DNA from: Candidatus Woesearchaeota archaeon
GTDB taxonomy: Archaea > Nanobdellota > Nanobdellia > Woesearchaeales > DSVV01
Assembly (NCBI GenBank): GCA_018661705.1
Contig: JABJHR010000010.1
Coordinates: 66,911-130,910, forward strand
DNA length: 64,000 bases
Reading direction: 5' to 3'
Made by a program: the position numbers and the translations under genes
The notes under the pieces: generated by a model
The model's input: the letters and a program-made list of their open reading frames with translations, nothing else
What the model was told of the DNA's origin: nothing
Database searches by the model: none
Part shown: positions 1-64,000 of the stretch, one piece after another
Numbering within the stretch: position 1 is the stretch's first letter
How the letters are laid out: every line of letters starts with the position of its first letter

Positions 1-407
1 ATGATTTTCCTAAACATGCAGACAAAAAAGTAGCAAAAAAACTAGCAAATAATCATGATTTCTTTATTGCGCAAGCAAATATCATGGGTAAAGTAGCTGG
101 TGCATTTGGTAAAGTATTTGGTCCAAGAGGAAAGATGCCAAACCCAAAAGCAGGTTGTGTTGTCCCTCCTAAAGCCCAGCTAAAACCATTATATGAAAGA
201 CTTCAGAAAACAGTAAGAGTTTCTGCAAAAACAGCTCTTATGTTTCAATGTGCAATTGGGACTGAAGATATGAAAGATGAAGAAGTAATTGACAATATTC
301 TTACAGTTATAAAACAACTAGTTCATCATTTACCAAATCATGAAAATAATATTAAAGCAGTTTTCTTAAAGCTTACAATGGGTAAGCCTGTGAAGGTGTC
401 AAAGTGA
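1..407 (+). CDS. rpl1: 50S ribosomal protein L1 (uL1), C-terminal part; 5' end lies outside the window
   Basis: Frame 3 is open from nt 3 and reads ...ADKKVAKKLANNHDFFIAQANIMGKVAGAFGKVFGPRGKMPNPKAG..., a typical L1 C-terminal half. It is followed directly by P0 and P1 as in archaeal operons. Confidence 0.85.
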   Translation, partial: DFPKHADKKVAKKLANNHDFFIAQANIMGKVAGAFGKVFGPRGKMPNPKAGCVVPPKAQLKPLYERLQKTVRVSAKTALMFQCAIGTEDMKDEEVIDNILTVIKQLVHHLPNHENNIKAVFLKLTMGKPVKVSK

Positions 408-1363
408 CTGACATAAAACCAGAAGAAACAAAGGAAGCAGTAAAACCAGAAGAAGTAAAAGAAGTAGCTAAGCAACCAGAAACAAAATCAGAAGTAAAGA
501 AAGAAATCAAAAAAGCAACAAAAGTTGCAGAAAAAAAAGTTACAACTGTTTCTGAATTTAAAGAATTGCTTAAAGAATATCAAATTGTTGCTGCTCTTAA
601 CATGGAAAATCTTCCTACAAAACAATTACAAAAAATGAGGGCTTCTCTTCGTGATGGTTGTGTCATTAAAATGACCAAAAGAAGATTACTTAAAATTGCT
701 TTAGAAGCATCAAAGGCAGAAAAGAAAGGAATTGAAGAATTAATTCCATATCTGAAAGGCATGCCAGCATTATTATTTACAAATCAAAATCCTTTTACTC
801 TTTACAAGAAATTGGAAAAGAGCAAATCAACAGCTCCTGCAAAATCAGGACAAACAGCTCCTAAGGATGTTGTTGTCAAAGCAGGACCAACAAGTTTTGC
901 CCCAGGTCCAATTATTGGTGAATTAGCCCAAATTGGAGTTAAAGCAGGAATTGATGGTGGGAAAGTTGTAATTAAAGCAGACTCCCTTGTTGTTAAAGAA
1001 GGAGACGCGTTTTCAGAAATGGCTGCAGGAATCTTATCAAGATTAGGTGTAGAACCAATGGAAATTGGTTTAGCAATAACAGCAGTTTATGAAGACGGAA
1101 CAATCTACACAAAGGATATTTTAGCAATTGATGAAGATGAATTCATGCAGAAGATTTCAACTGCAGCAAGTGAATCATTCAACCTTGCAGTAGAGATGGC
1201 TTATCCATGTGAAGATACAATAGAATTATTGTTGCAAGCAGCATTTAATAATTCAAAGGCTGTAGCATTAGAGGCAAATATCCTAGCAGATGCAGTTGTT
1301 GAAGATCTGTTAATGAAAGCCGAAAGAGAAGCTTCAAGTTTAAAGGCCGAAGCTAAACAATAA
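404..1363 (+). CDS. rplP0: 50S ribosomal stalk protein P0 (uL10)
   Basis: 319 aa, overlaps the L1 stop by 4 nt. K/E-rich N-terminus and conserved P0 core; sits between L1 and P1. Confidence 0.85.
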   Translation: MTDIKPEETKEAVKPEEVKEVAKQPETKSEVKKEIKKATKVAEKKVTTVSEFKELLKEYQIVAALNMENLPTKQLQKMRASLRDGCVIKMTKRRLLKIALEASKAEKKGIEELIPYLKGMPALLFTNQNPFTLYKKLEKSKSTAPAKSGQTAPKDVVVKAGPTSFAPGPIIGELAQIGVKAGIDGGKVVIKADSLVVKEGDAFSEMAAGILSRLGVEPMEIGLAITAVYEDGTIYTKDILAIDEDEFMQKISTAASESFNLAVEMAYPCEDTIELLLQAAFNNSKAVALEANILADAVVEDLLMKAEREASSLKAEAKQ

Positions 1364-1398
1364 AATACAATAAATTAATCTTATAGGAGGAAACAAAA

Positions 1399-1698
1399 AT
1401 GGAATACATATATGCGGCAATGTTAATACATAAAGCAGGAAATAAAGTAGATGAACAATCAGTTAAAAAAGTTTTGGAGGCTGCTGGCGTAACACCAGAC
1501 GATGCAAGAATTAAAGCATTAGTAGCAGCTCTTGATGGCGTTAATATTGAAGAAGCAGTTAAAAAAGCAGCAGTAGCTCCAGCAGCAGCAGCTCCAGCAG
1601 CAGCAGCAGCTCCAGCAGCAGCAGCTAAAGAAGAAAAGAAAGAAGAAAAGAAAGATGATGGCGCAGCAGCAGCTGGCCTAGGAAGTCTTTTCGGATAA
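1399..1698 (+). CDS. rpl12: 50S ribosomal stalk protein P1 (L12e)
   Basis: 99 aa [14 protein letters not shown]..., Ala/Pro hinge, acidic C-terminus ...GLGSLFG. GGAGG ribosome-binding site 8 nt upstream. Confidence 0.9.
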
Positions 1699-1805
1699 GA
1701 TAATAATTAAAAAAGTTTTAAGTAAGAAGTGGGAAGTAAGAAGTTTTACTTCAAACCTCCAACTTCAAACTTCTAACTTATTTTAATACAATGACGTGAG
1801 GAAAT

Positions 1806-2690
1806 ATGTTAACACCCGAAGAAAAAAAATCATTATTAGATGAATTAAACAAGAAAAAGGAATTAATCAAAGAGCTTCGTTCTAAACTTAATGAGATTAA
1901 TGAGCAGAAGGAACAGTGGTTCCAACAGCGAAATAATGCTTCTCAAGAGATTAAAAAGTTAATTGGTCAGTTAAAAGAAGCAAAAACTACACGTGATGGT
2001 TTTACTACAACAGTTAAAGGTAGTAAGGTTTCTAGAGATGATTTAAACAAAAAAATTAAAGTAAAAGTTGATGAATTAAAAAAATATGAAAAAGAAAAAT
2101 CAGATATTGTTAAAAAACACGATATTAAAGGGGACCCTAGTTATCTAAAAAAGCAAATTGAACAATTAGAGTATAAACATGAAACTTCTGTTATGAGTTT
2201 TGAGAATGAAAAAAAAATAATGAAAGAAATTAGAGACCTTAGATCAAATTACAAAAAATTAAGTGCTGTAAGCACAGTTTGGAAAAAGATTCATGCTTTA
2301 ACAAAAGACGTTGATGTATTGAAAAAAGAAGCAAACCTTTTCCATAGGAAAATGCAATCTCAAGCAAAACAAAGCCAGGAAAAACATGAATCTATGATAG
2401 AATCTTCTAAACTTGTTAAAGATTTAAAGAAAAAAGAAAATGAAGCACATATTAAATCACTTGAATTCAAGAAACAATTTACAGAGCTCAATGATAAATT
2501 AAAAGTAGATCTTGATGATCTTAACAAGTTATATGGGAAACTAGACATGAACAGAGAAGCAGTCAAGAAAGTTAAGAAAGAAAAACAACAAAAGACATTA
2601 AAACAAAAACAAAACGACGTTGACCATAAGCTAAAGACTGGTGGAAAGTTAACAACAGAAGATCTTTTAGCGTTTCAGAGTAGAAATTAA
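1806..2690 (+). CDS. K/E-rich coiled-coil protein, function unknown
   Basis: 294-aa ORF, strongly heptad-like and charged; no recognisable catalytic motif. Confidence 0.45.
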   Translation: MLTPEEKKSLLDELNKKKELIKELRSKLNEINEQKEQWFQQRNNASQEIKKLIGQLKEAKTTRDGFTTTVKGSKVSRDDLNKKIKVKVDELKKYEKEKSDIVKKHDIKGDPSYLKKQIEQLEYKHETSVMSFENEKKIMKEIRDLRSNYKKLSAVSTVWKKIHALTKDVDVLKKEANLFHRKMQSQAKQSQEKHESMIESSKLVKDLKKKENEAHIKSLEFKKQFTELNDKLKVDLDDLNKLYGKLDMNREAVKKVKKEKQQKTLKQKQNDVDHKLKTGGKLTTEDLLAFQSRN

Positions 2691-2749
2691 TTCTTAATTT
2701 AGTTTAATTTATTCTGTATTATTTTTTGTTATAGGATACAATAGTTTTT

Positions 2750-2845
2750 AGCGAGAAAAGAGCATCCGCAATTGTTGAAGAGTAATACACTACATCTCAC
2801 ACTACAACACTAGGTCCGAAGGACATGTTACTCACGAATTTTTTA
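2750..2845 (+). repeat. Repeat family A, intact copy (A1): ...TAGCGAGAAAAGAGCATCCGCAATTGTTGAAGAGTAATACACTACATCTCACACTACAACACTAGGTCCGAAGGACATGTTACTCACGAATTTTTT
   Basis: Near-identical copies at 11851-11946 and 37236-37342 (-). Terminal inverted ends TAGTGAG/CTCACTA, a GGTCC-NNN-GGAC hairpin, and a 3' oligo-T. Confidence 0.7.
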
Positions 2846-2891
2846 GAAAAATAGAATTTAAAAATAAGAATTATAATTAAAAATTAAAAAA

Positions 2892-3461
2892 TTACGAATG
2901 ATATGATTGCATCTCTCTATGGAAACTAGTATAGCTTTTTATTTTGATTCTACTTTCGTTTACTCTATTTCCACATTTTCTATCATCAAGGAATGTACTA
3001 ACATCACCTTTTACAAATGCTGCTTGTGGTTTGTCATAACCAAATTCTTTTGTAACAACAAAGTGTACATCACTGCCTCTGTCATGGAATACTCTCCAGT
3101 ATGCAAAAGATTTTTTTGCTTCTCCATCTACATTACTACCCATTCCACATCCAATACTTCCTCTATCTTTAATTTCTGCCATAGTTTCTAATAATGAAAT
3201 CATTGCTTCATGTTTTGTTATATCAACTTTTAAACTATCTCCCCAATAATCACTTAAAATTTCAGGAACATCAAACCAAACAGCATCATAAGCTGTTCCA
3301 TTACTACCGCCGTTTACAATACCTGTGCCGGTACTAGATACTGATCTTCCTTCATAGAATGCAAATGCTTGATCTCTAAATGTTTGTGCTTCTTCAAGAT
3401 ATTTTTCAAGTGTAAGTCCTTCTGTGTCTGTTGAATGTCTTGGCATATTATTTACCCCCAA
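2892..3461 (-). CDS. hypothetical protein
   Basis: 189-aa ORF with coding-like composition; no motif recognised. Confidence 0.4.
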   Translation of the reverse strand: MGVNNMPRHSTDTEGLTLEKYLEEAQTFRDQAFAFYEGRSVSSTGTGIVNGGSNGTAYDAVWFDVPEILSDYWGDSLKVDITKHEAMISLLETMAEIKDRGSIGCGMGSNVDGEAKKSFAYWRVFHDRGSDVHFVVTKEFGYDKPQAAFVKGDVSTFLDDRKCGNRVNESRIKIKSYTSFHREMQSYHS

Positions 3462-3565
3462 TTGTACTAATTTATGCTTGTTAACACATAGGTTATATTT
3501 AAATGTTTTGTTTCTGTAACTACTCGTGAGTAGTTCTTATGTCTTTTGTATTTTGAATTGGGATT

Positions 3566-3616
3566 GAGAAGCTCTAGAACACTAGGTCCATAGGACATGT
3601 CACTCACGAATTTTTA
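3566..3616 (+). repeat. Repeat family A, 3'-half fragment (ACACTAGGTCCATAGGACATGTCACTCACGAATTTTT)
   Basis: Matches the 3' half of A1/A2; the hairpin stem is retained with a different loop (ATA). Confidence 0.55.
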
Positions 3617-3729
3617 AAATAAATAATATTCTTCTAGCGAGAACTAATTGTATTTAATTATAAGAAAAAATAAAAATTAATTTTTTTCCATGTTTTAAAA
3701 TTGAAAATTTTAAAGCCAGAAAAACAGTT

Positions 3730-3909
3730 TTACTGTTTTTCCATGTATCCGCATTTGCCGCATGTGTCTCTGTTCTTATGTTTTGCCATGAACACAGCTG
3801 GGCCACATTTTGGACATGATTTATTTAATTTTTCTACTTTGTCTCCGGATACTTTATAATTTTTTGAAACATTAGATGTTCTTTTTGGTTTTTTCGGTTT
3901 CTTTGCCAT
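3730..3909 (-). CDS. rps27ae: 30S ribosomal protein S27ae (eS31); small gene not in the ORF track
   Basis: 59-aa reverse ORF MAKKPKKPKRTSNVSKNYKVSGDKVEKLNKSCPKCGPAVFMAKHKNRDTCGKCGYMEKQ. C4 zinc ribbon CPKCG...CGKCGY, immediately downstream of S24e as in the archaeal rps24e-rps27ae operon. Confidence 0.75.
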   Translation of the reverse strand: MAKKPKKPKRTSNVSKNYKVSGDKVEKLNKSCPKCGPAVFMAKHKNRDTCGKCGYMEKQ

Positions 3910-3918
3910 TTTATTTAC

Positions 3919-4437
3919 CTATTCTTTTTTTTCTTCAGCATTTTCAGCTGGCTTTGCTTCTTCTTTAGCAGGAGCTTCTTCTTTTTTCTCTTCTACTTTT
4001 TCTTCAGCCTTAGGTTCTTCTTTTTTTTCTTCTTCAGCTGGTTTTGCTTCTTTTTTAGCAGGAGCTTCTTCTTTTTTCTCTTCTACTTTTTCTTCAGCCT
4101 TAGGTTCTTCCTTTTTTTCTTCTTCAGCTGGTTTTTCAGCTTTTGGTTCTTCTTTCTTTTCTTCTTTATTATGTTTGTCTATTAGAACTTTGCCTTCTAA
4201 TCTTTCCATATATTTAGCGTCTTTGTAAACATGAGCAATAACTTTAGCAGTTTTTTGTCCATATCTTTGATAAATATGTCTGATAATAATAAGACTCTCA
4301 TCTGTTTTTAGTTTCTTTGCAATATCTTTTCTTAATTGAACTCTTGAAGGAGTTTTATTTTCAAAATCAACCATTGCACTAATTCTAGTTCTTTCTAACA
4401 GTGGTGTTTCCCTTTGTTTTGTGATCTCTAATTCCAT
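3919..4437 (-). CDS. rps24e: 30S ribosomal protein S24e with a C-terminal K/E/P/A-rich repeat extension
   Basis: N-terminal 100 aa MELEITKQRETPLLERTRISAMVDFENKTPSRVQLRKDIAKKL...IIIRHIYQRYGQKTAKVIAHVYKD is S24e-like. The C-terminal ~70 aa are (EEKKEEPKAEEKVEEKKEEAPAK)n, encoded by a ~93-nt tandem duplication at 3957-4142. Confidence 0.8.
   Translation of the reverse strand: MELEITKQRETPLLERTRISAMVDFENKTPSRVQLRKDIAKKLKTDESLIIIRHIYQRYGQKTAKVIAHVYKDAKYMERLEGKVLIDKHNKEEKKEEPKAEKPAEEEKKEEPKAEEKVEEKKEEAPAKKEAKPAEEEKKEEPKAEEKVEEKKEEAPAKEEAKPAENAEEKKE
3957..4142. repeat. ~93-nt tandem duplication inside the S24e 3' coding region
   Basis: Two nearly identical units, gcttcttc(t)tttagcaggagcttcttcttttttctcttctactttttcttcagccttaggttcttc..., seen directly. 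Confidence 0.8.
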
Positions 4438-4453
4438 CTTAATTCCCTCGACA

Positions 4454-4639
4454 TTATTTTACTTTTATTGCATATTCGCCTTTTTGTGCAATTCCAACTT
4501 GTTTTGCAATAAATGATTTTTCTGGATCGGCAATAAATAATCTTCCTTGCCAATTTGTTGAAAATGATGATGTTTTACATTCTGGACATTCACTTTCGTT
4601 TACGAATAATTTGCATCTTTTACATACTTTTCTTGCCAT
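4454..4639 (-). CDS. spt4: Transcription elongation factor Spt4 (RNAP subunit E'')
   Basis: 61 aa, zinc ribbon CKRCKLFVNESECPECK, C-terminal ...KGEYAIKVK; upstream of rpoE' as in the conserved operon. Confidence 0.75.
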   Translation of the reverse strand: MARKVCKRCKLFVNESECPECKTSSFSTNWQGRLFIADPEKSFIAKQVGIAQKGEYAIKVK

Positions 4640-4777
4640 TTTTATTACCTTCTATCTTGAGTTTTTATGCACAAAAATTTCATTTAAATTTTTGGCATCC
4701 TAAAAATCCGTTTGTCAAAATGGGTGTTACGACATACCCCTACCTTTAGGTTTGGGTGTGATACTCATGACGGATTT

Positions 4778-5380
4778 TTATGATTTTGCTTTAGCGCCTT
4801 TTGCTTTTGTTCCTTTTGTTGTTTTTTTAGCATCAGCAGCTGCTTTTTTTGCTTCTTCATCAATCCAGTCTAGTTTTCCAAGGCCATGTTGCCTCATTGT
4901 TAATCCTAGTTTTGGATTTGTTTGATCTTTATAACTAATAGCAATGATTCTTGCTCTGCATAAATCATTTACTTTTAAGCTTCTTTTACTTTCTTTTCCA
5001 GCTAAAGTTTTTTCTTTAGAAAAACTTACAAAATCATCCATTGTTTGGGAAATGTGAATCATTCCATCTAATGGGCCAACTGAAATAAATGCACCAAAAT
5101 CAGCAATGTCTTTGATTTTTCCAAGAACAACTTCTTGTAAATCTGGCTTGAAAACAAGTAAGTGGAACATTGTTTTATAATAAATAGCCCCATCACCAGC
5201 AATAATTATGCCTTGTGAAACTTCTTCAATATCAGAAACATCAATTACAACACCTAATTCCCTAGATATGTAACCATCATATTTCTCTCTGATTTGTTTT
5301 TGAATTGCTATTGTGGTATCTTCTCCGAATAATTTTGGGTCTACCCTTATATGATCCTCAATCTTTAGTTTGTAATACAT
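4778..5380 (-). CDS. rpoE: DNA-directed RNA polymerase subunit E' (Rpo7), S1 domain
   Basis: 200 aa with Rpb7-like N-terminus and S1-like fold, K/A-rich tail; operon context with spt4 and the PIN protein. Confidence 0.8.
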   Translation of the reverse strand: MYYKLKIEDHIRVDPKLFGEDTTIAIQKQIREKYDGYISRELGVVIDVSDIEEVSQGIIIAGDGAIYYKTMFHLLVFKPDLQEVVLGKIKDIADFGAFISVGPLDGMIHISQTMDDFVSFSKEKTLAGKESKRSLKVNDLCRARIIAISYKDQTNPKLGLTMRQHGLGKLDWIDEEAKKAAADAKKTTKGTKAKGAKAKS

Positions 5381-5451
5381 GAATTTTGCCTCCTTGCGTT
5401 GCTTTGTTAATGTAAGCTGTTTTATGTATTGTTTTTAATCTTAAGTACAAA

Positions 5452-5883
5452 TCAATAATTAACCAATTCTAAGTGGCTTTTCTGCCTTAAAACTATCACT
5501 CTTTTTAAATGTTTTTTTAATTCTTTGTCTGTTGTAGCTATAATATAGTCATTTTTGACTTCTTTTATTATATCATCAACATATTTATCTTTATATATAC
5601 TTATTAACTTCTTATTAGTTTTAATAGGGATTATATTAAGTTTTCCATCTTGAACCATATTTTCAACAAGTTTCAATGCGATGTTTACGGCCCGTTTAGT
5701 GGTTGTTTTCTGTTTCCTGGCCTTCTCTGGCAGTTTTTTGAGCTCATCAAGGCTTTTATCCAAAATATACAACTTATACTTGAAATGGCATATACGTTCA
5801 ATCTCTGTAAATATATCTACTCCAAAGTTTCCTGGAATCATAAGAAAGTTCGTATCTAACAGTATCTTTTCTTCATTGGGCAT
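5452..5883 (-). CDS. PIN-domain protein (Fcf1/Utp24-like), conserved partner of the rpoE operon
   Basis: 143 aa, N-terminal LLDTNFLMIP (PIN acidic motif), ...IIATTDKELK; position upstream of rpoE'/spt4 is conserved in archaea. Confidence 0.65.
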   Translation of the reverse strand: MPNEEKILLDTNFLMIPGNFGVDIFTEIERICHFKYKLYILDKSLDELKKLPEKARKQKTTTKRAVNIALKLVENMVQDGKLNIIPIKTNKKLISIYKDKYVDDIIKEVKNDYIIATTDKELKKHLKRVIVLRQKSHLELVNY

Positions 5884-5963
5884 TTATAAAGAAATGTAGT
5901 GGTTGATTTATAAACTTTACTATCTTTTTTATAGTAACTGTTTGAATTCTATTCAAAAGTTTT

Positions 5964-7232
5964 TCACTTATTTTTATTCTTTTTTTTCTCTAATTCTTTT
6001 TCTTTCTCAAACAATCTTTCTTTTTCATTTTCTAATGTTTTTTCTGGCGTTAAAAACCAATGATCAAATTTGCTGACAAAGGTTGCAACAATTAATGAGA
6101 ATAGCATAAATATAACTACTAGATTTAATATTGTTTGAAGTCCAGGTATTTCTGTAACTTTTGTTGCTAATGTAAACGCTACTACTGCTACAGCAATTCC
6201 TTTTGGAATGTTAAATGTCATGAATAGTTTTTCTTTTATTGTTAGTTTTTGTTTATTCATAGCCCACATTACTGCGGCGTATCTAATGCACAAATAAAAT
6301 ATAAACAGTATAAACGCTTTAATCCAAAAGATATAACTACTAAAAGGAACACTTATTCCAATTCCTACAAGAATAAAAACAAGTATCATTAATGAATTTT
6401 CAAATACAGAAGAGAAGCTATACAATTGTTCTTTCTGTTTAACATAAAAGTTTCCAAACATTAATCCCATTACTGTTACTGCTAAAACTCCGTTACCCCC
6501 TAAATTTTCTGCAAGAATATATGTTAAAAGTGCAGCAGTAATTAAAGCCAGAGGGCTTATTGTTTCTGAGTATGCTTTTTTCATTGCTTTTGCTACAATC
6601 AATCCAATTAAAACTCCTGCTCCAATTCCGACGACAAATTGGGTGATAAATGGTTTTAGGTTATCTAAAAGTTTTGAAAAAATAACTTCTTGTGCAGTTA
6701 ATGATTGCATTAAATCTAAAATAATAAATGGTAATAAAACAGTTAATGGCGTATTAACAATTGATTCAATTCTTAATAATTCTACTATTTTGTGGTTGCC
6801 TTGTTTTAGCATTGACAAAATAACATCGGGACTTGTTCCAACCATTATGCTGGAGAAAATTAATACTAAAAACACATCTTTGATTCCAAAAAGTAATGAT
6901 GTTGCAATTGCAAGTAAGAACATATTAAGTAATAAAAAGAAAAAAGCTAATTTTAATGCTCTTAATGTGTATTCATCAATCGTTTTCCATTTAAACCTAG
7001 AGGCAGCATCAAAAATAATCATAACTAAAGCAAGAACAGCTAACCCAGTTAAGAAAGTATGAGAAAACTGAAATAATTTTTCTCCATAATAAGTCATCTT
7101 AGACAAGATAATCCCTGAAATTAACAATAATAATAAATTAGAGGTTTTTAATTTTTTAGAAATAATTGCAATAAACACACCTATCAATAAAATTATAGCT
7201 ATGTTTGTTAAGTAAAGTAAATATTCTTCCAT
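5964..7232 (-). CDS. polytopic membrane protein, putative monovalent cation/H+ antiporter (CPA-like)
   Basis: 422 aa, about 11-12 hydrophobic segments, charged K/E tail; resembles NhaP-type exchangers by topology only. Confidence 0.4.
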   Translation of the reverse strand: MEEYLLYLTNIAIILLIGVFIAIISKKLKTSNLLLLLISGIILSKMTYYGEKLFQFSHTFLTGLAVLALVMIIFDAASRFKWKTIDEYTLRALKLAFFFLLLNMFLLAIATSLLFGIKDVFLVLIFSSIMVGTSPDVILSMLKQGNHKIVELLRIESIVNTPLTVLLPFIILDLMQSLTAQEVIFSKLLDNLKPFITQFVVGIGAGVLIGLIVAKAMKKAYSETISPLALITAALLTYILAENLGGNGVLAVTVMGLMFGNFYVKQKEQLYSFSSVFENSLMILVFILVGIGISVPFSSYIFWIKAFILFIFYLCIRYAAVMWAMNKQKLTIKEKLFMTFNIPKGIAVAVVAFTLATKVTEIPGLQTILNLVVIFMLFSLIVATFVSKFDHWFLTPEKTLENEKERLFEKEKELEKKKNKNK

Positions 7233-7488
7233 TGTTTCCCTCTTTTTTTTAAAATATTCTTACTATTGTATATGTACTTATTTATTAGATTATTTATAAA
7301 TATTTTGTATATTGTGTGTAACCTTTCTTTACTCTGCAGTAGTCCTAAACCAAAAAATATATAAATGATCTCTTTCCCCATATCTGTATTAGAGTACCAA
7401 AAGGGAGTGATTTCTTTGAGTCTTGAGGTGATCCAAAGTTAACAATTTGTCTTTTTTAAACAATTAGACATCTAACTAAGGTGAAAAT

Positions 7489-7605
7489 ATGGCAGGGAAA
7501 GTAACAGGTAAAGGCAAGAAAGGCCTAAAAGAAATTATGAACAGAACACGGTTTGACAAGTATGAATTAGAAGAATACATGCTTACAGACAAAGGTTTTC
7601 AATAA
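7489..7605 (+). CDS. small basic protein (38 aa) MAGKVTGKGKKGLKEIMNRTRFDKYELEEYMLTDKGFQ
   Basis: AGGTGA ribosome-binding site 6 nt upstream; below the ORF-track length cut-off; could be a small ribosomal-type or DNA-binding protein. Confidence 0.3.
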   Translation: MAGKVTGKGKKGLKEIMNRTRFDKYELEEYMLTDKGFQ

Positions 7606-7661
7606 AATTTTATTTTTTTCATAAAAAGCTTTTTATAGTGGATGTAATATAATTCTAGTTT

Positions 7662-8249
7662 ATGAAATACATTATTGAACATTTAGATGGACGTTTATAC
7701 AAATGGTGTTTTTTAGAATATAAACATATTTCTAAAATAGTCGGAAAAAGCAGCATTCTATTTACAAACGTGAATGGAGTGAAAGCACGTGAAAAACTAG
7801 GTCCGTCAGGACATGTTTATCATGAAAGTTTTACAGATTCTGAAAATATAACAAGAAAGAAAATATGCGTTTTAGATCCAAATGCTAAACAAATATTAAC
7901 AACTTCTGATAAAAATAAATTTGATTATCTTGTTTTTGGTGGGATTATGGGTGATTACCCTCCGAAAAAAAGAACAAAAGGCTTTTGTACTAAAATGCGA
8001 GAGAAAGGAATTAAATTTGAAACAAGAAATATGGGTAAAGAACAAATGTCAACAGATACTGCAGTTCTTGTTGCAAAAATGATAATGGATGGCAAAAAGT
8101 TTAATGAAATCAAATTCAAAGATACAATTATTATTGATATTAATGATTGTGAAGAAGTTGAGTTACCATTTAGATATGTTCTTAAAAATGAAAAACCAAT
8201 TCTTGCACCAGGTTTAGTTAAACATTTGAAAGAAAGAGGATATTTTTAA
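7662..8249 (+). CDS. conserved hypothetical protein (possible SPOUT/Tsr3-like RNA-modification fold)
   Basis: 195 aa; motifs VLDPNAKQIL and DYLVFGGIMGDYPP are weakly reminiscent of Tsr3/DUF367. Not secure. Confidence 0.35.
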   Translation: MKYIIEHLDGRLYKWCFLEYKHISKIVGKSSILFTNVNGVKAREKLGPSGHVYHESFTDSENITRKKICVLDPNAKQILTTSDKNKFDYLVFGGIMGDYPPKKRTKGFCTKMREKGIKFETRNMGKEQMSTDTAVLVAKMIMDGKKFNEIKFKDTIIIDINDCEEVELPFRYVLKNEKPILAPGLVKHLKERGYF

Positions 8250-8313
8250 AAACCAATTGTCGTAGTGTTTAATACACTGCATACTTTTATACTCTCATCT
8301 TCTATCATTTATT

Positions 8314-9258
8314 ATGGTATTAAATGATTATGGGTTCCTAACAGCATTTGATATAAATCCAGATAATGCAAGAGATAGAGTTAGGTTTCTTTTTAATGAA
8401 TTAGGAGTTGTTCATTTTCAGTTTTACGATGCAATGGAAAGATATGAAATTCCAATTGTTCCTGATAAAAAAGAATGGCATGATCCTATCGGCAGAACAA
8501 TAAAAAGAGAAACCCTTGATGCTTATGTAGACGAGATCAGAAAAGTTGGAGGTGCCAGTTGGTTTTATACGGGTATCTACAGCGTATCCCCTGGTTTTGT
8601 AATGCCTGGTCTAGAAAAAGCTTTATTTTCTTTTTTAGAAGATAAACAAGAGTTTGCCCAAGAATGGTTTTGTCTTGATGATAACCCTGATTGGGCATTT
8701 GTTTCAATAGTAGACCCTTCAACTGAAGAGTGGAAACAGCATTATACAGAGCAATTAAAGATTGTTGTTGAAAATCTTGGTTTTACAGGAATACATTTTG
8801 ATCAGTATGGTAGTCTTGATGTAAGATGGAAATTTAGGTATAAACCAGATGTATGGTCATTTGATAATATACATGACCCTGATTGTTTTGAAGAGGTTAA
8901 TAAAATAGAATTAATAATTGATTTTTTGAAATATTTTAAACAGGAGATGCCTAATGTGGGTGTTACATTTAATGCAGCAGATGGTTATGGTCTTGTTGAA
9001 ACGCAAAATCTTACTGATTTTCCCTATATAGAACTTTGGAATGATCATTCAATAGAACATTATTGTTCAAAGCTTAAAAATACTGGTAAGTTTGTAGTTG
9101 CAGCTTATAATTCTTCTGATGGAAAAACTTTTGACAGAAGTTTGTTTGAAAAGAGAAATGCTATTATTAATAATGCAGGTGGTGATTTATTGTTTAGAGG
9201 AGATGATAATAGGTATTTAGTTAATTGTTATTTTCCAAGTGCAATAAAACTAAATTAA
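8314..9258 (+). CDS. TIM-barrel glycoside-hydrolase-like protein (GH66/GH114-like)
   Basis: 314 aa; ...FTGIHFDQYG..., aromatic-rich, alternating beta/alpha pattern. Confidence 0.35.
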   Translation: MVLNDYGFLTAFDINPDNARDRVRFLFNELGVVHFQFYDAMERYEIPIVPDKKEWHDPIGRTIKRETLDAYVDEIRKVGGASWFYTGIYSVSPGFVMPGLEKALFSFLEDKQEFAQEWFCLDDNPDWAFVSIVDPSTEEWKQHYTEQLKIVVENLGFTGIHFDQYGSLDVRWKFRYKPDVWSFDNIHDPDCFEEVNKIELIIDFLKYFKQEMPNVGVTFNAADGYGLVETQNLTDFPYIELWNDHSIEHYCSKLKNTGKFVVAAYNSSDGKTFDRSLFEKRNAIINNAGGDLLFRGDDNRYLVNCYFPSAIKLN

Positions 9259-9365
9259 CATCCCTCTGCAGTTTAGATTTTCAGAAAAAGATTATATTTG
9301 GATAATCTTTTAATTCATTTTTGAAATCATAACCCATATAAACTACCTAATTAATAATTAAGACT

Positions 9366-10094
9366 ATGGATTCATTAATTTTAATTTTAATCATATCTGT
9401 ACTTGGACCAATTATTGGCTCATTAATTGGAGTAATTAAGAAACCATCACAAAAATTCATGTATAATATGATGGCATTTGCAGCAGGTGTGATGATGGCA
9501 ATTTCTTTTCTTGAATTAATTCCTCAAAGTATTGAGTTATCATCTGTTTGGTTATGTGCAATTGGTGTTTTAATTGGTGCATTGATTATGTATCTCTTGG
9601 ATAAATTAATTCCTCACATCCATCCTGAACTTTGCAGGCAAGAACATGGTTGTCAATTAAGAAAAACTTCAATTTATCTTCTTTTAGGAATTTTTTTACA
9701 TAATTTTCCAGAAGGTATGGCAATTGCTGTGGGTTATGTTTCAGGAATTAAAGTTAGTTTAACAATTGCATTAGGGATTGCAATTCATAATATTCCAGAA
9801 GGCATTTGTACTTCTGCTCCTTATTTTAGTTGTACTGGTAAACGACTAAAATCATTTTTGCTTTCATCTGCTACTGCAATTCCAATTTTACTTGGATTCT
9901 TCTTTGCTAAGTTTCTTTATGGAGTTATTTCAATGAATTTTATTGGTGTTGCAATTGCAGCAACAGCTGGTTTAATGATATATATCTCTGCAGATGAACT
10001 TATACCTTGTTCTTGCTGTGAAAAATCAGATCATAGTAACATATTTTCTTTAATTGCAGGTGTAATTTTTGTTGTGTTACTTGGGTTATTATAG
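9366..10094 (+). CDS. zupT: ZIP-family zinc/iron permease (ZupT-like)
   Basis: 242 aa, 8 TM segments, signature HNFPEGMAIAVG and HNIPEG. Confidence 0.75.
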   Translation: MDSLILILIISVLGPIIGSLIGVIKKPSQKFMYNMMAFAAGVMMAISFLELIPQSIELSSVWLCAIGVLIGALIMYLLDKLIPHIHPELCRQEHGCQLRKTSIYLLLGIFLHNFPEGMAIAVGYVSGIKVSLTIALGIAIHNIPEGICTSAPYFSCTGKRLKSFLLSSATAIPILLGFFFAKFLYGVISMNFIGVAIAATAGLMIYISADELIPCSCCEKSDHSNIFSLIAGVIFVVLLGLL

Positions 10095-10267
10095 TTCTTT
10101 TCTTACTATTCAGTGGTTATCTACCAAAACCTTTATAAAAACTAGTAAAATACATCTATTTGGGGAAATAAAATGTTAAACTTACTAATTCCTTAAACTC
10201 AAAATTAAAAAATACACAAAATACACACAAAGGTTTTATTACAAATAAATGTTTATAATATAATAAA

Positions 10268-11794
10268 ATGGTACGAACATTATTAGACACAGTTGAATTT
10301 GATGAGATCCCTGTATTTGGGAAACCTATTTTATCAGACCTTGTTTTAGAAAATCTTGAAGGAGCCACTAGAAGGATGACCTCTTATGGTGATGATATGG
10401 GTGATGAGGGGGATGAAAGTTTACGAAATTATGCATTTTCTCCAGATGGTCCTAGTTCAGATTCTTTTGGTTCTGATGCTGGTCTACAATCAAGAAGAAT
10501 GAGATCAAGCGGTGATGCAAGAACAGAACAAGTTGCTCCTACTTCAGACTTAGGTGGTATTGATAGTAGTCAAGGACTTCCTGGTGATGATGACGTAGTT
10601 ATGATTTCTTTGTTAAGTTCAACTGAACATGAAAGAGAAGTATTACTAGAAACTATTTCTGCGAAACCAGATGAAATTGTTACATTAGAACAGATTTTAT
10701 CAGAGTCATATAAAGACAGAATTGAGATTACTAGTATTAATGAATTCTCTGCAACAAGAAAACAAGTTAAGGAAGTACATTTTCTTAAAGGAGATGGGGA
10801 TTGGCTTAACAAAGTATGGATATTCAAAGCAGATCCAGTAGAAACAGCAAGAGAATTAATGATTTATCATTTAGCACATAAACATGGGATTCCTACTGGA
10901 AAACCAATTGGTTATAATCCTACGCCTGATCAAACTTATCCTTTTGACATTGCAATTTTAGGGGGAGTAGTTGAACATGCAGGTGATCCGTACAGAGATT
11001 TACTTAGAAATATGAGATTAAGACCAATAAGAATTTTTGACACTGCAAAACAAATTGCAAGAATCATTGCAGATTATCATGTTAAGCTAACGCTTGTAGA
11101 AGACGAATTTACAAAAGCAGGTGTTTCTTTAGAAACTTCTAGTCCTAGAAAAGAACTTGGTGAAAGATTTTTAGCAGGATTAAGAATTACAGAGGAAAAC
11201 GGAGAAGAACTATTGAAAGCTTGTGATGATTTATACAATCTTCAATCTGGTGTTAATGTTGTTTCTCATGGAGATATTCATTTAGGAAATCTTGTTACTG
11301 TGAAAAGAAAGCATGAAACAAGTATTAATCAATTTGGAGTTATTGATTGGGGATCAATTGTAAAAGATAATCCTTTTGGTGATCTATGGGATTTTTGGAT
11401 ACATCATAGAAGAGATACAATTGATGCAACTGGTAATGGTTATAGTTATACTTTTGAAAGATTTGCAGCAGCTTATTTAACTAGAATTAATGCTTTACGA
11501 ACAGAATATCGTGTTAATATTGATTTGCCTTCAGGTATTAATCCTGTAGATTCTCCAATACAATCTTCATTATGGAATTTGTATGAAATGTATGATCCTG
11601 TTAGAACAGATGCTAGAGATATTCAGAAAAAAGCATCATTCCATTGTTTGGAATTATGGCGTTCTTTAGATAAGGTTGAGAAATTTGGTGGCCAATACAG
11701 AGAAACAGTTCACACAATTAAAAAAGAACTAACAAGATTACTTGACAGCAAGAATTATTTAAAACCATATATGGTTGTTGGCGGATTGAGATGA
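10268..11794 (+). CDS. aminoglycoside/choline-kinase-like phosphotransferase (APH fold) with a ~100-aa G/D/S-rich disordered N-terminal region
   Basis: VVSHGDIHLGNLV (HGD.H.GN catalytic loop) and GVIDWGS (DWG/DFG-like); 508 aa. Confidence 0.6.
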   Translation: MVRTLLDTVEFDEIPVFGKPILSDLVLENLEGATRRMTSYGDDMGDEGDESLRNYAFSPDGPSSDSFGSDAGLQSRRMRSSGDARTEQVAPTSDLGGIDSSQGLPGDDDVVMISLLSSTEHEREVLLETISAKPDEIVTLEQILSESYKDRIEITSINEFSATRKQVKEVHFLKGDGDWLNKVWIFKADPVETARELMIYHLAHKHGIPTGKPIGYNPTPDQTYPFDIAILGGVVEHAGDPYRDLLRNMRLRPIRIFDTAKQIARIIADYHVKLTLVEDEFTKAGVSLETSSPRKELGERFLAGLRITEENGEELLKACDDLYNLQSGVNVVSHGDIHLGNLVTVKRKHETSINQFGVIDWGSIVKDNPFGDLWDFWIHHRRDTIDATGNGYSYTFERFAAAYLTRINALRTEYRVNIDLPSGINPVDSPIQSSLWNLYEMYDPVRTDARDIQKKASFHCLELWRSLDKVEKFGGQYRETVHTIKKELTRLLDSKNYLKPYMVVGGLR

Positions 11795-11850
11795 TACGTT
11801 TTTTAATTTTGATTTCTCTAATAAGAATTTAATAAAGAATAAAAGTCCTA

Positions 11851-11946
11851 GTGAAAAAGAGCATCCGCCGGTGTTGAAGAATATTACACTGCATGTCACA
11901 CTACAACACTAGGTCCGAAGGACATGTCACTCACTAAGATTTTTTA
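11851..11946 (+). repeat. Repeat family A, intact copy (A2)
   Basis: GTGAAAAAGAGCATCCGCCGGTGTTGAAGAATATTACACTGCATGTCACACTACAACACTAGGTCCGAAGGACATGTCACTCACTAAGATTTTTTAG, about 85% identical to A1; downstream of a + gene. Confidence 0.7.
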
Positions 11947-12002
11947 GAAACCCTTATGTTTTCTTAAACACATCTTATTAAAACACAAGATTCAAACAAA
12001 TA

Positions 12003-12908
12003 TCACAAAACCAATGCAAAGTATCCACCTGCCCCATCATATGTCTTCTGTACAATATTAATTAAGTGATGATAAAACATTGCTTCTGTTCCTTTACTTT
12101 TTTCTAATGCTGTTGAATACTTTTTTACTAGACCTTTTCTTCCTAGATATAATTTCTTTTTTAGTTTTGGATCAAACTTGTAAAACATCTCATAGAATGC
12201 TAAGTAATAATCAATTGACTCTTTGAATGCAAGTAACACTTCTTTACTGATCTTTTTATTATAACTCTCAAATGTATTACAGATATACTTAAATTCATCT
12301 GCGATTCTTTCAATGTTTTTTACTATTTCATAAATTTGCATTGTTCGTTTTGGAACTTTGTAACCTTTTTTATTAAGAATTCTTAAACAAATGTCTGTAA
12401 ATTTATTATTTAGTGATTCCATGTTACGAATTTCTTTTAGTTTTTCAAATTCTTGTTTTTCTAATGCTTCTAATACACTTCTTGCCATTTCATTTGTAAT
12501 CTGGAAAGATTTTCTTAATAAAGTATCAAATTCAGTTTCAATTGTTGTTGCAATGCTTTTAATATATACTCTGTTTTCTTTTTGATCAATTATTTCATAA
12601 CCCATGCACCCAACAATTCTTCTTTTGATTTCTTCAAGTGTGCTAGGATCTTCATATCTTATTACAATTTCATCATATCCTAATTGATAAAGATGGGATA
12701 AATTATTTTTAGTAAAAATTCCAGAATCAGAAACACTTACTTCTTTTTTTGGAGAAGCAATTTCTTTTGTTGTGGAAACCATTAAGATTGGTCCTGACAT
12801 TTCCAGTTCTAATTCATCACCTTTCTTAAGATCATACTTAGTTGCCCATTTAATAGGTAATGTTATTGTTAATGAACTGCTTCCATGTTGGACTATTCTT
12901 CGTTTCAT
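12003..12908 (-). CDS. PhoU-family regulator with N-terminal AbrB/SpoVT swapped-hairpin domain
   Basis: Likely start at internal Met (MKRRIVQHGSSSLTITLPIKWATKYDLKKGDELELEMSG, an AbrB-like N-terminus). C-terminal helical repeats are PhoU-like. The longer track ORF would overlap repeat B1. Confidence 0.5.
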   Translation of the reverse strand: MKRRIVQHGSSSLTITLPIKWATKYDLKKGDELELEMSGPILMVSTTKEIASPKKEVSVSDSGIFTKNNLSHLYQLGYDEIVIRYEDPSTLEEIKRRIVGCMGYEIIDQKENRVYIKSIATTIETEFDTLLRKSFQITNEMARSVLEALEKQEFEKLKEIRNMESLNNKFTDICLRILNKKGYKVPKRTMQIYEIVKNIERIADEFKYICNTFESYNKKISKEVLLAFKESIDYYLAFYEMFYKFDPKLKKKLYLGRKGLVKKYSTALEKSKGTEAMFYHHLINIVQKTYDGAGGYFALVL

Positions 12909-12935
12909 TTGGATTTTACCTTTGGTCTTGTAGAA

Positions 12936-13024
12936 AACAACAAAAACGGCAGGGCTCACGGACTTTTGCAAGCAAAAATCCTATTCAGCTCTTTTCAATC
13001 GCCTCATCAGCCCGCAATTGTTGT
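12936..13024 (-). repeat. Repeat family B copy (B1)
   Basis: On the - strand: AACAACAATTGCGGGCTGATGAGGCG...GAATAGGATTTTTG-CTTG-CAAAAGTCCGTGAGCCCTGCCGTTTTTGTTGTT. Same architecture as B2-B6. Confidence 0.65.
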
Positions 13025-13225
13025 TTTCTTGTTTATTAGTGAACTTGTTTAGTATTTAAACTTTTCTAAAAATACCACATTTATCAAAAAAATACACAAT
13101 TGTGTACTGGTGTGGTGATTACACTGGTAAAGTATATACTTCTTGAGTGTCTACTAATGTGTAGGATGAACAATGAAACATTGTTTGCCTAAAATAATAC
13201 ATTTTTAAGAATGGAGGGAAGAAAA

Positions 13226-14188
13226 ATGGAAAAAGTAAAACAGAGATTAAAGGTAGGGGAAGTAAAAGTACACAAGAATTTAGCAGTTGCACCACTTTTG
13301 GGCAAAGATAGTGGTTTAGATTATCTTGTTTTTGATGAAGCAGTTAATCAAGGTTTGAGTGTTAGAGAAACAGGAGAGGTTCCAACATTACATTTTAAAA
13401 ATGAAACAGATAAAGAAGTTTTAATTTTGCAGGGTGAATATGTTACAGGCGGAAAACAAAATAGGATGGTTGCAACTAATGTTTACATGGCAAAAGGTTT
13501 TGATGGTCCAGTTCCTGTAAACTGCGTTGAACAAAGTAGGTGGTCAGGTAATGAAAGAGGCGGCTTTACATCCGGTAATAGAAGAGCTCCAGCATCTGTT
13601 TCTTTAATGGCAAGTGTAGGCCAAGGAGAAGTTTGGGGTGAAGTAAGAAGAATGACTGAATCACTTGGAACGCATACTTCTACTGGAGACATGGGTGCTT
13701 CTTATGCGCAAAGAGAAAGTGATTTAGCAGAATATTTATCAAATTTTGAATTTCAAGAAGGTGCAGTTGGAGTAATTGCAGCAATGCAGAGAGGAAAACA
13801 CAGAGTTTATGTTGCTGATGTTTTTGATCAAACAGCAACACTCCAAAAAAACTATAAAAAATTGTTAGAAAGCTATGCAATTGAAGCACTTAGTTACAAA
13901 GCAATTGGTTCTCAAGCAAAATCTGACATGCAGGCATTTCTTAAAGTAGCAGGTGACACACCATACCATAAGAGACAACCTGTAAGTTTAGGTGATGATT
14001 TAAAGACAGCAGCAGGTGCTGTAACTGGTTTTGCTTTAGTTTATCAGGAAACACCATTGTATGTGAATCTAGCTTCCAACTTTATGCCACAAACACAAGG
14101 ACCTGGTGCTGATAATTTTGATCCAGCACAGACAATGATCTTTGAGAGACCTGTACGTACAGGAATGAGTAGGAGATTTTTCAGGTGA
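13226..14188 (+). CDS. conserved hypothetical protein
   Basis: 320 aa from MEKVKQ (GGAGGG ribosome-binding site); motif ...GEYVTGGKQNRMVATNVYMAKGFDGPVPV...; no family assigned. Confidence 0.45.
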   Translation: MEKVKQRLKVGEVKVHKNLAVAPLLGKDSGLDYLVFDEAVNQGLSVRETGEVPTLHFKNETDKEVLILQGEYVTGGKQNRMVATNVYMAKGFDGPVPVNCVEQSRWSGNERGGFTSGNRRAPASVSLMASVGQGEVWGEVRRMTESLGTHTSTGDMGASYAQRESDLAEYLSNFEFQEGAVGVIAAMQRGKHRVYVADVFDQTATLQKNYKKLLESYAIEALSYKAIGSQAKSDMQAFLKVAGDTPYHKRQPVSLGDDLKTAAGAVTGFALVYQETPLYVNLASNFMPQTQGPGADNFDPAQTMIFERPVRTGMSRRFFR

Positions 14189-14307
14189 TAAAAATAGAAA
14201 AGTCGTAAAAGGATAAAGTTTAAATATTCTTTTTCTTTTCCTTTAATTTTGTGGGGTTGGTTTTAAGTAATGTGAAAACAGTAGATACCCTATCTTTGGT
14301 GTTAAAA

Positions 14308-14393
14308 AATACAACCACAATGGCCAGGTGAGGCGAAGCTGAATAGGACTTTTTACGCAGTAAAAAGGTCCGTCTGTGCCAATATTGTTGTTG
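14308..14393 (+). repeat. Repeat family B copy (B2)
   Basis: ACAACCACAATGGCCAGGTGAGGCGAAGCTGAATAGGACTTTTTAC-GCA-GTAAAAAGGTCCGTCTGTGCCAATATTGTTGTTG. Terminal stem AACAAC/GTTGTT, inner 11-bp hairpin. Confidence 0.7.
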
Positions 14394-14439
14394 TATTTTT
14401 AATTATTAAAAAAGTAAAAAACAAAAAGGTAAAAACAAA

Positions 14440-15051
14440 ATGATAGAAGCAGTAGTATTTGATTTGTGGTATACACTAGCACAAAAGGAAAGAGGAACAT
14501 CATCTGTTCTTCGTGGACATTTTGATATCCCTGATAGTCCTACTTTCATGGCCGAGTATGAAACTGCAATTCAACTTCAAGAATGGGCCTCAGTTACCGA
14601 GATGGCACAGAGTTTTTTGCAAGCGTTTAAGTTAGGTGTTACTCCTGCAAATGTTTCTTTTTTTACTACTGCTATTATTGAAGGTGCACAAGGTGCAAAG
14701 CCTTATGATTGGGTTCCTGAAGTTTTGCATGGATTATCTGAGAATTATAAATTAGCTCTTCTTTCTAACACTTCTACTTATGAAGTAATTGATCCTTCAT
14801 GGGGAATTGCTGATTATTTTAATGAAGTAGTTTATTCATGGGAAGCTGAAGCTATAAAACCTTCTGCAAAAAGTTTTCAAGCTGTTTGTTCTAGATTAGG
14901 TGTTCCACCAAAAAAATGTTTATTTGTTGATGATTGTTTAGCAAACATTGAAGCTGCACGAGAATTTGGAATGAAAGCAGTACACTTTAAAGGTTTTGAT
15001 GGCGGAGATGTATTGAAAAAAGAATTAAAAAAGTATGATGTTTATTTGTAA
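14440..15051 (+). CDS. HAD-superfamily hydrolase (subfamily IA, haloacid-dehalogenase-like, D-x-W/Y variant of motif I)
   Basis: FDLWYTL (motif I lacking the second Asp, as in 2-haloacid dehalogenases), LALLSNTS (motif II), K...FVDDCLANIEAA (motifs III/IV). Confidence 0.55.
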   Translation: MIEAVVFDLWYTLAQKERGTSSVLRGHFDIPDSPTFMAEYETAIQLQEWASVTEMAQSFLQAFKLGVTPANVSFFTTAIIEGAQGAKPYDWVPEVLHGLSENYKLALLSNTSTYEVIDPSWGIADYFNEVVYSWEAEAIKPSAKSFQAVCSRLGVPPKKCLFVDDCLANIEAAREFGMKAVHFKGFDGGDVLKKELKKYDVYL

Positions 15052-15077
15052 AAAGAGAATTCAATCTATACAAATAC

Positions 15078-16076
15078 ATGCGATTTTTCTTTTTTCCCTT
15101 CGGAATCTTTTTAAATCCAATTCCATTCCTTTCTTTTATGTCAAGACCAAATTTTGATTTTCCTGGGTTTAATGATTTAGAGGGATTTATAACACTTTTA
15201 TCTGATACTAGAGCAATCTTTAAAGAAGAACCTAATTATCAAGAGTTACCTTTAGACAGACCAATTGTTTTTGTTGGGGATACTCATGGAGATATTGAAA
15301 CAACAGAACAAATTTTTGATATGTTTTTTGGTACACATTTAATTGCTATGTTAGGGGATTATGTAACAAGAGCTCCTGTTGAACATGGTTCAATAAAGAA
15401 TATTCATTATTTATTTGAAGTAAAAAGATCTCATCCTGAAGATCTTATTTTATTAAGAGGAAACCATGAAACACCAGATCACGCTGGAATAATAGAAATT
15501 ATGCTTGATTTAAGAGAATTTGGCGTAGATGCTTGGCGTAATACATCTTCTACTCTTTATGGTACTTTTTCTGATATGCCTTATGTTGTTTCAACAGAAA
15601 ATGGATTATTGGGGTTACATGGGGGCTTGCCAGATATTAAATCTGTAAGGGGTTTAAAATTAGTTCCAAAAGGAATCGAAGGTTTTCCTAATAATGGCGA
15701 GGGACTTCCTGCTCATTATCAAACAGCATTACAAATACTTTGGAATGATCATGTTGCAACAGATGAACCATTAATTACTTTAGATGGTTCAAAAAAAGAA
15801 AAAGGAAATTCAGTTTATAATTATTCTAGGCATACTGGCAGATTATATAATCAACATCATTTCAACAACGTAATGAGTTTACTTGGAAAAAATGTTTTAG
15901 TAAGGGGTCATGATTATAATGAGAAAGGTTATGCTTTTGATGATAGGTTATTAACAATTTTTAGTGCATCAAAATTTGTAAATCATGGAAATTTAAAAGG
16001 GAAATATGTTGCTGTCATGGATGATCCTCAAAAAGAATTAAAAACTGCAAAAGAGTTAAGAATTGTACAATTATAA
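15078..16076 (+). CDS. PPP-family metallophosphoesterase (Ser/Thr protein phosphatase-like)
   Basis: GDTHGD, GDYVTRA, GNHE signature motifs; the true start may be the internal Met at 15138, since the N-terminal 20 aa are odd. Confidence 0.65.
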   Translation: MRFFFFPFGIFLNPIPFLSFMSRPNFDFPGFNDLEGFITLLSDTRAIFKEEPNYQELPLDRPIVFVGDTHGDIETTEQIFDMFFGTHLIAMLGDYVTRAPVEHGSIKNIHYLFEVKRSHPEDLILLRGNHETPDHAGIIEIMLDLREFGVDAWRNTSSTLYGTFSDMPYVVSTENGLLGLHGGLPDIKSVRGLKLVPKGIEGFPNNGEGLPAHYQTALQILWNDHVATDEPLITLDGSKKEKGNSVYNYSRHTGRLYNQHHFNNVMSLLGKNVLVRGHDYNEKGYAFDDRLLTIFSASKFVNHGNLKGKYVAVMDDPQKELKTAKELRIVQL

Positions 16077-16112
16077 TTTTCAAAAATAAAATTCTTCTTC
16101 TTTACAAATCTA

Positions 16113-17447
16113 TCAATCGTTTCTGTCTAACGCATCCTGACAATTTTCCTTCATTTGTTCTTTTCTTATTTTATTACATATGGATTTATCCTTGATTTCC
16201 ATAGCAACATTCCAATAACAGTCATCACCATCTCCCCAGTAATTCTCTTCAGCCTTATCGTCATATAAATCTTCACAAATTTCAAAGGAGGATGCTAAAT
16301 TAGTTAAAGCATTGTTTACTGCCAAACTAATAATTTTGATAATCTGTTTATCTCTGACTTCCCTCGGACAGAATTCCCTTCCATAATCCCCATGATATTT
16401 AATTATGTTTTCACAAATAGATTCATTTCCTGATACCATGGCAGTTCCCCAATAGCACCTATCAGACTCCCAATTTTCGTCTATTTCATATAATCCTTTG
16501 CAAATTTCTAGAGAATAGGATAAATTAATTGAAGCGTTTCCTATTGCTGAGTCCGTGAGTTTGTAAAACTGGCAACTACCAAACTCTTCAGAACATTCTA
16601 TTAAACTTATGGATGGTTCTTCAAAGACATCATTATAATTTTTTGTAATTGTTCTACATTCTTCATACGCAAAATCATCTATTTTAAATATCTCATTATA
16701 AAAACCAGGCATAAACGCAATTGAACAATTCTCAAATTCAAAAAAAGTGATGTTTAATTTATTATAGTTTGGAATTAAATCATTTGGCGCCGGAACTTCA
16801 GGACCTTGAATCTTTAAATATTGAAAATTCTGATTTGTACCTATTGGTCTTATATCTTTATACTTATAATTAATCTCTGTGAAGTTTAAATTATCTACTA
16901 ACCATGAAACAATGTATTCTTCAGATAATACTTTTCCAGTACTATCAGCATAGCGATATTTTTTTATTTCTGTAAAGATATACTCTTCGCTTAACAATGG
17001 TAGAAATAATGGTTCATATTCTTCTGCAAAAATAGTGTCTTGTGATATATATCTCATATTATCTGGTTGATTTAATTCTTTCATAATATCATTAACACAT
17101 GAAAATAATTCTTCCTTTGTTCCTGCAAACGATTCTAAATAAAGCGGTCTTGCATAAACTTCTCCGGTTCCTACTTCACCATAAGTATAGTCGCATCCGA
17201 TTGAATATCCTCCAAGATAATCTTTATAATCATATATACAAAATTCAAATTGATCTGTTGGAGAATGATAAGGCACTAATTTAACAATCAAAAAATACTC
17301 CCTTGAATTACAGTTAGGTATTTTTTCAATAATCTCTTCTATGTTAATGTTATTAGTTTCTTCATTATCCAGAACATGATTAGAACATCCTATTAAAAAA
17401 ACCACTAAAAAACATAATGCCAAAAGTTTTAATGTATTTGATTTCAT
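16113..17447 (-). CDS. Cys-rich secreted lipoprotein, unknown function
   Basis: Signal peptide plus lipobox-like LIGCS; internal duplicated motif CYWGTAMVSGNESICENI / CYWNVAMEIKDKSICNKI. Confidence 0.5.
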   Translation of the reverse strand: MKSNTLKLLALCFLVVFLIGCSNHVLDNEETNNINIEEIIEKIPNCNSREYFLIVKLVPYHSPTDQFEFCIYDYKDYLGGYSIGCDYTYGEVGTGEVYARPLYLESFAGTKEELFSCVNDIMKELNQPDNMRYISQDTIFAEEYEPLFLPLLSEEYIFTEIKKYRYADSTGKVLSEEYIVSWLVDNLNFTEINYKYKDIRPIGTNQNFQYLKIQGPEVPAPNDLIPNYNKLNITFFEFENCSIAFMPGFYNEIFKIDDFAYEECRTITKNYNDVFEEPSISLIECSEEFGSCQFYKLTDSAIGNASINLSYSLEICKGLYEIDENWESDRCYWGTAMVSGNESICENIIKYHGDYGREFCPREVRDKQIIKIISLAVNNALTNLASSFEICEDLYDDKAEENYWGDGDDCYWNVAMEIKDKSICNKIRKEQMKENCQDALDRND

Positions 17448-17541
17448 ATCAATATCTTTCTTTTATTTATTTATAAACTTTTTTAATAATTCACTTTGAT
17501 TTCATAAATCTATCAATCGTTTCTGTTTTAATTTAGTATAT

Positions 17542-18600
17542 TCAACTAAGTTTTTCTTTCCAATACAATTCTCCTAATTTAATTACAGCATTTCTGAATC
17601 CCTTACCTTTTGGATTTCCAATATGTTTCATTGCATCGATATAAGCTTCACTATCGATTGGACTCTTTGTTTCTGCCATACTACTATTACCCATATTTTC
17701 ATTACAATATAAGACAAATAGTTTTGTAACTGTATCCTTGATTGATTCAGCGGGAACATAATTATCAGGATCTTGCAAAAAATCCAACGCAGTATTTAAT
17801 CCGCAAAATTGTGATTCATAATTAAATCTGTTTGGGTTAATTATGATACCTTCAACTTTATCTGTAAGAGAAGAATCTCTACCCTTATAAGGATATACTG
17901 GTGCTCTTTCTGGTTTCTTACTGTCTGATGCAAAATAATTATCAAAAAGCATCACTGGCCATCCCAAATCAGGAATATCTTCTGCAGTTAATGTTCTATA
18001 CCACATGCTTCTTCTAGGTCCGACCCAGGTTATTGCAACATCCTTAGGCAAGACATCTAAAATTGGTTCCCAATAATCCATAACACTTATCCTTGGTCCA
18101 ACATATTCCTCACCACATATTGCTCTTAACTTTCCCTCAGTTCCCTCATACATTTGTCTTATCAGCTCTGCATGTGCTTTACCATCTTTTATTATAGCAT
18201 TATGTTTTGAACTAGTGGGATTAGCAGCTTCCCAGAATCCTGGGTGAGTGTCATCCATAAAAAGATAAATAGCATCTGCACCATTTGCTAGAAAATATTT
18301 TGCATTATTGATAATTCTCCAACGATCTTTAGGATGAGAACAATATCTGGAATCACCTGGGTGCATTCCTGCCCATATTTTTACGCCTTGATCTTTGGCT
18401 AATTGTTCTAAAATCTTAAACTCTTTTTTGTGTTCTTCTGAGATTGGGCTGTTAGCTGTTCCCCAACTTAATCTTGACCACACATAAAGATTATTTCTAC
18501 TCTCACCTATTCTTTTCACAAGGTCTTTTCTATGCTCTAATTCAAATTTCCTACCTTTATCTACTATTCCTTTAAGTTTGAATGTTTTTTTGTCTGTCAT
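17542..18600 (-). CDS. GH84-like beta-N-acetylglucosaminidase (O-GlcNAcase/hyaluronidase family) candidate
   Basis: N-terminal KGIVDKGRKF...NNLYVW resembles the GH84 motif G(V/I)(I/V)EGFYG...N.Y.YAPKDD. LFMDDTHP matches the catalytic DD pair region. Confidence 0.4.
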   Translation of the reverse strand: MTDKKTFKLKGIVDKGRKFELEHRKDLVKRIGESRNNLYVWSRLSWGTANSPISEEHKKEFKILEQLAKDQGVKIWAGMHPGDSRYCSHPKDRWRIINNAKYFLANGADAIYLFMDDTHPGFWEAANPTSSKHNAIIKDGKAHAELIRQMYEGTEGKLRAICGEEYVGPRISVMDYWEPILDVLPKDVAITWVGPRRSMWYRTLTAEDIPDLGWPVMLFDNYFASDSKKPERAPVYPYKGRDSSLTDKVEGIIINPNRFNYESQFCGLNTALDFLQDPDNYVPAESIKDTVTKLFVLYCNENMGNSSMAETKSPIDSEAYIDAMKHIGNPKGKGFRNAVIKLGELYWKEKLS

Positions 18601-18698
18601 TTTATTATGATTAATTCTATAAATAAAGAAATTGAATTCGATTTATATATTTTCTATTTTTATGACGAAAATATTTATAACTTGTAAACTATAATTGT

Positions 18699-21389
18699 TT
18701 ATAAATCAATCAATCGTTTTTGTTTTAATTTAGTGAATTCAACAACATCATCTTCTTTATCATTCTCTTTTTTTGATTCATCTACTGAATCAGAATTAGT
18801 TTTTTCATTCTTATCATTAATTATGTTCTTTTTTTCATTTCCGTTTTTTCTTCTTTTCTCAACAATAATCTTATCTCTCATATTATCTGCAACTTCTAAT
18901 TTATATTGGATTTCTCTTGCTTTTTCAATTACATGTTTTGGCATGCCTGCTAATTTTGCAACATGCACACCAAAGCTTTTATCAGTGCCACCTTCTTGTA
19001 ATTTTCTTAAGAATATTAGTTCTTCTTTATTTTCTTTAACAGCAATGTGATAGTTTTTAACACCCTCAAACTTTTCTAACTTTGTTAAAACATGGTAATG
19101 TGTTGCAAACATTGTTTTTGCTTTAACTTTTTCATTGATATACTCTGCAACACTCCAAGCAATACTAACTCCATCAAACGTACTTGTGCCACGACCAATT
19201 TCATCCATTATGATTAGTGATTTAGATGTTGCATTATTAAGAATTGTAGCTGTTTCATTCATTTCTACCATAAATGTAGATTGTCCATGGGTTAAATCAT
19301 CATGCGCTCCTACCCTAGTAAAAATTCTATCAACAATTCCAATCTCTGCTTTTTTTGCAGGAACAAAACATCCAATCTGTGCCATTAAAACACATAAAGC
19401 AACTTGTCTCATTACTGTGCTCTTTCCAGACATGTTAGGCCCTGTAATTATCATCATTTTATTATCATTGTTAATAAAAATATCATTGGGAATGTAAACT
19501 TTTTCAATTTTCTCAATAACTGGATGTCTACATTCTTCTAATTTCATTGCAAATTTGTAGTCTACATCTGGCTTACAATAATTATTTTCACTTGCAATAT
19601 TTGCAAAGCTTAAGAAAACATCTATTTCAGAAATAAAATCACTTACGTCCTGAATTTGAATTGTTTGTTCAATAATGGTTGAGCAAACTTCTTGAAATAA
19701 TTTTAATTCTAATGTTTTGATTTTTTCTTCTGCTCCTAAGATTTTTTCTTCATATTGTTTTAGTTCTTCTGTAATATATCTTTCAGCATTTGCCATTGTT
19801 TGTTTTCTAATATAAACAAGGCTACCATCTTGATTTTTTGGAAGAAGATGTAAATTTGATTTTGTTATTTCAATAAAATAACCAAACACCCTATTAAAAC
19901 CAACTTTTAATGATTTAATTCCTGTTTTTTCTCTTTCTCTTTTTTCAATGTCTTTAATATATCCTCTACCATTTCTACAAATGTCATGGTACTCATCTAA
20001 TTCTTTATTATGTCCTTGTTTTATAATCCCTCCATCATTAACACTTAATGGTGGTTCATCTTTAATTGCAGCTTCAATTAGCCCAACTATTTCTTTCATA
20101 TCACTTACAATACTTACTTTTTCCAAATACTTATTTTTCAAATATTTTTCATCTAATAATGTTTTATCTACTTCTGTAAAAATTCTTTTTAATTCAGGAA
20201 TTACTCTTAATGATTCTTTTAATGCAATTAAATCACGAGCATTTGCATTTCCATAATTAACTCTTGAAATTAGTCTTTCAATATCTTTTACACTCTCTAA
20301 AACTTCTTTTAATTCTTGCCTAACAAGAATGTTTCTAAATAAAAAATCAACAGCATTTAGTCTTTGATTAATTTCTTCAATATCAAGAAGTGGATTAAGC
20401 AACCATCTTTTTAATAGTCTGGAACCCATTGGTGTAAGTGTTTTATCGACGACATCTAATAATGTATCATTTGAAGTATTATCTCTGATGTTACTTACAA
20501 TCTCTAGATTTCTAATTGTTGATTTGTCTAGGTTCATAAATTCATTTGTTGAAAAATATCTTATTTTGTTAATGTGTGTTAAACTAGTTTTTTGTGTTTC
20601 TTGGAGATAACTAATTAATGCGCCTGCACTTGCAATACTAAGTTTTCTTCCTTCTAGGCCATACCCTTCTAAATTTATGGTTTTAAATTGTTCAGTTAAG
20701 TTTTTACTTGCAATATCATGGAAATAAAATCTATCTTCATATTCGTTTAAGTAAAAGTTTTGTTTTTTTAATTCAGTAATTACTTTGTTATTAACTTGCA
20801 TACTTGGGAATATGATTTCAGCAGGACTAATTCTATGGATTTCACTCATTAATTTATCTTCACTAACTTCCGTTGTTAAAAATTCACCTGTTGATAAATC
20901 AACAATTGCAATTCCAATTACATTTTCGGTTTCTTTACTTTGGTTTAAAATTTTAGATGAGCTAGAAGTATTAGAATTAGCAAAATTCATTGAGAAATAC
21001 AAACTCATTAAATAATTATTTGCTTTATCTGAAATTAAACCACTATCAATAATTGTTCCAGGTGTCACAACTCTAACAACATCTCTTTTAACAACACCTT
21101 TTGCAAACTTTGGATTTTCTATTTGTTCACAAATTGCACATTTAATCCCTGCTCTAATTAATTTTGCTAAATAATTATCTAATGCATGGTAGGGAAGGCC
21201 TGCTAATGGTACTGGATTTTTAGTTCCTCGTTTTGTTAAGGTAATATTGAGAACTTTGGATGCTAATTTAGCATCATCATAGAACATTTCATAAAAATCT
21301 CCCATTCTAAATAATATTAAACAATCTGGATGCTTTTCTTTAAAGAAAACAAACTGTTTCATAGCTGGTGTTAAGTTGTCTTTGTCCAT
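18699..21389 (-). CDS. mutS: DNA mismatch repair protein MutS (MutS1 type)
   Basis: 896 aa; N-terminal mismatch-binding RMGDFYEMFYDDA, Walker A GPNMSGKSTVMRQ, ...DEIGRGTST.... Has an N/S-rich low-complexity insert and a K/E/N-rich C-terminal tail. Confidence 0.85.
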   Translation of the reverse strand: MDKDNLTPAMKQFVFFKEKHPDCLILFRMGDFYEMFYDDAKLASKVLNITLTKRGTKNPVPLAGLPYHALDNYLAKLIRAGIKCAICEQIENPKFAKGVVKRDVVRVVTPGTIIDSGLISDKANNYLMSLYFSMNFANSNTSSSSKILNQSKETENVIGIAIVDLSTGEFLTTEVSEDKLMSEIHRISPAEIIFPSMQVNNKVITELKKQNFYLNEYEDRFYFHDIASKNLTEQFKTINLEGYGLEGRKLSIASAGALISYLQETQKTSLTHINKIRYFSTNEFMNLDKSTIRNLEIVSNIRDNTSNDTLLDVVDKTLTPMGSRLLKRWLLNPLLDIEEINQRLNAVDFLFRNILVRQELKEVLESVKDIERLISRVNYGNANARDLIALKESLRVIPELKRIFTEVDKTLLDEKYLKNKYLEKVSIVSDMKEIVGLIEAAIKDEPPLSVNDGGIIKQGHNKELDEYHDICRNGRGYIKDIEKREREKTGIKSLKVGFNRVFGYFIEITKSNLHLLPKNQDGSLVYIRKQTMANAERYITEELKQYEEKILGAEEKIKTLELKLFQEVCSTIIEQTIQIQDVSDFISEIDVFLSFANIASENNYCKPDVDYKFAMKLEECRHPVIEKIEKVYIPNDIFINNDNKMMIITGPNMSGKSTVMRQVALCVLMAQIGCFVPAKKAEIGIVDRIFTRVGAHDDLTHGQSTFMVEMNETATILNNATSKSLIIMDEIGRGTSTFDGVSIAWSVAEYINEKVKAKTMFATHYHVLTKLEKFEGVKNYHIAVKENKEELIFLRKLQEGGTDKSFGVHVAKLAGMPKHVIEKAREIQYKLEVADNMRDKIIVEKRRKNGNEKKNIINDKNEKTNSDSVDESKKENDKEDDVVEFTKLKQKRLIDL

Positions 21390-21523
21390 CTCTCTTTTAA
21401 ACCCCTCTTTAATTTGGATATTTTGGTGATTTATATAGTTAATTGGTGTTAAATATATATTACAAAGATTACCTCTATTTGAGTAGCTAAAACTTTAAAA
21501 ATCTCCCCATATTTCACTTTTAC

Positions 21524-22066
21524 ATGGAAATAATCTTAGATATAGAAACAGCACCTCTTACAGAGAATGCAGAAGATGCTTTATCTCCAATGAATGGAAG
21601 GGTGGTTGCAATTGGAATGAAGTATTTGAAGGAAGAATTAATTATTATGGAAGATGATGAAAAAGAATTAATACAGAAATTCTGGGAGAAAATAAGAGAA
21701 TTACACAAGCAATTTTCAATTATCAGATATGTTGGTTTTAATATTAGGGATTTTGATTTCTATTTTCTTATTAACAGGTCTCTTCATTTTAATTTAGAGA
21801 TTGTAAGACCAACAGGTACATCATTTATTGATCTTCGTGAACATTTGGCTTTGTTTAGGACGTATGGGAAATCAGGAACATTAAATGATTATGCAAAATT
21901 AATTGGGGTAAAAGGAAAGTATAAAGATATTAAAGGTGGAGATGTTCCTTTACTTTGGAAACAAAAACAATTTGAAGAAATTAGAAATTATCTTAGCCAA
22001 GATTTATTTATGACTCATGCATTATTTGAAAGATGCAAGAATATTGGATTGATATTTGAGAATTAA
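21524..22066 (+). CDS. predicted 3'-5' exonuclease, DnaQ/PolB-exo-like (RNase H fold)
   Basis: 180 aa; ILDIETAPL (Exo I DxE motif) and later acidic/aromatic motifs; divergent from mutS. Confidence 0.5.
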   Translation: MEIILDIETAPLTENAEDALSPMNGRVVAIGMKYLKEELIIMEDDEKELIQKFWEKIRELHKQFSIIRYVGFNIRDFDFYFLINRSLHFNLEIVRPTGTSFIDLREHLALFRTYGKSGTLNDYAKLIGVKGKYKDIKGGDVPLLWKQKQFEEIRNYLSQDLFMTHALFERCKNIGLIFEN

Positions 22067-22103
22067 TTCTGTTTTTTATTTTTTATCTGTTTAGAATTTT
22101 TTT

Positions 22104-22185
22104 AATAATGTAGGTTGACAGGGGGTTGTCCCTTACGGGGTGGTCGATAGGTTTGAACGAAGTGAAAATCGTCTACCATTATTAA
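22104..22185 (+). repeat. Repeat family C copy (C1)
   Basis: AATAATGTAGGTTGACAGGGGGTTGTCCCTTACGGGGTGGTCGATAGGTTTGAACGAAGTGAAAATCGTCTACCATTATT. Closing stem AATAATG/CATTATT and a GC-rich hairpin with GGGGG. Confidence 0.6.
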
Positions 22186-22222
22186 AATAAAAAAATTCAA
22201 ATTCTTAGAAAAACCATCACAA

Positions 22223-22831
22223 TTAAATTTGGTTAAAGAAATTCAGTTCTCTATCTTCTAATTCTCGCCATTGACTTCTTACTAATCCTCGTCTTGTTAA
22301 CGTACCAAATTTAATTCTTTCCATAAATTCAATTTCATAGCCAAGGCTTGCAAAAACTTTTCTAACATATACATCACTTTTTTCAAAAACTTTTATTCTT
22401 AATAATGATTTTCTTTCGCTGGCAAATTTTATAATCCATGGCCTTAAGTGATGTTTTTTAAAATGAAAACCATTTCTCATTTCAATAAAATCTTTTTTTC
22501 TTAGTGGTTTATTTAATCTAATATAATATGTGAAATAGATTTTATTACTTCTTCTTATTTTCTCCACCATTTCTTTATCATCTGTTAAAACCATTAGTCC
22601 TTCAGAATCAAAATTTAATGTATCAACAGGAATTAAATTATCACTTACATAAAATGAGTCACCTGGTCTTCTATCATCATCCTGTGATCTTCTTTTGATT
22701 GGTTCTATATCAAACAATAGATTAATTGTATTTTTCTTTCCAATCATCCTTTCTTTTGGAAGTTCTCCAGTAATTGGATCTACAGAAATATATTCCTTTG
22801 GCTTGTTTAATACTATGTATTGAAATTCCAT
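22223..22831 (-). CDS. pseudouridine synthase, RsuA/RluB family (no S4 domain)
   Basis: YIVLNKPKEY and PVDTLNFDSEGLMVLTDD match the RsuA-family catalytic-Asp motif (hRLD..SeGLl). Confidence 0.65.
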   Translation of the reverse strand: MEFQYIVLNKPKEYISVDPITGELPKERMIGKKNTINLLFDIEPIKRRSQDDDRRPGDSFYVSDNLIPVDTLNFDSEGLMVLTDDKEMVEKIRRSNKIYFTYYIRLNKPLRKKDFIEMRNGFHFKKHHLRPWIIKFASERKSLLRIKVFEKSDVYVRKVFASLGYEIEFMERIKFGTLTRRGLVRSQWRELEDRELNFFNQI

Positions 22832-22953
22832 AATATATAATTAAAGGGTTCTATTAATAAATATTTGTATAAATACATATTAAATTATATTTAAACATAG
22901 GATTTAGTAACAATGTCACATACAAAAAACAACAATGGCGCACTTTAATAATC

Positions 22954-23060
22954 CAACAATAATGGCACAGACTGGCCGGGGGTTGGCTCCTTCGGAGTGG
23001 CCAGTAGGACTAATTCGAACATAGTGAGAATTTGGACGTCTGTTGCCATTATTATTGTTG
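22954..23060 (+). repeat. Repeat family C copy (C2), immediately upstream of tRNA-Met
   Basis: CAACAATAATGGCACAGACTGGCCGGGGGTTGGCTCCTTCGGAGTGGCCAGTAGGACTAATTCGAACATAGTGAGAATTTGGACGTCTGTTGCCATTATTATTGTTG. A 19-bp closing stem, a CTCC-UUCG-GGAG hairpin, GGGGG. Confidence 0.65.
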
Positions 23061-23135
23061 GATTCATTATCTACTTATTTTCAATCAAAAACAGTAAAAA
23101 CATTTATAAACAAATTACTTTTCTTAAGACATCAT

Positions 23136-23309
23136 GGCGGCATAACTCAGCCTGGAAGATGTTGATCATCTGGGCAATTAGAGTGCCACGCTCATATTGT
23201 TGAGCTAGGAGTTCCTTAATTGGGATGATGACTAAACAAGAGGCACGTGGATGTCCCGAGTTCAAATTTTGAAAAAGTTATTTTTCAATTGAAAGTCTCG
23301 GTGCCGCCA
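23136..23309 (+). tRNA. tRNA-Met/Ile2 (anticodon CAU) interrupted by three putative introns (D-arm 23 nt, canonical 37/38 48 nt, T-loop 29 nt)
   Basis: Hand-folded. Acceptor GGCGGCA/TGCCGCC, D-stem ACTC/GAGT with loop AGCCTGGAA, anticodon stem CCACG/CGTGG with loop CUCAUAA, variable ATGTC, T-arm CCGAG-TTCAAAT-[intron]-CTCGG, discriminator A, then oligo-T. Mature length 74. Confidence 0.5.
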
Positions 23310-23345
23310 CTTTTTTATCTATATAATAAAAATTGGGGTGAAAGA

Positions 23346-23810
23346 ATGAGAAAACTGATTGTATTAATGATTGTATTGTTTCTATTTGGATTTATTGGAT
23401 GCACAACTGTTACAGAAGTTGTTACAGAAGAACAGCTAGAGAAGAGTATGGAAGAGAATGGTGCTGATGATGTTGAAGTTGACATTAAAGATGGTGGCAA
23501 AGAAATGACAATTGAGACAGAAGAGGGCACAGTTAATGTTAAAACAGATATGAAAAATGTTGATGATTGGTGTGCAACTGGTTCAAACTGGAAATATGCA
23601 GCAGATATTGATGATGGTCAAACTAATGCAAAATGGGAAGTTTTAGGTATGGCTTCTGGTGAATATGCTGGATTATGTCATGTAAAATACACAGCAGTTG
23701 GTCCAGAAGGAGATGCTACCATGGATTATTACTTCAGTGAAGATGGCGAATCTGGTTATTTTGAAATGGATGTAGGCGGCCAAGTTATGAAGCAAGAGTG
23801 GCACAACTAA
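23346..23810 (+). CDS. small secreted lipoprotein, unknown function
   Basis: Start at MRKLIVLMIVLFLFGFIGCTT (GGGGTGA ribosome-binding site); lipobox FIGC; the track start at 23247 would overlap the tRNA. Confidence 0.5.
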   Translation: MRKLIVLMIVLFLFGFIGCTTVTEVVTEEQLEKSMEENGADDVEVDIKDGGKEMTIETEEGTVNVKTDMKNVDDWCATGSNWKYAADIDDGQTNAKWEVLGMASGEYAGLCHVKYTAVGPEGDATMDYYFSEDGESGYFEMDVGGQVMKQEWHN

Positions 23811-23876
23811 AAGATAAGTAAGTAGTTTTAAGTCATAAGTAAGTAGTTTTGGTTTGTAGTAGATAAGTAAGCAGTG

Positions 23877-23943
23877 TACTACCAACTACCAACTACTAAC
23901 TACCAACTACCAACTACCAACTACCAACTACCAACTACCAACT
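23877..23943. repeat. heptanucleotide tandem repeat (CTACCAA)x9, then (CTTCATA)x3
   Basis: actaccaactaccaactactaactaccaactaccaactaccaactaccaactaccaactt read directly; lies in the 3' region after the lipoprotein gene. Confidence 0.8.
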
Positions 23944-24408
23944 TATAACCCACTTCATACTTCATACTTCATACTTCAAACTTAGAACTCATATCCCCCT
24001 TATCTACTCCCGAGTGATTTAATGTTTATTCTTTATGATTTTGCTAGTAGAAAGGTTGTATTCTTAAATTTCTTATATTTTATAATCTCCTTATCGCAAA
24101 GTTTATAAACTACCAATTACTATAAAGGAATACATTAAAAGAGTTGTGTTGGGCTTTATACGCCCTAGTATAGTACTAAGTATAGTACATCGTATAATGT
24201 TTCATAAAAGCATTAACTAGTAAACAAGAGGTTGAACTCTACTTTCCAAGTAGATAATGCTCTTAGCTTTATCTAATGCTTTAATCCAAGTAGATAAAAG
24301 AATAAAAAACGAGTCAGAAAACAAACAAAATAAGAAAAAAACAAATAAAACAAGCAAAATACATACATAAAATACAAAAAAGTACGGAAAAGAATTGAGG
24401 TGAAAAGA

Positions 24409-24681
24409 ATGAAACGGATTATGGCAATATTAGGATTATTGCTCGTGTTTGGATTGGTGTTTGGGTGTAGTGCCCCATCAGAAGAACCTGCAATGGAAGC
24501 TGACGAACCAGCAGCAGATGTCGCAGAAGAGCCTGAATTAGGAGAAGAAGAACCTCTGCTAGAAGAAGATGAAAGTCTAGATGCAGGGGAAGAACCTGAA
24601 GGTGACATGGAAGATCCTGAAGCTGATGAAATGGAAGATGAATCAGAAGCTGAAGATGGTGAAGAGGACCTTGAGGTTTAA
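24409..24681 (+). CDS. small acidic lipoprotein (signal peptide + D/E-rich tail)
   Basis: GAGGTGA ribosome-binding site, MKRIMAILGLLLVFGLVFGCSAPSEEP... lipobox, then about 60 aa that are about 45% Asp/Glu. The antisense ORF 24273..24608 is rejected. Confidence 0.45.
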   Translation: MKRIMAILGLLLVFGLVFGCSAPSEEPAMEADEPAADVAEEPELGEEEPLLEEDESLDAGEEPEGDMEDPEADEMEDESEAEDGEEDLEV

Positions 24682-24788
24682 AATGAATGGATTTTTTATT
24701 TTTCTTTTCTTAACAAAACAAATATGTAATCACTGTGTGATAGTTCTAAAAACAAAGATTTAAAAATCCACACGCACACCCTCCTTCT

Positions 24789-26153
24789 ATGGCCACTAAC
24801 TTAGCTAAGTTATTAGAATTAAGAACAGAATTAGATGGATTTCTATCAGGATATGAGCAAAGAAAGCATTTATTTGATCAAGTTCCTAAATACGATATAG
24901 ATCTAGTATTCTCTCTGTGGGATGAATATTTGGCTTTTTTAGATGAAAATGCTGATGCAGAGAAAGCAGAGCGAGTAAGAAGAGCAGAAAAAAGAGTAAA
25001 AGAAGGGCAAGAATATGAAGAAACACCTGCAGTGCATTTAGATGGTGGTTTTCCAGAGAAGATTCGTGAACCTATTAAACATATTTACAAGGCAATGAAT
25101 GATACATTAAATTTAGTTTTTCCTTCAACTAATATTCCAGAATTAGCTGAAAATGCACTAGGAGATCCCAAATTATGGAAATTCTTTGTTCATGATATTA
25201 ATCACCTTGATTCAGATCTTAACAGACAACAATGGACAGTTAGTCAAGTTTATTTTGATGAGTCTGTTGCAAGAATGAGGCACAGAAGAGAAGAAATGAG
25301 ATGGTTTTTAGAGCTATTCAATAATAATTCTGAATTTATGTATGGAGCTAAAATCGAACCATATAAAATGCTTGATTTTATTGTAGCAGATGAGCTTGGA
25401 GAAAGACAAAAGATGGCCTTCTTTAAACCAGCTGATTTGGCTTTGAAAACTGCTTTAACATTGCAAAACAGACATCCACAATTTGAATTTGCTTTAGTTA
25501 ACGAATTAACTGATAGTTTACAAAATGAGATTGCAGTTGATGCTGAACCAGTTGCAATGTATGGGAATTCTGGCCTAGCTTTTTCAATTCTTTATAATTT
25601 AGCTAAAAATGCTTACAAAAAAATGGTTGCTGGAAAAAATACTGGTGAAAAAATGTTTATGCAAGTTTATGAAGCTCCTTTATCTTCAGTTGTTATAACA
25701 GTAGGTGATAATGGAACTCCAATTGATTTAAACAAAATGAAATCTCAAGTAAGAGAATTAATCAAAGAAAATGGAATTGAAAGTGTTGTATTTCCTAATA
25801 AAGAAGCAAAACAAAGATATCAGGGTTGGCAAGAATCTGAATATAAAATTGGAGATTTAACCATGAAAGATATTACAGATGTTGCATTCATGGCAAGAAT
25901 GAGTGGATTTGATAGTGATAATGCATTTTCTTCAGGAATGGGTTTATATGGATTAAAATATTTTGTTGAGAAAATGGGTGGTATTGCTATGTATGGAGAA
26001 AACTTTGAAACTGGAAGTCCACTTTTCACTTGTATCCTTCCGAAGAAAATGGAAACTGGTGGGGTAAGAAGAGTTCTTAATTTATTATCATCTACTTATA
26101 ATGCTACTAAACTATACAGGCATGGTCATGGAAGAGTTCAAAGAACAGCATAA
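24789..26153 (+). CDS. GHKL-type ATPase domain protein (histidine-kinase-like ATPase without recognisable HisKA/sensor domain)
   Basis: C-terminal N-box ILYNLAKNAYKKM, G1 VGDNGTPID, G2 SSGMGLYGLKYFVEKMGG; N-terminal 250 aa unassigned. Confidence 0.5.
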   Translation: MATNLAKLLELRTELDGFLSGYEQRKHLFDQVPKYDIDLVFSLWDEYLAFLDENADAEKAERVRRAEKRVKEGQEYEETPAVHLDGGFPEKIREPIKHIYKAMNDTLNLVFPSTNIPELAENALGDPKLWKFFVHDINHLDSDLNRQQWTVSQVYFDESVARMRHRREEMRWFLELFNNNSEFMYGAKIEPYKMLDFIVADELGERQKMAFFKPADLALKTALTLQNRHPQFEFALVNELTDSLQNEIAVDAEPVAMYGNSGLAFSILYNLAKNAYKKMVAGKNTGEKMFMQVYEAPLSSVVITVGDNGTPIDLNKMKSQVRELIKENGIESVVFPNKEAKQRYQGWQESEYKIGDLTMKDITDVAFMARMSGFDSDNAFSSGMGLYGLKYFVEKMGGIAMYGENFETGSPLFTCILPKKMETGGVRRVLNLLSSTYNATKLYRHGHGRVQRTA

Positions 26154-26159
26154 ATTACT

Positions 26160-26756
26160 TTAATTTTTTGATTCTGATATAATTACTTCACCAAGAGGAT
26201 CATTATTTTTCATTGACAATGCTACTGAATTAACAGAAATTCTAGTTAGTTCATCTTTGTATCTTCTGTTTTTGTCTAAATCTTCAGCAACTTCTAAATA
26301 ATGTGTTGCATGATTTACATAATCTTCTGAATCATCATATCTTTCTTCTTTAGTTAACAAATAAGCTTCATGCATATACACATTAGCAAGGTCCATAAAT
26401 ATTCTTGGATTATCTTTGTGTGTTTGAAGTCCTCTTTTAAGTAATTTAGTTGCATCATTAAATTTACAATATTTTGCTTCTCTCCAACCAACAGCAAAAG
26501 CATGGTAAACAGAAATATCTGCTTCTTCTTTTAGTTTTATCATTGATCCACATAACTCAATCATGGGTCTAACTAATGCGTCATATAATCCAGAACTATG
26601 TGTTCTTGCATACCAACGTGCATAAGATGTTGCAGAACCAGCTTCAACTAATTTAACTAATCTTTTTTTACCAAACACATCTAAATTTTTTCTAAGATAG
26701 TCTATTGTATCATCTAGTGTATCAAAAAACTTTGCTGATCTTGTCACCTCTACCAT
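26160..26756 (-). CDS. hypothetical protein (helical)
   Basis: 198-aa ORF, no motif recognised. Confidence 0.4.
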   Translation of the reverse strand: MVEVTRSAKFFDTLDDTIDYLRKNLDVFGKKRLVKLVEAGSATSYARWYARTHSSGLYDALVRPMIELCGSMIKLKEEADISVYHAFAVGWREAKYCKFNDATKLLKRGLQTHKDNPRIFMDLANVYMHEAYLLTKEERYDDSEDYVNHATHYLEVAEDLDKNRRYKDELTRISVNSVALSMKNNDPLGEVIISESKN

Positions 26757-26774
26757 AATTTCACTATCTATTAT

Positions 26775-27029
26775 CTACTCTATTTTTTTATTCATTTTTT
26801 TCAAAGGAAGAACAAAGATTAAATAAATTATTCCAAAACCTATGAATAAGTAAATCATGTCATAGGGATTCATTACAAAGTAAGTCATGTGAGCAATTAC
26901 TGAAACAATTCCAATAATTCCCCATATTAATTTAAGTTTTTTTTGGTCTATCATTTTTTTGGTAATGGGTGGTGTGTTTTGAGTCTTGAGTTGGTTTTGG
27001 GCAAGTAAGTTTTGAGAAAATTGCATCAA
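26775..27029 (-). CDS. small membrane protein (2 TM)
   Basis: 84 aa with two hydrophobic helices. Confidence 0.35.
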   Translation of the reverse strand: MMQFSQNLLAQNQLKTQNTPPITKKMIDQKKLKLIWGIIGIVSVIAHMTYFVMNPYDMIYLFIGFGIIYLIFVLPLKKMNKKIE

Positions 27030-27083
27030 TACTCATAACTTCTTACCAACCCATAACTCAATACTCACAACTACTTACTATAA

Positions 27084-28106
27084 TCATATCTTTTTCATAA
27101 TTACTTTATGTTTATATTTCTTCATTTCTTTCAAAGCTTGTTTCCATGTTAGTAATATATTTTTTGCTCCATAACTTTGAATTACACTTTCTGCATTTGT
27201 TGCTGCTAAGAATAAACAAAATTCAATTGGTTTATTTTTTGCTAATCCTGCAATAAATGAAGAGGTAAATGCATCACCTGCTCCTGTTGTTTCCATAATC
27301 TTAACTTTTCTCGGTTCAATATGGTATAAATAATTCTTTTTTTCATCAACAAAACAATACGATCCGTTTTTCCCATCTGTAATTAACACAATATTAGGTC
27401 CAAGAGTATTTAGTTCTTTAACTAATCTTTCAATTTTTATGTTTTTGTTTTCACATTTATATCCTAATAATAATTTTGCTTCCTCTAAATTAAGAACTAA
27501 TGCCGTTGTTTTGTCAAGAATTTTTTTTAATTTTTTAGGACCTTCTTTTGCAAGATAATTAGTAGGATTAAAAGCAATTTTTATCTTATTTTTTTCTGCA
27601 TATTCTGCTAGTTTCTCTAAAGTTTTAAATGATTCACCTAACATTGTGCAAAAATAAAACCATTTTGCTTTTAATTTTCCTTTTTTAATTTGTTTATTTA
27701 GCTTGCTGAATTTTAATTGATTGCTCAATGCCTTATACGTGAGGATAGTTCGATGATGTTCAATACTATCAAGAATTACTGAATATGCCGTCATTCCTTT
27801 TTCTTCTTCATGTCCTATAAAAGAAACTTTTTCTTTTTTCAATTCTTCAATTATATGTTTTCCATTATCATCTTTTCCAACCATTCCAAGACAAGCTGTT
27901 TTTAGTCCCAATCTAGAAAAACAAACACCTGTATTAGTTGCTCCTCCTCCTGTCATAAAATCAAGTTGTTCTATAAGAACTTTTTTCCCGCAAGGATAAG
28001 CAATAAGATCTTCCTGGCATGTTTTTGTTTTTATTCTTATTAGTTCATTGTCTGTTTTAACAAATACATCAACAGTAGCAGATCCAACAGTTATTACATC
28101 ATACAT
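27084..28106 (-). CDS. PfkB-family carbohydrate/nucleoside kinase (ribokinase-like)
   Basis: N-terminal VITVGSATVDV, GG dipeptide region FMTGGGATNT, C-terminal TTGAGDAF (ATP-binding anion-hole motif). Confidence 0.75.
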   Translation of the reverse strand: MYDVITVGSATVDVFVKTDNELIRIKTKTCQEDLIAYPCGKKVLIEQLDFMTGGGATNTGVCFSRLGLKTACLGMVGKDDNGKHIIEELKKEKVSFIGHEEEKGMTAYSVILDSIEHHRTILTYKALSNQLKFSKLNKQIKKGKLKAKWFYFCTMLGESFKTLEKLAEYAEKNKIKIAFNPTNYLAKEGPKKLKKILDKTTALVLNLEEAKLLLGYKCENKNIKIERLVKELNTLGPNIVLITDGKNGSYCFVDEKKNYLYHIEPRKVKIMETTGAGDAFTSSFIAGLAKNKPIEFCLFLAATNAESVIQSYGAKNILLTWKQALKEMKKYKHKVIMKKI

Positions 28107-28147
28107 TTTAATTAATTCAGGGTTAAGGAAGTTTATAAATCTTGCTG

Positions 28148-28302
28148 TTTGATGGCAATGTCAAACTAATTGTGTTTGCCTACTATTTGTCATTTTCATA
28201 ATTTAATGCTTTAGCATACTTTGTTGTCTACCACATTGAGGCGAAGCAAGATGGTTGGTAGGCTGAAAATGGCTGGCAACACATATAACATAACATTGCC
28301 AT
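28148..28302. other. structured intergenic segment with long-range inverted repeats (candidate ncRNA)
   Basis: GATGGCAATGT...ACATTGCCATG ends; TGTGTTTGCC/GGCAACACA, GCCTAC/GTAGGC and GTCATTTTC/GAAAATGGC pairings. Confidence 0.35.
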
Positions 28303-28373
28303 GTTTGTTAGTCTTGTTAATTTAAGTGTATTAATCATGAATGGGTGCCTTTTACACTTGAATCCATAAAAAT

Positions 28374-28446
28374 CCGGGAAAGTGCCTCATCCCACATTAA
28401 AGTGTGGGGTATGATGAGGCACTTTCCCGGATTTTTAGGATCCCAT
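28374..28446. other. 30-bp near-perfect palindrome/hairpin AAAAATCCGGGAAAGTGCCTCATCCCACA-TTAAAG-TGTGGGGTATGATGAGGCACTTTCCCGGATTTTT
   Basis: Read directly; followed by a second hairpin, CCCATGAAAGCA ... TGCTTTCATGTGG (28455-28525). Confidence 0.6.
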
Positions 28447-28625
28447 GAAAGCATTATGCGGCACAGGACCACATCCAGAACCTAAATGATCTGGTATTGT
28501 GCTTTCATGTGGATAAGGGTAACTTTTATAAAACAAAAGGCCTTTCTTCCTATAATTATATCTCTATTATGAGATATACTCAAATAACGTACATTATAAT
28601 AATGAAGCAAACAAGGTGAGACCAA

Positions 28626-29033
28626 ATGACAGGAGATAATACAGGAATTGAATATATTGCAAGTGGAGCATCAGCTGTAGAAGCACAAAAGAAATTAGAT
28701 GCTATGAAGAAAAAAGGAACAAAAGGAGCAAAACCATACAAGGTAGAGTATTTTGTTGAATTTACTGGAATTAAACCAGATACACAAGGTCAAGTTTTTG
28801 CAGGAGATAGAAGTACTGACAGCGGAAGAGCTTATGATAATGCCATGGCAAAAACAGGTTGTAATACTTTGGCAGAATTAACTGATAAATATGCTGCAAC
28901 TTTTAAGGTAATTGGTCATTGGGGAAATCAACCAGCTAAAAAAGACGCAAAAGATCCATCTTGTAGAAGTCCTTCTGGTAGTGTAATTGATACAACTAGA
29001 AGAACAGAAGATCTTACATACAAATTATTTTAA
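28626..29033 (+). CDS. hypothetical protein
   Basis: 135-aa ORF, AGGTGAGA ribosome-binding-site-like sequence upstream. Confidence 0.4.
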   Translation: MTGDNTGIEYIASGASAVEAQKKLDAMKKKGTKGAKPYKVEYFVEFTGIKPDTQGQVFAGDRSTDSGRAYDNAMAKTGCNTLAELTDKYAATFKVIGHWGNQPAKKDAKDPSCRSPSGSVIDTTRRTEDLTYKLF

Positions 29034-29133
29034 TTATTATTTTATCTTATTTTATTATTTTTCACAAAAAAGTGTTTTGAGACTTCTTACTTAATTAAAG
29101 TATAAAAACATAACGGAGAAAAACTAATATAAA

Positions 29134-30693
29134 ATGACATCACCATTCCCAAAGCAACTAACAGAAATGGTTAGAAAGAGAATTGAACGTAGTGACATCT
29201 TTTTTGGTAAAGAAGAAAGTTTTTACAAACGAGCATATGATACTGCTGTTCACGGAAGAGATTTTTTTAGTTATGGTTTTTCTGGCTGTTTGTACACTGG
29301 AAATTTTGCACCTTATCAACATGAAATGGAGTTAGATGGATATAAAGGATTTAATTGTACAACTGTTATTCCTTCTTTATACACTTTTTGTGATCTTTTT
29401 GAATTACAACCAAGAATTGTTCAATTTATTAATTTTAGAGATATAAAAAAAACAAAAGAAGCACAAAAAAAACCAGAACCATTATCAAGTTCACATTACG
29501 GAATAATTGTAAAAGTAAAGGGTCAAGATTATTTTGTTGATCCATATCATTCTAGATTTGGTAAAATAAAAGAATTTACAGGTACATATATGGAAGTTGG
29601 TAAAAGTAGATCAACAAAAGCAGTTAGAAGAGAATTCCAACAAATTATTCCTTATACTCCTGAACAATTTGTAGAAATGATGGATCATCTCAGAACTCCC
29701 GAAGGTTCATTGGAAATGTTAATTGCAGGTCAAGAAATTAAAAAAGGGGGATATTATGGTGGTTTTAGGGATTGTAAAATAATGCTTCATTATTTTGATG
29801 ATGTAAATGAAGTTAGAGTTAGATTAGAAATACCACAACCAAACATACAAGATAAAATTGTTTACAACCATATGTTTTTTGATGACGAAGGAGAAATAAC
29901 AGGACAATCAACTGAATTACTTGTTACTGAATTAGCATATTGGGATGATTTAATAGATCCAACATCAATTGCAAAAGGAACTTTGCCTTTTATGAAATCA
30001 ATTGATACATTACTTAAAGATAAAATTGATCTAAAAAAATCACCACGTTTAGGGCCGTTTTTTATGCAGCCAGATAATCAGGGTTTGTTTGGAATGATTG
30101 AACAAGAAATGTTAACTGATTTTACACAAAGAACTCCTGGTTCAGAAGCACTAATAAGGATGATTCTTGCAAGAACATTATATGAAACAGAAGCTCCTGA
30201 AAAAGAATATTTGTTTGATGAAGGAGCAAGAACAGCAGATTTAAGAAAGAAATTAGAACAATGGAGAGTAATGGGTGCTAAGTTTGTTACTCATCCTGAT
30301 GAAGTAGAACGATTAGATATTTCAGTTGGTTTATTTAATCCTGATAAAGAATATAAAAGACGAAATCGAAGAATAACAAGGGCTAGATCAAGAAGACATA
30401 GAAAAATTGATGAGAATTTTGGGGATGATCTTAATTTAAGAGGCGTTAGCAGAGAAAAACACGATAGAGTAATGGATATGGTTTTATATGCAAAACAATT
30501 AGGAAATATTTCTGTTGATGAATTAAATGCAAGAGTAAAAGAAAGAAATGTTAATCCAAGTTTTGGTTATTTGGCAATGGTTGCTGATTTTATCCCTTCA
30601 ATTTTAGGGGCTGAAAAACTTTTAACATTAGAACCTTTTATGGATGATATCAAAGCAAAAATTAAGGCAAGAAGAGCATTTTTGAAAAAATAA
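29134..30693 (+). CDS. hypothetical protein; possible papain-fold (transglutaminase/NAT-like) Cys-His enzyme
   Basis: 519 aa; GFNCTTVIPSLY...HYGIIVKV...DYFVDPYH gives a Cys...His...Asp order. Weak. Confidence 0.35.
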   Translation: MTSPFPKQLTEMVRKRIERSDIFFGKEESFYKRAYDTAVHGRDFFSYGFSGCLYTGNFAPYQHEMELDGYKGFNCTTVIPSLYTFCDLFELQPRIVQFINFRDIKKTKEAQKKPEPLSSSHYGIIVKVKGQDYFVDPYHSRFGKIKEFTGTYMEVGKSRSTKAVRREFQQIIPYTPEQFVEMMDHLRTPEGSLEMLIAGQEIKKGGYYGGFRDCKIMLHYFDDVNEVRVRLEIPQPNIQDKIVYNHMFFDDEGEITGQSTELLVTELAYWDDLIDPTSIAKGTLPFMKSIDTLLKDKIDLKKSPRLGPFFMQPDNQGLFGMIEQEMLTDFTQRTPGSEALIRMILARTLYETEAPEKEYLFDEGARTADLRKKLEQWRVMGAKFVTHPDEVERLDISVGLFNPDKEYKRRNRRITRARSRRHRKIDENFGDDLNLRGVSREKHDRVMDMVLYAKQLGNISVDELNARVKERNVNPSFGYLAMVADFIPSILGAEKLLTLEPFMDDIKAKIKARRAFLKK

Positions 30694-30734
30694 TTTTAGT
30701 TTTTCTAGTAATATATAGGGTTATAACGCCTTTC

Positions 30735-30780
30735 TACAATTGCGGATGCTTCTTTTTTCACTAGGATTTTTTCTATTTTC
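30735..30780 (-). repeat. Repeat family A, 5'-half fragment (reverse orientation)
   Basis: ACAATTGCGGATGCTTCTTTTTTCACTAGGATTTTT is the reverse complement of the A 5' end ...TAGTGAAAAAAGAAGCATCCGCAATTGT. Confidence 0.55.
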
Positions 30781-30911
30781 AGTTTTACTAAGATTGTAGT
30801 GAGAAAGAAGGGATTATCCCCTCAAAGTCCCCATTCAACCATCCTTTTACTATCATTAAATACTAAAACCGTACCCAAAGGCTTATATACTCCTGTTCTA
30901 TTCTATAACTG

Positions 30912-32108
30912 ATGAATTATAACAAAATACTTGATTTTCTGTACAAAAAAGGGATACACACAGTAGATTTGGGTCTAGAAAGAGTTAAAATGCTATTAGA
31001 GAAGTTAGGCAACCCTCATTTAGATTTAAACGTTATTCTTGTGGGTGGAACAAATGGAAAGGGAAGTACAGCTACAATGATTAGTTCTATCCTTCAGGAA
31101 GCTAGTTTTAAGGTTGGGCAGTATAGTTCTCCTCATTTGATCAGATTTACAGAAAGATTTAGAGTAAATGGAGAAGAAATTTTAAAAAAGGATATTGAAA
31201 AGATCTTTGATCAGGTAAAACCACATATTACAGACCAAACTTATTTTGAAATCATAACTGTTATGGCATATCTTTACTTTAAGGAAGAAGAAGTAGATTT
31301 TGCAATTATGGAAGTTGGTATGGGTGGAAGATTAGATGCAACAAATGTAGTTGATCCAATGGTTTCTGTTATTACAAATGTTTCTTTAGAACATACTCAA
31401 CATTTAGGAAAAACAGTTGAAGCAATAACTTTTGAGAAAGCAGGAATTATTAGAGAAGGTGGTTATGCTGTAACTGCAGCAGAAGGTGAAGCTTTAGAGA
31501 TTCTTCAACAAATTGCTATGAAAAGACAAGCAACTTTATTGGTTGCAACACCAACTGGCTTAGAATTAGGATTAATGGGTGAGTTTCAAAAAACAAACGC
31601 AGGAATTGCAATTAAAACAACAAAATCGTTAAAACATTTCGGAGTAGAGATTCCAAAGATTGCTTTTGTTAATGGTTTGTCTAAAGCAAGGTGGCCTGGA
31701 AGGTTTGAGTTATTCAGAAGAAACATTATAATGGATTGTGCACATAATGTTGCAGGTGTTGAAATTTTAATGGAAGAATTAACAGCGCTAAAAGAAGATT
31801 ATGAATATGAAAAAATGCATCTTGTATTTGGTGCAATGGAAGATAAAGATTACAAATCAATGATTTCTATTTTAGAACCAATGTTTGATAAGATTATTTT
31901 TACAAGACCTTTGGGTGAAAGAGGAGAAATGAAAGAAAGATCTGCTGATCCAAAAGTAATGGCCAAATTAGTTGATGACCATAAAAAAGTAATTATTTTA
32001 GAATCACCGACAGAAGCATTCAAGAAAGCAAAATCATTAACATCAGAGGAAGATTTAATGGTTGTTTGTGGTAGTTGTTTTCTGGTTGGGGATTTGATAA
32101 GGGGATAG
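30912..32108 (+). CDS. folC: folylpolyglutamate synthase / dihydrofolate synthase (Mur ligase family)
   Basis: P-loop VILVGGTNGKGST and Mur-ligase central/C-terminal pattern; 398 aa. Confidence 0.8.
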   Translation: MNYNKILDFLYKKGIHTVDLGLERVKMLLEKLGNPHLDLNVILVGGTNGKGSTATMISSILQEASFKVGQYSSPHLIRFTERFRVNGEEILKKDIEKIFDQVKPHITDQTYFEIITVMAYLYFKEEEVDFAIMEVGMGGRLDATNVVDPMVSVITNVSLEHTQHLGKTVEAITFEKAGIIREGGYAVTAAEGEALEILQQIAMKRQATLLVATPTGLELGLMGEFQKTNAGIAIKTTKSLKHFGVEIPKIAFVNGLSKARWPGRFELFRRNIIMDCAHNVAGVEILMEELTALKEDYEYEKMHLVFGAMEDKDYKSMISILEPMFDKIIFTRPLGERGEMKERSADPKVMAKLVDDHKKVIILESPTEAFKKAKSLTSEEDLMVVCGSCFLVGDLIRG

Positions 32109-32114
32109 AATTAA

Positions 32115-32873
32115 TTAGTTGTTTTCATAACTTCTTGCTCTTTTTTCAAGTTCTTCTTGAGATCTTCTAAGTTCTTCACCTAGTTTTTTTGAATTTTTTA
32201 TGTTTTGCTGAACTTGCACTATACAACCCTCTAGTTGCCTGTACAATGCATCAGTAATACTAACAAAGGATGCTTTATCTGTTGTTTCTCTATATTTTGG
32301 TTGTAAAATAGAATACATTTTTCCTTTTACACTTTTTATTTTTCTCTTTAATAAATAATTTCTAATTTTTCCAACTATTCTCATAGGGGATAGATTATAT
32401 TTTAATTTAGTTGTACCATTTCTTACTGCATAATATGCTGAATGTGCAGGAATAAAATTATCAAAAAAAGACAAAAGTCTTGAATTTGGTGATTTTTCTT
32501 TTAATTCTTCTTTAAGTTTTTCTGCAGTATTAGTTTCTCTTATAGATTCTGCAGCGTAAATAGCTCTACAGTATGCATATTTTGTATCTTCTTCTTTTGC
32601 TTTTTTTATAATAACATCAAGAAACTGTTTTCGAAGATAGTAATTCTCAATTAATGGGAGACATTCAACAGCAGCGCCTTGATTTTTTTTAAATATCCCT
32701 GAATTAAGTATAGTTTCATCTAAATCTTTATCATAATCAATATTACATGAGCCACATTCACCTGAAGACTCAAGTATTCTAGAAAGGTCTCTTTTTCTAA
32801 TTCTTAGCTCTAACTCATATGCCCTATAAAGTTCAAGTATTTCTTCTTCTAGATTAACTTTTTTATTTGCCAT
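32115..32873 (-). CDS. hypothetical coiled-coil protein
   Basis: 252-aa ORF, charged helical. Confidence 0.4.
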   Translation of the reverse strand: MANKKVNLEEEILELYRAYELELRIRKRDLSRILESSGECGSCNIDYDKDLDETILNSGIFKKNQGAAVECLPLIENYYLRKQFLDVIIKKAKEEDTKYAYCRAIYAAESIRETNTAEKLKEELKEKSPNSRLLSFFDNFIPAHSAYYAVRNGTTKLKYNLSPMRIVGKIRNYLLKRKIKSVKGKMYSILQPKYRETTDKASFVSITDALYRQLEGCIVQVQQNIKNSKKLGEELRRSQEELEKRARSYENN

Positions 32874-32878
32874 TTTAT

Positions 32879-34234
32879 TTATCTTCTAGCAATTACTATT
32901 TCTGTTTTATGTGGATCATAAGCAATAATTAGGTTTGGATCTTTATTTTGATCTCTTGGAAAATATTTTTGAGCTACTCTTTTAATATCCTTTGGAGTAA
33001 TTGCTTTTATTTTTTCAGCTTCATCTGATAAACTAAATCCTCTCTTTTTGTACAATTGAGTTAAACGTAGCATTCCATCATTAAGTGGATCTTTGTCACT
33101 ATTTACAGAGGAGATTAAGCTTGCAAGACAATTTCTTTTAAAGATTGATAAATAACCTTCATTCATTTGTGATTCTTCTAAATCCTGTAAATCTCGTATT
33201 AAAGAAAAGACCTCTTTAACACATTTTTGCCAGTATCTTGCGTGTGGATTAATATCTATTCTGAACAATCCTGCGTCTTCTTTAATGCTGTCAGCTGCAC
33301 TATAATTACAACTACCTGAGTAAGTTAAGCCCCATTGTTCTCTAATCTGCCTATAAACAGGAGATTCAGATTCAGCAATATCAAACAAGTGTGTCATTAA
33401 TTGAATAACTGTAATATCAAAACTATTTTCTGGTTGTATTGGAAACGCAATCATTAAATTTGCATTACTTTCTTCTCGGTTAGTAGGATTAATAAGTCCC
33501 GGCGAAGCAATATGACTATAGTAAGGAATGTTTAGGTATTCTATAACTCTTTCTTTAGTTTTTATTGGTGTTCCTGGTGTAAGTCCACCAAAACATCTAG
33601 TAATTTGTTCTTCAATATCTTCTGGTAAATTCCCAACTAAATATAACTCCATGTTGTTTGATATGTGTGTTCTTGAAAAATATGCTTTTAATGCTGCTGG
33701 TGTTATTCTTGAAATTTCTTTTTCTGTTCCCGATAATAAAATAGGTTCATTTCTTCCTTCAATAATTTGAAAGATCTGACTATCAACACTTTTACCAGAA
33801 TATAACCTCTCAGCAGTTTCTCTTAAAATGACTTTTCCTTCTTCTTCACAGATTTTTCTATCAAACTCTGGATCTGTGAATGTGGTTCCAAATGCTTCTA
33901 AGAATACACTAATTTGGTCAGAAAACCCTTGTACTCCATATTCAATTCTATGGTGACTTGTTCCACCATTTGAAACTGTTCCAATTGGCATCCCTTTTTC
34001 CTTACCTCTGATTCTAGCTTCACGTACTATTACATGTTCAAGAAAGTGTGCTACACCTTCTTCTCCTGGGTTTTCATCTATTGCTCCATTATTTACAACT
34101 AATTTACCCGAAAAAAGAGGTTCACCTGAATCATATATGACTACTTCTAACCCATTATCAAGTGTAAATTCTCTATATCTACTCATATCTAATATGTAGT
34201 TTTGCCCCATATCTTCTTTCAGGTAATCACCCAT
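32879..34234 (-). CDS. M16-family (pitrilysin/insulinase-like) zinc peptidase
   Basis: Inverted zinc motif GVAHFLEHVIV (HxxEH) near the N-terminus; 451 aa. Confidence 0.7.
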   Translation of the reverse strand: MGDYLKEDMGQNYILDMSRYREFTLDNGLEVVIYDSGEPLFSGKLVVNNGAIDENPGEEGVAHFLEHVIVREARIRGKEKGMPIGTVSNGGTSHHRIEYGVQGFSDQISVFLEAFGTTFTDPEFDRKICEEEGKVILRETAERLYSGKSVDSQIFQIIEGRNEPILLSGTEKEISRITPAALKAYFSRTHISNNMELYLVGNLPEDIEEQITRCFGGLTPGTPIKTKERVIEYLNIPYYSHIASPGLINPTNREESNANLMIAFPIQPENSFDITVIQLMTHLFDIAESESPVYRQIREQWGLTYSGSCNYSAADSIKEDAGLFRIDINPHARYWQKCVKEVFSLIRDLQDLEESQMNEGYLSIFKRNCLASLISSVNSDKDPLNDGMLRLTQLYKKRGFSLSDEAEKIKAITPKDIKRVAQKYFPRDQNKDPNLIIAYDPHKTEIVIARR

Positions 34235-34308
34235 ATATAAATGTTTTCATTATTAACCACTTTCAAGTAGTTAACACAATAACATTTATAAATAAACCTG
34301 GGTTTCCT

Positions 34309-35427
34309 GTGTATATGCATTTCACAGAATCAGACCTTAAAGAAAGATATCTAGAGAAATTACTTAGCTCTGCAAAGGCAACAGCTGCTGAACCAAAAGT
34401 AATTAGGTGGTTATCTCAAATGGGTAGGGGTGCCACTGAAGCACACGTAAAAGATTTTTTAGGTTCTATTGCTACTAATAAAATGATTAAATTTCAGGAA
34501 AGAGCAATGAGAGAATATGCTGTTGAATGGGGGAATGTTTCAACAGCGCATAAAGAATTTGGCCTTTACAAAACAATTGCTGAATTTATGGGACCTCAGG
34601 AAGGTTTAGGTGTTGATTTTGGATGTGGTGTTGGTCATTTAATTGCTGAAATACAAAAACTAAACAAAACACCTATGTTAGGTATTGATCTTAATTCTTA
34701 TACTTTACAGTTAGCAGAACAATTGCTAAAATCAGAAGATCATGATGTTACAAGAATGTCTGACTCACATATTTCATTTGATCCAATGAAAGGATTTGTT
34801 TTAAGACCAGTTCCTTATTCATTAGATACACCTGTTGATTTATCAGGAATAAATTTATTATGTGAGGATTTTGCAGATATGAAAAACACAACAAGAGTTT
34901 TATACAATCAAGGTAGGAAAGCAGATTTTGCAACATTTACTTTAAGTGGTGGAAAAGAAACTTATGATTCTGGAAACTTTTTACGAGTATTAACTCCTGA
35001 ATTAGATGATATTCATTCAAAAAAAAGTCCGCATTATTTTATGGATACTATTATAAATAATCTTTACAGAGTTTGTCATTATGGTGCAAAAGTTTATTTT
35101 GCTATAAGGTTTCAAGCTTTAGCGAGTGATGGGGGAGAAATTGTTGAAGTTGGTGAAACAAGTAATGACTCTAATTTAGTCTTGCTTGAGGAAGTAGAAA
35201 AATTTCATAGAAATCATTTTCATGACAGATATAATGGGAAATTAGAACTTCTTAAATTTGGAATCACAGAAATGTTAGATGAAACTGGGTTTGATGGAAT
35301 TGGTTTAAATAAAGGTATTATTGGAAGCATAACAAGTGATGCTAGTGGCGGAGATTTAGATGAACAAGTTGTTAAGTTTGATCAATACAAAGTTGTTTTA
35401 ATTGAAGCCAGAGTTTTGGGGAAATAA
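34309..35427 (+). CDS. class I SAM-dependent methyltransferase
   Basis: Motif I GVDFGCGVGHLIAEI; 372 aa. Confidence 0.6.
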   Translation: MYMHFTESDLKERYLEKLLSSAKATAAEPKVIRWLSQMGRGATEAHVKDFLGSIATNKMIKFQERAMREYAVEWGNVSTAHKEFGLYKTIAEFMGPQEGLGVDFGCGVGHLIAEIQKLNKTPMLGIDLNSYTLQLAEQLLKSEDHDVTRMSDSHISFDPMKGFVLRPVPYSLDTPVDLSGINLLCEDFADMKNTTRVLYNQGRKADFATFTLSGGKETYDSGNFLRVLTPELDDIHSKKSPHYFMDTIINNLYRVCHYGAKVYFAIRFQALASDGGEIVEVGETSNDSNLVLLEEVEKFHRNHFHDRYNGKLELLKFGITEMLDETGFDGIGLNKGIIGSITSDASGGDLDEQVVKFDQYKVVLIEARVLGK

Positions 35428-35428
35428 A

Positions 35429-36481
35429 ATGCCATTAGAATATTGTTTAGCAGCAAAGTTAGAAGGATATGGTGGTACATGTAGTTTTATGACTCAAAAA
35501 CTTAAGGGTTTAACAGAAGCAAAAGTAGATGATAATCTTCAAGAAAATCCAAATGATCCAAAAGCTTATATTATAAAATCTTATGTTATGCTGCAAACAA
35601 GAGATCCTAATGCAATTGCTTTTACAGAAAGTGCAATTGATAAGTTTCCTGAGAGTGAAGTTTTATATCATGCATTAGGAATGCTTCAGGCACAAAACGG
35701 AGATAATAAACTTGCTTTGGAAGCATACAAAAAAGCATTTGAACTAAATCCAATTAGTCTTGAATCTGCAATAAGTGTTGGAACAATGTTAAATAGATTA
35801 GAAAGATATGAAGAAGCAAAATCATTTTTCTATAGAGCAATTGAACTTAACCCAGAACATGTTGGTTGTTGGGTAAGCCTTGCAAAGTCTGAATTGGAAA
35901 CAGGAGAATTAGAAAAAGCATTACAACATATGAGTGCAGCTGTTTATTGTGCAGAGTTTTCTGGTGAAAAGAATCATGAGATTGCTTGTTTATCTAATAG
36001 GATGGAACTTTATGATAAATTAGGAAATATTTCAGAATTATTAGATGATTTTGAAAGAGTTTATAATTTAGATCCCAGAAAAGCATCCCACACAATCTCT
36101 GGAATCATTACAAGTAGATTAGGATCAGATGATCTTTTAGTAGTTAAGGAATTAACAGAAGGTTTTGAAACAAGAATTCCAGGGTTTGGTGGTGATTATA
36201 ATTTTTATTCTGTTTTAGGTATTGTTTATGCAAAGTTAGGTGAACAAGATAAAATAGAAGGGTTAGCAAAAAGAGCAATGAGATTTGGAATGAATCCTTC
36301 ATCATTATATGGGTTAATTAATCAAGTTCTTGGTTATAATGTTCTTGGTGAAAGTTCTAAATCACAAAAAAAAACCAAAGAAAAAGGAACAACTGTAAAA
36401 ACAGATAAAAAAATAGGAAGAAATGCTTTATGTCCATGTGATAGTGGAAAGAAATTTAAGAAATGTTGTGGAAATCATTAA
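35429..36481 (+). CDS. TPR-repeat protein with C-terminal SEC-C zinc-binding motif
   Basis: Multiple TPR-like A..Y..A repeats; C-terminal CPCDSGKKFKKCCG. Start chosen at MPLEY; the track start at 35402 would overlap the previous gene. Confidence 0.55.
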   Translation: MPLEYCLAAKLEGYGGTCSFMTQKLKGLTEAKVDDNLQENPNDPKAYIIKSYVMLQTRDPNAIAFTESAIDKFPESEVLYHALGMLQAQNGDNKLALEAYKKAFELNPISLESAISVGTMLNRLERYEEAKSFFYRAIELNPEHVGCWVSLAKSELETGELEKALQHMSAAVYCAEFSGEKNHEIACLSNRMELYDKLGNISELLDDFERVYNLDPRKASHTISGIITSRLGSDDLLVVKELTEGFETRIPGFGGDYNFYSVLGIVYAKLGEQDKIEGLAKRAMRFGMNPSSLYGLINQVLGYNVLGESSKSQKKTKEKGTTVKTDKKIGRNALCPCDSGKKFKKCCGNH

Positions 36482-36638
36482 TTATAAGTTCTAAGTAATA
36501 AGTTTTAAGTTAGAACTAATTTCTCCAAAAATATTCCTAACACTATTTAAACTTCTTGGTGTTTTTCCGGCTGTCGTCGTAAATCTTTCAGAAAAAGCTT
36601 GATCGAACTTATTAAGATGTTTATCTTTAACTAATGAT

Positions 36639-36935
36639 ATGTATGAATTGGATGTAAAACCAAGGGCAGATAAGATTTTCTTTAAATTATCAAAAAAGAA
36701 TTCTATTATGCTAACAGCAATCCAGAAAAAAATAGATGAAATTAGATTAAATCCTCATCATGAGTATAAATTCCTGAGAAAACCACTACAAAAATTCAAT
36801 AGAGTTCATATAGATAAGCATTTTGTTTTAGTATTTAGAATTAATCACAATAACAGAGTTGTTGAAGTACATAATTTTGACCATCATGATTATATCTACA
36901 AATGGATACCAGTAATAACTTTACTATTCTTTTAA
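36639..36935 (+). CDS. RelE/ParE-family type II toxin
   Basis: 98 aa; ...KPLQKFNRVHIDKHFVLVFRINHNNRVVEVHNFDHHDYIY matches the RelE/YoeB C-terminal pattern. Confidence 0.6.
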   Translation: MYELDVKPRADKIFFKLSKKNSIMLTAIQKKIDEIRLNPHHEYKFLRKPLQKFNRVHIDKHFVLVFRINHNNRVVEVHNFDHHDYIYKWIPVITLLFF

Positions 36936-37157
36936 TCCGTATCTCTTTGCAAAATCTTTTACCCTTATACTCTTCTGTTTTTGTATTTTCTTCATTTCAG
37001 CAATAAATTCAGGTCTTAATTCAGGTTCTTCTTCTTCAATATATTTGCATACAATAAATTCTATTGCTTTTCCTTTGTCCTTAAGATCAAACTTTGCTTT
37101 AACAACATTCAAAACTCTATTTGTATTTTCATTAATCTGTACTAATGCTTGTACCAT
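36924..37157 (-). CDS. small DNA-binding-like protein, possible cognate antitoxin (convergent, overlapping the toxin 3' end)
   Basis: 77 aa; no antitoxin ORF exists upstream of the toxin (stop at 36600 in the toxin frame), so this convergent ORF is the only candidate partner. Confidence 0.3.
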   Translation of the reverse strand: MVQALVQINENTNRVLNVVKAKFDLKDKGKAIEFIVCKYIEEEEPELRPEFIAEMKKIQKQKSIRVKDFAKRYGLKE

Positions 37158-37235
37158 ATTAGCTCACCTTAGCTTAACTAAGTTAGGCTTATTTATATGT
37201 TTTTTGATTTTATGTGGTTCTTTTACTTTGAACAA

Positions 37236-37342
37236 AAAAAGTTTCGTGAGCTATATGTCCTTCGGACCTAGTGTTGTAGTGTGACATGCAGTGTAATACT
37301 CTTCAACAATTGCGGATGCTCCTTTTGTCACTAAGAATTTTA
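37236..37342 (-). repeat. Repeat family A, intact copy (A3, reverse orientation)
   Basis: Reverse complement reads AAAATTCTTAGTGACAAAAGGAGCATCCGCAATTGTTGAAGAGTATTACACTGCATGTCACACTACAACACTAGGTCCGAAGGACATATAGCTCACGAAAC...; downstream of the - gene 37395..39236. Confidence 0.7.
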
Positions 37343-37394
37343 GTTTTATTATAATTCTAATAGAAATAAATTAAAGAAAAAGAAAATAAAAAAA

Positions 37395-39236
37395 TTAATA
37401 ATTCACTAAGACTTCGACATCTTTACCAAAGATCTTTTTCATGTCTTCAAAGATTTTCTCTTTAATGAAAACTTTTGATGGAATCTCTATCTTAGCTAGG
37501 TGTTTTTCTAGCTCTTCTAGGTTACTCTTTTGAGTTGTTCCAATTCCACCATCTTTATTGATCTTTGCTATACTGATTTCTTTGTCTTTGTGATCTATGT
37601 CATGGATAATAAATGCTGTATCATCTAATAATAATACTTCACCGTATCTGTTTCCATGTTTAACTCTAATTTTGGTTCTTTCTAGTTCTCTTCCACGCTT
37701 TCTTTGCATGTATTCTACTAAGAATCTAATTAGTTCTCCAGAAACTTTTCTTGCTTGTTCAATTTCTGTTTTACCTAACTTGCCTTTATCATAATCAGCT
37801 TTTGCTTTGACTATTTCATCAAGCATTCTTAGATATTTTTGTGGAATTAATCCTTTGTGAACCATTTCATTTTCAAAGATTTTTAAGATTTCAGAATCTT
37901 TTACTTTTTCAATTCCTTCTAATCTTAAAATATCTCGAACAATTGTTACAACAGATTCATAGATATGAACAATTGATTCTTTTTCTTTCATAACTTCTAT
38001 CTGTGTGAACAGTTTTTTGATTCTCTTAAGGAATTTCTCTGCATCCGTTAACAATTTGTCAACTTCTTTTCCATTAAGTGATTCTTTTGTTCCATGTTCA
38101 AGTTCTTTTCTAATTTGGATGTTGTGTTCGAGGATTTTAACATATTCTTCCTCTAACAGTTTTTCCTTTTTAACAAACACTTCTCTAAGAAGTTTTGCTG
38201 TTTCTCTTGGAGCCGGTGGTGGAACACCATACAACATTAAAGCTGCCTGTGAAGGAGTTAAGATTGCATAGTAAGTATCTTCCATACCTATTTCTTTAAT
38301 CTTAAAGCTAACTCTTTTCAACATTTGCTCACCAGAGTTCATGAACATATCAATTGCTTCCATTGATGGTTTAATTTTTCCCATCCTGAGCAACTGTTTC
38401 CATGGCATGAAAATTCCTCTGTCGAAGAATGGCACACCATCTCTTAGTAATGTAAAGATTATTGGGTTTGCTTCTTTTAATGAGTCCCAGAAGTCTGTTA
38501 GGATATATACTTGGATGTTAAGTTTGTTTTTAATTCCAGTAATTTCTCCTGCTTCAATACCCATTCCAATAATAATTGCTCTCAGCTTATCTTTAAGCTC
38601 AGCTCTTGTCATTCTTTTGACATCTGTATCATCAATTACAATGAAAACGTCAATGTCACTTGTAGAAGTTGCTTGTCCTCTTACTAAGCTTCCGCTTAAT
38701 ACATAGGTTACAATATATTTTTCAAACTTCTTAAGAATCATATTTTTGTGAAGCTCTGCAATTTTAACTGCGCTCAACATACCTGCGTCATATACAGGGG
38801 CTGATAATGCAATTAATTGTAGAACATCATATTTTGCGTCATAACAACTTTGCCAAAGTTCTGAAAAAATAACTGTTCTTGCTTCGATATTTTTGTCTGT
38901 TTCTTTAGCAATGTTTTCAATGATTGATCCTAATTTTGATTTTAACTCTTCTTTAGACATTTTCTTTGAGTCAGTATCATCGATAAGAACTAAAACATTG
39001 ATTTTGTCTAAATTTGGTTTTCCACCTTCTTTAGGTTTTTCTGGTGGTAGTAATGCAATTCCTGCAATATAAGATTCAAATTTTCCAAGAAGTTTTTTCT
39101 TGAATGTTTCTAATTTCGCTTTAATTTTATCTAATTTTTCCTGTGCTTCTTTTGGTAGCTCAGGTGCTCCTGGTGCAACTGGCACTGCAGGTAATTTTTG
39201 AACTTTTTTAACTTTCTTTGCTTGTTTTTTACTCAT
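37395..39236 (-). CDS. protein with two tandem minimal nucleotidyltransferase (Pol-beta-like) domains and a helical C-terminal region with an Rx4H (HEPN-like) motif
   Basis: GS...DID-type motifs twice (VLVLIDDTD; GSLVRGQATSTSDIDVFIVIDDTD), K-rich N-terminus, IRKELEH. Confidence 0.5.
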   Translation of the reverse strand: MSKKQAKKVKKVQKLPAVPVAPGAPELPKEAQEKLDKIKAKLETFKKKLLGKFESYIAGIALLPPEKPKEGGKPNLDKINVLVLIDDTDSKKMSKEELKSKLGSIIENIAKETDKNIEARTVIFSELWQSCYDAKYDVLQLIALSAPVYDAGMLSAVKIAELHKNMILKKFEKYIVTYVLSGSLVRGQATSTSDIDVFIVIDDTDVKRMTRAELKDKLRAIIIGMGIEAGEITGIKNKLNIQVYILTDFWDSLKEANPIIFTLLRDGVPFFDRGIFMPWKQLLRMGKIKPSMEAIDMFMNSGEQMLKRVSFKIKEIGMEDTYYAILTPSQAALMLYGVPPPAPRETAKLLREVFVKKEKLLEEEYVKILEHNIQIRKELEHGTKESLNGKEVDKLLTDAEKFLKRIKKLFTQIEVMKEKESIVHIYESVVTIVRDILRLEGIEKVKDSEILKIFENEMVHKGLIPQKYLRMLDEIVKAKADYDKGKLGKTEIEQARKVSGELIRFLVEYMQRKRGRELERTKIRVKHGNRYGEVLLLDDTAFIIHDIDHKDKEISIAKINKDGGIGTTQKSNLEELEKHLAKIEIPSKVFIKEKIFEDMKKIFGKDVEVLVNY

Positions 39237-39488
39237 TTTCTCACCTTTAGGTTTGTTTTATTAACTAATTGGCGTCTCATTGTCACTTTTAGTGACAACC
39301 ATATAATTAATAGTATATTTTCGTTATATAGTTTATAAAGTATTGTTTACTTCACAATATAGGTGTGTGACAAAATAGTCATATTTTAGTGTTTTTGGGT
39401 AGTTTTATTCTTCACTCAAGAGTAGTTATGAATCGAAAACTTTAAATATAAGTTAGGTCTTAAGAATATTAATTTAGGGGTAATATGC

Positions 39489-41174
39489 ATGACTGATAAA
39501 GACAAAGATGATAAATCTGGCAAAGGTATCTTTGGTAAATATAGTAATGCGGCAATAATGAGTTCTCTTCTTGGTCTACATAAACAACAGTCTTCTTATG
39601 GGATTGGTAATATCTTAGCAACCACAAATAATCCTAGTGAAATTGATCCTGATCTTAAAGAACGTATGGGTAAAAAGAAATTTACATTAACAGATGGTTC
39701 TGATGATAATACAGGATTTTCTTATAGAGGAAATGCTGGTCCCTTAGGTGATAGTCTTTCTACTAAACTATGGCATGATGAAGGTTTTAGATTAGGAGCA
39801 CAAGGAAGAATGCCACCAACTGATTTAAATGATGTTATGAAGAAAGAAGCAGTTGATCTAAAACCTAAAATTAGATTTCCACATAAAATCAGTGGTATGG
39901 AAGATACTGGTTTCTTTGATATGTCTGGAAGTATGCAACGTGCAGAATACCCGCAATATGATATGTTTGGAAATCCAACTAATAATGCTGCGATAAAAGC
40001 AGAAGTTGAGAGATTGGGGCTTGGTTCTAATTTTGTTGATCTTGGTTTAGAAAAAAAATCAGAGTCTTTGGATTTTATGAATACGTATAAAGAACTAAAA
40101 AAATCAATTTATCAAGAACCTATTCTTAAGAAACAAATTACTAACTTAAAAACTAATAAAAAACTAATTAAACCATTTATTGATAGTGATGGTAATGTGC
40201 AACATCTTGATACTGCAGAATTTGCTAGGATACTTGCTGAGGCTGGACCTAAAAGAGAACCTACTTTTTATCTTGGTCCAAATCCTGCTTATGATCAACA
40301 ACAGACTGAAGAATCTGGACAAAAACCTTATGTTGGAGAAGCTCTTGCTCAACCTATAACAGTTCGTGACGAGGGGAAATTTGCAAGAAGAAATGGTTAT
40401 GTGGAAGGTCTTGAAGGTAAGTTTATGCCTCAACATGGTTTAGACTTTAAAAAATTAATACCTGAAGGATTTGGTGTAGGTTCTGTTGAAGAAGTTATTA
40501 CAAATCCACAATCATTTATGGAATATATTAGTGCAGTTCAATTAGGTGCTCCAATGTCTGGTTCAAGAAGTAATCCAAGAATACTTGCTGGAAGAATTTT
40601 AGGATTTGCAGTTGCAGTTGCTCGTGAGGCAGGAGTGATTCTTGGGGCAGAAGATGTTCCACTTTCAAACAAACATTATAATGTTTGGATGGGTGGTTAT
40701 AATGGATTAGAAAGGGCAGCATTAGAACAAGAAAAAGATAATACTGTTACATCATTTTCACAACAACCAAAACAACTATCAAGAGAAGATTTAGAAGATG
40801 AAGCAATGTATCATGCTGGATTAAGAGTTTGGGCTTCACAACATGGTGGAGAACATATTCCTGTTAACTTATTAAGAAATCCAATTGCTTTAGAAGCATG
40901 TAAGAGAACATTAGAAGGGGGAATGCCTTCACCAAATTATCAAATGAAAGATATGGCTTATTATATGACCTTATCAGCTAATATGGATCCACATATGAAA
41001 ATGCAATTTTTAAGTGGCGGTCCAGTTGCAAGAGCACAACAATTAGTATCTCAATCATCTATTGCAAATAGGGCTGAAAGCGATAAATTATTCTATGAAA
41101 TAATTGGATATGAATGTGGTTTAGCTATGAAAATGGCTGGAAACTCAGTTGTTGATCAGATGAATAAAAGATAA
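39489..41174 (+). CDS. hypothetical protein, paralog 1 of a tandem pair (shared ~300-aa C-terminal domain)
   Basis: The C-terminal region aligns with the next gene: GLEGKFMPQHG / GLETKFMPEHG; ILAGRILGFAVAVAREAG / IVAGRILGYVIGVARETG; MDPHMKMQFLSGGPVARAQQL / MDPQMKMYFLRGGPVAHARQL. Confidence 0.5.
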   Translation: MTDKDKDDKSGKGIFGKYSNAAIMSSLLGLHKQQSSYGIGNILATTNNPSEIDPDLKERMGKKKFTLTDGSDDNTGFSYRGNAGPLGDSLSTKLWHDEGFRLGAQGRMPPTDLNDVMKKEAVDLKPKIRFPHKISGMEDTGFFDMSGSMQRAEYPQYDMFGNPTNNAAIKAEVERLGLGSNFVDLGLEKKSESLDFMNTYKELKKSIYQEPILKKQITNLKTNKKLIKPFIDSDGNVQHLDTAEFARILAEAGPKREPTFYLGPNPAYDQQQTEESGQKPYVGEALAQPITVRDEGKFARRNGYVEGLEGKFMPQHGLDFKKLIPEGFGVGSVEEVITNPQSFMEYISAVQLGAPMSGSRSNPRILAGRILGFAVAVAREAGVILGAEDVPLSNKHYNVWMGGYNGLERAALEQEKDNTVTSFSQQPKQLSREDLEDEAMYHAGLRVWASQHGGEHIPVNLLRNPIALEACKRTLEGGMPSPNYQMKDMAYYMTLSANMDPHMKMQFLSGGPVARAQQLVSQSSIANRAESDKLFYEIIGYECGLAMKMAGNSVVDQMNKR

Positions 41175-41267
41175 ACTTCTTTTTCATTTTCTACTCTTGA
41201 GTAGTTATAAAACAAAAGATTTATATAGTAAACAGGTGTATTTTCTTTAAGATTAGGGGTAAATTCA

Positions 41268-42452
41268 ATGTCAGATGATGATTTTTTAGCAGAGCTTGGA
41301 ATAAGTGAAGAAGATTTTGTTAAGCATAATAGAGAAATTGCTAGAAATAACCAGCTTTCTGATGATGATTTTGAAGAAGTTACTGCAAATCAAGCTATAG
41401 AAACAGAAACTGCTGTAGCAAGACAAAGAAAATATGAGCTAGGTTTTGAAGCTGGTTCTAAAGGTATTGAACCCCCAAATGGGATTTTTGAAGTTTTAAC
41501 TACTACAACAAAAACTACTGCTAACTTTGACATTAATAGGGATTTGTATGCACATGAAAATCCAGATGAACAAATTGCTATTCCTGAATTAACTGCTAAA
41601 CCAACTGAGCATTTATTAATTAATCCTGACACTCAAAATCTAGTTTTTAATGCCATAGAAAAAAAAGCAAGGGCTATAAAAAATGCACAAACAAAAACCG
41701 GGCATAAAAACGTCTCAGGATTAACAGGTTATATTGAAGGACTAGAAACTAAATTTATGCCAGAACACGGAATTATATTTGACGACACTATTCCAGCAGT
41801 AATTCCTGTTAGAACTATTGAAGAAATTTTATCTGATTCTAAAGCTTTTTCTGAATTTGATCAAGCAATTCAATTACATGGCCTTTATTATGGTGACTTA
41901 GTTAATCCCTACATTGTTGCTGGAAGAATTTTAGGATATGTTATTGGGGTTGCTAGAGAAACAGGTCTTGTAATAAATGCAGGAGAGGTTCCATTAACAA
42001 CACCTCAATATAAAGTTTGGATGAATGGTTTCAATGCAACTGAGAAAGAAATACCAAATGGAAAAAAGCCAGCTCAACAAACTTTTGAAGAAGAAGTTAT
42101 GTATATGGCTGGTCTTAGAATTTGGTTAGCTAAAAATGGTGGTCAACATATTCCTGCTCAAGAATTAAGACATCCTACTGCATTAAAAAAGTGTAAAGAA
42201 ACTTTAATTGGTGGTGATAATCCTACTTATTATGGGACTAGGGAAGTTTCTTATTATCTAACTTTAGCAAAATCTATGGATCCACAGATGAAAATGTATT
42301 TCTTAAGAGGGGGTCCAGTTGCACATGCAAGACAACTTGCATCTTCATCATCTTCAATGGCACAAAACAAAGAAGAATTATTTCAGGAAGTAATTGGCCA
42401 TGAATATGGGTTAGCGATGAGAATGAGTGTGGGAATTAATAACTTAAAATAA
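41268..42452 (+). CDS. hypothetical protein, paralog 2 of the tandem pair
   Basis: See paralog 1; 394 aa, lacks the first ~170 aa of paralog 1. Confidence 0.5.
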   Translation: MSDDDFLAELGISEEDFVKHNREIARNNQLSDDDFEEVTANQAIETETAVARQRKYELGFEAGSKGIEPPNGIFEVLTTTTKTTANFDINRDLYAHENPDEQIAIPELTAKPTEHLLINPDTQNLVFNAIEKKARAIKNAQTKTGHKNVSGLTGYIEGLETKFMPEHGIIFDDTIPAVIPVRTIEEILSDSKAFSEFDQAIQLHGLYYGDLVNPYIVAGRILGYVIGVARETGLVINAGEVPLTTPQYKVWMNGFNATEKEIPNGKKPAQQTFEEEVMYMAGLRIWLAKNGGQHIPAQELRHPTALKKCKETLIGGDNPTYYGTREVSYYLTLAKSMDPQMKMYFLRGGPVAHARQLASSSSSMAQNKEELFQEVIGHEYGLAMRMSVGINNLK

Positions 42453-42602
42453 TTCTTTTCTTGTGAATTTAAGCTTTAATTTTTTCTTCATCTCTTTTTT
42501 CTTATTCTTCTTTTTATTTACTCGTTAGTAGTCCTCAAACACAATATTTATAAACACTTATTTGATTCTTTATGTAATAAACATACATATGAGGTTATAA
42601 TT

Positions 42603-43163
42603 ATGGCAGGAAATGTACATACAGAAACAGCAGGATTTTCAGAAAGAGAAACTGGTATAAATGCTCTTTTAGCTGAAGAAGTTGAACCAAGACTTATAGA
42701 TGAAGAATCAATTCCTTTAGATGTTGAACTTAATCAATTTGAACAGAGAGTTTATGATGCTTTAAGACCTAAGTTTGAGAGAGTAGGTTTTGATGTGGTT
42801 GTTAAAGGTTCTACACATAAGAAACATTTTCCAGAACATGATTATAGTTGGATTACTAAAGAATTAAGAAGAGCTGGAATTAATGCTCCTATAATTAAAC
42901 AAAAAACTCCAAGTAATTTCAAATATTTAATTGTAGAAGTTTCTCCGAGCGATGGACTTAGAAATGATGATCATTCCTTTGACCATAGTTATCACTTAAA
43001 ATCTGGATTTCATTCAAGATTAAATAAATTTATGACTGGTGGTGCAGTTCCACTTGATGATGCATCAAGAATTCCTGGCTATAAAAATGATGGTGTCTAT
43101 AAATATAGATTCAAAGTTGGTCCAGAAAGAGAAGCTCATGTAGAAATAAGATATACAAATTAA
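42603..43163 (+). CDS. hypothetical protein (third gene of the cluster)
   Basis: 186-aa ORF preceded by the same upstream palindromic motif as the two paralogs; hairpin terminator CCGACCA...TGGTCGG at 43195-43240. Confidence 0.45.
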   Translation: MAGNVHTETAGFSERETGINALLAEEVEPRLIDEESIPLDVELNQFEQRVYDALRPKFERVGFDVVVKGSTHKKHFPEHDYSWITKELRRAGINAPIIKQKTPSNFKYLIVEVSPSDGLRNDDHSFDHSYHLKSGFHSRLNKFMTGGAVPLDDASRIPGYKNDGVYKYRFKVGPEREAHVEIRYTN

Positions 43164-43350
43164 TTTCTTTATTAGACTAATATTAAACTCTCTCGTTCAC
43201 ACCGACCAAGATTAAGTGTTAATATCTTAATGTGGTCGGACAAAACATAAATTTATCATTTTACATTTTGCTCACTTGCCAAAATTGGCGATAGTTTAAT
43301 ATTAGCCTTTTTTATTAAACTTTATATATCATACAAATAATAACAAAAAA

Positions 43351-43656
43351 ATGAAAGAAATAACATCAGAAAAACTAGCTAAATACTTTGATGTAACTGG
43401 CAGAGCTTTAAAGAAAGTTAAAATAGTTGAAGGAAAGAAAGAAATAGATTTTAAAGCTAATGCAGAAGATTTCTTAGACATGGCTCAACGTTATTATAAT
43501 GATGCAAAACATTTTGAAGAAAAAGGAGATGTTGTTAATGCGTTTGCGGCTCTTAACTATGCCCATGGTTGGTTAGATGCAGGTGCTCGTCTTAATTTAT
43601 TTGATGTTGATGGAGATAATGTTTTGTTTACAGTAGATGCAAAAGAAGATAAATAA
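43351..43656 (+). CDS. small conserved archaeal-type hypothetical protein
   Basis: 101 aa, ...NAFAALNYAHGWLDAGARLNLFDVDGDNVLF... Confidence 0.4.
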   Translation: MKEITSEKLAKYFDVTGRALKKVKIVEGKKEIDFKANAEDFLDMAQRYYNDAKHFEEKGDVVNAFAALNYAHGWLDAGARLNLFDVDGDNVLFTVDAKEDK

Positions 43657-43673
43657 ATTCTTAAATCATTTTT

Positions 43674-45185
43674 TTAATTTTCTAATAATCTTTTCAAACC
43701 ATTAAGACCATTAGTTTTGTTATCTCCGTTAGAATACATTTGAGGAATTCTTAATACTGGTCCTGGTCTTATTTCAATAACACCTGCAGATACTTTTTCT
43801 TCTGCATCTATTGAATATTTTATTTCAGGTACTATTTCAACAGTATGATATTTTACTTCTCCATCTGTTTCTTTTTTCAATAACTTTTTCTTTGGTTTTG
43901 TTTCAACTGTTATTTCCCTAACAACACCATCAAAGCAGTTTATTAGTGTTGGTGTAAACCCAGGTTTATATGTTTTTAAAAAATTCCATGCCAGATTAAC
44001 ATACGGCATATCTCCTGCATAAATATGAATGTCTCCTGCTTCATTTCTTTGTTGTAATCTATAAAACGGATCAATCCCTATAACTTTTATTCTCATTGCA
44101 GAAGCTCCTAATGCATTGAATTGTTCATAAGGTAATTTTTCACCATCAACATGAACTGTTGCTTCAAGTGGTTTTAAAATTTCATGATGATATGATGTTG
44201 GAAAACCAATACTTCCCAAAACTAAAGCACCCATACCTCTACCAATTACTCTCACTGCTTTGATTACACTGGGTCTGTCCATTGGATACATTTTAAATGT
44301 TTCTTCTAATATTTGATCAATAAATTCACTTACTCTTTTTGTTCTTGCAATTTTATCAAATGAAATATCCAAAAGTTTTTCAACATATTCACTTGCTGGG
44401 TGAGTTACTGGCATAACTTTAATTAGTCTATCAATTGTATTTTCTATAACTGATTTGCTTACTTTTTTTAGTCTTTCTATATCTCTGTCTGTAAATAAAG
44501 CTTCAATTATATCATACAATACATGTCTTGCCATTTCATTTCCCGGCACTTTATCAACAGTTTTTTCAAGTAAAACTTTACTGACTTCTCTAACTTTGTC
44601 TGAGTCTTCTCTGCCATAATATTTTTCAAGAAAATTAGTTACACCTCCTGCAGCAAACACAAAACCATATTCTAGACTTTTAACATCATGTGGTTTTCCA
44701 ATTGGATATGTTCTAACTTCAAGTGTTTGTACTGGAAAAGTTGGAAATGTTTCTCCTCTATAATTTGCTTGAACAATTTTACTTATTAAAGTTTCAGGAG
44801 AATCTTTTATTTCAACAAGATTTGCAGTAAAATTAATTGTGCCTCTATTTCCAGGATAAATCAAAGGTAATTGCATAATTGGTGTTTCTGATACTTTTCC
44901 AGGATTTTCAAGATATGCTTTTCTGAGTCTTGCTTTATTAATCTGTGCAACTTGGTTAAGATAACTAGTAATACTTTGTTGGACTGTTCCATCGCCCCCA
45001 AATATTACTAATTGTTTAACACCAGCCTCAATAAATTCACTAACAGCATTTGGAACATCAGAAATATCTTCTGTTTGTCTAACTATACCATCATTTCTAA
45101 CAATTAATTCTAATCTCTCTGCTAACTTACGATCTTTTATATTTCCTTTAGCCTTTGGGTTTACTATGATGCCTATCTCTGTCAT
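43674..45185 (-). CDS. DAGK_cat/NAD-kinase-fold lipid-kinase-like protein with a long C-terminal extension
   Basis: QLVIFGGDGTVQQS (GGDG motif) in the N-terminal 80 aa; 503 aa. Confidence 0.5.
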   Translation of the reverse strand: MTEIGIIVNPKAKGNIKDRKLAERLELIVRNDGIVRQTEDISDVPNAVSEFIEAGVKQLVIFGGDGTVQQSITSYLNQVAQINKARLRKAYLENPGKVSETPIMQLPLIYPGNRGTINFTANLVEIKDSPETLISKIVQANYRGETFPTFPVQTLEVRTYPIGKPHDVKSLEYGFVFAAGGVTNFLEKYYGREDSDKVREVSKVLLEKTVDKVPGNEMARHVLYDIIEALFTDRDIERLKKVSKSVIENTIDRLIKVMPVTHPASEYVEKLLDISFDKIARTKRVSEFIDQILEETFKMYPMDRPSVIKAVRVIGRGMGALVLGSIGFPTSYHHEILKPLEATVHVDGEKLPYEQFNALGASAMRIKVIGIDPFYRLQQRNEAGDIHIYAGDMPYVNLAWNFLKTYKPGFTPTLINCFDGVVREITVETKPKKKLLKKETDGEVKYHTVEIVPEIKYSIDAEEKVSAGVIEIRPGPVLRIPQMYSNGDNKTNGLNGLKRLLEN

Positions 45186-45280
45186 ATTAGAAGAAAATCG
45201 CTCATGTTTTTTATATGTTTTGGTCAGGTTTTGTGTTATTATAAGGAATTTTGTTTTTTTTATGTGAAAAAGAAAGATTA

Positions 45281-45516
45281 ATGAGTGACATGTCCTACGG
45301 ACCTAGTGTTTAATTTTATAATGTGGTGAGATAACAAAAAACAACAACAAAGGCACAGACGGACTTTTTCCAAAAGTCCTATTCGGCCGGTACTTGAGAG
45401 TTCGTAGAACTCACTCTCTTCGCACCACCTCATCTGGCCGTGTTGTTTTTTGTACTAAGAAGATAATATTTAATACTCTTTAACAATTGCGGATGCTATT
45501 TTTCTCACTAAGAGTT
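45281..45516 (-). repeat. Composite element: A 3'-half, B copy (B3, 45339-45448, with an extra internal hairpin), then A 5'-half, all in reverse orientation
   Basis: gagtgacatgtcctacggacctagtgtt ... aacaacaacaaaggcacagacggactttttccaaaagtcc...ggccgtgttgtt ... taatactctttaacaattgcggatgctatttttctcactaagag. Confidence 0.65.
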
Positions 45517-45549
45517 TTTATATCTGTAATATCAAAAAAGAAAATAATC

Positions 45550-46056
45550 TTACCATTTACCAAATAAATACCCTAGAATTAAACCAACTATTAATCCAAT
45601 TAATGTTCCAAATGAGATTATATGTGCTTTTTCTCTTAGATCATCAAGGGATGTGAAATCAAAAGATTTTTTATTTGTTTTTTCAGCGTTTTTTGCAACA
45701 GTCTCAGTTTCTTTAATGTCTTGTTCTAATAACCCTTCAAAACTTGTAAAATCTTCGTGTTTTTTAATCTCTCCTTGAAGTTCTCCAACTCTTGTTTCTA
45801 TTAACTCTGTTATTTCACCTTTTGTGTAGAAGCAACTAACTGCCTCTGCTAGGTCAGAGTCTTTTAACACATCTTTAATCCAGTTTGAGAAATCATTTTT
45901 GTTTTCATTAACATGATGAGAAAATGATTCTTTATCCATTGTTTTCAATGCTTTTAGAAGTTCTTCTAAATTTACTAATTCTCCACCACTAACTACTTTA
46001 AACTTAAAATCGTGGTGTACATTACTTAATATTTTCTTGGCTTTTTTATGCATCAT
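45550..46056 (-). CDS. hypothetical protein with C-terminal TM helix; paralog of the next gene (shared HHVN-x-KNDF-x-WIKD motif)
   Basis: ESFSHHVNENKNDFSNWIKDVLKD here versus EHFVHHVNDKKNDFAKWIKDCMGE in 46083..46601. Confidence 0.45.
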   Translation of the reverse strand: MMHKKAKKILSNVHHDFKFKVVSGGELVNLEELLKALKTMDKESFSHHVNENKNDFSNWIKDVLKDSDLAEAVSCFYTKGEITELIETRVGELQGEIKKHEDFTSFEGLLEQDIKETETVAKNAEKTNKKSFDFTSLDDLREKAHIISFGTLIGLIVGLILGYLFGKW

Positions 46057-46082
46057 TTTTGTTTAATCTTTTTTTAATTAAT

Positions 46083-46601
46083 TTATTTAAATGATTTTAA
46101 CTCATTTGTAATATGTCTTAAGATTAATAATTCATTGCTTGACTTTGTTTTGTATTTTGCTAAGTCATTTGCTAATGTTTTTTCACCCATACAATCTTTA
46201 ATCCATTTTGCAAAGTCATTTTTCTTGTCATTAACATGATGCACAAAATGTTCTTCTTTCATATGTCTAATTGCTTTTGCTAAATCTAATAGATTATTAA
46301 ATTTGCTCCCACAACTGCTGTGAAACATTTTATCATTTCCAACATCTTTACTAAATTCAAAATTATGTTTATCTCCTAAATTTAGATTGTTATTCCATTT
46401 CTTATCTTTTATCCAATCCATGTTTATGTTTTTATCTTTAAAGTTTAGATTGGTAATTCCAACATTATTTGCTAGGCTTAATAATTCCTTATCTACAACC
46501 TTAGATTTCTTTGTTTTTGTTTTTTTTGCTTTAGAACTTGCAGTTTTCCTAGATTTAACTTTTTTTTGTGACATTGAAAATGTTTTTGCCATAATATGCA
46601 C
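46083..46601 (-). CDS. hypothetical protein, paralog (K-rich N-terminus)
   Basis: See previous. Confidence 0.45.
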   Translation of the reverse strand: MHIMAKTFSMSQKKVKSRKTASSKAKKTKTKKSKVVDKELLSLANNVGITNLNFKDKNINMDWIKDKKWNNNLNLGDKHNFEFSKDVGNDKMFHSSCGSKFNNLLDLAKAIRHMKEEHFVHHVNDKKNDFAKWIKDCMGEKTLANDLAKYKTKSSNELLILRHITNELKSFK

Positions 46602-46736
46602 CTCTTTTTATGATATAATCTTTTATAATGTAATATTATCTATATATTCTATACTCTGTAATAAAAGATATATAAATATTACTATTAAATTGGGGTTAAT
46701 ATGAAATTTTCGCTTGTTAAGGCAAGTGAGAAATAA

Positions 46737-47687
46737 TTACCTTCTTACGCCAACTTGTGCATAAGGTAAATGAATAGTTTGAGAATCTCCTATCATCTGC
46801 CCAACGATATATGATCCTTGTTTAGCATCTTTTCTTTCAAATGATTTGTATAATAAGAATTTGTTCAAAGCCTGAATATGGGCGACACCATATTGGTCAG
46901 ATACTTTTTTGATTATACCAACTGCTTCTTTTAGTTCTGTATGTGTTGCATATGAAAATTTATTTACTTGTTCATTTGAAAGTAAGGTTTGTCTATATGC
47001 CCTGCTAATTTTTCCAAGTACTTTTCTTTTGAGCGAGAAATGAAGAAAAACATGGCTTGCAAACGGTTCGCCTGCAAAGGGTCTTGGATTAGATAAATGA
47101 TCGTAACTCTTAACATATTCGCTTCTTTGCTGTGCTTTATCTTGTAATACTAATGCATTTGGTTCTACTTTTTGGCCTTCTTCTATTGGGATAAATGAAT
47201 TTGTTCTTGTATCATATCCTGCTGCTACATACATGCCGTCTTGAAATATCATAAACTTAGGTAATTCTTGTGGTAGTTCAGCACCGGGATTTCTCACATC
47301 TCTTGTTTTTAATGTTGGAATAAATATATTTGAACCAGAACCAACAAATGCTTCTGACATTATATGTGTAAATCTTGAATCTAATTTATCTTCAATTTTA
47401 TAACTTCTATCTGCTATTTTCTTCCCTCTTGCATTTTTCCATGTATAACCATTATGTCCTGCATTCAAAAAACTAGGGTCTCCCACTGGAACAACATCTT
47501 CTAGAGAAAAATAATCTGATTTTCTTATTCTTGTTCTTACTTCAGCAGCATCTCCAAGATCTGTCTCTCCAACTAATTCAGGATTTAAATCATTAACAAA
47601 AATTGCATGAATAACATTCCCTAAGTCTTCTGAATCTTCAGAAAGTTTGTGTACTTCTCCATCACATAATGCCAAATTTAGACTCAT
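46737..47687 (-). CDS. hypothetical protein
   Basis: 316-aa ORF. Confidence 0.45.
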   Translation of the reverse strand: MSLNLALCDGEVHKLSEDSEDLGNVIHAIFVNDLNPELVGETDLGDAAEVRTRIRKSDYFSLEDVVPVGDPSFLNAGHNGYTWKNARGKKIADRSYKIEDKLDSRFTHIMSEAFVGSGSNIFIPTLKTRDVRNPGAELPQELPKFMIFQDGMYVAAGYDTRTNSFIPIEEGQKVEPNALVLQDKAQQRSEYVKSYDHLSNPRPFAGEPFASHVFLHFSLKRKVLGKISRAYRQTLLSNEQVNKFSYATHTELKEAVGIIKKVSDQYGVAHIQALNKFLLYKSFERKDAKQGSYIVGQMIGDSQTIHLPYAQVGVRR

Positions 47688-47792
47688 AAAATATGTTATT
47701 CTAATTAGGTTTATATATATTATTGTGATTAAGTGTTATTTATCGTAATCTTTACATAAATCTTTATAAAAATCAGAAAAACACTAATTATT

Positions 47793-48410
47793 ATGAAACA
47801 TGATAGTTCAAAGTTACAACTAAGGCTTATTTTATCATTCTATGCAGTAATCATGATTGTATTTGCTAGGCATGCGTATCTTACAGAAGCAGTTACTTGG
47901 TTATGGGATTGTGTTGTTACTTTTTTAGTTGGTTTAATAGTTTACAAATTCAGAAATAAACTTAATTTAACACCTTTATTATTTTTTGTGCTTATGTTTA
48001 GTTTAGGATTGCATACTGCAGGTGTTTATGGGTTGTATGCACAACAATTTTTAAATTTAGATTTTGATCATTACACACATTTCTTTGGAAGCATGGCGAT
48101 GTGTATGATATTAACAAACTGGTTATTGCATTACAAAAGTTTGAAATATAAATTAGGAGTTGTTTGTTTTATTGCGATTCTTATGACCCTTGGAATAAGT
48201 GCAATCCATGAAATAATTGAATTTCTAGGATATTTCTTTTTTGGAGAAGGTGAAGGATTTTTATTTGCAGGGGCAGGTGATGGAATATTAACTTCTGCAG
48301 ACATTGGAGTAAGTGGAACGTATCATAATGCAATGATTGATCTTTTGTTTAATGCAATTGGTGCAGTTGTTGCTTGTATTGTTTTGGGTTTTAAAAAATT
48401 ATTTTTATAA
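47793..48410 (+). CDS. integral membrane protein, unknown function
   Basis: 205 aa, about 6 TM segments. Confidence 0.45.
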   Translation: MKHDSSKLQLRLILSFYAVIMIVFARHAYLTEAVTWLWDCVVTFLVGLIVYKFRNKLNLTPLLFFVLMFSLGLHTAGVYGLYAQQFLNLDFDHYTHFFGSMAMCMILTNWLLHYKSLKYKLGVVCFIAILMTLGISAIHEIIEFLGYFFFGEGEGFLFAGAGDGILTSADIGVSGTYHNAMIDLLFNAIGAVVACIVLGFKKLFL

Positions 48411-48424
48411 TCTTGGAAAAAAAT

Positions 48425-48572
48425 CCTAGCGAAAAATAGCATTCGCAATTGTTAAAGAGTAATAATATTTAATATTTTAATACAAAAAATAACCATGGCC
48501 AGGCGAGGTGAAACCGAGTAGGATTTTTTGAGTGGAACGAAAAAAGTCCGTCTGTGCCTTTGTTGTTATTTT
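48425..48572 (+). repeat. A 5'-half (48425-48470) directly followed by a B copy (B4, 48486-48572)
   Basis: TAGCGAAAAATAGCATTCGCAATTGTTAAAGAGTAATAATATTT...AATAACCATGGCCAGGCGAGGTGAAACCGAGTAGGATTTTTTG-AGTGGAA-CGAAAAAAGTCCGTCTGTGCCTTTGTTGTTATTTT. Confidence 0.65.
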
Positions 48573-48600
48573 TTGTTCTTATACTTTCAAAGTTTTATTA

Positions 48601-49002
48601 ATGTCATTAAATAACTTTAAAATGGATTTACAAAAAAGAATTGAAACAATAAGAAAAAGAGTTGCAGAGAATAAAGCATTTAACCCTAATTGTTTTGGTG
48701 TTGCTTTGTACTTAGCTGGGTTTAGTGATAATTTGGCTTCAATTAGAAGAATAGGTGCTGAAGCTGTCTTAGGAGAAGAATTAACTCTTCCACAACCTGG
48801 TTGTTTTGTTACATTTAGATCCAGTAAAAGATATATGGAGTTACATCACCTAGGAATAATTCTTAATGGCAATCCCAAAGAAATGGCCCATTATCATTCA
48901 AATACAGGCTTAGTTTTAGACGAAAACATAAAGGCATTTCAAGAAAAACATTATAAGGGATATATGGTTAAATATTATCAAGCGAATCAACAAACATCAT
49001 AA
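48601..49002 (+). CDS. hypothetical protein
   Basis: Start moved to MSLNNFKMDLQ... because the track start at 48532 lies inside the B4 repeat. Confidence 0.4.
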   Translation: MSLNNFKMDLQKRIETIRKRVAENKAFNPNCFGVALYLAGFSDNLASIRRIGAEAVLGEELTLPQPGCFVTFRSSKRYMELHHLGIILNGNPKEMAHYHSNTGLVLDENIKAFQEKHYKGYMVKYYQANQQTS

Positions 49003-49038
49003 AAAAACACTAATTTTATATACTATTTTCACAATGGA

Positions 49039-49734
49039 ATGCATATGAGAACTAAAATCATTGCAACTATTGGCCCTGCTTCTATGAAAAAAGTTAAACA
49101 AATGTGTAAAGCAGGAATGCATATTGCAAGGATTAATACGAAATATGGTAAAACCAAAGAGTATGAAAAGATTGTTTCTGATTTAAGAAAAACAAAATGT
49201 AAAATTATGTTTGATATTAAAGGTCCTATGCATATTGAATGGTTAAAGAAAAAAGATTTTGATTTTATTGCGGTTTCTTTTGCTCAAACAGCTAAACAAA
49301 TTAGAGAAATAAGAAAAGCATTTTCTCCAAGACGAATTAGAATTATCTCAAAGATTGAAAACAGAAAAGGTTTTCACAATTTAGCAGAGTTAATCAGAGA
49401 AAGTGATGGAATAATGGTGGCAAGAGGAGATTTAGGAAGACATGTTCCATTTGAAGAAGTTCCAATACTTCAAAAATTAATTATTAGAAGATGCAATAAA
49501 AAAAATACAATGGTAATCACTGCAACTGAGATGTTATTATCAATGGTTAAATCTAAAATTCCAGAAAGAGCAGAAGTAAGTGATGTTGCAAATGCAATAT
49601 TAGATGGCAGCAATGGAGTAATGCTATCAGAAGAGTCTGCTATTGGCAAACACCCTGTATTAGCTGTCCAAACAATGGCTAAAGTGATTACTTGCACTGA
49701 GAAGAATATGGGTAGATTGAGTGTTTGTGATTGA
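49039..49734 (+). CDS. pyruvate-kinase-like protein, truncated (231 aa; PK barrel motifs only)
   Basis: MRTKIIATIGPAS...AGMHIARINTKYG (PK N-terminus) and ITATEMLLSMVKSKIPERAEVSDVANAILDGSNGVMLSEESAIGKHP (PK active-site region). No B-domain insertion and no C-terminal domain. Confidence 0.5.
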   Translation: MHMRTKIIATIGPASMKKVKQMCKAGMHIARINTKYGKTKEYEKIVSDLRKTKCKIMFDIKGPMHIEWLKKKDFDFIAVSFAQTAKQIREIRKAFSPRRIRIISKIENRKGFHNLAELIRESDGIMVARGDLGRHVPFEEVPILQKLIIRRCNKKNTMVITATEMLLSMVKSKIPERAEVSDVANAILDGSNGVMLSEESAIGKHPVLAVQTMAKVITCTEKNMGRLSVCD

Positions 49735-49921
49735 TTACTTTAAGTGATGTATTAAGCTACAACAAATGTTGTATTATTTTTCATTAATTTTAACCATTTA
49801 GGCGGCTCCGACAAAATGGTCTGTAAACTCTTTTTCTGTTATATTTCATTTTATTGATACTACCAAAACGATAAAATACCATTAATTTTATAAATAGATT
49901 CTTGTTTTTAAATTCTAACGC

Positions 49922-50072
49922 GCCAGCGTGGCACAATCTGGTACTGCGCAAGCCTGGAAATGTGCTTTTGCGCAAAGGTTAGCTTGTTGGCTTCGGCCTA
50001 TCCCGGTTCAAATATCAAACTGTGTTTAATACACAAAAAAACGCAGTTTTTTTGAATGTCCGGGCGCTGGCG
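49922..50072 (+). tRNA. tRNA-Ser (anticodon GGA) with two putative introns (37/38, 21 nt; T-loop, 46 nt)
   Basis: Hand-folded. Acceptor GCCAGCG/CGCTGGC, U8, 3-bp D-stem GCA/TGC, anticodon stem CAAGC/GCTTG with loop CUGGAAA, long variable arm TTGGCTTCGGCCTAT, T-arm CCCGG-TTCAAAT-[intron]-CCGGG, discriminator G, oligo-T. Mature length 84. Confidence 0.5.
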
Positions 50073-50140
50073 TTTTTTTATCTATCTAAGCTATTTCTTT
50101 CCATCAATTTTAAATATAACAATCTTTATAATATAATTTT

Positions 50141-51520
50141 ATGAAAAAAATGTATTATATTGTTATTATTGTTCTAATTATATTATTTATATTTGTGGCA
50201 GCTCCAGAGAATGAGGAAGTAGTTGAGGATTTGCATGGGCAAGCAGGTGAAGTATACATGCCTGCTGAACAAAACTCTATAATAGATGATATTGAAGAAC
50301 AACCAATTCAAGAAGTAGAACAAAATCAGAAAATAAAGAATGAACCTAAAATTAATCCTCCCTTTGTACCACCACCAATTGAACATATTGAAGAAAGACC
50401 TGAACCACCACAACCTGTTTCTGAATTTCAAAGTTGTGGTGATAAGATGGATTTATTAACTCATTCGCCTTTAGATTATGATGATTTTATTAACATTGTT
50501 CCTTTAGGTAATCTTAATCCTTCTGGACATACATTTCCAACTGATCATATCTATTGGAGATTACGTCCTAAAAATACTAATAAGCCTTACATACTATCAA
50601 TAACATCTCCGTTAATTTCTCCAGGAGATGGTTGGATAACTGAAATAAGTTCTTCAGAACATCTTTATGCTACCCCTACTTTTACAGATTATAGTTTTAA
50701 ATTAGTTTTTTGTGAAGAGTTTAATATAGAATTTGGTCATGTAAGTTCTTTATCTGAAAAATTAGAAAAAGCATTTGATAATGCAAAAAGAAATTGTGAT
50801 AAATATGATACAGGGGGAGGTGGTTATGCAAATTGTTGGACTGAAGAATTAACTAAGTTAAAAGTTTCAGCAGGAGAAGTCATAGGGACAGCTGGTGGTA
50901 ATCCTGATCAAGATGCATTAGATATTTGGGCACATGATTTTAGAATCACACCATTAAATTATGTCAATCCTAAACGATGGGATGAATTTAGTTTACATGT
51001 TGTTTGTGCTTTAGATTATTTTGTAGATGAGGAAAAAGAAAAGTTTTATGATCTATTAGGTGGTTATAGTCCTTCTGCAGATAAAGATAAGAAAAGAACA
51101 ATTGAACCTTTATGTGGAACAGTTGAACAAGACATTAAAGGAACTGCACAAGGTGTTTGGTTTATTGAAGGAACACCACAAAAAGTTTCATATAGTGAAG
51201 ATTCTCATCTTGCATTAGTTACTGATAATATTGCTCCTGACTTTAATGTGTTTTCTGTTGGAACTTCTACTGAAATAGAATCCGATACATATCTTTTTGA
51301 ACCAGAAAAAACAGGAGATGTTAATATTGCATTTGCTGATGTAAGGCCCGGAAAAACATATTGTTATGAACCATTTAAACCTTGGGAACCTACTAAAGGA
51401 TATGGTTTTGTTATTTTATTAGAACTTTTAGATGAAGAAACATTAAAGATTGGAAAAAACCAAGGAAAAAGATGTAAGAAACCTTATTCTTTTGATGATT
51501 ATGTGATGTTTGAAAGGTGA
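50141..51520 (+). CDS. secreted/membrane-anchored protein with Pro-rich linker, unknown function
   Basis: N-terminal hydrophobic signal/anchor MKKMYYIVIIVLIILFIFVAA; 459 aa. Confidence 0.45.
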   Translation: MKKMYYIVIIVLIILFIFVAAPENEEVVEDLHGQAGEVYMPAEQNSIIDDIEEQPIQEVEQNQKIKNEPKINPPFVPPPIEHIEERPEPPQPVSEFQSCGDKMDLLTHSPLDYDDFINIVPLGNLNPSGHTFPTDHIYWRLRPKNTNKPYILSITSPLISPGDGWITEISSSEHLYATPTFTDYSFKLVFCEEFNIEFGHVSSLSEKLEKAFDNAKRNCDKYDTGGGGYANCWTEELTKLKVSAGEVIGTAGGNPDQDALDIWAHDFRITPLNYVNPKRWDEFSLHVVCALDYFVDEEKEKFYDLLGGYSPSADKDKKRTIEPLCGTVEQDIKGTAQGVWFIEGTPQKVSYSEDSHLALVTDNIAPDFNVFSVGTSTEIESDTYLFEPEKTGDVNIAFADVRPGKTYCYEPFKPWEPTKGYGFVILLELLDEETLKIGKNQGKRCKKPYSFDDYVMFER

Positions 51521-51595
51521 TGTCTGGGAGTAACCACTTCTGAGTAGATATTATTCAAAAACTTTATAAATCCATATGTGATCTTTTGTTGTAAT

Positions 51596-52345
51596 ATGGG
51601 GGAAGACTTTAAATTAACTGAGTTTGAAAGAGTATTAGATTTCCACACACATGTTGGTGAAGGTAGAATGACTTCTTTTTCTGTGTCTCAATTAGGAAAA
51701 GCAATGTCAGAAAGTGGAGTTACGGATGCAATTATTTTTCCTTTTGGTGTTGAAGGTCCAATTTCTGAAACTAAAAGTCTTAAACTAGTGAAAGAAGTAG
51801 AATATTTTCCAAATTTATTTCAATTTTTAAGGTTTGATCCTAAAACAATGACTCCTGAAAGATTATCAGAATTATTACCTTTATTCTATGGTGTAAAACT
51901 TCATTCTAAATCAGAAAATTTTGATCCTATTAATCCAACTTTTTTTCCATTATATGATGTTATTGCTAACTCAGGAAAACCTTTATTGTTTCATACAATG
52001 GTTTGCAATTATCAAAATACTCACCCAGATAGAATTGTTGCCATCACAGATGAAATTCCAGATCTAGTTTTAGTATTGGCACATTTTTGTGATTGTTTTC
52101 CTGGTTTACTTGATAAAATAAAAACTAATGATAATATCTATTTAGAAACTTCCCTCGGAAGATCATCCCCATATTCAATCTGTTCTGCAGTTGATAAAAT
52201 TGGTGAAGATAGAATTTTATTTGGTTCTGATGCACCATATGGTGATCAACTAATTGAAAGATTAAACGTTGAGAGAACTAAATTAAGTTACAAACAAAAA
52301 GAAAAAATTCTTTACAGGAATGCTGCAAGACTTTTAGGGCTTTAA
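51596..52345 (+). CDS. amidohydrolase-2 family metal-dependent hydrolase (TIM barrel)
   Basis: LDFHTHVGEG (HxH metal-binding motif) near the N-terminus, ...FGSDAPYG near the C-terminus. ATG at 51596 is preferred over the GTG at 51578. Confidence 0.55.
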   Translation: MGEDFKLTEFERVLDFHTHVGEGRMTSFSVSQLGKAMSESGVTDAIIFPFGVEGPISETKSLKLVKEVEYFPNLFQFLRFDPKTMTPERLSELLPLFYGVKLHSKSENFDPINPTFFPLYDVIANSGKPLLFHTMVCNYQNTHPDRIVAITDEIPDLVLVLAHFCDCFPGLLDKIKTNDNIYLETSLGRSSPYSICSAVDKIGEDRILFGSDAPYGDQLIERLNVERTKLSYKQKEKILYRNAARLLGL

Positions 52346-52384
52346 TAACAAGTAAATTCAAAAATTTCTTTTCAAATTTTTCTA

Positions 52385-52876
52385 TTAATTCATGACAACA
52401 TAATAAATATCTTTTTCTCCACCAACACCTATTGCATCTCCGTCTGAGTTTGTTGAATATCCATATAAACCATCTTTTTCAACACTAACTTTTCCAGGTA
52501 TCTTGAATGATTGTCCAGCTTCAAATGTGCCGCAGTTAATATTATCTCCGTCTTCTTCACACCCCCAATAATTTTCTTCTGCATTACTTTTAATTCTAAT
52601 TCCAACTGCAGAATAATCAGAAAGATATGGTCTTACAGTATCTGCTGTTGTTACATCATCAACTATAAGAATTTGATAACTACATTTTCCAGAGGCCATA
52701 CAAACAATTGTATTAGGAGCAATAATTCCTTCCACAATTACATCTTTCCCTATTAATTCATTATTTCCAATAATATCTGAAGGTTTGTAAACATCAACTT
52801 CTTGTTCAATTACCTTTTTTGTGCATCCAAATGTTAGAACAATTAATATTAGTAGTAAGATAGTTTTATATTTCAT
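52385..52876 (-). CDS. secreted lipoprotein, unknown function
   Basis: Signal peptide plus LTFGCTKK lipobox. Confidence 0.45.
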   Translation of the reverse strand: MKYKTILLLILIVLTFGCTKKVIEQEVDVYKPSDIIGNNELIGKDVIVEGIIAPNTIVCMASGKCSYQILIVDDVTTADTVRPYLSDYSAVGIRIKSNAEENYWGCEEDGDNINCGTFEAGQSFKIPGKVSVEKDGLYGYSTNSDGDAIGVGGEKDIYYVVMN

Positions 52877-53072
52877 GGTAATATGTTTTATTAAGAAAGA
52901 AGTTTAAATAATTTGTTGTTAACTAGGGATGAAAAAGTAATTCCCCTCTTCTATTTATAGAGGTTTTTAGGATTTAGGTGTAGATTTATGTATCTTAATT
53001 AGCTTAATACTTGCAAAATCATGCAAATTAATTTAAACTTGGCTGCATTTCCTTTAAAATAAGGGGGATGAA

Positions 53073-53807
53073 GTGATTTCAATGCAAAAACAAGATTTAG
53101 ATGCAAAAGTAGAGGATAATTCTAACAACAGGTGGCTATCTGGCAAATTTGGAAGATTATGTGCTATGACTTCATTATTATTTATTGCATTAACTGGTTG
53201 TGCTGAAAAACCAGTTGAGATTACTGGGAAAGTAACAAGAATAGAGGCTCGTTCTTCAACATCTGATCCTTATAAAAATAAAACAACTGGAGAAATAGAA
53301 CGCGAGTTTTACACCTCATGTAATATATATTTAGATTCAGGAAATGGGGAATACAAATTAGAAATGATTAGTGGATATAGTATCGGTATATGTGATCAAG
53401 TTATTGAAGCTAGTGCAGGAGTTCAATGTTGTGAGGAGTTTAAGTCAGAATATGAAAACGGTGAACTAAAAGAAACAGTTGATTCAACTGATACTGAACA
53501 AGATGTAGATAAAGCAGCTAAGAGAGATCAATGTAATGGTGTTAAGTGTTATTTTTTTGATTCAAATCCTACTGATTACAATTATAAAGCAGTTATTGAA
53601 GATAAATCAAAATCACCGGTAGTTACATGTTCTGTCCATGTTGATGATATTAGTACAGAAACTGGTAGTAATGGTAATGAAATAAAAAAAGTTAATGTTG
53701 ATTATAGGTACTGGATGGAGAAAAATGAATCCTCTACATTTTTAGTTAAAAAATCACCTTTCATGAGAAAAAAAACTGATTTTTTCTTTCACTATTTAAA
53801 GCGTTAA
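53073..53807 (+). CDS. Cys-containing secreted protein, unknown
   Basis: Internal hydrophobic segment LLFIALTGCAEK (lipobox-like); 244 aa. Confidence 0.4.
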   Translation: MISMQKQDLDAKVEDNSNNRWLSGKFGRLCAMTSLLFIALTGCAEKPVEITGKVTRIEARSSTSDPYKNKTTGEIEREFYTSCNIYLDSGNGEYKLEMISGYSIGICDQVIEASAGVQCCEEFKSEYENGELKETVDSTDTEQDVDKAAKRDQCNGVKCYFFDSNPTDYNYKAVIEDKSKSPVVTCSVHVDDISTETGSNGNEIKKVNVDYRYWMEKNESSTFLVKKSPFMRKKTDFFFHYLKR

Positions 53808-53978
53808 ATAAGTACTATTAGTAACTAATTTTTGCAATTTCTATTATCAAGAACAAATATCTTTATAAATAACATTAACATACTAGACTTTGGTGATATG
53901 GTTTTTGGTGGCGACTTCGGTTGCCTCCCAGGAACCATTTTATTTAATCTTAATTATTTAAAAAAAGGAGGGATATTT

Positions 53979-54554
53979 ATGGAAGAAAATAATGGCTTAG
54001 GTCATGAGTATACTGATAAAGATAATCTTAGTTCTGGTGAGAATAATTCTACTGAAATGAATACAGATGAAGGTAATTCTAATCCAGCTAATAATGATGA
54101 AAACAGTTCTAATGAAATGAATGCTAATGAAGGTAGTCCTAATGAAGTTAATACTACTGAAAATAGTTCTACGGAAATGAGTTCTGATGAAGATAGTTCT
54201 AACATGCCGGATTCTGATACTGATAATTCTGAGGAAGAAATGGAAGAAGTAGAGGTATGTGCTACTTGCAGTAAATCAGATGAAGAATGTAATTGTCCTT
54301 GTGCTAAATGTGGGAAATCTGCAGAAGAATGTCAATGTCCTTGCTCAGATTGTGGAAAAGTAGAGTGCGAATGTGAATGTAGTGATGAAGTAGAGGAAAT
54401 TGCAGAGCATGCTGATGATAAAGTAGATGCATTAGTTTCTTTATTAGTAAAAAAAGGAATTATTACAGAAGCAGAATTACAAAGTGAATATGATGATTTG
54501 TTTGAAGAGGATAAAGAAGAAAAAGAACATCCTGGAGAACCAATCGCAAATTAA
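53979..54554 (+). CDS. acidic S/N/E-rich protein with a CxxC-rich putative metal-binding block
   Basis: GGAGGG ribosome-binding site then MEENNG...; tandem aa repeats (NSTEMNTDEGNS.../NSSNEMNANEGS...); CATCSKSDEECNCPCAKCGKSAEECQCPCSDCGKVECECECSDE. Confidence 0.45.
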   Translation: MEENNGLGHEYTDKDNLSSGENNSTEMNTDEGNSNPANNDENSSNEMNANEGSPNEVNTTENSSTEMSSDEDSSNMPDSDTDNSEEEMEEVEVCATCSKSDEECNCPCAKCGKSAEECQCPCSDCGKVECECECSDEVEEIAEHADDKVDALVSLLVKKGIITEAELQSEYDDLFEEDKEEKEHPGEPIAN

Positions 54555-54577
54555 TTTTTTTCTTTTTATAATTCTTA

Positions 54578-55483
54578 TTAAATCAAGGATCTTAAAGTAT
54601 TAACATAAGTTGCTAATTCTCTGTCAGTATACTTGTCAGTTTTCACTTCTAAAATAATTGGTAATGCAGAACGTCTGAATCTTTTTATGAATCTATCAAA
54701 GTGTGGTAGGTTTTCAGGTGTTGCAAAGATGTGTTGGTCGTCTTTATAATCAGTACTACTAATATAACCCTCGTTTGAATGAAAATGTAGATTATTAACT
54801 TCACCATAACTGAATAATGCTGCAATTGACATTGCATGATTAAGTCTTCTATGGCCAGTATCGACTGTAATTCCAACATGAGATGTATCTCCAATTAGTA
54901 AATCAATTTGTTTTGGTCTATAACCTAAATTAGACACCCCAATTCTTTTTGGTGCAACCATATTTTCAATATCAAACTTAAAACCATAACCTTTTCTAAT
55001 AATTAATTCATCAATTTGTTTATATAATTCAATTCCTGCATCTAAAGCTTCCTTTTCACTCCATTCAACTATGTCTACTAATTTAAAAGCAGGCGGATGC
55101 ATTGTTAATACTGTTCCAAGATCATATTTTTCATGAAGTTCTCCAAACATTTCCATTCTTGATAATAATAGGGGGTGATGAGATCTATCTGCTTGACATA
55201 AGCCTGTTTCAGCAGTTGGGTCCTGAAAATCTTCAAAAGGAATATGAATTTGTGCTTCAATACCTTTTTTCTTTAGTAATAGCATTATATTACTGGCATT
55301 TTCATGATTAATAGAAAACTTTTGCCCATCAAATGAATACAATTCAATATTACTTTTTCTCTTCAAATGATCTGGTTTAAGTTCAACAAGATCAACAGTT
55401 GGGACATTAGTTACTCTGACTAACTCTTCAGCAGATCTAACATGAAACCCTAGTTTGTTTCTATATTCTTGGTCATTGGGCAT
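54578..55483 (-). CDS. xylose-isomerase-like TIM-barrel protein (sugar-phosphate isomerase/epimerase or AP-endonuclease-2 family)
   Basis: HFHSNEGY, ITVDTGH, acidic metal-ligand pattern; 301 aa. Confidence 0.45.
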   Translation of the reverse strand: MPNDQEYRNKLGFHVRSAEELVRVTNVPTVDLVELKPDHLKRKSNIELYSFDGQKFSINHENASNIMLLLKKKGIEAQIHIPFEDFQDPTAETGLCQADRSHHPLLLSRMEMFGELHEKYDLGTVLTMHPPAFKLVDIVEWSEKEALDAGIELYKQIDELIIRKGYGFKFDIENMVAPKRIGVSNLGYRPKQIDLLIGDTSHVGITVDTGHRRLNHAMSIAALFSYGEVNNLHFHSNEGYISSTDYKDDQHIFATPENLPHFDRFIKRFRRSALPIILEVKTDKYTDRELATYVNTLRSLI

Positions 55484-55569
55484 AATAGAAAGGTTACAAT
55501 TGGGGTATAAATAGTTTTTGCTGTTTTTTAGACATTTCTAGTAATATTTGACTTAAAAAACAAAATTCA

Positions 55570-55835
55570 CGAGAAACATGTCCTTCGGACCTAGTGTTGT
55601 AGGAGTTATTACTTTCTTTTATGATACAAAAAATAACAACTGGGCCAGATGAGGCAAAGCCGAATAGGATATTTTACAAAGTAAAATGTCCGTCTGTGCC
55701 GTTGTTGTTATTGTTGCTTGATGTTAATCATGTTTAATAATTTCGACTTTAGTCGTAATTATTATTGTTTTTTGCTAATGCTTTGTTTACTAAATAAAAT
55801 TACAATTGCGAATGCTACTTTTCTCACTAATATTT
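55570..55835. repeat. Composite element: A 3'-half (reverse), B copy (B5, 55632-55712, forward), spacer, A 5'-half (reverse)
   Basis: acatgtccttcggacctagtgttgtag ... AATAACAACTGGGCCAGATGAGGCAAAGCCGAATAGGATATTTTAC-AAA-GTAAAATGTCCGTCTGTGCCGTTGTTGTT ... ttacaattgcgaatgctacttttctcactaa. Confidence 0.65.
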
Positions 55836-55916
55836 AGTTTTTTACTTTAATTTAAAGATTGATTAAGATAATTTCGCACAAAATATAAATACTTCTTAAC
55901 TATTAATAACTAAATC

Positions 55917-57866
55917 ATGAAAAAAACAATACTTGTTTTAATAATGGTCTTCTTAGTGAGCATTTCTATGGTTTTTGCTACCGATTGTGTATGGAAGAAG
56001 GTCATGGAGAGCTCTACTGAGTACAAAGGTCTTTTTGAAAATAAAGGCGACGTTTATGTTGCAGAAGCTGGAAAAATTCATTTTTCTGAAGATTATGCAA
56101 CTACATTTGAAGAATATGGTGAAAAAGAAACTTCTACATTTATAGATTTAGAATTAGATGGTAATGATTTAATTGCTGTATCCACAAAAGCAGCGTATTT
56201 AGTAGAGGATGATGGAAAGGAGAAAAAGTTTACAAAGTTTTTTGAAACTGATCCAATGGATAAATTTAGTTTGTTCGTAGCAATTGGTTCTGATTTTTAT
56301 GGTACTGATGGAAGTGAAAAAATAATTTTTAAAGACGGTACAGATAATGAAGACCAAATTGGAGAAGAAACAGCAGCTCTTACTGGTGTTTCTGATATTT
56401 CAGAGATGGTTAATATTGACAAACAATTATGGGTTGTTCCCAAAGCAGATTCAAAGTTACATTATTCCAAAAACCCATTAGACGTTTGGTATACAACTGC
56501 AAACATGGGAAGTATTCAAGACCTAGGGAATGTTAATTCAATTGGTGATAATGTCTATATTACTGGTAGAAAGAAAGGTGAAGATCTTAAAATTAAATTT
56601 ACAGTAACAGATAGTTCTTCATGGAGTGATTATCCTGCACAAATAATTGGTGTTGAAGAATTTAATGCATTATTAATGTTTGAATCTACCAACCCATTTG
56701 CTTTAGTTAAGTTAAATGATGGTTCTGTTAAAATCTATAAACAATATTCTAACACAGAATGGAAAGAATATGGGACTGGATTAGGAGCAGAAATTGTTGG
56801 TGGTGTTAGTTTAATTAAAATGAGTAATGATAAATTACTTCTTTTGGCGAATACAACCGGAGATAAAAATGCATTGTTAAGATGTGAACCAAATAGTAAA
56901 CCTGTTGCTAAAGCGGGCTTAGATCAAAAAGTTTTTGTTGGTGAAACAGTTAAATTGGATGGTACAAAATCATTTGATTCTGACGGTGACAAAATGAGTT
57001 ATGATTGGCAACAACCAGCTGTTGATAAAGTAATGTTAACTGGTGGTACGACTTCATCTCCTGAATTTTTAGCTTCTACTGCTGGAAAATATTTATTTAA
57101 TCTTTTTGTTCAAGATGAGTTTGGTGGAGCATCCTCTCCCGATACTGTTGTTGTTGACGTCATAAAGGGAACAGAATATTATTTAGGGTTAGAATCTGAA
57201 ACCGATCATTTTTCTTGGGTAGAGGGTAATGATTACAAGTTAGGTAGTGTTTTCTTTGATGGAAGCAAACAAAATGATTATTACTTAGCATTTAAATTTT
57301 ATCCAGGAGTTGGTAATGTAGTTAACACACCACTTCCTTTTGCAACAGCAACTTCTACAAGTATTTTCACAAATAAACCTGTGCAGAAAGTTATATTCAA
57401 TGACGTTAATAGTATTAAAATTGCGTCCGTCTACCTTAAGTCTAGTGCAAATTTAGAAGCAAAAGGTGATGATGTAACTTTAAAGATTAGAAAAGGAAGT
57501 ATTGGTGGTGAAGTAATTGCAGAATCTACACAATTTGTTTCAAAGAAAACTTATCCAGAGTGGGTAGAGTTTGTTTTTGCAGGAGCTGGTGATAATGTTG
57601 ATGTTAGCGACGAAGCAGATACAAGCGACGACGTTGATACTGAAGAAACAGAAACAGAAGAAGATACAACAACTACTGACACAACTAAATCTAGCGACGA
57701 CAAAGAAGTAACAACTGATGCAGACGAAACAAAAGATGATGAAACAAAAACAACAAATGCAATGTTTGGATTATCCAAATGGATGGCTGCTGGTATTGTT
57801 GGAGTTGTTTTATTAATAATAATTGCAGTTGTTGTTTTAATATTTCTTTTGGCAAGAAAGAAGTAG
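55917..57866 (+). CDS. cell-surface protein with PKD domain, acidic Thr/Asp-rich stalk and C-terminal TM anchor plus basic tail (possible archaeosortase-type substrate)
   Basis: Signal peptide; PKD motif KPVAKAGLDQKVFVGETVKLDGTKSFDSDGDKMSYDWQ; C-terminal ...MAAGIVGVVLLIIIAVVVLIFLLARKK. Confidence 0.55.
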   Translation: MKKTILVLIMVFLVSISMVFATDCVWKKVMESSTEYKGLFENKGDVYVAEAGKIHFSEDYATTFEEYGEKETSTFIDLELDGNDLIAVSTKAAYLVEDDGKEKKFTKFFETDPMDKFSLFVAIGSDFYGTDGSEKIIFKDGTDNEDQIGEETAALTGVSDISEMVNIDKQLWVVPKADSKLHYSKNPLDVWYTTANMGSIQDLGNVNSIGDNVYITGRKKGEDLKIKFTVTDSSSWSDYPAQIIGVEEFNALLMFESTNPFALVKLNDGSVKIYKQYSNTEWKEYGTGLGAEIVGGVSLIKMSNDKLLLLANTTGDKNALLRCEPNSKPVAKAGLDQKVFVGETVKLDGTKSFDSDGDKMSYDWQQPAVDKVMLTGGTTSSPEFLASTAGKYLFNLFVQDEFGGASSPDTVVVDVIKGTEYYLGLESETDHFSWVEGNDYKLGSVFFDGSKQNDYYLAFKFYPGVGNVVNTPLPFATATSTSIFTNKPVQKVIFNDVNSIKIASVYLKSSANLEAKGDDVTLKIRKGSIGGEVIAESTQFVSKKTYPEWVEFVFAGAGDNVDVSDEADTSDDVDTEETETEEDTTTTDTTKSSDDKEVTTDADETKDDETKTTNAMFGLSKWMAAGIVGVVLLIIIAVVVLIFLLARKK

Positions 57867-57918
57867 TTTTTTTAATTTTTTATTTCTTTTAATTTAACTT
57901 GTTAAAAAACAAAAATTT

Positions 57919-58060
57919 GTGAGTGACATGTCCTTCGGACCTAGTGTTGTAGAGATTAATTATTTTCTTTTATGATACAAAAATAACAACAATGGCCAGG
58001 CGAGGTTAAACCGAGTAGTATTTTTTCGACAGAATGGAGAAAAAATGCGTCTGTGCCATT
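57919..58060. repeat. A 3'-half (reverse) followed by a B copy (B6, 57980-58060, forward)
   Basis: gtgagtgacatgtccttcggacctagtgttgtag ... AACAACAATGGCCAGGCGAGGTTAAACCGAGTAGTATTTTTTC-GACAGAATGGA-GAAAAAATGCGTCTGTGCCATTACTTGGTGTT. Confidence 0.65.
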
Positions 58061-58196
58061 ACTTGGTGTTAATCAAGCTTAATAATTCCTGACTTTAGTC
58101 GGAATTATTTTTGTTGTTGTTATTTCGTTATTATATTAATTATTAATAGAATTTTCAAACCAACTTATTACTTAAAACTTAGAACTAACAACTTCA

Positions 58197-58802
58197 CTAC
58201 AACCTATGGCCCATTCGTGCTTTCTTTGTTCCTAGATATTTTTCATTGTGTTTGTTTGGTTCAATTTTAATTGGTGTCATTACTGCATGGATTCCTTTTT
58301 CTTGTAATGGTTTTACTTTTTTTAGATTGTTTGTTAACAATCTTAGAGAACCAACTTTGAAATAGTCTTTTAATATTATTGCGCAGGCTTCATAATCTCT
58401 TAAATCTGGAACAAAACCAAGCTCCATGTTAGCTTCTACTGTGTCATAGCCTTTTTCTTGTAATTTATAGGCCTTTGTTTTGTTTTTCAGGCCTATTCCT
58501 CTACCTTCTTGCCCTAGATAAAACAATAATCCATGCCCTTCTTGAGCAATTAACTGCTTTGCTTTAGCTAATTGTTCTCCACAATCACACTTTTTGCTAT
58601 CAAATAGGTCTCCAAACATGCATTCGCTATGTATTCTGCACATAACATTTTCTTGTCTAAACACTTCTCCTTTTGCAAGAACAGAAATATATTCATTAAA
58701 CCGCTTAAATAGGAAGAATTTGGTATCATCCCCTACTTGTGTGGGCAGATTAACTACTTCAACTAACTCTACATCTTCCTTGTCAAAGTGTTCTTTAACC
58801 AT
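58197..58802 (-). CDS. ribA: GTP cyclohydrolase II (RibA-type)
   Basis: CRIHSECMFGD, CDCGEQL zinc motif, YLGQEGRGIGLKNKTKAYKLQEKGYDTVEAN. Confidence 0.75.
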   Translation of the reverse strand: MVKEHFDKEDVELVEVVNLPTQVGDDTKFFLFKRFNEYISVLAKGEVFRQENVMCRIHSECMFGDLFDSKKCDCGEQLAKAKQLIAQEGHGLLFYLGQEGRGIGLKNKTKAYKLQEKGYDTVEANMELGFVPDLRDYEACAIILKDYFKVGSLRLLTNNLKKVKPLQEKGIHAVMTPIKIEPNKHNEKYLGTKKARMGHRL

Positions 58803-58882
58803 GGAAAATAGGAAGTGGTTATTGTTTTTAAATGTTATTGATTTAAGTTATGTGTTTTTTAGTTAATATTGATGAGAAAGCA

Positions 58883-59926
58883 TCACTTAGTAAAAAAACT
58901 CTTAATTTTGTCTAAAAAACTATTATTTTTACCATGTGTTATTTCTTGTTCTATTTCAATTTCTTTTTCTTTGTGTTTTACTTTAGTTGACATTTTTTTT
59001 TCTGATTGAATCTCTTTTATATGTTTAATAATATCATTTGTTGACCAATTCTTAACACAATCTTGAATTCTTCTCATTCCAGAAGCATAATAAGCAGAAA
59101 ATGCATCGTTTATTCTTCCTGATTCTAATAGGTTATCAGCAATAACTAATATTTCTTTTTTTTTATAATCTTCTTGAAGTTTTTGAAACCCAAATTTTTC
59201 ACCAATCAATATCATTTTTTTTATTTCTTTGTTTTTTATAAACTTTAGTTCATCTTTTTTAGTAGTTGGATTAGTGATAATTCCTATTTTCTTTCCTACT
59301 TTTTGTAGTTTATCAAATTTTTCTATTAATTTCTTATTTTCATCTTTATTTAAAATGTATTCTGTAGTCTGTACTGTTTTTTCTTTTACCCTTGGTTGAT
59401 TAATTATTGTTTCTCGTAGTGTTATTGGTTCATTTATTTTTTGTTTGTTTAGGATACATAATCCTTCATTTAGAAAATCTCTTTTTTCTTCTAATGTTAA
59501 GTAATCATTGTTTAAACCACGGATTATTAAGTCAATTGTTTTATTTAAAACATTTTTATAATCATGATGGTGAAGTGGTATTTTTTTCAGTGCCCAATAA
59601 TAAAGCATTAGAGCTTCTTTTTCTTTCTTTTCCTTTAATCTCTTCTCTGCAACTTTAACTTGTGTTTCATAAGGTTCCTCTCTTGATGTTACAGCAGGTA
59701 ATTTTTCCCACCCATCCATTGTTCTTAAGAAAGATGACTCATAATCAACATACCCACATTTTGGGCAACTATCTACCCATGAATTATGTGTCTCTTTTAG
59801 ACTAGAAAGTTTGTGGAATGGTTTTTCTGGCTCTTTTATTATTATACCCATACATCCACTCAAAAAACCTTTTCTTCTAGCCTCATTTTCCTGAGAAATC
59901 ATTACATTACATTTTGGACAAATCAT
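58883..59926 (-). CDS. hypothetical protein with N-terminal zinc-ribbon motifs
   Basis: MICPKCNV... and ...CPKCGY pairs of CxxC; 347 aa. Confidence 0.4.
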   Translation of the reverse strand: MICPKCNVMISQENEARRKGFLSGCMGIIIKEPEKPFHKLSSLKETHNSWVDSCPKCGYVDYESSFLRTMDGWEKLPAVTSREEPYETQVKVAEKRLKEKKEKEALMLYYWALKKIPLHHHDYKNVLNKTIDLIIRGLNNDYLTLEEKRDFLNEGLCILNKQKINEPITLRETIINQPRVKEKTVQTTEYILNKDENKKLIEKFDKLQKVGKKIGIITNPTTKKDELKFIKNKEIKKMILIGEKFGFQKLQEDYKKKEILVIADNLLESGRINDAFSAYYASGMRRIQDCVKNWSTNDIIKHIKEIQSEKKMSTKVKHKEKEIEIEQEITHGKNNSFLDKIKSFFTK

Positions 59927-60303
59927 ACTTATAGAATAGTTCTGCTATATATAAATATTTCCTCTTTTTGTTAGACTTTTTTCTTGTTTAATGTTTTGGG
60001 GAAAATAAATTAATTTTCCGTAATATTTCCTAGTTCTCGAGGAGAAATTAACTTTTTTTCGGGAAAATAACTTTGTTTTCCTCACTCTATAATAGCCTCA
60101 CAGAAACAGAAAGCTTTATATACCTCCTCTTTCAGTGAAATACTTGAGTGGGTAAAGTATTATTGGGAATATTATGTGTAATATAATTCATAATACTATT
60201 TTCGTCGGGCCATCATCCTAATCTCTAAAGTTCGATACTCCCCGGATTAGGATGTTTGGTGTTTTGGGGGTGTCATAGACAATTTATGTGTGTGTGGCAT
60301 TTA

Positions 60304-61167
60304 ATGAGTGGAAATCAAAAAGAGGTTCAATTAAAAGAAGTGTTTAGGGGTAAACATTTCACAGAAAAAGACATTTCTAGAGTTCTCAATCTTTCACAAT
60401 CTAATGCACATTATTTCCGTCATAAACTTCTAAAACAACAGAAAATTGCTAGGATAGCTAGAGGAAAGTATAAATTTACTAGTTCTGAACAAGAATTTAA
60501 GCACGACTCACTTACTCAATACATACAAAAATCATTATCTATTCTAAACAAAAAGTTTGTAATTACAGGAAGCTCTTTCTTTAATAGGTTTTATCCACTC
60601 TCAAACCACATTGTTATTTATGTAGAAAAAGGTTCTGCACAACTATTTCTTGGTTACTTAGCCTCACTCCAGTTAAACTTTGTTGCTTTAGCAGAGCCAA
60701 AAGCAGAAGAGATTGAATTGTTAAGAACACACGCACAAAAACGAAATTTTATAATAATCAGGGAGAAAAACTATTTCTATGGCTCAACAGAAGGAATTGC
60801 TTCTTTAGAAACAGCATTTGTTGATTATTATTTTGAAATTACTAGAAAATTATTACCAATTGAAAATAAGGTAGAAGATGTTCTTGATCATTTACTCGCT
60901 AACCACACATTAAACATTTCCACTCTTCTTAGGTATGCAAAAGAAAGAGGAATTAGAACTGAAATTAAAAATCTGCTAGAAGATGTAAAAATGTTACATT
61001 ATACAAAGCAAGAAAAAGATAAAACGACTAGTGATAGTACTTCTTTAGTTTCTGATAACAAACAAAATACAGATTCTGATTTTGATCCAGAACAACATAA
61101 TTTCCCGGACAAAAAACCAAAATCATTCAGACTAATCAAAATTAATGATGGTGATAATCATGAATAA
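60304..61167 (+). CDS. hypothetical protein
   Basis: Start taken at the first ATG (MSGNQKEV...); the track ORF starts with TTG. Confidence 0.4.
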   Translation: MSGNQKEVQLKEVFRGKHFTEKDISRVLNLSQSNAHYFRHKLLKQQKIARIARGKYKFTSSEQEFKHDSLTQYIQKSLSILNKKFVITGSSFFNRFYPLSNHIVIYVEKGSAQLFLGYLASLQLNFVALAEPKAEEIELLRTHAQKRNFIIIREKNYFYGSTEGIASLETAFVDYYFEITRKLLPIENKVEDVLDHLLANHTLNISTLLRYAKERGIRTEIKNLLEDVKMLHYTKQEKDKTTSDSTSLVSDNKQNTDSDFDPEQHNFPDKKPKSFRLIKINDGDNHE

Positions 61168-62236
61168 AAATAAACACGCACAACTTTCCTTATTTGTATT
61201 ATTAGGAGTAATTGCTTTGGTCTTATTAGGTGTTTCAGTTTATTTTATTACAAAACCAGCAGCAGTTGTTGAAGAAGATAAACCTGTAACAATTAAAACA
61301 TTTGTTGAAAGATGTTTACAAGATACAACTTTGGGTGGGGCATCTTTAATTGCAGTTCAAGGCGGAGTAATTTATGATGTAGATGAAATGCTTGATACAG
61401 CTGCAATTGATATTGAAAACAAAGTTGCTTATGGTTATTATAATGATAAGAATTTAGTTGTAACAAGAGAAATAATGCAAGACGAGATGAGTGATTATAT
61501 TGAAAATGCATTACCTAGTTGTATTAATAACTTTGAACAATTTGTTGGAACAACTGTTGAACATGGGGAAATTACAGCAGAAACAACAATTACTATAAAT
61601 AAAATAATTGTTACTATTAATTATCCAATTAAATATGATCAAGGAGCATCAGAAGAAACAATTGATCAATTTAATGCTGAGCTTGATTTAAGATTAGGTT
61701 ATATACGAGAGATAATAAATGAAGCAGTTGAAGCACAAATAGATGATCCGTTCTTTATTGATTATACAATGTTAGGACAGATGGCACAAGGATTGCATGA
61801 GTTTAAACATTCTGATGTTGTAATAGGTGGACAACAACCAATCTCAGATAGTATTGATATTATTCCTGTAGATGAACAAAATTATTTGTTAGCAATAAAT
61901 GATTCTGGATTATTATTCTTATCAGCGTTTGAAATCAAACAAAATAATGCTCCTTTGATGGAAATCCTTGAACAATTTGTGGTTACAGAAGGTGAAGAGT
62001 TTATTTTCACAGTAGAGGTTGAAGATGATGATTCTGAAATTGAGTTTAGTGATGATTCAGGAATGTTTGACATCTCTGCAAATGGATTAATTAGATTTAC
62101 ACCAGAAATTCCGGGAGAGTATGAAGTTATAATCACAGCAACAGATCCTCATGGTAATTATGATTCAAGATTAGTTAATTTTGTTGTCGAAGAAAAGCAA
62201 ATTGGAGTAACAAATGATGAGGTGGTGCTTGAATAA
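61160..62236 (+). CDS. membrane-anchored extracellular protein with C-terminal Ig/PKD-like region
   Basis: GGTGA ribosome-binding site, then MNKNKHAQLSLFVLLGVIALVLLGVSVYFI (signal anchor); ...ITATDPHGNYDSRLVNFVV. Confidence 0.45.
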   Translation: MNKNKHAQLSLFVLLGVIALVLLGVSVYFITKPAAVVEEDKPVTIKTFVERCLQDTTLGGASLIAVQGGVIYDVDEMLDTAAIDIENKVAYGYYNDKNLVVTREIMQDEMSDYIENALPSCINNFEQFVGTTVEHGEITAETTITINKIIVTINYPIKYDQGASEETIDQFNAELDLRLGYIREIINEAVEAQIDDPFFIDYTMLGQMAQGLHEFKHSDVVIGGQQPISDSIDIIPVDEQNYLLAINDSGLLFLSAFEIKQNNAPLMEILEQFVVTEGEEFIFTVEVEDDDSEIEFSDDSGMFDISANGLIRFTPEIPGEYEVIITATDPHGNYDSRLVNFVVEEKQIGVTNDEVVLE

Positions 62237-62260
62237 AATTAGAGATTAAGATCTAAAGCA

Positions 62261-62340
62261 AAAAATAATAACATTGGTGCTGGTGGGGGTGGGTTGGCTC
62301 CGTCGGAGTACCCGCCAGCTGCCGTTGTTGTTATTATTTT
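62261..62340 (+). repeat. Repeat family C copy (C3)
   Basis: AATAACATTGGTGCTGGTGGGGGTGGGTTGGCTCCGTCGGAGTACCCGCCAGCTGCCGTTGTTGTTATT. Closing stem AATAACA/TGTTATT, stem GCTGGTGGG/CCCGCCAGC, inner CUCC-GUCG-GGAG. Confidence 0.6.
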
Positions 62341-62368
62341 TTGCATCTACAAGAACACATAAAAAAAC

Positions 62369-64000
62369 ATGGTAAGAAAAACTAGCAATTGGATGGAGAA
62401 AGCAAAGAAGGTTTTTGCTATTTTGTCAATCTATTTAATGATAGGTATGGTTTTTGCTAGTTCTGTGCTTAGTGCACCACCAGTAACTCCTGAAGATTAT
62501 CCAAGCCAAGAAACAAAACCAACAGAGTTTTGGAAAGCTGTGAAAGCAGGTGGAGAATGGCAGTATGTAGATTGGACAAAATCAAGTCTGAAGGATCCAA
62601 ATTACTGGGTAGAAAATGATATTGATCAAAGTAAAATCCCTCCAGAGTATATTGATAAGATCCCTCCAGAAGTTGTTGATGTAAACAAAGTAATGGATAA
62701 AAGTAAATTAACATCCGATCAACTAGCTTACAGCGAGGATGGAACACCTAATGTAGAAAAAATACCTGATTTAGGAGTATTAGATCAAAAAGAACTATCA
62801 GGTGCAATAAACAAGGCATATGGTACTGAATTAAAGATATTTGTATTACCTGGATCAACTATTAAGAATGGTGTATTAAGAGGGCCTGGACAACCTGGTA
62901 ATTCAAACATGCCTGGTGTTGATTGGAGATTTACAATTGATTTAAAGGATGAAAAAGTAAAGAACGGCTTAAAAGGTGCATTAATCAGTGGGGTTGATTA
63001 TAATGACCAAGGAAAACAATATTCTGGATTCATAGTTTGTGTTAATGATGGGACTTGTACTCAGTTTACTGGCCATGTTAAGGAAATTGCAATTACTCCT
63101 GATGGTGATTTTGTTATAACACCAAAAGGAGAAGGAGAACCACTTGTTATTGGTAAAGGTGGAAATTCTCATTATGTTGTAACTGCTGATGGGCTTATTA
63201 AAGTAGAGTTTGGAGAAAAAACAGACTTTTCATTTAAAGGAGTAAGTTTTGTTGCAGAAGGTACAGATACAACATCTGTTATTTACAATGAGAATGAGAT
63301 GAGAATTTCAGGACCTGTTACTTTTGAAAGTTATTTAGTTAGTGGTTATAATAATGAAGGTGTTTCTTCATTTAAGTTTAAACCAGAAACAGCTGAACTT
63401 GTATCTGTTAAAGTTTCAAATGGTGAACTTACATTTAATGATCCTGATAGAAATGGTGATAGTAGATTTGTAGGTGGGTTTGAAATAAATATTGATGAAA
63501 ATCATATAACTGATTATACACTATTATCTGAAGGAAGTTATTCACACTTAGAAGAATATGGATTAAAGAGATTTACATTAAATGATAATGGTCCACATAA
63601 AGTTAAACTATACTATAAAGATGGTGAAGAAGTATTAACAATAAGAGTAATACTTGCAAAACAAAATATTTTACAAGATAAGTTTAATAATCTTGCTCAA
63701 CATGTGAAAGATGAGAGAGAAAGATTAGAAGAAGTAATGGGGAAATGTAAAGATGATCCTTGTAGAGAAGATATTACTAAGCAATTAGATACATTAGAAG
63801 CAGACTTAAAAACACAATGGGAAGAAGAAATAGTTAGATTAAATCAAGAAGTAGAATATTTCAGAAAAGTACATGATCCTGAAGTTGGTAAAGAACAAAG
63901 AGATGCACTTATTGCAAAAGAAATTGCTGACGAGAAAGCTGATTATGAAAAGAAATTAAAGAAAGCTAAAAGAGCAAAAGACGAAGACAGAATAAAACAA
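62369..64000 (+). CDS. large secreted protein (N-terminal signal peptide), 3' end lies outside the window
   Basis: ATG at 62369, MVRKTSNWMEKAKKVFAILSIYLMIGMVFASSVLSAPP...; frame stays open to the window end; the C-terminal part is coiled-coil K/E-rich. Confidence 0.5.
   Translation, partial: MVRKTSNWMEKAKKVFAILSIYLMIGMVFASSVLSAPPVTPEDYPSQETKPTEFWKAVKAGGEWQYVDWTKSSLKDPNYWVENDIDQSKIPPEYIDKIPPEVVDVNKVMDKSKLTSDQLAYSEDGTPNVEKIPDLGVLDQKELSGAINKAYGTELKIFVLPGSTIKNGVLRGPGQPGNSNMPGVDWRFTIDLKDEKVKNGLKGALISGVDYNDQGKQYSGFIVCVNDGTCTQFTGHVKEIAITPDGDFVITPKGEGEPLVIGKGGNSHYVVTADGLIKVEFGEKTDFSFKGVSFVAEGTDTTSVIYNENEMRISGPVTFESYLVSGYNNEGVSSFKFKPETAELVSVKVSNGELTFNDPDRNGDSRFVGGFEINIDENHITDYTLLSEGSYSHLEEYGLKRFTLNDNGPHKVKLYYKDGEEVLTIRVILAKQNILQDKFNNLAQHVKDERERLEEVMGKCKDDPCREDITKQLDTLEADLKTQWEEEIVRLNQEVEYFRKVHDPEVGKEQRDALIAKEIADEKADYEKKLKKAKRAKDEDRIKQ

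Follow-up and report, generated by a model that had tools for sequence, protein, structure and literature searches.

A family of Y-shaped RNAs in the intergenic regions of Woesearchaeota

Three intergenic elements of a Woesearchaeota genome, here called C1, C2 and C3, are members of one undescribed family of Y-shaped RNAs, approximately 70–110 nt in length, found in the Woesearchaeota (DPANN archaea). The 64 kb stretch of DNA that was analysed (the window) holds at least nine copies, three of C type and six of B type, so that a single RNA fold fills more than 1% of it. The fold is conserved across many metagenome-assembled genomes (MAGs) of Woesearchaeota and Nanoarchaeota and is missing from Rfam, and we found no published description of it. 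To our knowledge, practically no non-coding RNAs other than the universal ones have been described in DPANN archaea, which have tiny genomes and almost no cultured members.

Members of the family in the window

The C-type members were scored with a covariance model that was built on homologues from other genomes and then run on the window. The three score 47–86 bits overall: 86.5 bits for C2 (match at 22954–23061), 47.1 bits for C1, or 62.2 bits with a second model (22097–22194), and 44–48.6 bits for C3 (62266–62337). A sequence-only reading of the same DNA had placed three copies here; all are present, intergenic and on the plus strand, and C1, correctly located, proves somewhat longer than had been proposed (22097–22194). 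C2 and C3 fold far better than shuffled sequences (z scores of −5.1 and −6.0, respectively), and C1 alone folds little better than shuffles (z of −1.3). The short word shared by the copies has three matches in the window against 1.1 expected, a number reached in 15 of 100 shuffles and hence not significant, so the proof that this is a family rests on other genomes.

C1 (22097–22194) is a complete member with a C1-type core. It lies 30 nt past the stop codon of an exonuclease gene, between convergent genes, and consists of a closing stem P1 (arms at 22097–22113 and 22173–22195), P2 (22114–22119 paired with 22143–22148), a G-rich bulge AGGGGGUUG (22120–22128), a hairpin UCCC-UUAC-GGGG (22129–22140) and P3, with a tandem G-A tip (22150–22170). 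C2 (22950–23064), also complete, has a C2-type core: the 5′ arm of P1 (22950–22970) is followed by P2 (22971–22977 with 22999–23005), which encloses the bulge GGGGGUUG (22978–22985) and the hairpin GCUCC-UUC-GGAGU (22986–22998), then by a junction A at 23006, P3 at 23007–23037, and the junction GU with the 3′ arm of P1 at 23038–23064. C3 (62258–62344) is a short form without P3. Its P1 (62258–62280 and 62318–62344) has a perfect outer stem of 16 bp and ends in U6, and its P2 (62281–62287 with 62311–62317) carries the bulge GGUGGGUUG (62288–62296) and the hairpin GCUCC-GUC-GGAGU (62297–62309). It starts 21 nt past the stop codon of the upstream gene and stands about 25–48 nt ahead of the next start codon, a position that may be inside an operon. 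The hairpin caps, previously read as UUCG and GUCG tetraloops, are in fact UUC and GUC triloops on a 5 bp GCUCC/GGAGU helix, and in C1 a UUAC loop on UCCC/GGGG. Just upstream of C2, on the plus strand, the sequence AACAACAATGGCGCAC (22927–22945) had been taken for the degenerate start of a B-like element; it is a partial duplicate of the 5′ arm, of a kind also seen at another locus (L020).

Beyond the three copies counted in that reading, the window holds six B-type members. Four are on the plus strand. The copy at 14312–14394 has the same P1, junction and P3, its P2 being a short hairpin, capped by a GAA loop, that contains a tandem G-A pair; the others are at 48487–48572, at 55631–55714, followed by two extra hairpins to about 55770, and at 57971–58135 (model match 57984–58072), a long form with two extra hairpins inside its outer closing stem. 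On the minus strand are a copy with an enlarged P2 (45338–45448) and a weak member (12934–13026; 22 bits, E of 0.005) with a P2 of CUGAUGAGG...GCUGAAU. The copies at 55631–55714 and 45338–45448 each have one half of a family-A repeat on either side, the latter in an orientation opposite to that of the repeat.

A common three-way junction and its covariation

The element folds as a three-way junction of P1, P2 and P3. P1, of 15–25 bp, has an inner part GGC-G-CAG/CUG-YU-GCC and a constant 3 nt bulge on its 3′ strand; its 5′ arm is rich in A and C (39% A, 26% C) and its 3′ arm, which often ends in a U-run, in G and U (46% U, 26% G). P2 stacks directly on P1, a single A joins it to P3, and GU joins P3 back to P1. 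At the tip of P2, C-type copies carry an 8 nt bulge (GAGGGUUG or GGGGGUUG) and a 5 bp hairpin. P3 varies between copies, with GG as its first and CC as its last bases, and can end in a tandem G-A mini-hairpin. This tip is the block TTYGAAC..AGTGA.AAT that had been noticed in C1 and C2; the two do share it, and it is absent from many members. B-type copies are without the P2 tip and short C copies without P3. The suggestion that B and C form one superfamily is borne out by the alignment, in which C amounts to B with a conserved hairpin-and-bulge insertion in the loop of P2.

Covariation was assessed in two independent sets, of 44 distinct sequences and, from metagenomes, of 83. RNAalifold gives 33 pairs, with compensatory changes in 26. 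In the smaller set, 93.2% of cells are paired, against 33–47% for slid controls, and 30 of the 33 pairs have changed on both sides; in the larger, 89.6% are paired, against 32–51% in shifted controls. On the strand given here G-U pairs outnumber A-C mismatches by 40 to 14, and the G-U pair that closes the hairpin is invariant in 24 founder sequences and present in 36 of the 40 P2-tip sequences of the 44-member set. Approximately 30 nucleotides at unpaired or junction positions are invariant across genomes of 30–50% GC. Copies of one genome differ in every helix, yet at least 90% of positions are paired, and decayed relics are scarce. The earlier proposal of a structured RNA is thus upheld by very strong covariation.

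Distribution and genomic context

The 19-mer GGGTTGGCTCCKTCGGAGT occurs at 38 loci in species-representative genomes, of which about 33 are on contigs of Woesearchaeota/Nanoarchaeota type with the whole structure around it, and a C1-type 22-mer was found at 80 or more loci in a metagenome scan. Further copies are therefore many and conservation in relatives is deep. Copy number is patchy: nine copies in the 64 kb window, one for the closest relative (17.6 kb) and none for five other Woesearchaeota (about 100 kb in total). The element is present or absent at one orthologous site (L021 versus L022), near-identical copies occupy separate loci of a single MAG (L013 and L036), and many metagenome contigs break at the element.

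Copies are scattered over 40 kb of the window among housekeeping genes, on both strands, and the genes beside them, compared over all loci, are unrelated. Between tandem genes, 31 copies are sense and 10 antisense (27 versus 6 among single copies), and about a quarter (16/65) are in divergent intergenic regions. The distance from the upstream stop codon clusters at 17–30 nt; on the downstream side, 72–95 nt is the common spacing to the start codon, and these spacers contain TATA-like boxes. A U-run of at least four is found at the 3′ end of 53 of 120 copies (44%) and at the 5′ end of 20, C1 having the reverse polarity. Adjacent copies are head-to-head in all 19 pairs, with gaps of 8–31 nt or with overlapping arms, and no tail-to-tail pair was seen between convergent genes. 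Four copies immediately precede tRNA or SRP RNA genes, each of which has a promoter of its own.

One such neighbour, outside the element, is the tRNA-Met (CAU) gene with three introns downstream of C2 (23136–23309, plus strand). Its closeness had been thought meaningful. The gene has its own TATA box between C2 and itself (23103–23110), the tRNA is inverted in the closest relative, where its neighbour is a downstream B-type copy, and neighbours elsewhere are unrelated; the link looks coincidental.

In each of two IS4-like insertion-sequence subfamilies, with transposases only 27–31% identical to each other, a copy is kept behind the transposase gene, 21–33 nt past its stop codon and inside the right inverted repeat. 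The carrier insertion sequence ends in CAGTAG.../...CTACTG; these ends were not found beside stand-alone copies, no target-site duplications were seen at element boundaries, and neither a reverse transcriptase nor an HUH/Y1 enzyme was found in the window or near copies. Within a genome, copies have different outer arms.

Comparison with described RNA and repeat classes

The Rfam search that the sequence-only reading had proposed gave no family match at the gathering score in the whole window (Rfam 15). At E values up to 10 there was no relevant family over the region from C1 to C2 and two B copies, and 16 related loci yielded only tRNAs and one SRP RNA, none overlapping the element. Nor did ARAGORN, or tRNA and 5S models at E up to 10, find a tRNA, tRNA-like RNA or 5S rRNA.

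Other classes were rejected on structure. The bulge-helix-bulge motif comprises two 3 nt bulges on opposite strands exactly 4 bp apart, whereas P1 has one 3 nt bulge, on the 3′ strand, then 5–7 bp and then a 1×2 internal loop (G versus CU). A C/D box or K-turn RNA, defined by boxes C (RUGAUGA) and D (CUGA) in a K-turn of canonical stem, 3 nt bulge and G-A and A-G pairs and by single-stranded guides, is contradicted by the tandem G-A pairs, which are flanked by Watson–Crick pairs on both sides with no adjoining 3 nt bulge, by the first GA of the C-like box, which is unconserved (CAGG in three copies), and by the lack of an unpaired guide. An H/ACA sRNA would have an internal pocket and an ACA after the closing stem, and neither is present. 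The pseudouridine-synthase-like gene between C1 and C2 is of the RluA type (PF00849), with no homologue near other copies. A small protein gene was discarded because the ATG in AAUGGCG is unconserved (CTG, ATA, ACG and others) and because C1- and C2-type cores, which both keep the hairpin, would encode unrelated peptides. Among mobile elements, a MITE does not fit outer arms that differ between copies, the missing ends of the carrier insertion sequences at stand-alone copies or the missing duplications. Integron attC sites have the core RYYYAAC/GTTRRRY, against arms AACAAC/GTTGTT here, and the copies are scattered in a window with no integrase.

Discussion

Our working hypothesis, which we hold tentatively and somewhat short of even confidence, is that the element is a cis-acting module of transcript ends. 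The sense bias, the 17–30 nt distance from stop codons (30 nt for C1, 21 nt for C3) and the 3′ U-runs suggest this role, as do the unrelated neighbours, the IS4-like copies behind transposase genes and the copies before tRNA and SRP RNA genes. The element would be transcribed in the direction of its neighbours, typically as the untranslated 3′ end of the upstream gene, and would start just beyond the terminating ribosome. The inner junction would fold first, and P1 would close as its G/U-rich 3′ arm and the U-run leave the polymerase, which may favour termination at the U-run. A base-paired transcript end would resist 3′ exonucleases, and the next promoter, 35–55 nt downstream, would be shielded from read-through. 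A conserved factor may dock on the invariant junction and P2 tip, or these may form a tertiary contact by which P2 is laid alongside the P1 bulges. Such a module could spread by duplication and inside insertion sequences, and would be easily gained and easily lost.

Several observations speak against a module of this kind. The 16 of 65 copies in divergent regions have no upstream gene to supply a transcript; a pure 3′-end model predicts tail-to-tail pairs rather than 19 head-to-head pairs; the 3′ U-run is found in only 44% of copies and C1 has it reversed; the 30 or so invariant nucleotides would be needless for a mere terminator; C3 stands close before the next start codon, perhaps within an operon; and related genomes, as sampled in five Woesearchaeota, do without the element. 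It is conceivable, if rather doubtful, that the family is a new class of RNA with an active role rather than that of a passive hairpin, either a structured terminator or 3′-end signal recognized by a factor, which would be the first such described in archaea, or a catalytic or self-mobilizing RNA whose core would be the junction (A and GU) with the G-rich bulge and hairpin; if the latter, the head-to-head doublets and the IS4-like copies would reflect its mode of propagation. The possibility that copies encode trans-acting small RNAs, promoterless and dependent on transcription from neighbouring genes as many archaeal C/D box sRNA genes are, and serving as scaffolds of ribonucleoproteins trimmed to a protective P1 with a junction and P2 tip that bind a dedicated protein, merits some weight but is not one we expect to hold. 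Consistent with it are the invariant unpaired residues, the joining of both RNA ends in one long helix whose bulges are conserved, a trait of Y RNAs, and the tendency of copies to follow the direction of transcription; it also accommodates copies that lie in divergent regions or precede tRNA or SRP RNA genes, and the head-to-head pairs could be divergent transcription units. However, nearly all variable nucleotides are paired, leaving no guide-like strand to explain dozens of paralogues, GC-richer genomes show no consistent upstream promoter, the gaps or overlaps of the pairs leave no room for one, related genomes are without the element, and no protein gene is linked to the copies.

It is unlikely that we are dealing with a selfish, non-autonomous repeat copied through a folded single strand of RNA or DNA and of no benefit to its host, its patterns being those of tolerated insertion sites. 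The patchy copy number, the presence/absence difference at an orthologous site, the other element type and inverted tRNA at a relative's syntenic site, the near-identical copies of one MAG, the partial 5′-arm duplications and doublets, and the copies that ride in insertion sequences or break metagenome contigs would all be expected of it. Yet helices that diverge within a genome stay paired with few relics, the outer arms differ and so do not represent inverted repeats of a single transposase, no target-site duplication, insertion-sequence end or copying enzyme accompanies the stand-alone copies, and a sense bias of 4.5 to 1 points to use within transcripts. A site acting as DNA, such as a cruciform or hairpin for a recombinase or DNA-binding protein like attC, REP or an origin box, is very improbable. 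The length of the inverted repeats, their conserved extrahelical bases, the dyad and G-string in a conserved 21 bp core, and doublets like those of REP sequences (REPINs) agree with such a site, and templated repair of quasi-palindromes could mimic covariation; the strand-specific features (the excess of G-U over A-C and the nearly invariant closing G-U), the orientation tied to transcription, the lack of cassette arrays, integrase and R″/R′ core sites, and the spread of copies over 40 kb among housekeeping genes do not. The G-string is also on the wrong side of the dyad for what we take to be the consensus of the archaeal origin recognition box.

A self-cleaving ribozyme, whether a relative of the hammerhead or a new class cutting at the GU-C junction, we consider extremely unlikely. 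B-type and some C copies do read CAG-AUGAG-stem-CGAA-UA-stem-GUC, close to a type I hammerhead core, the junction is compact, with parallel helices and conserved residues, and association with repeats is known for many hammerheads (PMC3088659). Ribozyme models, that of the hammerhead included, gave no match at E up to 10, however. The hammerhead has an unpaired core CUGANGA...GAA, whereas here CAG pairs with CUG of the 3′ strand and covaries, and the G-A/A-G pairs become Watson–Crick in about 60% of copies (with 'other' in 13/44 and 32/83), so that G12 and A13 are lost. Around the would-be A15.1-U16.1 pair lie an extra U and a bulged G, and at the would-be cleavage site, where a hammerhead has H and not G, the copy at 12934 reads GUG.

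If the element does mark or form the ends of transcripts, archaea would have their first known structured gene-end signal, one that could guide the annotation of transcription units in DPANN genomes; if it is trans-acting or self-propagating, it would be a new RNA class. The element also has practical effects: it breaks metagenome assemblies, many contigs ending in it, and annotators can readily take its GC-rich cores for tRNA-like genes. With the covariance models from this analysis it could be annotated directly.

Among known systems, the type I hammerhead has in common with the element a three-way junction, a tandem G-A pair beside stem II (seen in about 40% of copies), a GUC that follows the third stem, and a loop and bulge that might dock between two parallel helices, but here the core residues are unconserved, those at 'C3-G5' are paired and the covariance model does not match. 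Y RNAs (Ro-binding) presumably resemble the element in their long end stem with conserved small bulges, variable module on top and several paralogues; we saw no sequence or model similarity and no Ro (TROVE) gene, and copies of the element are far more numerous. Archaeal C/D box sRNA genes, as described in Pyrobaculum, have many paralogues, lie in sense at the ends of protein genes, are promoterless and are poorly conserved in gene order. The likeness is one of genomic behaviour only; the element is twice the size and has neither C/D boxes in K-turn geometry nor a guide.

Intrinsic terminators, including bidirectional ones, share the A-rich 5′ arm, U-rich 3′ arm and terminal U-run (44% of copies), the placement directly behind stop codons and before the following promoter, and a symmetric A...U layout with the same reading on either strand. 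Archaeal termination is known to need only oligo-U. U-runs favour the 3′ end (53/120 against 20/120) and tandem copies the sense strand (31 against 10), but 56% of copies have no U-run, 16 of 65 are in divergent regions, where no upstream transcript is expected, and the stem encloses a conserved, branched insert of 50–80 nt. The bacterial repeats ERIC/IRU, BOX, REP/BIME, REPIN and Correia are likewise short, imperfectly palindromic, multi-copy and strictly intergenic. They are transcribed with their neighbours, as the element probably is; they too are modular and form inverted doublets, with presumed effects on mRNA stability or termination, and they too differ in presence at orthologous sites and vary widely in copy number among relatives. 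Of cognate transposases, RAYT-type or otherwise, none was found here. The element is, moreover, archaeal, and in place of a plain hairpin it forms a three-way junction, the helices of which vary by compensatory change while approximately 30 unpaired or junction residues are fixed across an order-level clade.

Copies in the window and in other genomes

The three GC-rich hairpin elements that the sequence-only reading had grouped as family C (C1, 22097-22194; C2, 22950-23064; C3, 62258-62344) are present, all of them intergenic and on the + strand, in an AT-rich stretch of archaeal chromosome (~31% GC) whose genes include those for ribosomal protein L10, MutS and sugar kinases; no transposase or integrase was seen among the window genes. 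C2 and C3 form much more stable folds than their shuffles (z -5.1 and -6.0, respectively), which is not true of C1 alone (z -1.3). The 13-mer common to C1-C3 is by itself not significant within the window, and the case for a family was therefore made from other genomes. The core word GGGTTGGCTCCKTCGGAGT occurs at 38 loci in species-representative genomes; approximately 33 of these are Woesearchaeota/Nanoarchaeota-type contigs with the same architecture around the word, often several per MAG, and the other five are the bare word in GC-rich bacteria, about as expected by chance. The word of the C1-type core, GGGGGTTGTCCCTTACGGGGTG, was found at at least 80 metagenome loci, and neither word was found in the viral contigs searched. 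Word and covariance model searches thus recovered many further copies, conserved among relatives.

The covariance model also retrieves the other hairpin family of the window, family B [12934-13026(-), 14312-14394, 45338-45448(-), 48487-48572, 55631-55714 and 57971-58135], and in the alignment B is C minus the tip of helix P2. The suggested superfamily is therefore a single RNA, with at least nine members in the window, and the observation made for family C is both real and larger than first stated. Short C copies such as C3 lack helix P3. Rfam scans of the window, the C1-C2 region, two B copies and 24 related loci returned no family matching the element, and for the window members this holds even at E values up to 10; full-text literature searches (core sequence; structured RNAs, ribozymes and repeats of DPANN/Woesearchaeota) gave nothing relevant and no paper on the sequence.

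Three contigs from another MAG of the same organism (L039-L041; GCA_018673555.1) are 99.98% identical to the window; at C2 a single difference appeared, which turned out to be a gap in the scaffold. What looked like a C2 duplication in L041 (reverse complement, 6818-6917) is a run of 100 Ns. The break in this scaffold falls within the element itself, in keeping with the large number of metagenome contigs that terminate at such repeats. Complete elements also lie on MAG contigs with odd labels (L003, L010, L013, L018, L025, L028, L030 and L036-L038), namely 'uncultured Methanosarcinales' and, in one case, 'Planctomycetales'. L037, labelled 'Methanosarcinales', matches a Nanoarchaeota MAG in gene order and at 65% protein identity, so that these contigs are probably mislabelled or misbinned.

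Secondary structure

The 24-member alignment describes a three-way junction in which compensatory changes are seen at 26 of the 33 pairs. P1 is a long closing stem, with an inner part GGC-G-CAG / CUG-YU-GCC and a constant 3-nt bulge in the 3' strand, beyond which the outer arms are polarized, the 5' arm being A/C-rich and the 3' arm G/U-rich. P2 follows directly, with no linker; in C-type copies its tip has a bulge of 8 nt on the 5' side (GAGGGUUG or GGGGGUUG) together with a hairpin, which reads GCUCC-KUC-GGAGU except in the C1 type, where it is UCCC-UUAC-GGGG. A single A separates P2 from P3. The latter starts with GG and ends with CC, the rest of its sequence being free, and in some copies a tandem G-A mini-hairpin forms the tip; the dinucleotide GU connects P3 to P1. 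Among 44 sequences from the genome loci and the window, 93.2% of cells were paired, compared with 33-47% in slid controls, and among 83 distinct sequences from independent metagenome loci the value was 89.6%, compared with 32-51%; in each set 30 of the 33 pairs had changed on both sides. Copies within one genome differ in every helix, yet pairing is kept. With the nearly invariant hairpin-closing G-U left out, the helices contain 40 G-U pairs and 14 A-C mismatches, and the strand given is therefore the one that folds. That the element is a conserved structured RNA is thus well supported.

One idea is that the G-rich bulge competes with the 3' strand of the hairpin for the C-rich strand, as a switch or a triplex. 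In most types the A or G of the bulge varies in step with a U-A or C-G pair; C2 and C3 are exceptions, and the independent events are few.

Several known identities were rejected against the alignments: a hammerhead, a BHB intron or circular RNA, a K-turn or C/D RNA, an H/ACA RNA, an attC site, a MITE, an origin box and a small ORF. The likeness of CAGAUGAG...CGAA...GUC to a hammerhead is superficial, because two of the P2 pairs involved are tandem sheared G-A or Watson-Crick depending on the copy. The gene lying between C1 and C2, for a pseudouridine synthase, was likewise rejected as a partner of the element; its protein has no homologues outside this species and so was of no use for synteny.

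Position and neighbouring genes

Copies are strictly intergenic, and the genes adjoining them are unrelated to each other. Between co-directional genes 31 copies are sense and 10 antisense (27 and 6, respectively, for single copies); divergent regions contain a further 16 and convergent regions eight. The distance from the upstream stop codon to the start of the element is 17-30 nt in many copies, and the next start codon is mostly 72-95 nt downstream, with a TATA-like box between. A run of at least four U residues ends the stem at the 3' side in 53 of 120 copies and at the 5' side in 20. No consistent TATA box was found upstream of the elements in GC-richer genomes.

By eye, several copies immediately precede tRNA or SRP RNA genes, but this is no more than a marginal enrichment, and the proximity of C2 to tRNA-Met, to which some meaning had been attached, seems fortuitous; a TATA box at 23103-23110 belongs to the tRNA gene itself. 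This tRNA-Met (CAU; 23136-23309) contains three introns (in the D-loop, after the anticodon loop and in the T-loop), and its counterpart in the closest relative (L042, 2848-3000) is inverted and lacks the D-loop intron. Such multi-intron tRNAs are overlooked by ARAGORN and Rfam, both of which missed tRNA-Met. A second GC-rich island (~49913-50080; GCGCCAGCGTGG...GGTTCAAAT...CCGGGCGCTGGCG) resembles an intron-containing tRNA gene, and no tool detects this candidate.

Where two elements are adjacent, they are head-to-head in 19 of 19 pairs, with 5' arms and P2 sides facing (for example L012, 5692-5859; L021, 6148-6343; L108, 350-522; L056, 2368-2575). The gaps are 8-31 nt, or one arm is common to both copies; in five doublets a single DNA segment is the 5' arm of both partners. 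In read-through RNA of such a doublet the common arm could pair with either flank, giving mutually exclusive folds.

Gain, loss and mobile elements

The window has nine copies in 64 kb. The closest relative, whose MutS is 79% identical, has one in 17.6 kb, and ~100 kb from five other Woesearchaeota gave none. An element pair upstream of lspA in one MAG is missing from the syntenic site of another, and the relative's site syntenic to C1/C2 has the inverted tRNA-Met followed by a B copy. The block between the NAGidase and GH66 genes (12003-17447; genes for PhoU/MazE-like, ARPP-1, metallophosphoesterase and APH-like kinase proteins, among others) is missing from the syntenic region of this relative (L042); as it holds two B copies and one repeat of family A, the repeats are enriched in a variable region. 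In a relative with a 76% identical MutS (P0004; L043, 6795-10832), that protein contains an intein, which includes a LAGLIDADG endonuclease; the window MutS has no intein.

In seven of the 80 metagenome loci listed, a C1-type copy lies 21-33 nt beyond a DDE (PF01609) transposase gene, on the same strand. Two insertion sequence (IS) copies that share 99.3% identity across 1401 nt fix the ends as CAGTAGTTCC... and ...TTATCTACTG and so place the element inside the IS, which is IS4-like, ~1.4 kb long, encodes a DDE_Tnp_1 transposase and is bounded by CAGTAG.../...CTACTG. A second subfamily (L062, L092), whose transposase is just 27-31% identical to that of the first (L050, L063, L097, L099, L125), has the same layout; in each IS an entire C1-type element lies after the stop codon of the transposase gene and before the right inverted repeat. 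No IS ends were found beside stand-alone copies.

Family A, a weakly structured repeat of ~95 nt, has terminal inverted repeats of 8-9 nt (TTAGTGAG / CTCACTAA); no copy turned up in the other genomes searched (loci L001-L038). Copies lie at 37240-37335(+), ~11845-11945(-) and ~2745-2850(-), split copies at 55560-55600 with 55780-55830 and 45280-45312 with 45470-45520, and half copies at 48420-48465, 57915-57955 and ~30700-30760. Its halves flank a B-type element in two places, once per orientation, and a single half precedes each of two further B copies. Other long-stem intergenic elements are found at 28367-28437, 28152-28302, 43174-43308 and 4697-4784. Among them are a perfect inverted repeat of 25 bp that encloses a small hairpin, CCCACA...UGUGGG, and is also present in the relative (L042, ~2740-2765), and two stems of AAAAAUCCG...CGGAUUUUU type; 28152-28302 includes a B-like segment (UGAGGCGAAGC), but gives no score with the covariance models.

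Discussion

Our current working hypothesis, a tentative one with somewhat short of an even chance, is that the element is a reusable transcript-end module, acting as a terminator, stabiliser or insulator. It is the reading that best accommodates the preference for the sense orientation, the location directly behind stop codons, a 3' arm rich in U, the lack of any tie to gene function and the retention of a copy behind two diverged transposase genes. However, copies in divergent regions, doublets that are exclusively head-to-head, the lack of a U-run in more than half of copies and some 30 invariant nucleotides do not fit it, and for this reason two rivals stay alive. The element may be a trans-acting small RNP RNA riding on neighbouring transcription, a reading that we take seriously but consider doubtful, or it may be a selfish structured repeat, which we think unlikely; the uneven copy number and the copies within IS speak for the latter, and the absence of IS ends beside stand-alone copies speaks against it. 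A DNA-level element, against which the G-U excess on one strand speaks, and a ribozyme are both quite improbable.

The Y-shaped RNA is an undescribed, order-wide family in DPANN archaea, and its place is among the dispersed structured intergenic RNA repeats.

Follow-up and report, generated by a model that had tools for sequence, protein, structure and literature searches.

Does the segment at positions 23136-23309 of the window, by which we mean the whole 64-kb stretch of DNA analyzed here, encode a functional tRNA interrupted three times, and where exactly do its introns begin and end? Standard gene finders are silent on both points. ARAGORN reported no tRNA in the entire 64 kb of unspliced DNA, and Rfam searches of the unspliced DNA returned no tRNA at gathering thresholds, at E ≤10 around the locus, or at E ≤0.5 over the whole window. 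This silence is expected, given the three insertions. A first-pass annotation had proposed a tRNA-Met(CAU) gene with introns in the D-arm, at position 37/38, and in the T-loop. On the sequence evidence presented here, the plus-strand segment is a real archaeal tRNA(CAU) gene interrupted by three short introns. We consider it very probable that it is a functional, independently transcribed tRNA(CAU) of a member of the Woesearchaeota, most likely the elongator tRNA-Met, with a 75-nt coding sequence and introns of 22, 48, and 29 nt.

RESULTS

Host and detection of the locus

The window belongs to a contig of 31% GC in a genome of about 31% GC, and several metagenome assemblies contain the same contig. 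The mutS gene at 18699-21389 on the minus strand, 1.7 kb upstream of the tRNA(CAU) gene, encodes a protein with 100% identity to an NCBI Candidatus Woesearchaeota archaeon protein, and the next 120 matches ranked after it are all from Woesearchaeota or Nanoarchaeota. Together with window open reading frames (ORFs) for the archaeal ribosomal proteins P0 and S24e and for an Rpo7-like protein, these matches indicate that the host is a DPANN archaeon. The archaeal host in which introns of the bulge-helix-bulge (BHB) type are to be expected is thus present, and the first-pass placement of the organism in a lineage known for disrupted tRNAs agrees with these markers.

The locus was recovered with an arm scan of both strands, whose pattern combined an acceptor stem of 7 bp with a T-stem of 5 bp and a TTCRA T-loop and permitted an insertion in the T-loop. 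Exactly two loci in the window matched, namely the tRNA(CAU) gene and the tRNA-Ser gene described below, compared to a mean of 0.05 matches in 20 locally shuffled windows. The 174-nt unspliced precursor has a folding energy of -61.8 kcal/mol (z = -5.1; equalled by 0 of 200 shuffles), and its minimum-energy fold contains the acceptor stem, the T-stem, and both 3-nt bulges beside the T-loop intron helix. The GC content is 57% in the exons and 41%, 42%, and 17% in the three introns. A chance origin of this tRNA architecture is excluded.

Gene layout and mature tRNA

Exons and introns alternate in the order GGCGGCATAACTCAGCCTGG-aagatgttgatcatctgggcaa-TTAGAGTGCCACGCTCATA-ttgttgagctaggagttccttaattgggatgatgactaaacaagaggc-ACGTGGATGTCCCGAGTTCAAA-ttttgaaaaagttatttttcaattgaaag-TCTCGGTGCCGCCA (Table 1). 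When the exons are joined, ARAGORN finds a cloverleaf in the resulting 75-nt sequence and calls it tRNA-Met(cat). The mature form has a 7-bp acceptor stem, a 4-bp D-stem, a 5-bp anticodon stem, a 5-bp T-stem, the T-loop TTCAAAT, and A73, and its D-loop reads AGCCUGGUUA (= AGCCTGGTTA). The first-pass annotation had read correctly both gene ends, the CAU anticodon, and all four stems, and had recognized that there are three insertions. The CCA is not encoded at the 3' end of the gene. A TATA-like box (TTTATAAA, TTTAAAAA, or TTTTATAA) lies 24 to 32 nt upstream of every ortholog, and a T-run follows every ortholog downstream. In the window, we infer that the TTTATAAA box represents an archaeal promoter and that the run of six T residues represents an archaeal-type terminator.

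Table 1. Features of the tRNA(CAU) locus and of the second disrupted tRNA gene, in window coordinates
Feature	Position	Strand	Description
TATA-like box TTTATAAA	23103..23110	+	25 nt upstream of mature 5' end (G1)
Exon 1 GGCGGCATAACTCAGCCTGG	23136..23155	+	Acceptor 5' strand, 5' D-stem, D-loop through G19; identical in L003, L004, and L006
Intron 1 AAGATGTTGATCATCTGGGCAA (aagatgttgatcatctgggcaa)	23156..23177	+	22 nt; D-loop, between G19 and U20
Exon 2 TTAGAGTGCCACGCTCATA	23178..23196	+	D-loop 3' part, 3' D-stem, anticodon stem 5' strand, loop through A37
Intron 2 ttgttgagctaggagttccttaattgggatgatgactaaacaagaggc	23197..23244	+	48 nt; canonical position 37/38
Intron 2 sub-feature	23201..23231	+	Read from sequence: antisense, D'-like box, hairpin, GAU bulge, GA
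Exon 3 ACGTGGATGTCCCGAGTTCAAA	23245..23266	+	A38, anticodon stem 3' strand, variable loop, T-stem 5' strand, T-loop through A59
Intron 3 ttttgaaaaagttatttttcaattgaaag	23267..23295	+	29 nt; T-loop, 59/60
Exon 4 TCTCGGTGCCGCCA	23296..23309	+	U60, T-stem 3' strand, acceptor 3' strand, discriminator A73
Oligo-T run TTTTTT	23311..23316	+	Starts one base past A73
tRNA-Ser(GGA)	49922-50072	+	21-nt intron at 37/38, 46-nt intron at 59/60

Two other kinds of gene disruption were ruled out. The four exons lie in order on a single strand, all inside 174 nt, which excludes a split or permuted tRNA gene. Group I and group II introns in tRNA genes are hundreds of nucleotides long, have a catalytic core, usually lie in the anticodon loop, and are bacterial or organellar. 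Self-splicing introns of these groups are excluded by the lengths of 22, 48, and 29 nt and by the lack of any Rfam intron family match at E ≤10.

Predicted splice junctions

We applied the BHB geometry of an outer helix, a 3-nt bulge, a 4-bp helix, a second 3-nt bulge, and an inner helix, with the cut (^) after the second nucleotide of each bulge. The 3-4-3 motif, or an accepted relaxed variant of it, could be drawn with the cuts inside the bulges at all three junction pairs; the motif is strict at the T-loop, near-strict at 37/38, and relaxed at the D-loop. The predicted cuts coincide with the junctions of intron-less orthologs, so that the three-intron BHB-type architecture put forward in the first-pass annotation holds. 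For intron 1, this agreement between rule and orthologs validates the rule as applied here.

Intron 1 has a fully paired central helix, GCCT (23150-23153)/GGGC (23172-23175), with 4 of 4 bp, bulges GG^A and AA^T, and the 5-bp inner helix AGATG/CATCT. Its outer helix is imperfect, consisting of an A14-U20a pair, a bulged A21, and then the D-stem, and would require an endonuclease that is tolerant of relaxed motifs. Alleles that lack this intron read ...AGCCTGG-TTAGAGT... (hyphen at the junction), which fixes the window intron at the coordinates in Table 1, and the junction is unable to slide because the flanking bases differ. The earlier proposal of a 23-nt intron at 23158-23180, between the D-loop and the 3' D-stem, and hence of a 74-nt tRNA with the D-loop AGCCTGGAA, is replaced by these boundaries and by the 75-nt form that the intron-less orthologs show.

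The anticodon stem serves as the outer helix of intron 2. Its central helix, CTCA/AGAG, has 3 bp and an A.A mismatch; the bulges are TA^T and GC^A, and the inner helix is TGTT/AACA. The 48-nt length that had been proposed for this intron was confirmed. Intron 3 has the strict hBHBh' form, with the 5-bp T-stem as outer helix, the central helix TTCA (23261-23264)/TGAA (23290-23293) with 4 of 4 bp, bulges AA^T and AG^T, and an 8-bp inner helix, TTGAAAAA/TTTTTCAA, beyond a U.U mismatch. Its proposed length of 29 nt and the mature sequence stand, while the BHB motif puts the intron one base further upstream, at 59/60. The pairing suggested previously, between TTCAAA of the loop and the adjacent TTTGAA, is not the one found: TTCA pairs with the distal TGAA at the 3' end of the intron, and the loop-proximal TTGAAAAA pairs with TTTTTCAA inside the intron and not with the loop. 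A search for other copies of the introns within the 64-kb window, as a sign of transposition, returned only short chance matches.

Orthologs with one, two, or three introns

Orthologs were gathered from loci of MutS relatives and by 5'-exon scans of genome and metagenome collections. In related Woesearchaeota they are found close to the same MutS/exonuclease genes, and metagenomes supplied further copies. The 5'-exon scan of genome contigs returned only the two metagenome-assembled genomes (MAGs) recovered through MutS, the scan of viral contigs gave one chance match on a GC-rich contig, and a syntenic tRNA copy is absent from locus L026, which is a more distant relative by MutS. Intron number ranges from one (L016, L019, and L025) through two (L003 and L004) to three (window and L006) (Table 2).

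Table 2. Intron lengths (nt) in the orthologous tRNA(CAU) genes
Locus	Same gene in	Assembly or remark	MutS identity	D-loop	37/38	59/60
Window	L001, L002			22	48	29
L003	L007, L012, L018	GCA_018657385.1	79%	none	47	29
L004	L011, L015		76%	none	47	29
L006	L008	GCA_043813525.1	72%	40	54	95
L025		Gene cut by contig end	71%	none	43	none
L016, L019		More distant		none	48	none

In the five loci without intron 1, exons 1 and 2 abut exactly at its junction, and the D-loop intron of L006 occupies the same site as that of the window, with the central helix GCCT/AGGC. The 37/38 intron is found in all seven orthologous lineages (43 to 54 nt); its inner helix, TGTT/AACA in both the window and L006, changes in a compensatory manner to TGTA/TACA in L003 and L004. 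The 59/60 intron sits at the same site in L006 and in L003 and L004, which have compensatory changes in the inner helix. Variants that keep the pairing include TGGA in place of TGAA in L004 and TTGGAAAG/CTTTTCAA in L003. Alleles without the T-loop intron (L025, L016, and L019) read CC..GTTCAAATC..GG, with the T-loop TTCAAAT.

The exons of the window differ from those of L003 or L004 at 0 of 75 positions, whereas the introns are 79 to 88% identical to those of the window. In the other lineages, every exon substitution located in a stem is compensatory. The anticodon stem CCACG/CGTGG becomes CTACG/CGTAG or CCAGA/TCTGG, and the T-stem CCGAG/CTCGG becomes CCGCG/CGCGG or CCGTG/CACGG. By position, pair 7-66 changes from A-U to G-C and pair 28-42 from C-G to U-A, L016 and L019 have pairs 30-40 and 31-39 swapped, and the A-U pair 52-62 is replaced by C-G in L006 and by U-A in L025. 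With the Rfam model RF00005, the single-intron orthologs reach 48.9 bits (threshold, 29), and those with two or three introns are missed; ARAGORN called none of the orthologs as a tRNA.

A neighbor-joining tree of MutS (826 ungapped columns, L026 as the outgroup) gave the topology ((window,(L003,L004)),L006),L025. The D-loop introns of the window and L006 have a common 3' end, ...GGCAA, and the simplest account of the distribution is a precise loss of this intron in the ancestor of L003 and L004. The T-loop intron occurs in all but the basal L025 on this tree. Drawn from a single gene, this history is only indicative.

Identity and integrity of the gene

Since the Met assignment by ARAGORN derives from the anticodon alone, and Archaea have three CAU tRNAs, the gene could in principle be a tRNA-Ile2 (CAU, reading AUA once C34 has been modified to agmatidine) that has the same intron architecture. 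The G1-C72 pair and the anticodon stem CCACG, which we take to distinguish this tRNA from the archaeal initiator, rule out the initiator only. A canonical 37/38 intron is classic for the archaeal elongator tRNA-Met, and this argues against Ile2. The putative antisense in intron 2 would also place C34 where a box C/D RNA directs methylation, and Cm34 is found in elongator tRNA-Met (PMC4033218). We favor elongator tRNA-Met, with Ile2 as a lesser possibility that deserves to be kept in mind.

That the gene goes uncalled by standard finders would also fit a decaying tRNA pseudogene in which insertions accumulated and the BHB-like pairings are fortuitous. We consider this very unlikely, given that the exons are perfectly conserved while the introns diverge, that all stem substitutions are compensatory, and that the insertion sites, three in all, are shared between lineages whose MutS differs by about 22%. 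Fortuitous pairings are further opposed by the BHB rule giving the exact junctions of the intron-less alleles, and decay by the promoter-like box and terminator kept in every copy. The layout first proposed for the gene, with its 23-nt intron 1 and a 74-nt tRNA reading GCCUGGAAGAGU, also yields a cloverleaf that ARAGORN can call. It is nevertheless almost certainly wrong: the five orthologs without intron 1 read CTGG-TTAGAGT, which is impossible with that junction, and in the junction-by-junction check that the first-pass annotation had called for, a BHB motif could be drawn at all three junctions of Table 1 but at its own intron 1 boundaries in none of the three equivalent registers.

A guide-like motif in the 37/38 intron

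Of the three introns, intron 2 shows the strongest conservation. Its antisense, TGAGC (23201-23205), is complementary to exon positions G31-A35; next come a D'-like AGGA (23207-23210), a hairpin (23211-23226), and a GAU bulge plus GA (23227-23231), with a C'-like AUGAUGA at 23225-23231. Across lineages, a single spacer nucleotide separates the antisense from NNGA, after which come a hairpin, variable in sequence, and RAU-GA. The antisense, which is complementary to exon positions 31-35(37), reads TATGAGC in L003 and L004 and TGAGT in L016 and L019, and the D'-like box reads AGGA, ACGA, or AUGA. The motif can be drawn as a K-turn, in which the hairpin is the canonical stem, followed by the 3-nt bulge and tandem G.A pairs, with the D'-like strand after the antisense. 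In the window, L003, L004, L006, L016, and L019, a hand count back from the D'-like box places the partner of C34 at the fifth nucleotide upstream. RNAalifold chose a helix between exon positions 31-35 and intron positions 5-9 together with the hairpin, with one compensatory pair (G-C to A-U), and this helix is mutually exclusive with the BHB fold.

Box C/D antisense elements usually form at least 8 to 10 bp, with the target paired to the N+5 nucleotide. Here, the exon-antisense duplex is just 5 to 7 bp, the D'-like box is a weak one, one internal motif is present and no terminal box C (RUGAUGA) and box D (CUGA) were found at the ends of intron 2, and the motif is degenerate in L025, with a mismatch and loss of the 3' GA. 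L7Ae, Nop5, and fibrillarin were not found among the 51 window ORFs of at least 150 amino acids. We hypothesize, with considerable reservation, that the 37/38 intron of this tRNA-Met family could be a minimal single-guide box C/D-like RNA.

The intron of pre-tRNA-Trp is a box C/D guide of Cm34 and Um39 in which the guide helix and the BHB fold are exclusive (PMC7994747, PMC4033218), and Cm34 of the haloarchaeal elongator tRNA-Met is guided by the box C/D RNA sR-tMet (PMC4033218). In the manner of these two RNAs, intron 2 has a putative antisense to the anticodon loop beside what may be a K-turn-type motif, with the fifth position before the D'-like box facing C34 by hand count, and, as in pre-tRNA-Trp, its guide-like helix competes with the BHB fold. 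Unlike both, it has a single C'/D'-like motif, no terminal C/D boxes, and an antisense of 5 to 7 nt. Were the hypothesis true, the intron, in cis or after excision and circularization, would recruit L7Ae, Nop5, and fibrillarin for Cm34 formation, and the modification would be set on its own pre-tRNA before refolding into the BHB and splicing. The principle of the tRNA-Trp intron guide would then extend to tRNA-Met, in a much smaller RNA.

A second disrupted tRNA gene

The other locus found by the arm scan, tRNA-Ser(GGA), carries two introns. The BHB motif at 37/38 is relaxed, and that at 59/60 is strict, with TTCA/TGAA as the central helix and bulges AA^T and TG^T. The spliced sequence of 84 nt is called tRNA-Ser(gga). 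Both detectable tRNA genes in the 64 kb are therefore multi-intron genes with a 59/60 intron. GC-rich elements near the tRNA(CAU) gene (22950-23064 and others) were considered as pieces of SRP RNA and had no Rfam support, even at permissive thresholds.

DISCUSSION

Following established archaeal biology, we propose that each exon-intron boundary pair in the tRNA(CAU) precursor would fold into a BHB motif, with two 3-nt bulges around a 4-bp helix, and that the splicing endonuclease EndA would cleave each bulge behind its second nucleotide. The exons would then be joined by an RtcB-type ligase, and processing by RNase P, trimming of the 3' end, and addition of CCA would finish maturation. Cleavage by EndA, ligation, and expression of the gene are in this sense predicted. 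The 51 window ORFs of at least 150 amino acids include none for EndA (tRNA_int_endo), RtcB, RNase P, or the CCA-adding enzyme.

Both tRNAs in the 64 kb are invisible to ARAGORN and to the Rfam tRNA model. MAG tRNA counts, codon-usage inferences, and completeness estimates would therefore be off without intron-aware searches. Kaneta et al. (2018) likewise noted that incomplete DPANN tRNA sets imply undetected disrupted genes (PMC5829648). Close relatives with one, two, or three introns in one gene could serve as a natural series for the gain and loss of tRNA introns, and the same series may inform which BHB variants a DPANN endonuclease must accept.

Multi-intron tRNAs and 59/60 introns have been described before, in DPANN (ARMAN-2 and a Woesearchaeota genome) and in Thermoproteales, so the kind is known and the example is new. 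We accordingly regard the three-intron tRNA(CAU), as read from sequence comparison, as a new, comparatively validated woesearchaeal example of a known phenomenon. Three introns are the maximum given for archaeal tRNA genes (PMC3239211), and the same maximum is given for Thermoproteales (PMC4033280).

In ARMAN-2 (Candidatus Micrarchaeum), pre-tRNA-Cys(GCA) has a 59/60 intron and pre-tRNA-Pro(GGG) has introns at 53/54 and 59/60 (PMC3239211), and Fujishima et al. (2011) showed that ARMAN-2 59/60 introns are cleaved in vitro by ARMAN-2 EndA (PMC3239211). The present locus resembles ARMAN-2 in its DPANN host, in a short BHB intron exactly at 59/60, in having several introns per gene, and in being missed by standard finders. 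It differs in that the Woesearchaeota are another phylum-level lineage and in that the 59/60 motif is a strict hBHBh' here, compared to a relaxed hBH in ARMAN-2 tRNA-Cys. The EndA of ARMAN-2 is of the epsilon2 type, whereas for DPANN outside the Micrarchaeota an alpha4-type EndA with an extra L3 loop has been reported, and Kaneta et al. (2018) associated this enzyme with increased tRNA gene disruption (PMC5829648).

Among the closest published sets are those of Woesearchaeota and Pacearchaeota in Kaneta et al. (2018), which come from the same phylum and include disrupted and multi-intron tRNAs (PMC5829648). That survey reported multi-intron tRNAs in DPANN from tRNAscan-SE 2 calls, with one Woesearchaeota genome included, and this gene family, with its series of one-, two-, and three-intron alleles, is apparently absent from it (PMC5829648).

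Thermoproteales (Crenarchaeota) likewise have up to three BHB introns per tRNA, at canonical and noncanonical sites, with endonuclease-dependent splicing. They differ in being thermophilic TACK hosts with an (alpha-beta)2 EndA, and their introns show signs of transposition between genes, whereas the window introns have no other copy in the 64 kb. A further likeness is to eukaryotic nuclear and nucleomorph tRNA genes, in which BHB-dependent introns are also spread over three arms of one gene; these differ in their heterotetrameric Sen endonuclease.

A second disrupted tRNA gene

The window contains a second disrupted tRNA gene besides tRNA-Met(CAU), a tRNA-Ser(GGA) interrupted at 37/38 by a 21-nt intron with a relaxed BHB and at 59/60 by a 46-nt intron with a strict BHB. 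Neither ARAGORN nor Rfam called the unspliced gene, and it was detected once spliced in silico. The gene is preceded by a TTTTATAAAT box at a distance of 36 nt and is followed by a T7 run.

Features in the window and in related loci
Feature	Position	Strand
tRNA-Ser(GGA), disrupted	49922-50072	+
tRNA-Ser(GGA) intron, 37/38	49960-49980	+
tRNA-Ser(GGA) intron, 59/60	50013-50058	+
ORFs, pyruvate kinase region (Pfam search)	48532-49002 and 49039-49734	+
Long near-perfect hairpin, intergenic	28317-28441	
A/T-closed intergenic element	22097-22190	
A/T-closed intergenic element	22950-23064	
A/T-closed intergenic element	62258-62344	
Hairpin-closed element, second family	14305-14400	+
Hairpin-closed element, second family	48482-48576	+
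Hairpin-closed element, second family	45334-45453	minus
tRNA-Met ortholog, single intron	L016 8969-9091	
tRNA-Met ortholog, single intron	L019 806-928	

Among the more distant relatives, the single-intron tRNA-Met orthologs of L016 and L019 both have a GGGAG/CACCC T-stem in which positions 52-62 form an A.A mismatch, despite which each scored 48.9 bits in Rfam. At 1345 aa, the MutS ortholog of the relative L004 (protein P0003, 6795-10832) is longer than the 896-aa MutS encoded in the window, and it contains an intein that bears a LAGLIDADG endonuclease domain. In two metagenome contigs that are probably bacterial (L009, 2957-3260, and L014, 1774-2046), a tRNA-Met-like 5' part is followed by a whole second tRNA gene, after which come a repeat of the anticodon arm and then the first tRNA's 3' part. 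This arrangement looks like either nested tRNAs or the duplicated attachment site that an element leaves behind on integrating into a tRNA gene.

Hairpin elements and a possibly unusual pyruvate kinase gene

The three A/T-closed elements, one of which is just 70 nt upstream of tRNA-Met(CAU), are approximately 90 to 115 nt long and possibly represent a small structured-RNA or repeat family. A 14- to 16-nt inverted repeat (A-rich/T-rich) closes each of them around a GC-rich core with shared hairpins, approximately GGGGGT(T/G)G..C.CC.T.CGG.GT, and an Rfam search of the three returned no match. Members of the second, hairpin-closed family have in common the sequence ATGGCCAGG(T/C)GAGG(C/T)GAA(G/A)C(T/C)GA(A/G)TAGGA, an internal hairpin and GTCCGTCTGTGCC. 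SRP-RNA-like pieces were considered for these elements and were not supported by Rfam. The sole Rfam match of the long hairpin, with arms AAAAATCCGGGAAAGTGCCTCATCCCACA ... TGTGGGGTATGATGAGGCACTTTCCCGGATTTTT, was below threshold and to an unrelated family of plastid 3'UTRs; this match is most likely due to the hairpin alone.

In the pyruvate kinase region, the match of the 231-aa ORF (the downstream one) to the pyruvate kinase barrel domain is confined to the domain's C-terminal part (profile positions 182-328), and the ORF immediately upstream has no Pfam match. Together, the two ORFs may constitute a pyruvate kinase gene that is split, frameshifted, or unusual in some other way.

Follow-up and report, generated by a model that had tools for sequence, protein, structure and literature searches.

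A structured spacer between divergent core promoters in a Woesearchaeota genome, read as a probable lineage-specific mosaic of foldback repeats

The spacer and its hairpins

The spacer at positions 28107-28625 of the 64-kb stretch of Woesearchaeota DNA that was analysed (the window) separates a PfkB gene on the - strand (27084-28106) from a divergently oriented gene on the + strand (28626-29033). The latter encodes a 135-aa protein and forms a two-gene cassette with a gene for a 519-aa protein; neither protein found a match in Pfam, PHROGs, PADLOC or NCBIfam. The longest ORF of the spacer does not exceed 47 aa, and the initial annotation was therefore correct in seeing none above 60 aa.

The core promoters of PfkB and of the 135-aa gene are both of a conserved archaeal type (Table 1), and a block of about 370 bases (28152-28514) exactly fills the gap between them, lying within 10-12 bp of both BRE/TATA elements. 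The sequence AAACA(N)ATTTATAAAC upstream of PfkB is kept in the related sequences L001, L002, L003, L004, L010 and L014, and since the PfkB ATG (28106) lies about 25 nt downstream of the TATA box, its mRNA is, judging from this spacing, probably leaderless. Across the window, intergenic promoters are recognisable by TTTATAWA cores, one of which lies 25 nt ahead of a tRNA-like gene whose 5' end is at 23135; none was found inside the block. Both TATA cores flanking it, at 28132 and 28525, are palindromic.

The block is window-specific DNA made of four abutting, independent hairpins, designated H1, H1b, H2 and H3, with no long-range closing helices. The initial annotation had regarded the density of structure as unusual and had called for folding of both strands, an Rfam search and a comparison with relatives. 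When folded, the whole 519 nt gave z = -6.9 on the + strand and -8.3 on the - strand. In a GC-corrected scan of all 64 kb using 150-nt sliding windows, the top outliers on both strands were the windows at 28301-28500 (z = -5.7 to -7.8), the next-best window anywhere outside this interval reaching only -3.8; H1 was also within the top few outliers on the + strand. The spacer is thus the strongest folding outlier of the window, with a density of structure far beyond chance. Its GC content is raised as well, at 41-49% over 28200-28520 compared with about 31% for the window and the genome and 16-27% for many other spacers.

Table 1. Hairpins, direct repeats and expression signals in the spacer, in window coordinates.
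Feature	Position	Strand	Remarks
TATA box TTTATAAA, PfkB core promoter	28132-28139	-	A-rich BRE-like stretch precedes it on the - strand
Direct repeat GTTTG, left copy	28147-28151	.	Candidate target-site duplication; flanks H1
H1, 151-nt foldback	28152-28302	.	10-bp perfect terminal inverted repeats ATGGCAATGT (28152-28161) / ACATTGCCAT (28293-28302); branched interior
Direct repeat GTTTG, right copy	28303-28307	.	Flanks H1
H1b, weak hairpin ATTTAAGTGTA / TACACTTGAAT	28320-28363	.	11-nt arms, 91% complementary
H2, foldback	28367-28437	+	Perfect 25-bp arms (28367-28391 / 28413-28437); apical CCCACA-UUAAAG-UGUGGG hairpin; dispersed-family member
H3, 75-nt hairpin ATCC-CATGAAAGCA / TGCTTTCATG-T-GGAT	28440-28514	.	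CATGAAAGCA (28444-28453) pairs with TGCTTTCATG (28500-28509); two small inner hairpins
TATA box GTAACTTTTATAAA, 135-aa gene promoter	28525-28532	+	Homology to L010 from about 28517, directly after H3
Shine-Dalgarno-like AAGGTGA	28613-28619	+	6 nt before the 135-aa ATG; conserved in L010

All of the pairings listed for H1 in the initial annotation, the outer one and the inner complementarities alike, were present. H1 folds better on the + strand (z = -4.3, MFE -46.5 to -47.3 kcal/mol) than on the - strand (z = -3.1, -41.1 kcal/mol). The chance of a 5-nt match such as that between its flanks is p ~0.002-0.006, and the left GTTTG sits within TGTTTGAT, a promoter-adjacent sequence common to L002 and L003. 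Weak BLAST matches of H1 to L004 and to window position 41128 were dismissed as chance, both falling in coding sequence. H1b alone is not significant (z = -1.6 on the + strand), with energies of -11.2 kcal/mol on the + strand and -5.4 on the - strand.

H2 bears out the long-armed, near-perfect hairpin that had been noted here: its 25-nt arms are 100% complementary, and it folds with z = -9.7 (+) and -11.3 (-). Around an inner CCCACA/TGTGGG stem of 6-7 bp, the full stem reaches 28362-28442, with A5 at its 5' foot and T5 at its 3' foot. It is essentially devoid of G-U pairs and hence reads as a DNA-level palindrome. Both strands of H2 combine a GC-containing stem with T5, and the first T5 run inside the block is, on each strand, the 3' foot of H2; no annotated transcription unit enters it. 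H3, by comparison, has imperfect 15-nt arms, folds better on the - strand (z = -4.7, versus -3.1 on the + strand) and has no target-site duplication at its flanks. Its pairing around CCAGA..TCTGG was as originally described, although the coordinates first assigned to it (28455-28525) lay some 13 nt too far to the right.

Copies of the hairpins and the locus in relatives

The search for further copies covered the 64 kb and another 8 kb of the same genome, about 60 kb from relatives and, beyond these, viral contigs, phages, plasmids and a single metagenome collection. H1 and H3 had no second copy anywhere in these sequences, and H1, H2 and H3 gave no direct matches in the window and relatives, viral contigs, phages or plasmids; the H2 arm sequence likewise did not recur within the window. 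Both H2 arms together found 0 matches in the metagenome collection, a weak negative given that this collection does not contain the native contig. The TIR-gap-TIR pattern of H1 matched 91 times there, in no case with internal similarity to the block, and the H2-family pattern retrieved three unrelated hairpins from viral sequences (two in contigs of 60-61% GC and one at 37% GC). Since H1 and H3 are single-copy in the sequences searched, a multi-copy family, which is a defining feature of MITEs, is shown only for H2. The possibility that the block is one end of a mobile island was also considered and rejected, the repeats it shares with the far end of the 135-aa/519-aa cassette being chance matches of only 6-10 nt.

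The relatives of H2 were recognised by their 14-nt termini, ATC(C)ATAAAAATCCG ... CGGATTTTTAGGAT, which are common to H2, to a copy at 4694-4788 of the window (66% identical to H2 overall) and to a third at L109 3703-3747, in the same genome but about 4.5 kb outside the window. A model of the H2-type hairpin family defined in this analysis, R2, recovered exactly these three loci when 136 kb were scanned, scoring H2 at 101 bits on the + strand and 51 on the - strand, 4694-4788 at 96 bits and L109 3703-3747 at 50 bits. H2 carries both the shared termini and the apical CCCA..TAAAG..GGG hairpin, a motif expected by chance 0.045 times per 64 kb and found also in L010, L001 and L011. The family accordingly counts three copies in about 72 kb of this genome and one in the L010 lineage, all non-syntenic.

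The other family copies lie in sense orientation between co-directional genes, either right after a stop codon or at most 50 nt away, and at 4778 the first three bases of the hairpin are the TAA stop codon of the gene; the + strand of H2 corresponds to this sense orientation. Both other copies in this genome end in T5, whereas the L010 copy does not. At two family loci a second hairpin abuts the copy, in an arrangement like that of H2 followed by H3. No target-site duplication beyond an ambiguous TA was seen for the family. H2 is its least decayed copy, and the zero mismatches in its arms fit a recent origin and, equally, selection. The conservation of the apical hairpin across species hints at a function rather than junk.

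Comparison of the locus with relatives showed that homology ends at the left end of H1 and at the right end of H3. As for the comparison proposed in the initial annotation, the nearest relatives (L010, L014, L002, L003 and L004) all lack the block at this locus. In L010, whose PfkB is 88% identical, its place is taken by a + oriented gene for a 269-aa histidine kinase, after which the same conserved promoter and cassette follow in the order histidine kinase, 132-aa, 519-aa and Mur ligase genes, the 132-aa protein being 50% identical to the 135-aa protein. The block is not a decayed version of that kinase gene, as tblastn and blastn found no remnant in the window. In L014 (86%) the Mur ligase gene lies directly divergent from PfkB, with neither the block nor the two-gene cassette. 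A 136-aa variant of the 135-aa protein, at least 90% identical, is encoded 53 nt behind a methyltransferase gene, from which it follows that the cassette does not include the block. L002 and L003 have a conserved hairpin of about 75 nt followed by T6, on the strand divergent from PfkB. At the same promoter, one relative carries about 230 nt of inserted DNA with TIRs of 18 nt. All contigs that contain the block are clonal and show 0 SNPs within it, so they offer no presence/absence polymorphism; nor is there a clean empty site, the entire region being different in relatives.

Comparison with known RNAs, repeats and terminators

The leading proposal of the initial annotation, a large ncRNA such as RNase P or SRP RNA, is unsupported, as the block has no Rfam match and is absent from relatives. 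At the gathering score, neither the whole 64-kb window nor 40 kb of sequence from relatives gave any Rfam match. A permissive search (E <= 10) over 27900-28800 returned only generic long-hairpin families, all on H2, namely Plastid-psbJ-2 (37.7 bits, below its cut-off of 65.6) and plant or animal miRNA precursors, and no RNase P or SRP model appeared. Archaeal RNase P and SRP (7S) RNAs resemble the block in being structured and richer in GC than the AT-rich archaeal genome around them, but the block differs from them in having no covariance-model match, no P4 or helix-8 motifs, neither the right architecture nor conservation. We consequently give practically no credence to an RNase P, SRP or other Rfam RNA too divergent to be recognised by eye: the amount of structure and the raised GC are all that speak for it, and with four independent hairpins in place of long-range closing helices and close relatives that do without the block, it is already effectively refuted.

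Other RNA classes fared no better. ARAGORN reported no tRNA and no tmRNA. An H/ACA guide RNA was rejected on inspection, no ACA directly following any hairpin on the + strand, as was a C/D guide RNA, for which a single AUGAUGA inside an H2 arm has no matching D or D' box; Rfam snoRNA matches reached 14-17 bits against cut-offs of 35-44. The non-coding RNA of a DGR was likewise discarded, because the variable patch at 29832-29953 in the 519-aa gene has no second copy in the window. Changes in this patch are mostly synonymous or conservative and are not adenine-specific, so that it looks like a recombination tract, and the neighbouring genes scanned contained no RT domain.

By the rule that the initial annotation had set for itself, mobile or repeat DNA is indicated, as Rfam gave no match and relatives lack the block. 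Its fallback of an IS/MITE relic was sound in this direction but not as a single decayed element, since there are four foldbacks and H2 is undecayed. MITE-like traits are the small size (71-151 nt) of these non-coding, intergenic, lineage-restricted foldback elements, the perfect 10-bp TIRs of H1 with their flanking 5-bp direct repeat, and the H2 family, with H2 a full-length palindrome, termini that are shared and conserved around a more variable interior, and dispersed, non-syntenic copies. One Woesearchaeal genome ranks with the archaeal genomes of highest reported MITE density (PMC11602168). The block departs from MITEs in that H1 and H3 belong to no multi-copy family, there is no empty-site allele, and no parent IS or transposase came to light in an unsystematic survey of the window proteins; conservation of the apical hairpin across species is also unusual for a MITE interior. 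REP/BIME, Correia, RUP and ERIC elements offer a second parallel as short palindromes dispersed and clustered head-to-tail in spacers, often at gene 3' ends where they serve as terminators or mRNA stabilisers, and the mosaic clusters of different hairpins in BIMEs resemble H1-H1b-H2-H3. Those elements, however, are bacterial, number hundreds of copies and have known partners (RAYT transposases, IHF, gyrase), whereas here there are three to four copies in about 130 kb of sequence, in a DPANN archaeal host and with no RAYT-like gene identified.

H2 and its two same-genome paralogues are also terminator-like: a GC-clamped stem leads from A5 to T5, and the paralogues are placed directly after stop codons in sense orientation. 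H2 itself differs in lying between divergent genes, where no annotated transcript requires termination, and in its 31-bp stem, far longer than that of typical terminators. A hairpin is not known to be needed for termination in archaea. Archaeal termination has been described as proceeding via U-tracts with aCPSF1 (PMC8716108), which makes an action of H2 on 3' ends worth testing.

Other prolific families of intergenic repeats and hairpins were observed in the same genome. One of these, 'hairpin A' (model R1), shares with H2 an intergenic position and a long A-rich/T-rich outer stem around a GC-richer core. Its conserved core, GGCCAG-RY-GA-[P2]-GARUAG-[P3]-CGUCUGUGCC, is a 57-nt three-way junction, and the family is conserved across species. 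H2 is not a diverged member: with filters off, R1 aligned to the outer stem only (22.7 bits), the core being replaced by 22 nt. 'Hairpin A' and other repeat families of the window may be better targets for ncRNA discovery than the present locus.

Origin of the block

We interpret the spacer as a lineage-specific mosaic of non-coding foldback repeats between divergent core promoters, and not as a conserved RNA gene, with a probability of about 0.55. The membership of H2 in a dispersed family and the transposon-like ends of H1 suggest ordinary, though tidy, mobile or repeat DNA. Counting against this interpretation is a GC content well above that of other spacers, as would be expected of a structured RNA in an AT-rich genome. 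Foldback elements would have accumulated, or been left behind, at a hot spot of gene content. H1 may have arrived by transposition as a MITE-like element and H2 when a REP-like hairpin of terminator type was duplicated or mobilised; alternatively, H2 could be the terminator of a + strand gene, since lost, that sat where L010 has its kinase. The present role of the block would be no more than that of a spacer, or of a stop, working in both directions, for stray transcription from the two promoters.

That the block contains one or more unannotated, lineage-specific sRNA genes is a possibility that we consider doubtful. A + strand transcript of about 200-270 nt would comprise H1 and H1b and use H2 as its terminator, with initiation either at the PfkB TATA box, which is quasi-palindromic and would be used in both directions, or at a weak promoter within the block; a second RNA might run over H3 on the - strand. 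The strand preferences of the hairpins agree with such a layout (H1 and H1b + and H3 -), as do the orientation of H2, matching that of the gene-following family copies, the position of the first + strand T5 at its 3' foot, the palindromic TATA cores on either side, the GC content in a genome of 31% and the hairpin with T6 divergent from PfkB in L002 and L003. Yet no relative has a homologue from which covariation could be drawn, Rfam is silent, and the block has no TTTATAWA core of its own. Transcription starting some 25 nt from either TATA box (~28164 on the + strand, ~28500 on the - strand) would moreover leave out the outer 5' arm of H1 or H3, the 28525 box read on the - strand has a poor, pyrimidine-rich BRE, and the stem of H2, with essentially no G-U pairs, looks like a palindrome at the level of DNA. 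A lost + strand gene is an unlikely source of the entire block. H2, perhaps together with H3, would then be an orphaned terminator module and the rest filler from deletion or replacement, which accords with the + oriented kinase of L010 located exactly here ahead of the same promoter and cassette, and with the placement of other H2-family copies beside stop codons, two of them with a second abutting hairpin. Against it, no coding remnant of a kinase or any other gene was detected by tblastn or blastn, the L010 kinase gene is not followed by an H2-like hairpin, the least decayed copy of a family would be an odd relic, and the TIRs and direct repeat of H1 would still require a separate insertion.

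It is very improbable that the palindromes are a DNA-level regulatory architecture, serving as binding sites or cruciforms that control or insulate the divergent promoters. Their proximity to both BRE/TATA elements and the perfect Watson-Crick pairing of H2 would suit this role, but in relatives these promoters function with no such block between them, the gene for the 136-aa variant simply follows another gene, 25-bp arms far exceed typical operator half-sites, and H1, H2 and H3 have no short repeated motif in common. More speculative than the mosaic, and quite improbable in our estimation, is a functional reading in which the H2 family comprises mobile hairpin terminators or 3'-end elements specific to DPANN/Woesearchaeota, their apical CCCA-UAAA(G)-GGG being read by a host factor, and the block is a functional unit. 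Such a unit would be either an H1-containing sRNA ended by an H2-type element or an insulator between divergent promoters, and a terminator role of H2 would imply hairpin-dependent 3'-end formation in an archaeal lineage, unlike the U-tract/aCPSF1 view.

The locus should not be annotated as a gene for RNase P RNA, SRP RNA or any other ncRNA. The mosaic of foldback repeats that we favour would mean that a streamlined DPANN genome tolerates, and probably spreads, palindromic repeats right against its core promoters, at a site whose gene content changes from one close relative to the next. Should H2-type hairpins indeed act on the 3' ends of RNAs, they would give archaea an equivalent of the bacterial REP- or Correia-type repeats that also serve as terminators.

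Structure and borders of the PfkB spacer

A 519-nt spacer, in a window of ~31% GC, separates a PfkB-family kinase gene, whose closest relatives belong to Candidatus Woesearchaeota MAGs, from a divergent gene for a 135-aa protein of unknown function. Next come a gene for a 519-aa protein, likewise of unknown function, and a Mur-ligase-like gene; the identical locus is also present in NCBI assembly GCA_018673555.1 and many metagenome contigs. The initial annotation had described the spacer as densely structured and devoid of ORFs over 60 aa. Both observations were borne out: no ORF exceeded 47 aa, and four abutting hairpins (H1, H1b, H2 and H3) were found; z-scores for H1, H2 and H3 were computed against dinucleotide shuffles. 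Its coordinates were accurate except for those of H3, which had been placed ~13 nt too far right. The whole spacer folded with z = -6.9 on the + strand and -8.3 on the - strand, and in a scan of the entire window with a 150-nt sliding frame and correction for GC, 28301-28500 stood out most on either strand (z = -5.7 to -7.8). GC content is 41-49% over 28200-28520, against 16-27% in many other spacers. The predicted architecture is one of four independent hairpins, the sole long-range closing helix being the stem of H1 itself.

Coordinates of the spacer features and of two further repeat families
Feature	Position	Strand	Description	Folding z (+; -)
PfkB-family kinase gene	27084-28106	-		
PfkB TATA core	28132-28139		~25 nt from ATG	
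H1	28152-28302		10-bp perfect outer arms ATGGCAATGT/ACATTGCCAT, branched interior	-4.3; -3.1
H1b	28320-28363		weak hairpin	
H2	28367-28437		25-nt arms 100% complementary, inner CCCACA/TGTGGG stem	-9.7; -11.3
H3	28440-28514		hairpin	-3.1; -4.7
135-aa gene TATA core	28525-28532		within GTAACTTTTATAAA	
135-aa gene	28626-29033	+		
Hairpin A, window	14299-14402, 48474-48580, 55621-55722, 57972-58079	+		
Hairpin A, window	45330-45461, 12929-13036	-		
Hairpin A, window	22942-23069, 62253-62345	+	weaker copies	
Hairpin A, L010	1405-1500; 9071-9159	-; +		
Hairpin A, L001	3058-3146	+		
Hairpin A, L014	1390-1484	-		
Family-1	37240-37335; 2744-2838, 11848-11942	+; -		
Family-1	45260-45530, 55550-55850, 57900-58160, 48418-48577		long variants	
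Family-1	3569-3615, 7793-7826, 30732-30776		fragments	

Upstream of PfkB, AAACA(N)ATTTATAAAC is kept in relatives with 74-88% PfkB identity, and the TATA core is as far from the ATG as a TTTATAAA box is from position 23135, where a tRNA-like gene has its 5' end. On the other side, the locus of a relative with an 88% identical PfkB (L010) keeps GTAACTTTTATAAA, the 5' UTR and a Shine-Dalgarno-like AAGGTGA upstream of a 132-aa gene, the product of which is 50% identical to the 135-aa protein. Similarity to relatives ends at ~28151 on the left and ~28517 on the right, the outer ends of H1 and H3. As read from these alignments, the block of hairpins fills the gap between two conserved, predicted core promoters; no TTTATAWA cores were found inside it.

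The tRNA-like gene itself (~23135-23312, + strand), which has the TTTATAAA box 25 nt upstream, contains several introns and was missed by ARAGORN and Rfam alike. Inserts break up its acceptor stem (GGCGGCA/TGCCGCC), D-arm and T-arm (CCGAGTTCAAAT...CTCGG). A 462-nt spacer of convergent genes holds short tandem repeats, with CAACTAC and CTTCATA units, at 23811-24000.

RNase P RNA and SRP RNA had been put forward as identities for the structured region. Rfam 15 gave zero matches at gathering score in the 64-kb window and zero in 40 kb of related loci. With permissive filters (E <= 10) neither an RNase P nor an SRP model appeared, and only long-hairpin families matched, all aligned to H2: a plastid 3'UTR model (37.7 bits, cut-off 65.6) and miRNA precursors. 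Both candidates were rejected on these searches.

Repeat families in the source genome

BLAST comparison of the block with 8 kb of the source genome beyond the left end of the window (L109) gave an 18-nt match that led to two further elements, at window 4694-4788 and L109 3703-3747. The termini ATC(C)ATAAAAATCCG ... CGGATTTTTAGGAT(G/C)CC are common to H2 (+ strand) and to both copies in the orientation of their neighbouring genes. The window copy aligns with H2 over its full length (57/86, 66% identity), the shared part including the apical hairpin and the following GGGGTATG; the L109 copy retains the stem base of H2 and is shortened by deletion. A covariance model built on the three copies recovered exactly those copies in 136 kb and preferred the + strand of H2 (101 vs 51 bits). 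The apical CCCA..TAAAG..GGG motif, expected 0.045 times per 64 kb by chance, also occurs in the 88% relative (L010 8752-8771, likewise in L001 and L011). Because their flanking genes are unrelated, the copies are dispersed and not orthologous. Those other than H2 are co-directional with both neighbouring genes, the two in the source genome end in T5, and in the copy at 4778 the first three hairpin bases are the TAA stop codon of the upstream gene. With zero arm mismatches and at most one G-U pair in its MFE stem, H2 is thus a pristine member of a putative terminator-like repeat family.

At both loci (window 4670-4697, L109 3632-3710) the H2-family copy is immediately adjoined by another hairpin, GCCAAAAATTT[...]AAATTTTTGTGCAC, whose apical insert measures 5 nt at one locus and ~45 nt at the other; hairpins of the source genome seem to evolve by apical insertion and deletion. 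The L109 pair sits between a proteasome subunit gene and an aCPSF1-like (KH/beta-CASP) gene.

The perfect 10-bp inverted termini of H1 are flanked on both sides by GTTTG (28147-28151 and 28303-28307), a match with a chance of ~0.002-0.006, and the left GTTTG falls in TGTTTGAT, a string common to two relatives' loci (L002 and L003) beside the promoter. H1 thus looks like an insertion. No second copy of H1 or H3 was found in the window, relatives, L109, viral contigs, phages or plasmids. A metagenome scan for the TIR-gap-TIR layout of H1 returned 91 stretches, none internally similar to it, and one with both arms of H2 returned no match, even to the native locus; both negatives are weak, as the collection evidently lacks the source organism. 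The mobile- or repeat-element alternative, raised at the outset as a decayed IS or MITE, is supported in refined form, with H1 insertion-like and H2 in a dispersed family.

The window spacers carry further repeat families. Hairpin A, a structured repeat of ~100 nt, has 8 copies in 64 kb and more in L010, L001 and L014, and is conserved in relatives with PfkB 86-88% identical. Its core reads GGCCAG-RY-GA-[P2 hairpin]-GARUAG-[P3 hairpin]-CGUCUGUGCC and is closed by a long A-rich/U-rich stem. Compensatory changes support a three-way junction: of the 35 pairs predicted by RNAalifold, 8 show compensatory double changes, and two P1 pairs alternate between G-U/U-G and A-U/C-G, which would be mismatches on the opposite strand. 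The tandem GA flanking P2 looks K-turn-like, and the overall arrangement recalls a hammerhead only superficially, its core nucleotides being different. Hairpin A gave no Rfam match, and may be a real ncRNA family. H2 was rejected as a copy, as the hairpin A model matches it only via a generic outer stem. Family-1, a weakly structured ~95-nt repeat (GTGAGTGACATGTCCTTCGGACCTAGTGTTGTAG...CAACAATTGCGGATGCTC(T)TTTTCTCAC; ~90% identity among copies), has ~11 copies or fragments in 64 kb, often antisense to flanking genes, and its long variants contain hairpin A in either orientation. It was absent from the relatives' loci examined and had no Rfam or viral match. In a published census a Woesearchaeal genome is among the most MITE-dense archaeal genomes (PMC11602168).

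Turnover of the locus among relatives

In L010 a 269-aa histidine-kinase gene, of which tblastn and blastn found no remnant in the window, occupies exactly the slot of the block; the genes for the 132-aa protein, the 519-aa protein and Mur ligase come after it. In L014 (PfkB 86% identical) the Mur ligase gene is directly divergent from PfkB across a 182-nt spacer; L004 has a different upstream neighbour 55 nt away, and L002 and L003 have an unrelated spacer in place of the block. On another contig, a methyltransferase gene is trailed at 53 nt by the gene for a 136-aa variant with at least 90% identity to the 135-aa protein; the block is thus no part of the cassette. The contigs carrying the block are all clonal, with 0 differences in it; beyond it, a 2.9-kb contig has 1 SNP, and the remaining differences all fall in a recombination-like patch of the 519-aa gene.

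That patch (29832-29953, within the ORF at 29134-30693) holds 22 substitutions within 120 nt, mostly synonymous or conservative, relative to the otherwise identical strains L006-L009. No second copy or template repeat was present in the window, and the pattern resembles recombination with a diverged allele, not DGR mutagenesis. The 135-aa/519-aa pair (window 28626-30693; L010 2925-4989; a JGI 3300072015 contig) forms a two-gene cassette, of unknown function, that is portable: it lies beside PfkB in two lineages and, in another, follows a radical-SAM/methyltransferase pair, and the 86% relative lacks it. Neither protein matched Pfam, PHROG, PADLOC or NCBIfam.

L003 carries at ~345-565, between the conserved PfkB promoter and the ATG, a ~230-nt insertion with 18-nt inverted termini (GTAACTACTAAGCCTGCC/GGCAGGCTTAGTAGTTAC) that is missing from L002 and is, by its structure, MITE-like. 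On the strand divergent from PfkB, L002 (3787-3860) and L003 (130-205) share a conserved ~75-nt hairpin (CCTGCG.. / ..CGCAGG) followed by T6, one difference between the two being a change from G-C to G-U on that strand; this may be a small RNA whose transcription leads away from the PfkB promoter. In the Mur ligase-PfkB spacer of L014 (~2790-2880), the divergent promoters are separated by a long imperfect hairpin, TTTTGAAGGTAAGGAG...CTAACCATCCTAACCTTCAAAA, and hairpins in such a position are recurrent in the clade.

Origin and possible role of the block

The best-supported reading of these comparisons is that the block is a lineage-specific mosaic of foldback repeats at a site where gene content turns over, H1 being a putative MITE-like insertion and H2 belonging to a REP-like family of terminator-type hairpins. 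By inference, the elements came in through transposition or duplication, or were left over once a gene was lost. The first T5 run within the block on either strand lies at the 3' foot of H2; therefore, stray transcription from either TATA box would meet a stem and a U-tract. According to published work, termination in archaea relies on U-tracts and aCPSF1 (PMC8716108). At most, the block would today act as a spacer or as a stop for stray transcription leaving either quasi-palindromic TATA box.

The main rival is an unannotated + strand sRNA ending at H2, with which the sense orientation of H2, the slightly better folding of H1 and H1b on the + strand and the raised GC content of the block are all consistent. 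However, no homologue was found, the block is without an internal promoter core, and a start ~25 nt from either TATA box would drop the outer arm of H1 or H3. Read as a mosaic of foldback repeats, the block adds palindromic intergenic repeats, a known kind of element, in a DPANN archaeon.

Follow-up and report, generated by a model that had tools for sequence, protein, structure and literature searches.

A tRNA-Ser(GGA) gene with two predicted protein-spliced introns in a marine Woesearchaeota archaeon, and relatives in which identical exons carry different introns

In archaea, the T-loop position 59/60 is among the known non-canonical sites of tRNA introns (Yoshihisa, 2014; PMC4090602). Thermoproteales, in which intron transposition has also been described, are well known for genes holding as many as three introns (PMC4033280; PMC8450103), and the multi-intron tRNAs of Crenarchaeota were treated by Marck and Grosjean (2003) and Sugahara (2007, 2008), as reviewed in PMC4090602 and PMC4033280. 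DPANN archaea, too, are reported to have heavily disrupted tRNA genes (PMC5829648; PMC3239211); Nanoarchaeum, ARMAN/Micrarchaeum, Woesearchaeota and Pacearchaeota have multiple non-canonical introns, relaxed bulge-helix-bulge (BHB) motifs and incomplete automatic tRNA sets. EndA is present in DPANN and carries an L3 loop, which the authors associated with tRNA gene disruption, whereas crenarchaeal EndAs carry an L1 loop (PMC5829648). Kaneta et al. surveyed a Woesearchaeota genome, and the tRNA sets predicted for DPANN were incomplete and in need of manual curation (PMC5829648). For BHB introns, tRNAscan-SE 2.0 relies on models whose training was limited to Crenarchaeota/Euryarchaeota and Thaumarchaeota (PMC8450103). 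Both DPANN surveys give genome-level counts, and the portions of them considered here describe neither the tRNA-Ser(GGA) architecture reported below nor the presence or absence of its introns among genes with identical exons (PMC5829648; PMC3239211).

The locus described here lies on the forward strand of a 64-kb stretch of DNA, referred to throughout as the window. Positions 49922-50072 make up a 151-nt precursor encoding tRNA-Ser(GGA) in three colinear exons separated by two introns (Table 1). This is very probably a functional gene of Candidatus Woesearchaeota (DPANN) with two protein-spliced archaeal introns, its transcription, enzymes and actual splicing being predicted from sequence. The window's MutS is 100% identical to an NCBI protein named Candidatus Woesearchaeota archaeon and its nearest homologues are labelled Woesearchaeota or Nanoarchaeota; this naming, together with the titles of the orthologue records, points to an archaeal host. 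The precursor and its flanks are identical across five independent public assemblies, so the locus is not an assembly artefact; it is also present in the MAGs GCA_018673555.1 and GCA_018663845.1. A phage or mobile origin was dropped when a distant blastn search of a phage collection returned no match to the locus.

Table 1. Coordinates of the tRNA genes and neighboring features in the window.
Feature	Coordinates	Strand	Remarks
tRNA-Ser(GGA) exon 1	49922..49959	+	38 nt, tRNA nt 1-37
tRNA-Ser(GGA) intron 1	49960..49980	+	21 nt, canonical position 37/38, relaxed BHB
tRNA-Ser(GGA) exon 2	49981..50012	+	32 nt, nt 38-59
tRNA-Ser(GGA) intron 2	50013..50058	+	46 nt, position 59/60 (T-loop), strict BHB
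tRNA-Ser(GGA) exon 3	50059..50072	+	14 nt, nt 60-73
Archaeal TATA-box-like element TTTATAAA	49887..49894	+	-35 to -28 from mature 5′ end, read from sequence
T7 run, likely archaeal transcription terminator	50073..50079	+	read from sequence
Antisense 61-aa ORF, TTG start	49790..49975	-	overlaps promoter, exon 1 and intron 1; spurious
tRNA(CAT) gene, three introns	23136..23309	+	ARAGORN after splicing
tRNA(CAT) D-loop intron	23157-23176	+	20 nt; least certain exact junction
tRNA(CAT) 37/38 intron	23197-23244	+	48 nt
tRNA(CAT) 59/60 intron	23267-23295	+	29 nt
156-aa ORF	48532-49002	+	precedes pyruvate kinase
Pyruvate kinase gene	49039-49734	+	231 aa, upstream of tRNA-Ser(GGA)
Intergenic element	22095-22200	+	fold z-score -1.2
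Intergenic element	22930-23075	+	fold z-score -3.5
Intergenic element	62255-62350	+	fold z-score -5.9

Exon 1 holds the 5′ strand of the acceptor stem, the D-arm, the 5′ strand of the anticodon stem and C32 U33 G34 G35 A36 A37; exon 2 supplies the anticodon stem 3′ strand, the variable arm (GGC-TTCG-GCC), the T-stem 5′ strand and the T-loop TTCAAA; exon 3 consists of T60, the T-stem 3′ strand CCGGG, the acceptor 3′ strand CGCTGGC and the discriminator G73 at 50072, after which CCA is not encoded. The predicted splices join 49959 to 49981 and 50012 to 50059, the latter fusing ...CCCGGTTCAAA to TCCGGGCGCTGGCG, so that at the T-loop ...GGTTCAAA on the exon 2 side abuts TCCGGGCGCTGGCG on the exon 3 side. 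The mature tRNA has 84 nt and a GC content of 62%, in a window of 31% GC. Its acceptor stem GCCAGCG/CGCTGGC pairs in seven of seven positions, its D-stem has 3 bp (GCA/TGC), and its anticodon stem CAAGC/GCTTG closes a 7-nt loop, CTGGAAA, with U33. The variable region of 15 nt contains the GGC-TTCG-GCC hairpin, which covaries in orthologues, and the spliced T-arm reads CCCGG-TTCAAAT-CCGGG. Both G73 and the variable arm count among the serine identity elements, and the long variable arm with its own stem, the serine anticodon loop and G73 together make this a class II tRNA-Ser. The original prediction, made from the letters alone, had described this fold down to the 3-bp D-stem, the CU-GGA-AA loop, the 15-nt variable arm, the T-arm, G73 and the length of 84 nt, and it agrees with the sequence base for base, as do the intron lengths and positions that it gave (21 nt at 37/38 and 46 nt after the T-loop). 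Upstream, a box like TTTATAAA lies at about the same distance from the orthologous genes in five other loci (L011, L016, L033, L059 and L101; loci from the collections carry L-numbers), which make up the majority of the intron-bearing orthologues inspected, and the box also precedes the window's tRNA(CAT) gene at 23103-23110; we infer that the element upstream of tRNA-Ser(GGA) acts as its promoter. T-runs likewise follow the tRNA-Ser(GGA) orthologues, and the T7 run is likely to function as the transcription terminator.

Standard detectors miss the gene as it stands in the genome. ARAGORN reported no tRNA in the whole 64-kb window, either by default or with canonical introns allowed, and Rfam matched no family at the gathering threshold anywhere in it; lowering the ARAGORN score threshold yielded 100 calls, which were plainly noise. 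Once both introns were removed, ARAGORN called an 84-nt tRNA-Ser(gga), bearing out the predicted identity and anticodon, while removal of either intron singly gave no call. A generic pipeline, in which a T-loop-like site was located, BHB geometry was required at 59/60 and the spliced candidate was passed to ARAGORN, returned exactly two matches in the real window, the gene at 49922 and the one at 23136, and none in the reversed window or in 20 Markov resamples (509 BHB-like candidates). The tRNA-Ser(GGA) call is therefore far beyond chance. Scores from the Rfam tRNA model (RF00005, threshold 29 bits) were computed on unspliced genes only: the window gene, with introns at 37/38 and 59/60, reached 13 bits, whereas a locus with exons identical to the window's and a 37/38 intron alone (L138) scored 43.6 bits and an intron-free, 90% identical one (L089) scored 56.2 bits. 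In the window gene the alignment was lost after the anticodon arm and the 3′ half was wrong. No better alternative fold, which would have counted against the predicted one, emerged.

The T-loop intron lies in a strict BHB motif. The geometry searched for consisted of an outer helix, a 4-bp central helix between two 3-nt bulges, each cleaved after the second base, and an inner helix. At intron 2, T54-T55-C56-A57 pair with a TGAA lying two bases from the 3′ end of the intron, giving a central helix TTCA/TGAA with four of four pairs and bulges AAT and TGT; the outer helix is the 5-bp T-stem itself, and the inner helix of 1 bp is followed by an 11-bp helix inside the intron. This arrangement of two 3-nt bulges, a 4-bp helix and flanking helices (hBHBh′) is that of an EndA-type substrate and puts cleavage exactly at 59/60, and splicing at the predicted sites regenerates a canonical cloverleaf, as judged from ARAGORN, the products of relatives and covariation. 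The fold of the arm has a z-score of -4.4. The MFE structure of the T-arm favors a 6-bp TTCAAA/TTTGAA helix, the very pairing that had been proposed from the letters, which closes the 5′ bulge, and the strict BHB conformer lies 2.5 kcal/mol above it. The junction is ambiguous by one T between 59/60 and 60/61; the 60/61 register has none of the four central pairs, and 59/60 is the only register giving the same product that has BHB geometry. The original prediction had called this intron position unusual, a description that does not hold, 59/60 being already on the list of non-canonical archaeal positions (PMC4090602).

The anticodon-loop intron is different in quality, so that the expectation of a BHB motif at both introns holds strictly at the T-loop and only in relaxed form at 37/38. 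In its position, its 3-nt bulges (AAA and TTA), the use of the anticodon stem as outer helix (6 bp) and its 5-bp inner helix (TGTGC/GCGCA), intron 1 resembles the euryarchaeal 37/38 hBHBh′ intron. Unlike that strict motif, its central helix CTGG/AAGG has two of four pairs (C-G and U-G) and two G.A mismatches, where three of four is typical of 25 DPANN orthologues. The BHB conformer lies 1.9 kcal/mol above the MFE, and the arm folds no better than shuffled sequences (z = -0.32). Among the 25 DPANN genes, the 37/38 central helix has four of four pairs in 4, three of four in 18 and two of four in 3, the window included; at least three pairs are thus formed in 22 of 25, against about 15% expected from random bases. 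Because most of these orthologues stand at three pairs, far above chance, the relaxed 37/38 motif is, on this comparison, apparently a property of the lineage and not a defect of the window gene. It would be a poor substrate for an EndA of strict specificity and implies one of broad specificity. A strict-geometry alternative for intron 1 (25 nt, 49960-49984, CTGG/TTAG) was rejected, as it removes part of the 3′ strand of the anticodon stem and leaves no tRNA.

Orthologues were collected by scanning a species-dereplicated genome collection with an exon-anchored pattern, which gave 120 loci, about 40 of them DPANN-type tRNA-Ser(GGA) genes. Most of the latter have an uninterrupted T-arm, and in six species besides the window TTCAAA is followed by an insert of 21-75 nt, found with no BHB requirement imposed by a pattern that demanded contiguous GGTTCAAAT and to which inserts inside nt 54-59 or not starting with T were undetectable. 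The seven inserts are unrelated in sequence, and the central helix is complete in five and has three of four pairs in two; the outer helix is the 5-bp T-stem in all seven. A third intron is present in some orthologues, lying in the D-loop of L011 (48 nt) or in the anticodon stem of L059 and L101. The spliced window product aligns collinearly with 19 orthologues and is 93% identical to L025 and 90% to the intron-free L089. Pairing holds in 98.5% of the cells of the cloverleaf alignment and drops to 24-42% once partners are shifted by one to three columns. Compensatory changes occur in 13 of 23 cloverleaf pairs, and none of 500 shuffles reached the observed score; pairing of the acceptor and T-stems had served as a filter for part of the set, and the anticodon stem was fixed by the search pattern, whereas covariation in the D-stem and variable arm is free of this filter bias.

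Several further observations were made in these loci. A 20-nt intron in the anticodon-stem region occurs among the orthologues; counting also the D-loop intron of L011 and the anticodon-stem introns of L059, L101, L128/L131 and L132/L135, as many as three introns per gene interrupt exons that are nearly identical. A tRNA(CAU) gene lies directly upstream of tRNA-Ser(GGA) in L089 (5114-5240), L025 (3770-3895) and L138 (2576-2701), and the one in L025 has a 53-nt insert at the anticodon loop; as the tRNA(CAT) and tRNA-Ser(GGA) genes are adjacent in these relatives and about 26 kb apart in the window, a rearrangement is indicated. Second exact copies of a tRNA 3′ end were seen 60-120 nt downstream of intact DPANN tRNAs in L064 (about 7710-7860), L078, L087 and L103. 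They were considered as duplicated 3′ exons, a footprint of intron gain, and this was rejected at least for L064 (99-nt period) and L087 (61-nt period, three copies), where the repeat extends past the tRNA end and is a generic tandem repeat; integration-site remnants, replication slippage or an assembly effect are possible sources of the four sets of copies.

Further comparison comes from metagenomes, which were scanned with a 31-nt exon 2 core (exon 2 minus its first base) that is uninformative beyond nt 59. The core was found exactly in 14 contigs, representing nine gene structures. Six of these (L130, L134, L136, L138, L128/L131 and L132/L135), once spliced, match the window's product at 100% identity, and in all six the T-arm is uninterrupted and the 37/38 introns all differ. 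Exon 1 of the window is identical to that of L130, L134, L136 and L138; L128/L131 and L132/L135 carry an extra 29-nt intron after nt 29, in the anticodon stem. Base-for-base identical exons thus occur with three intron sets, namely 37/38 only, 29/30 with 37/38, and 37/38 with 59/60. The closest syntenic relative (L129/L133/L140), whose upstream pyruvate kinase gene is 85% identical in DNA, has a 14-nt intron at 37/38 and lacks the T-loop intron. At 59/60, L127 and L137/L139 do carry introns (46 and 31 nt), whose sequences are unrelated. The relatives with intact T-arms serve as natural intron-less alleles at 59/60, and they confirm the junction to within the one ambiguous T.

The T-loop site is used in other tRNA genes too. 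The gene at 23136, which the original prediction had given as a tRNA-Met of the same two-intron architecture, does share the 59/60 intron (TTCA/AAT/TGAA/AGT with a 5-bp outer helix), and it has three introns rather than two. Its triply spliced 77-nt product is tRNA-Met(cat) by ARAGORN, while the gene as encoded was missed by both ARAGORN and Rfam. The D-loop junction was set by the one register with full BHB geometry; a brute-force deletion scan was uninformative there, since ARAGORN tolerates many D-arm variants. Three consecutive G-C pairs in the anticodon stem are typical of initiator tRNAs. The stem here, CCACG/CGTGG, lacks them, and the tRNA could be an elongator Met or an Ile2. An unbiased scan of all fetched loci with strict vetting found further 59/60 introns in tRNA-Leu(TAA) (L080, L126), tRNA-Ser(CGA) (L099), tRNA(CAT) (L101), tRNA-Ser(GGA) (L124) and one Heimdallarchaeote tRNA (L036). 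The site is recurrent across isoacceptors, as makes sense when one strand of the central helix is already contained in the conserved T-loop. The Heimdallarchaeote example comes from an Asgard archaeon (Candidatus Heimdallarchaeota, CP070760.1, about 3520-3640) and is a 30-nt insert with a TTCA/TGAA BHB of four pairs. By eye, the 59/60 introns of the window's Ser and CAT genes had nothing in common beyond the TGAA motif, and no resemblance to orthologue introns was seen.

For tRNA-Ser(GGA), processing would proceed as for other archaeal tRNAs. Transcription would begin from the TATA box about 30 nt upstream and end at the T7 run, and the precursor would be trimmed by RNase P at its 5′ end and by a nuclease at its 3′ end. 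By analogy with characterized systems, EndA would then cut the two 3-nt bulges of each BHB motif; at the T-loop, pairing of T54-T55-C56-A57 with TGAA, together with the T-stem, would form the strict motif that sets the cuts at 59/60. An RtcB-type ligase would presumably join the exons, and CCA, not being encoded, would be added afterwards.

A dead tRNA pseudogene, inactivated by two insertions whose likeness to BHB motifs is incidental, would also explain why the 37/38 motif is weak and why standard detectors reject the locus, and with 64 kb of the genome visible a second, uninterrupted tRNA-Ser(GGA) copy could exist. We regard this as quite unlikely. The exons match those of six other gene structures at 100% identity, every stem is perfectly paired, and TATA box and T-run are both kept; the insert occupies a strict BHB whose junction is precisely the one that regenerates TTCAAAT, and seven species share site and geometry despite unrelated inserts.

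It is very unlikely that the gene is functional and loses its T-loop insert at another junction or by a route other than EndA, such as self-splicing or split or permuted processing. The 5′ bulge missing from the MFE structure and the ambiguous T leave some room for such a route; however, among registers with the same product BHB geometry exists at 59/60 only. Self-splicing group I and II introns are built on ribozyme cores hundreds of nucleotides long, far beyond what introns of 46 and 21 nt could hold, and Rfam finds none. A split or permuted gene would have separate or reordered exons, whereas the three exons of 49922-50072 follow one another in order on a single strand, all inside 151 nt. 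That the region instead encodes the antisense 61-aa protein, with the tRNA-like fold secondary, is extremely improbable: the ORF exists mechanically, but it has 61 codons from a TTG start, is not among the genes called in the public copies L001-L004 and overlaps strongly covarying RNA, and the orthologous tRNA genes sit in differing genomic contexts, in keeping with the ORF's earlier dismissal as spurious.

Other features of the window were noted in passing. The pyruvate kinase gene upstream of tRNA-Ser(GGA) matches only the latter half of the PK barrel domain and is preceded by a separate ORF, an arrangement called likewise in public copies; the gene may be split or degraded. Three intergenic elements have a long AT-rich closing stem and a GC-rich core sharing GGGGGTTGGCTCCTTCGGAGTGGCC. 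Those near 22-23 kb had no Rfam match even at a permissive threshold and the one near 62 kb had none at the gathering threshold; they may represent an undescribed small structured RNA or a miniature repeat family.

Returning to the reading of 49922-50072 as a gene with two protein-spliced introns, it resembles the genes of Thermoproteales and other Crenarchaeota in its colinear exons, in belonging to a set with up to three short introns, in a BHB (relaxed at 37/38) at each junction, in the use of the listed 59/60 position and in introns that turn over much faster than exons. Unlike the crenarchaeal hyperthermophiles, the host is a marine DPANN archaeon with 31% GC, and in contrast to the transposition described in Thermoproteales, no sequence similarity was seen between introns of different genes. 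It is also unlike other disrupted DPANN tRNAs in that no split or permuted genes were seen in this analysis. Archaea were already known to have introns at 59/60 and tRNAs with several introns, and the established picture of tRNA splicing is unchanged; mildly new, for marine Woesearchaeota, are the identical exons with different intron sets, the reusable 59/60 site and the failure of two standard detectors.

Identical exons with different introns in co-occurring relatives point to rapid intron turnover outside the well-studied Thermoproteales. A bolder proposal, which we put forward tentatively as a possibility, is that BHB introns in marine Woesearchaeota are gained and lost so fast that genes with identical exons differ in their introns, with 59/60 as a recurrent landing site; the near-universal TTCA gives one strand of the central helix, so that TGAA placed two bases short of the 3′ end would suffice to make an insert spliceable. 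The locus itself yields a simple search rule, consisting of a T-stem, TTCA, an insert ending in TGAA-NN, nt 60 and the T-stem 3′ strand. Both tRNA genes of the window are hidden from ARAGORN and from Rfam at its gathering threshold, a concrete and well-supported example of hidden DPANN tRNAs. If the proposal is true, many “missing” DPANN tRNAs would be annotation artefacts, and this population would offer a natural setting in which to follow the origin of archaeal tRNA introns.
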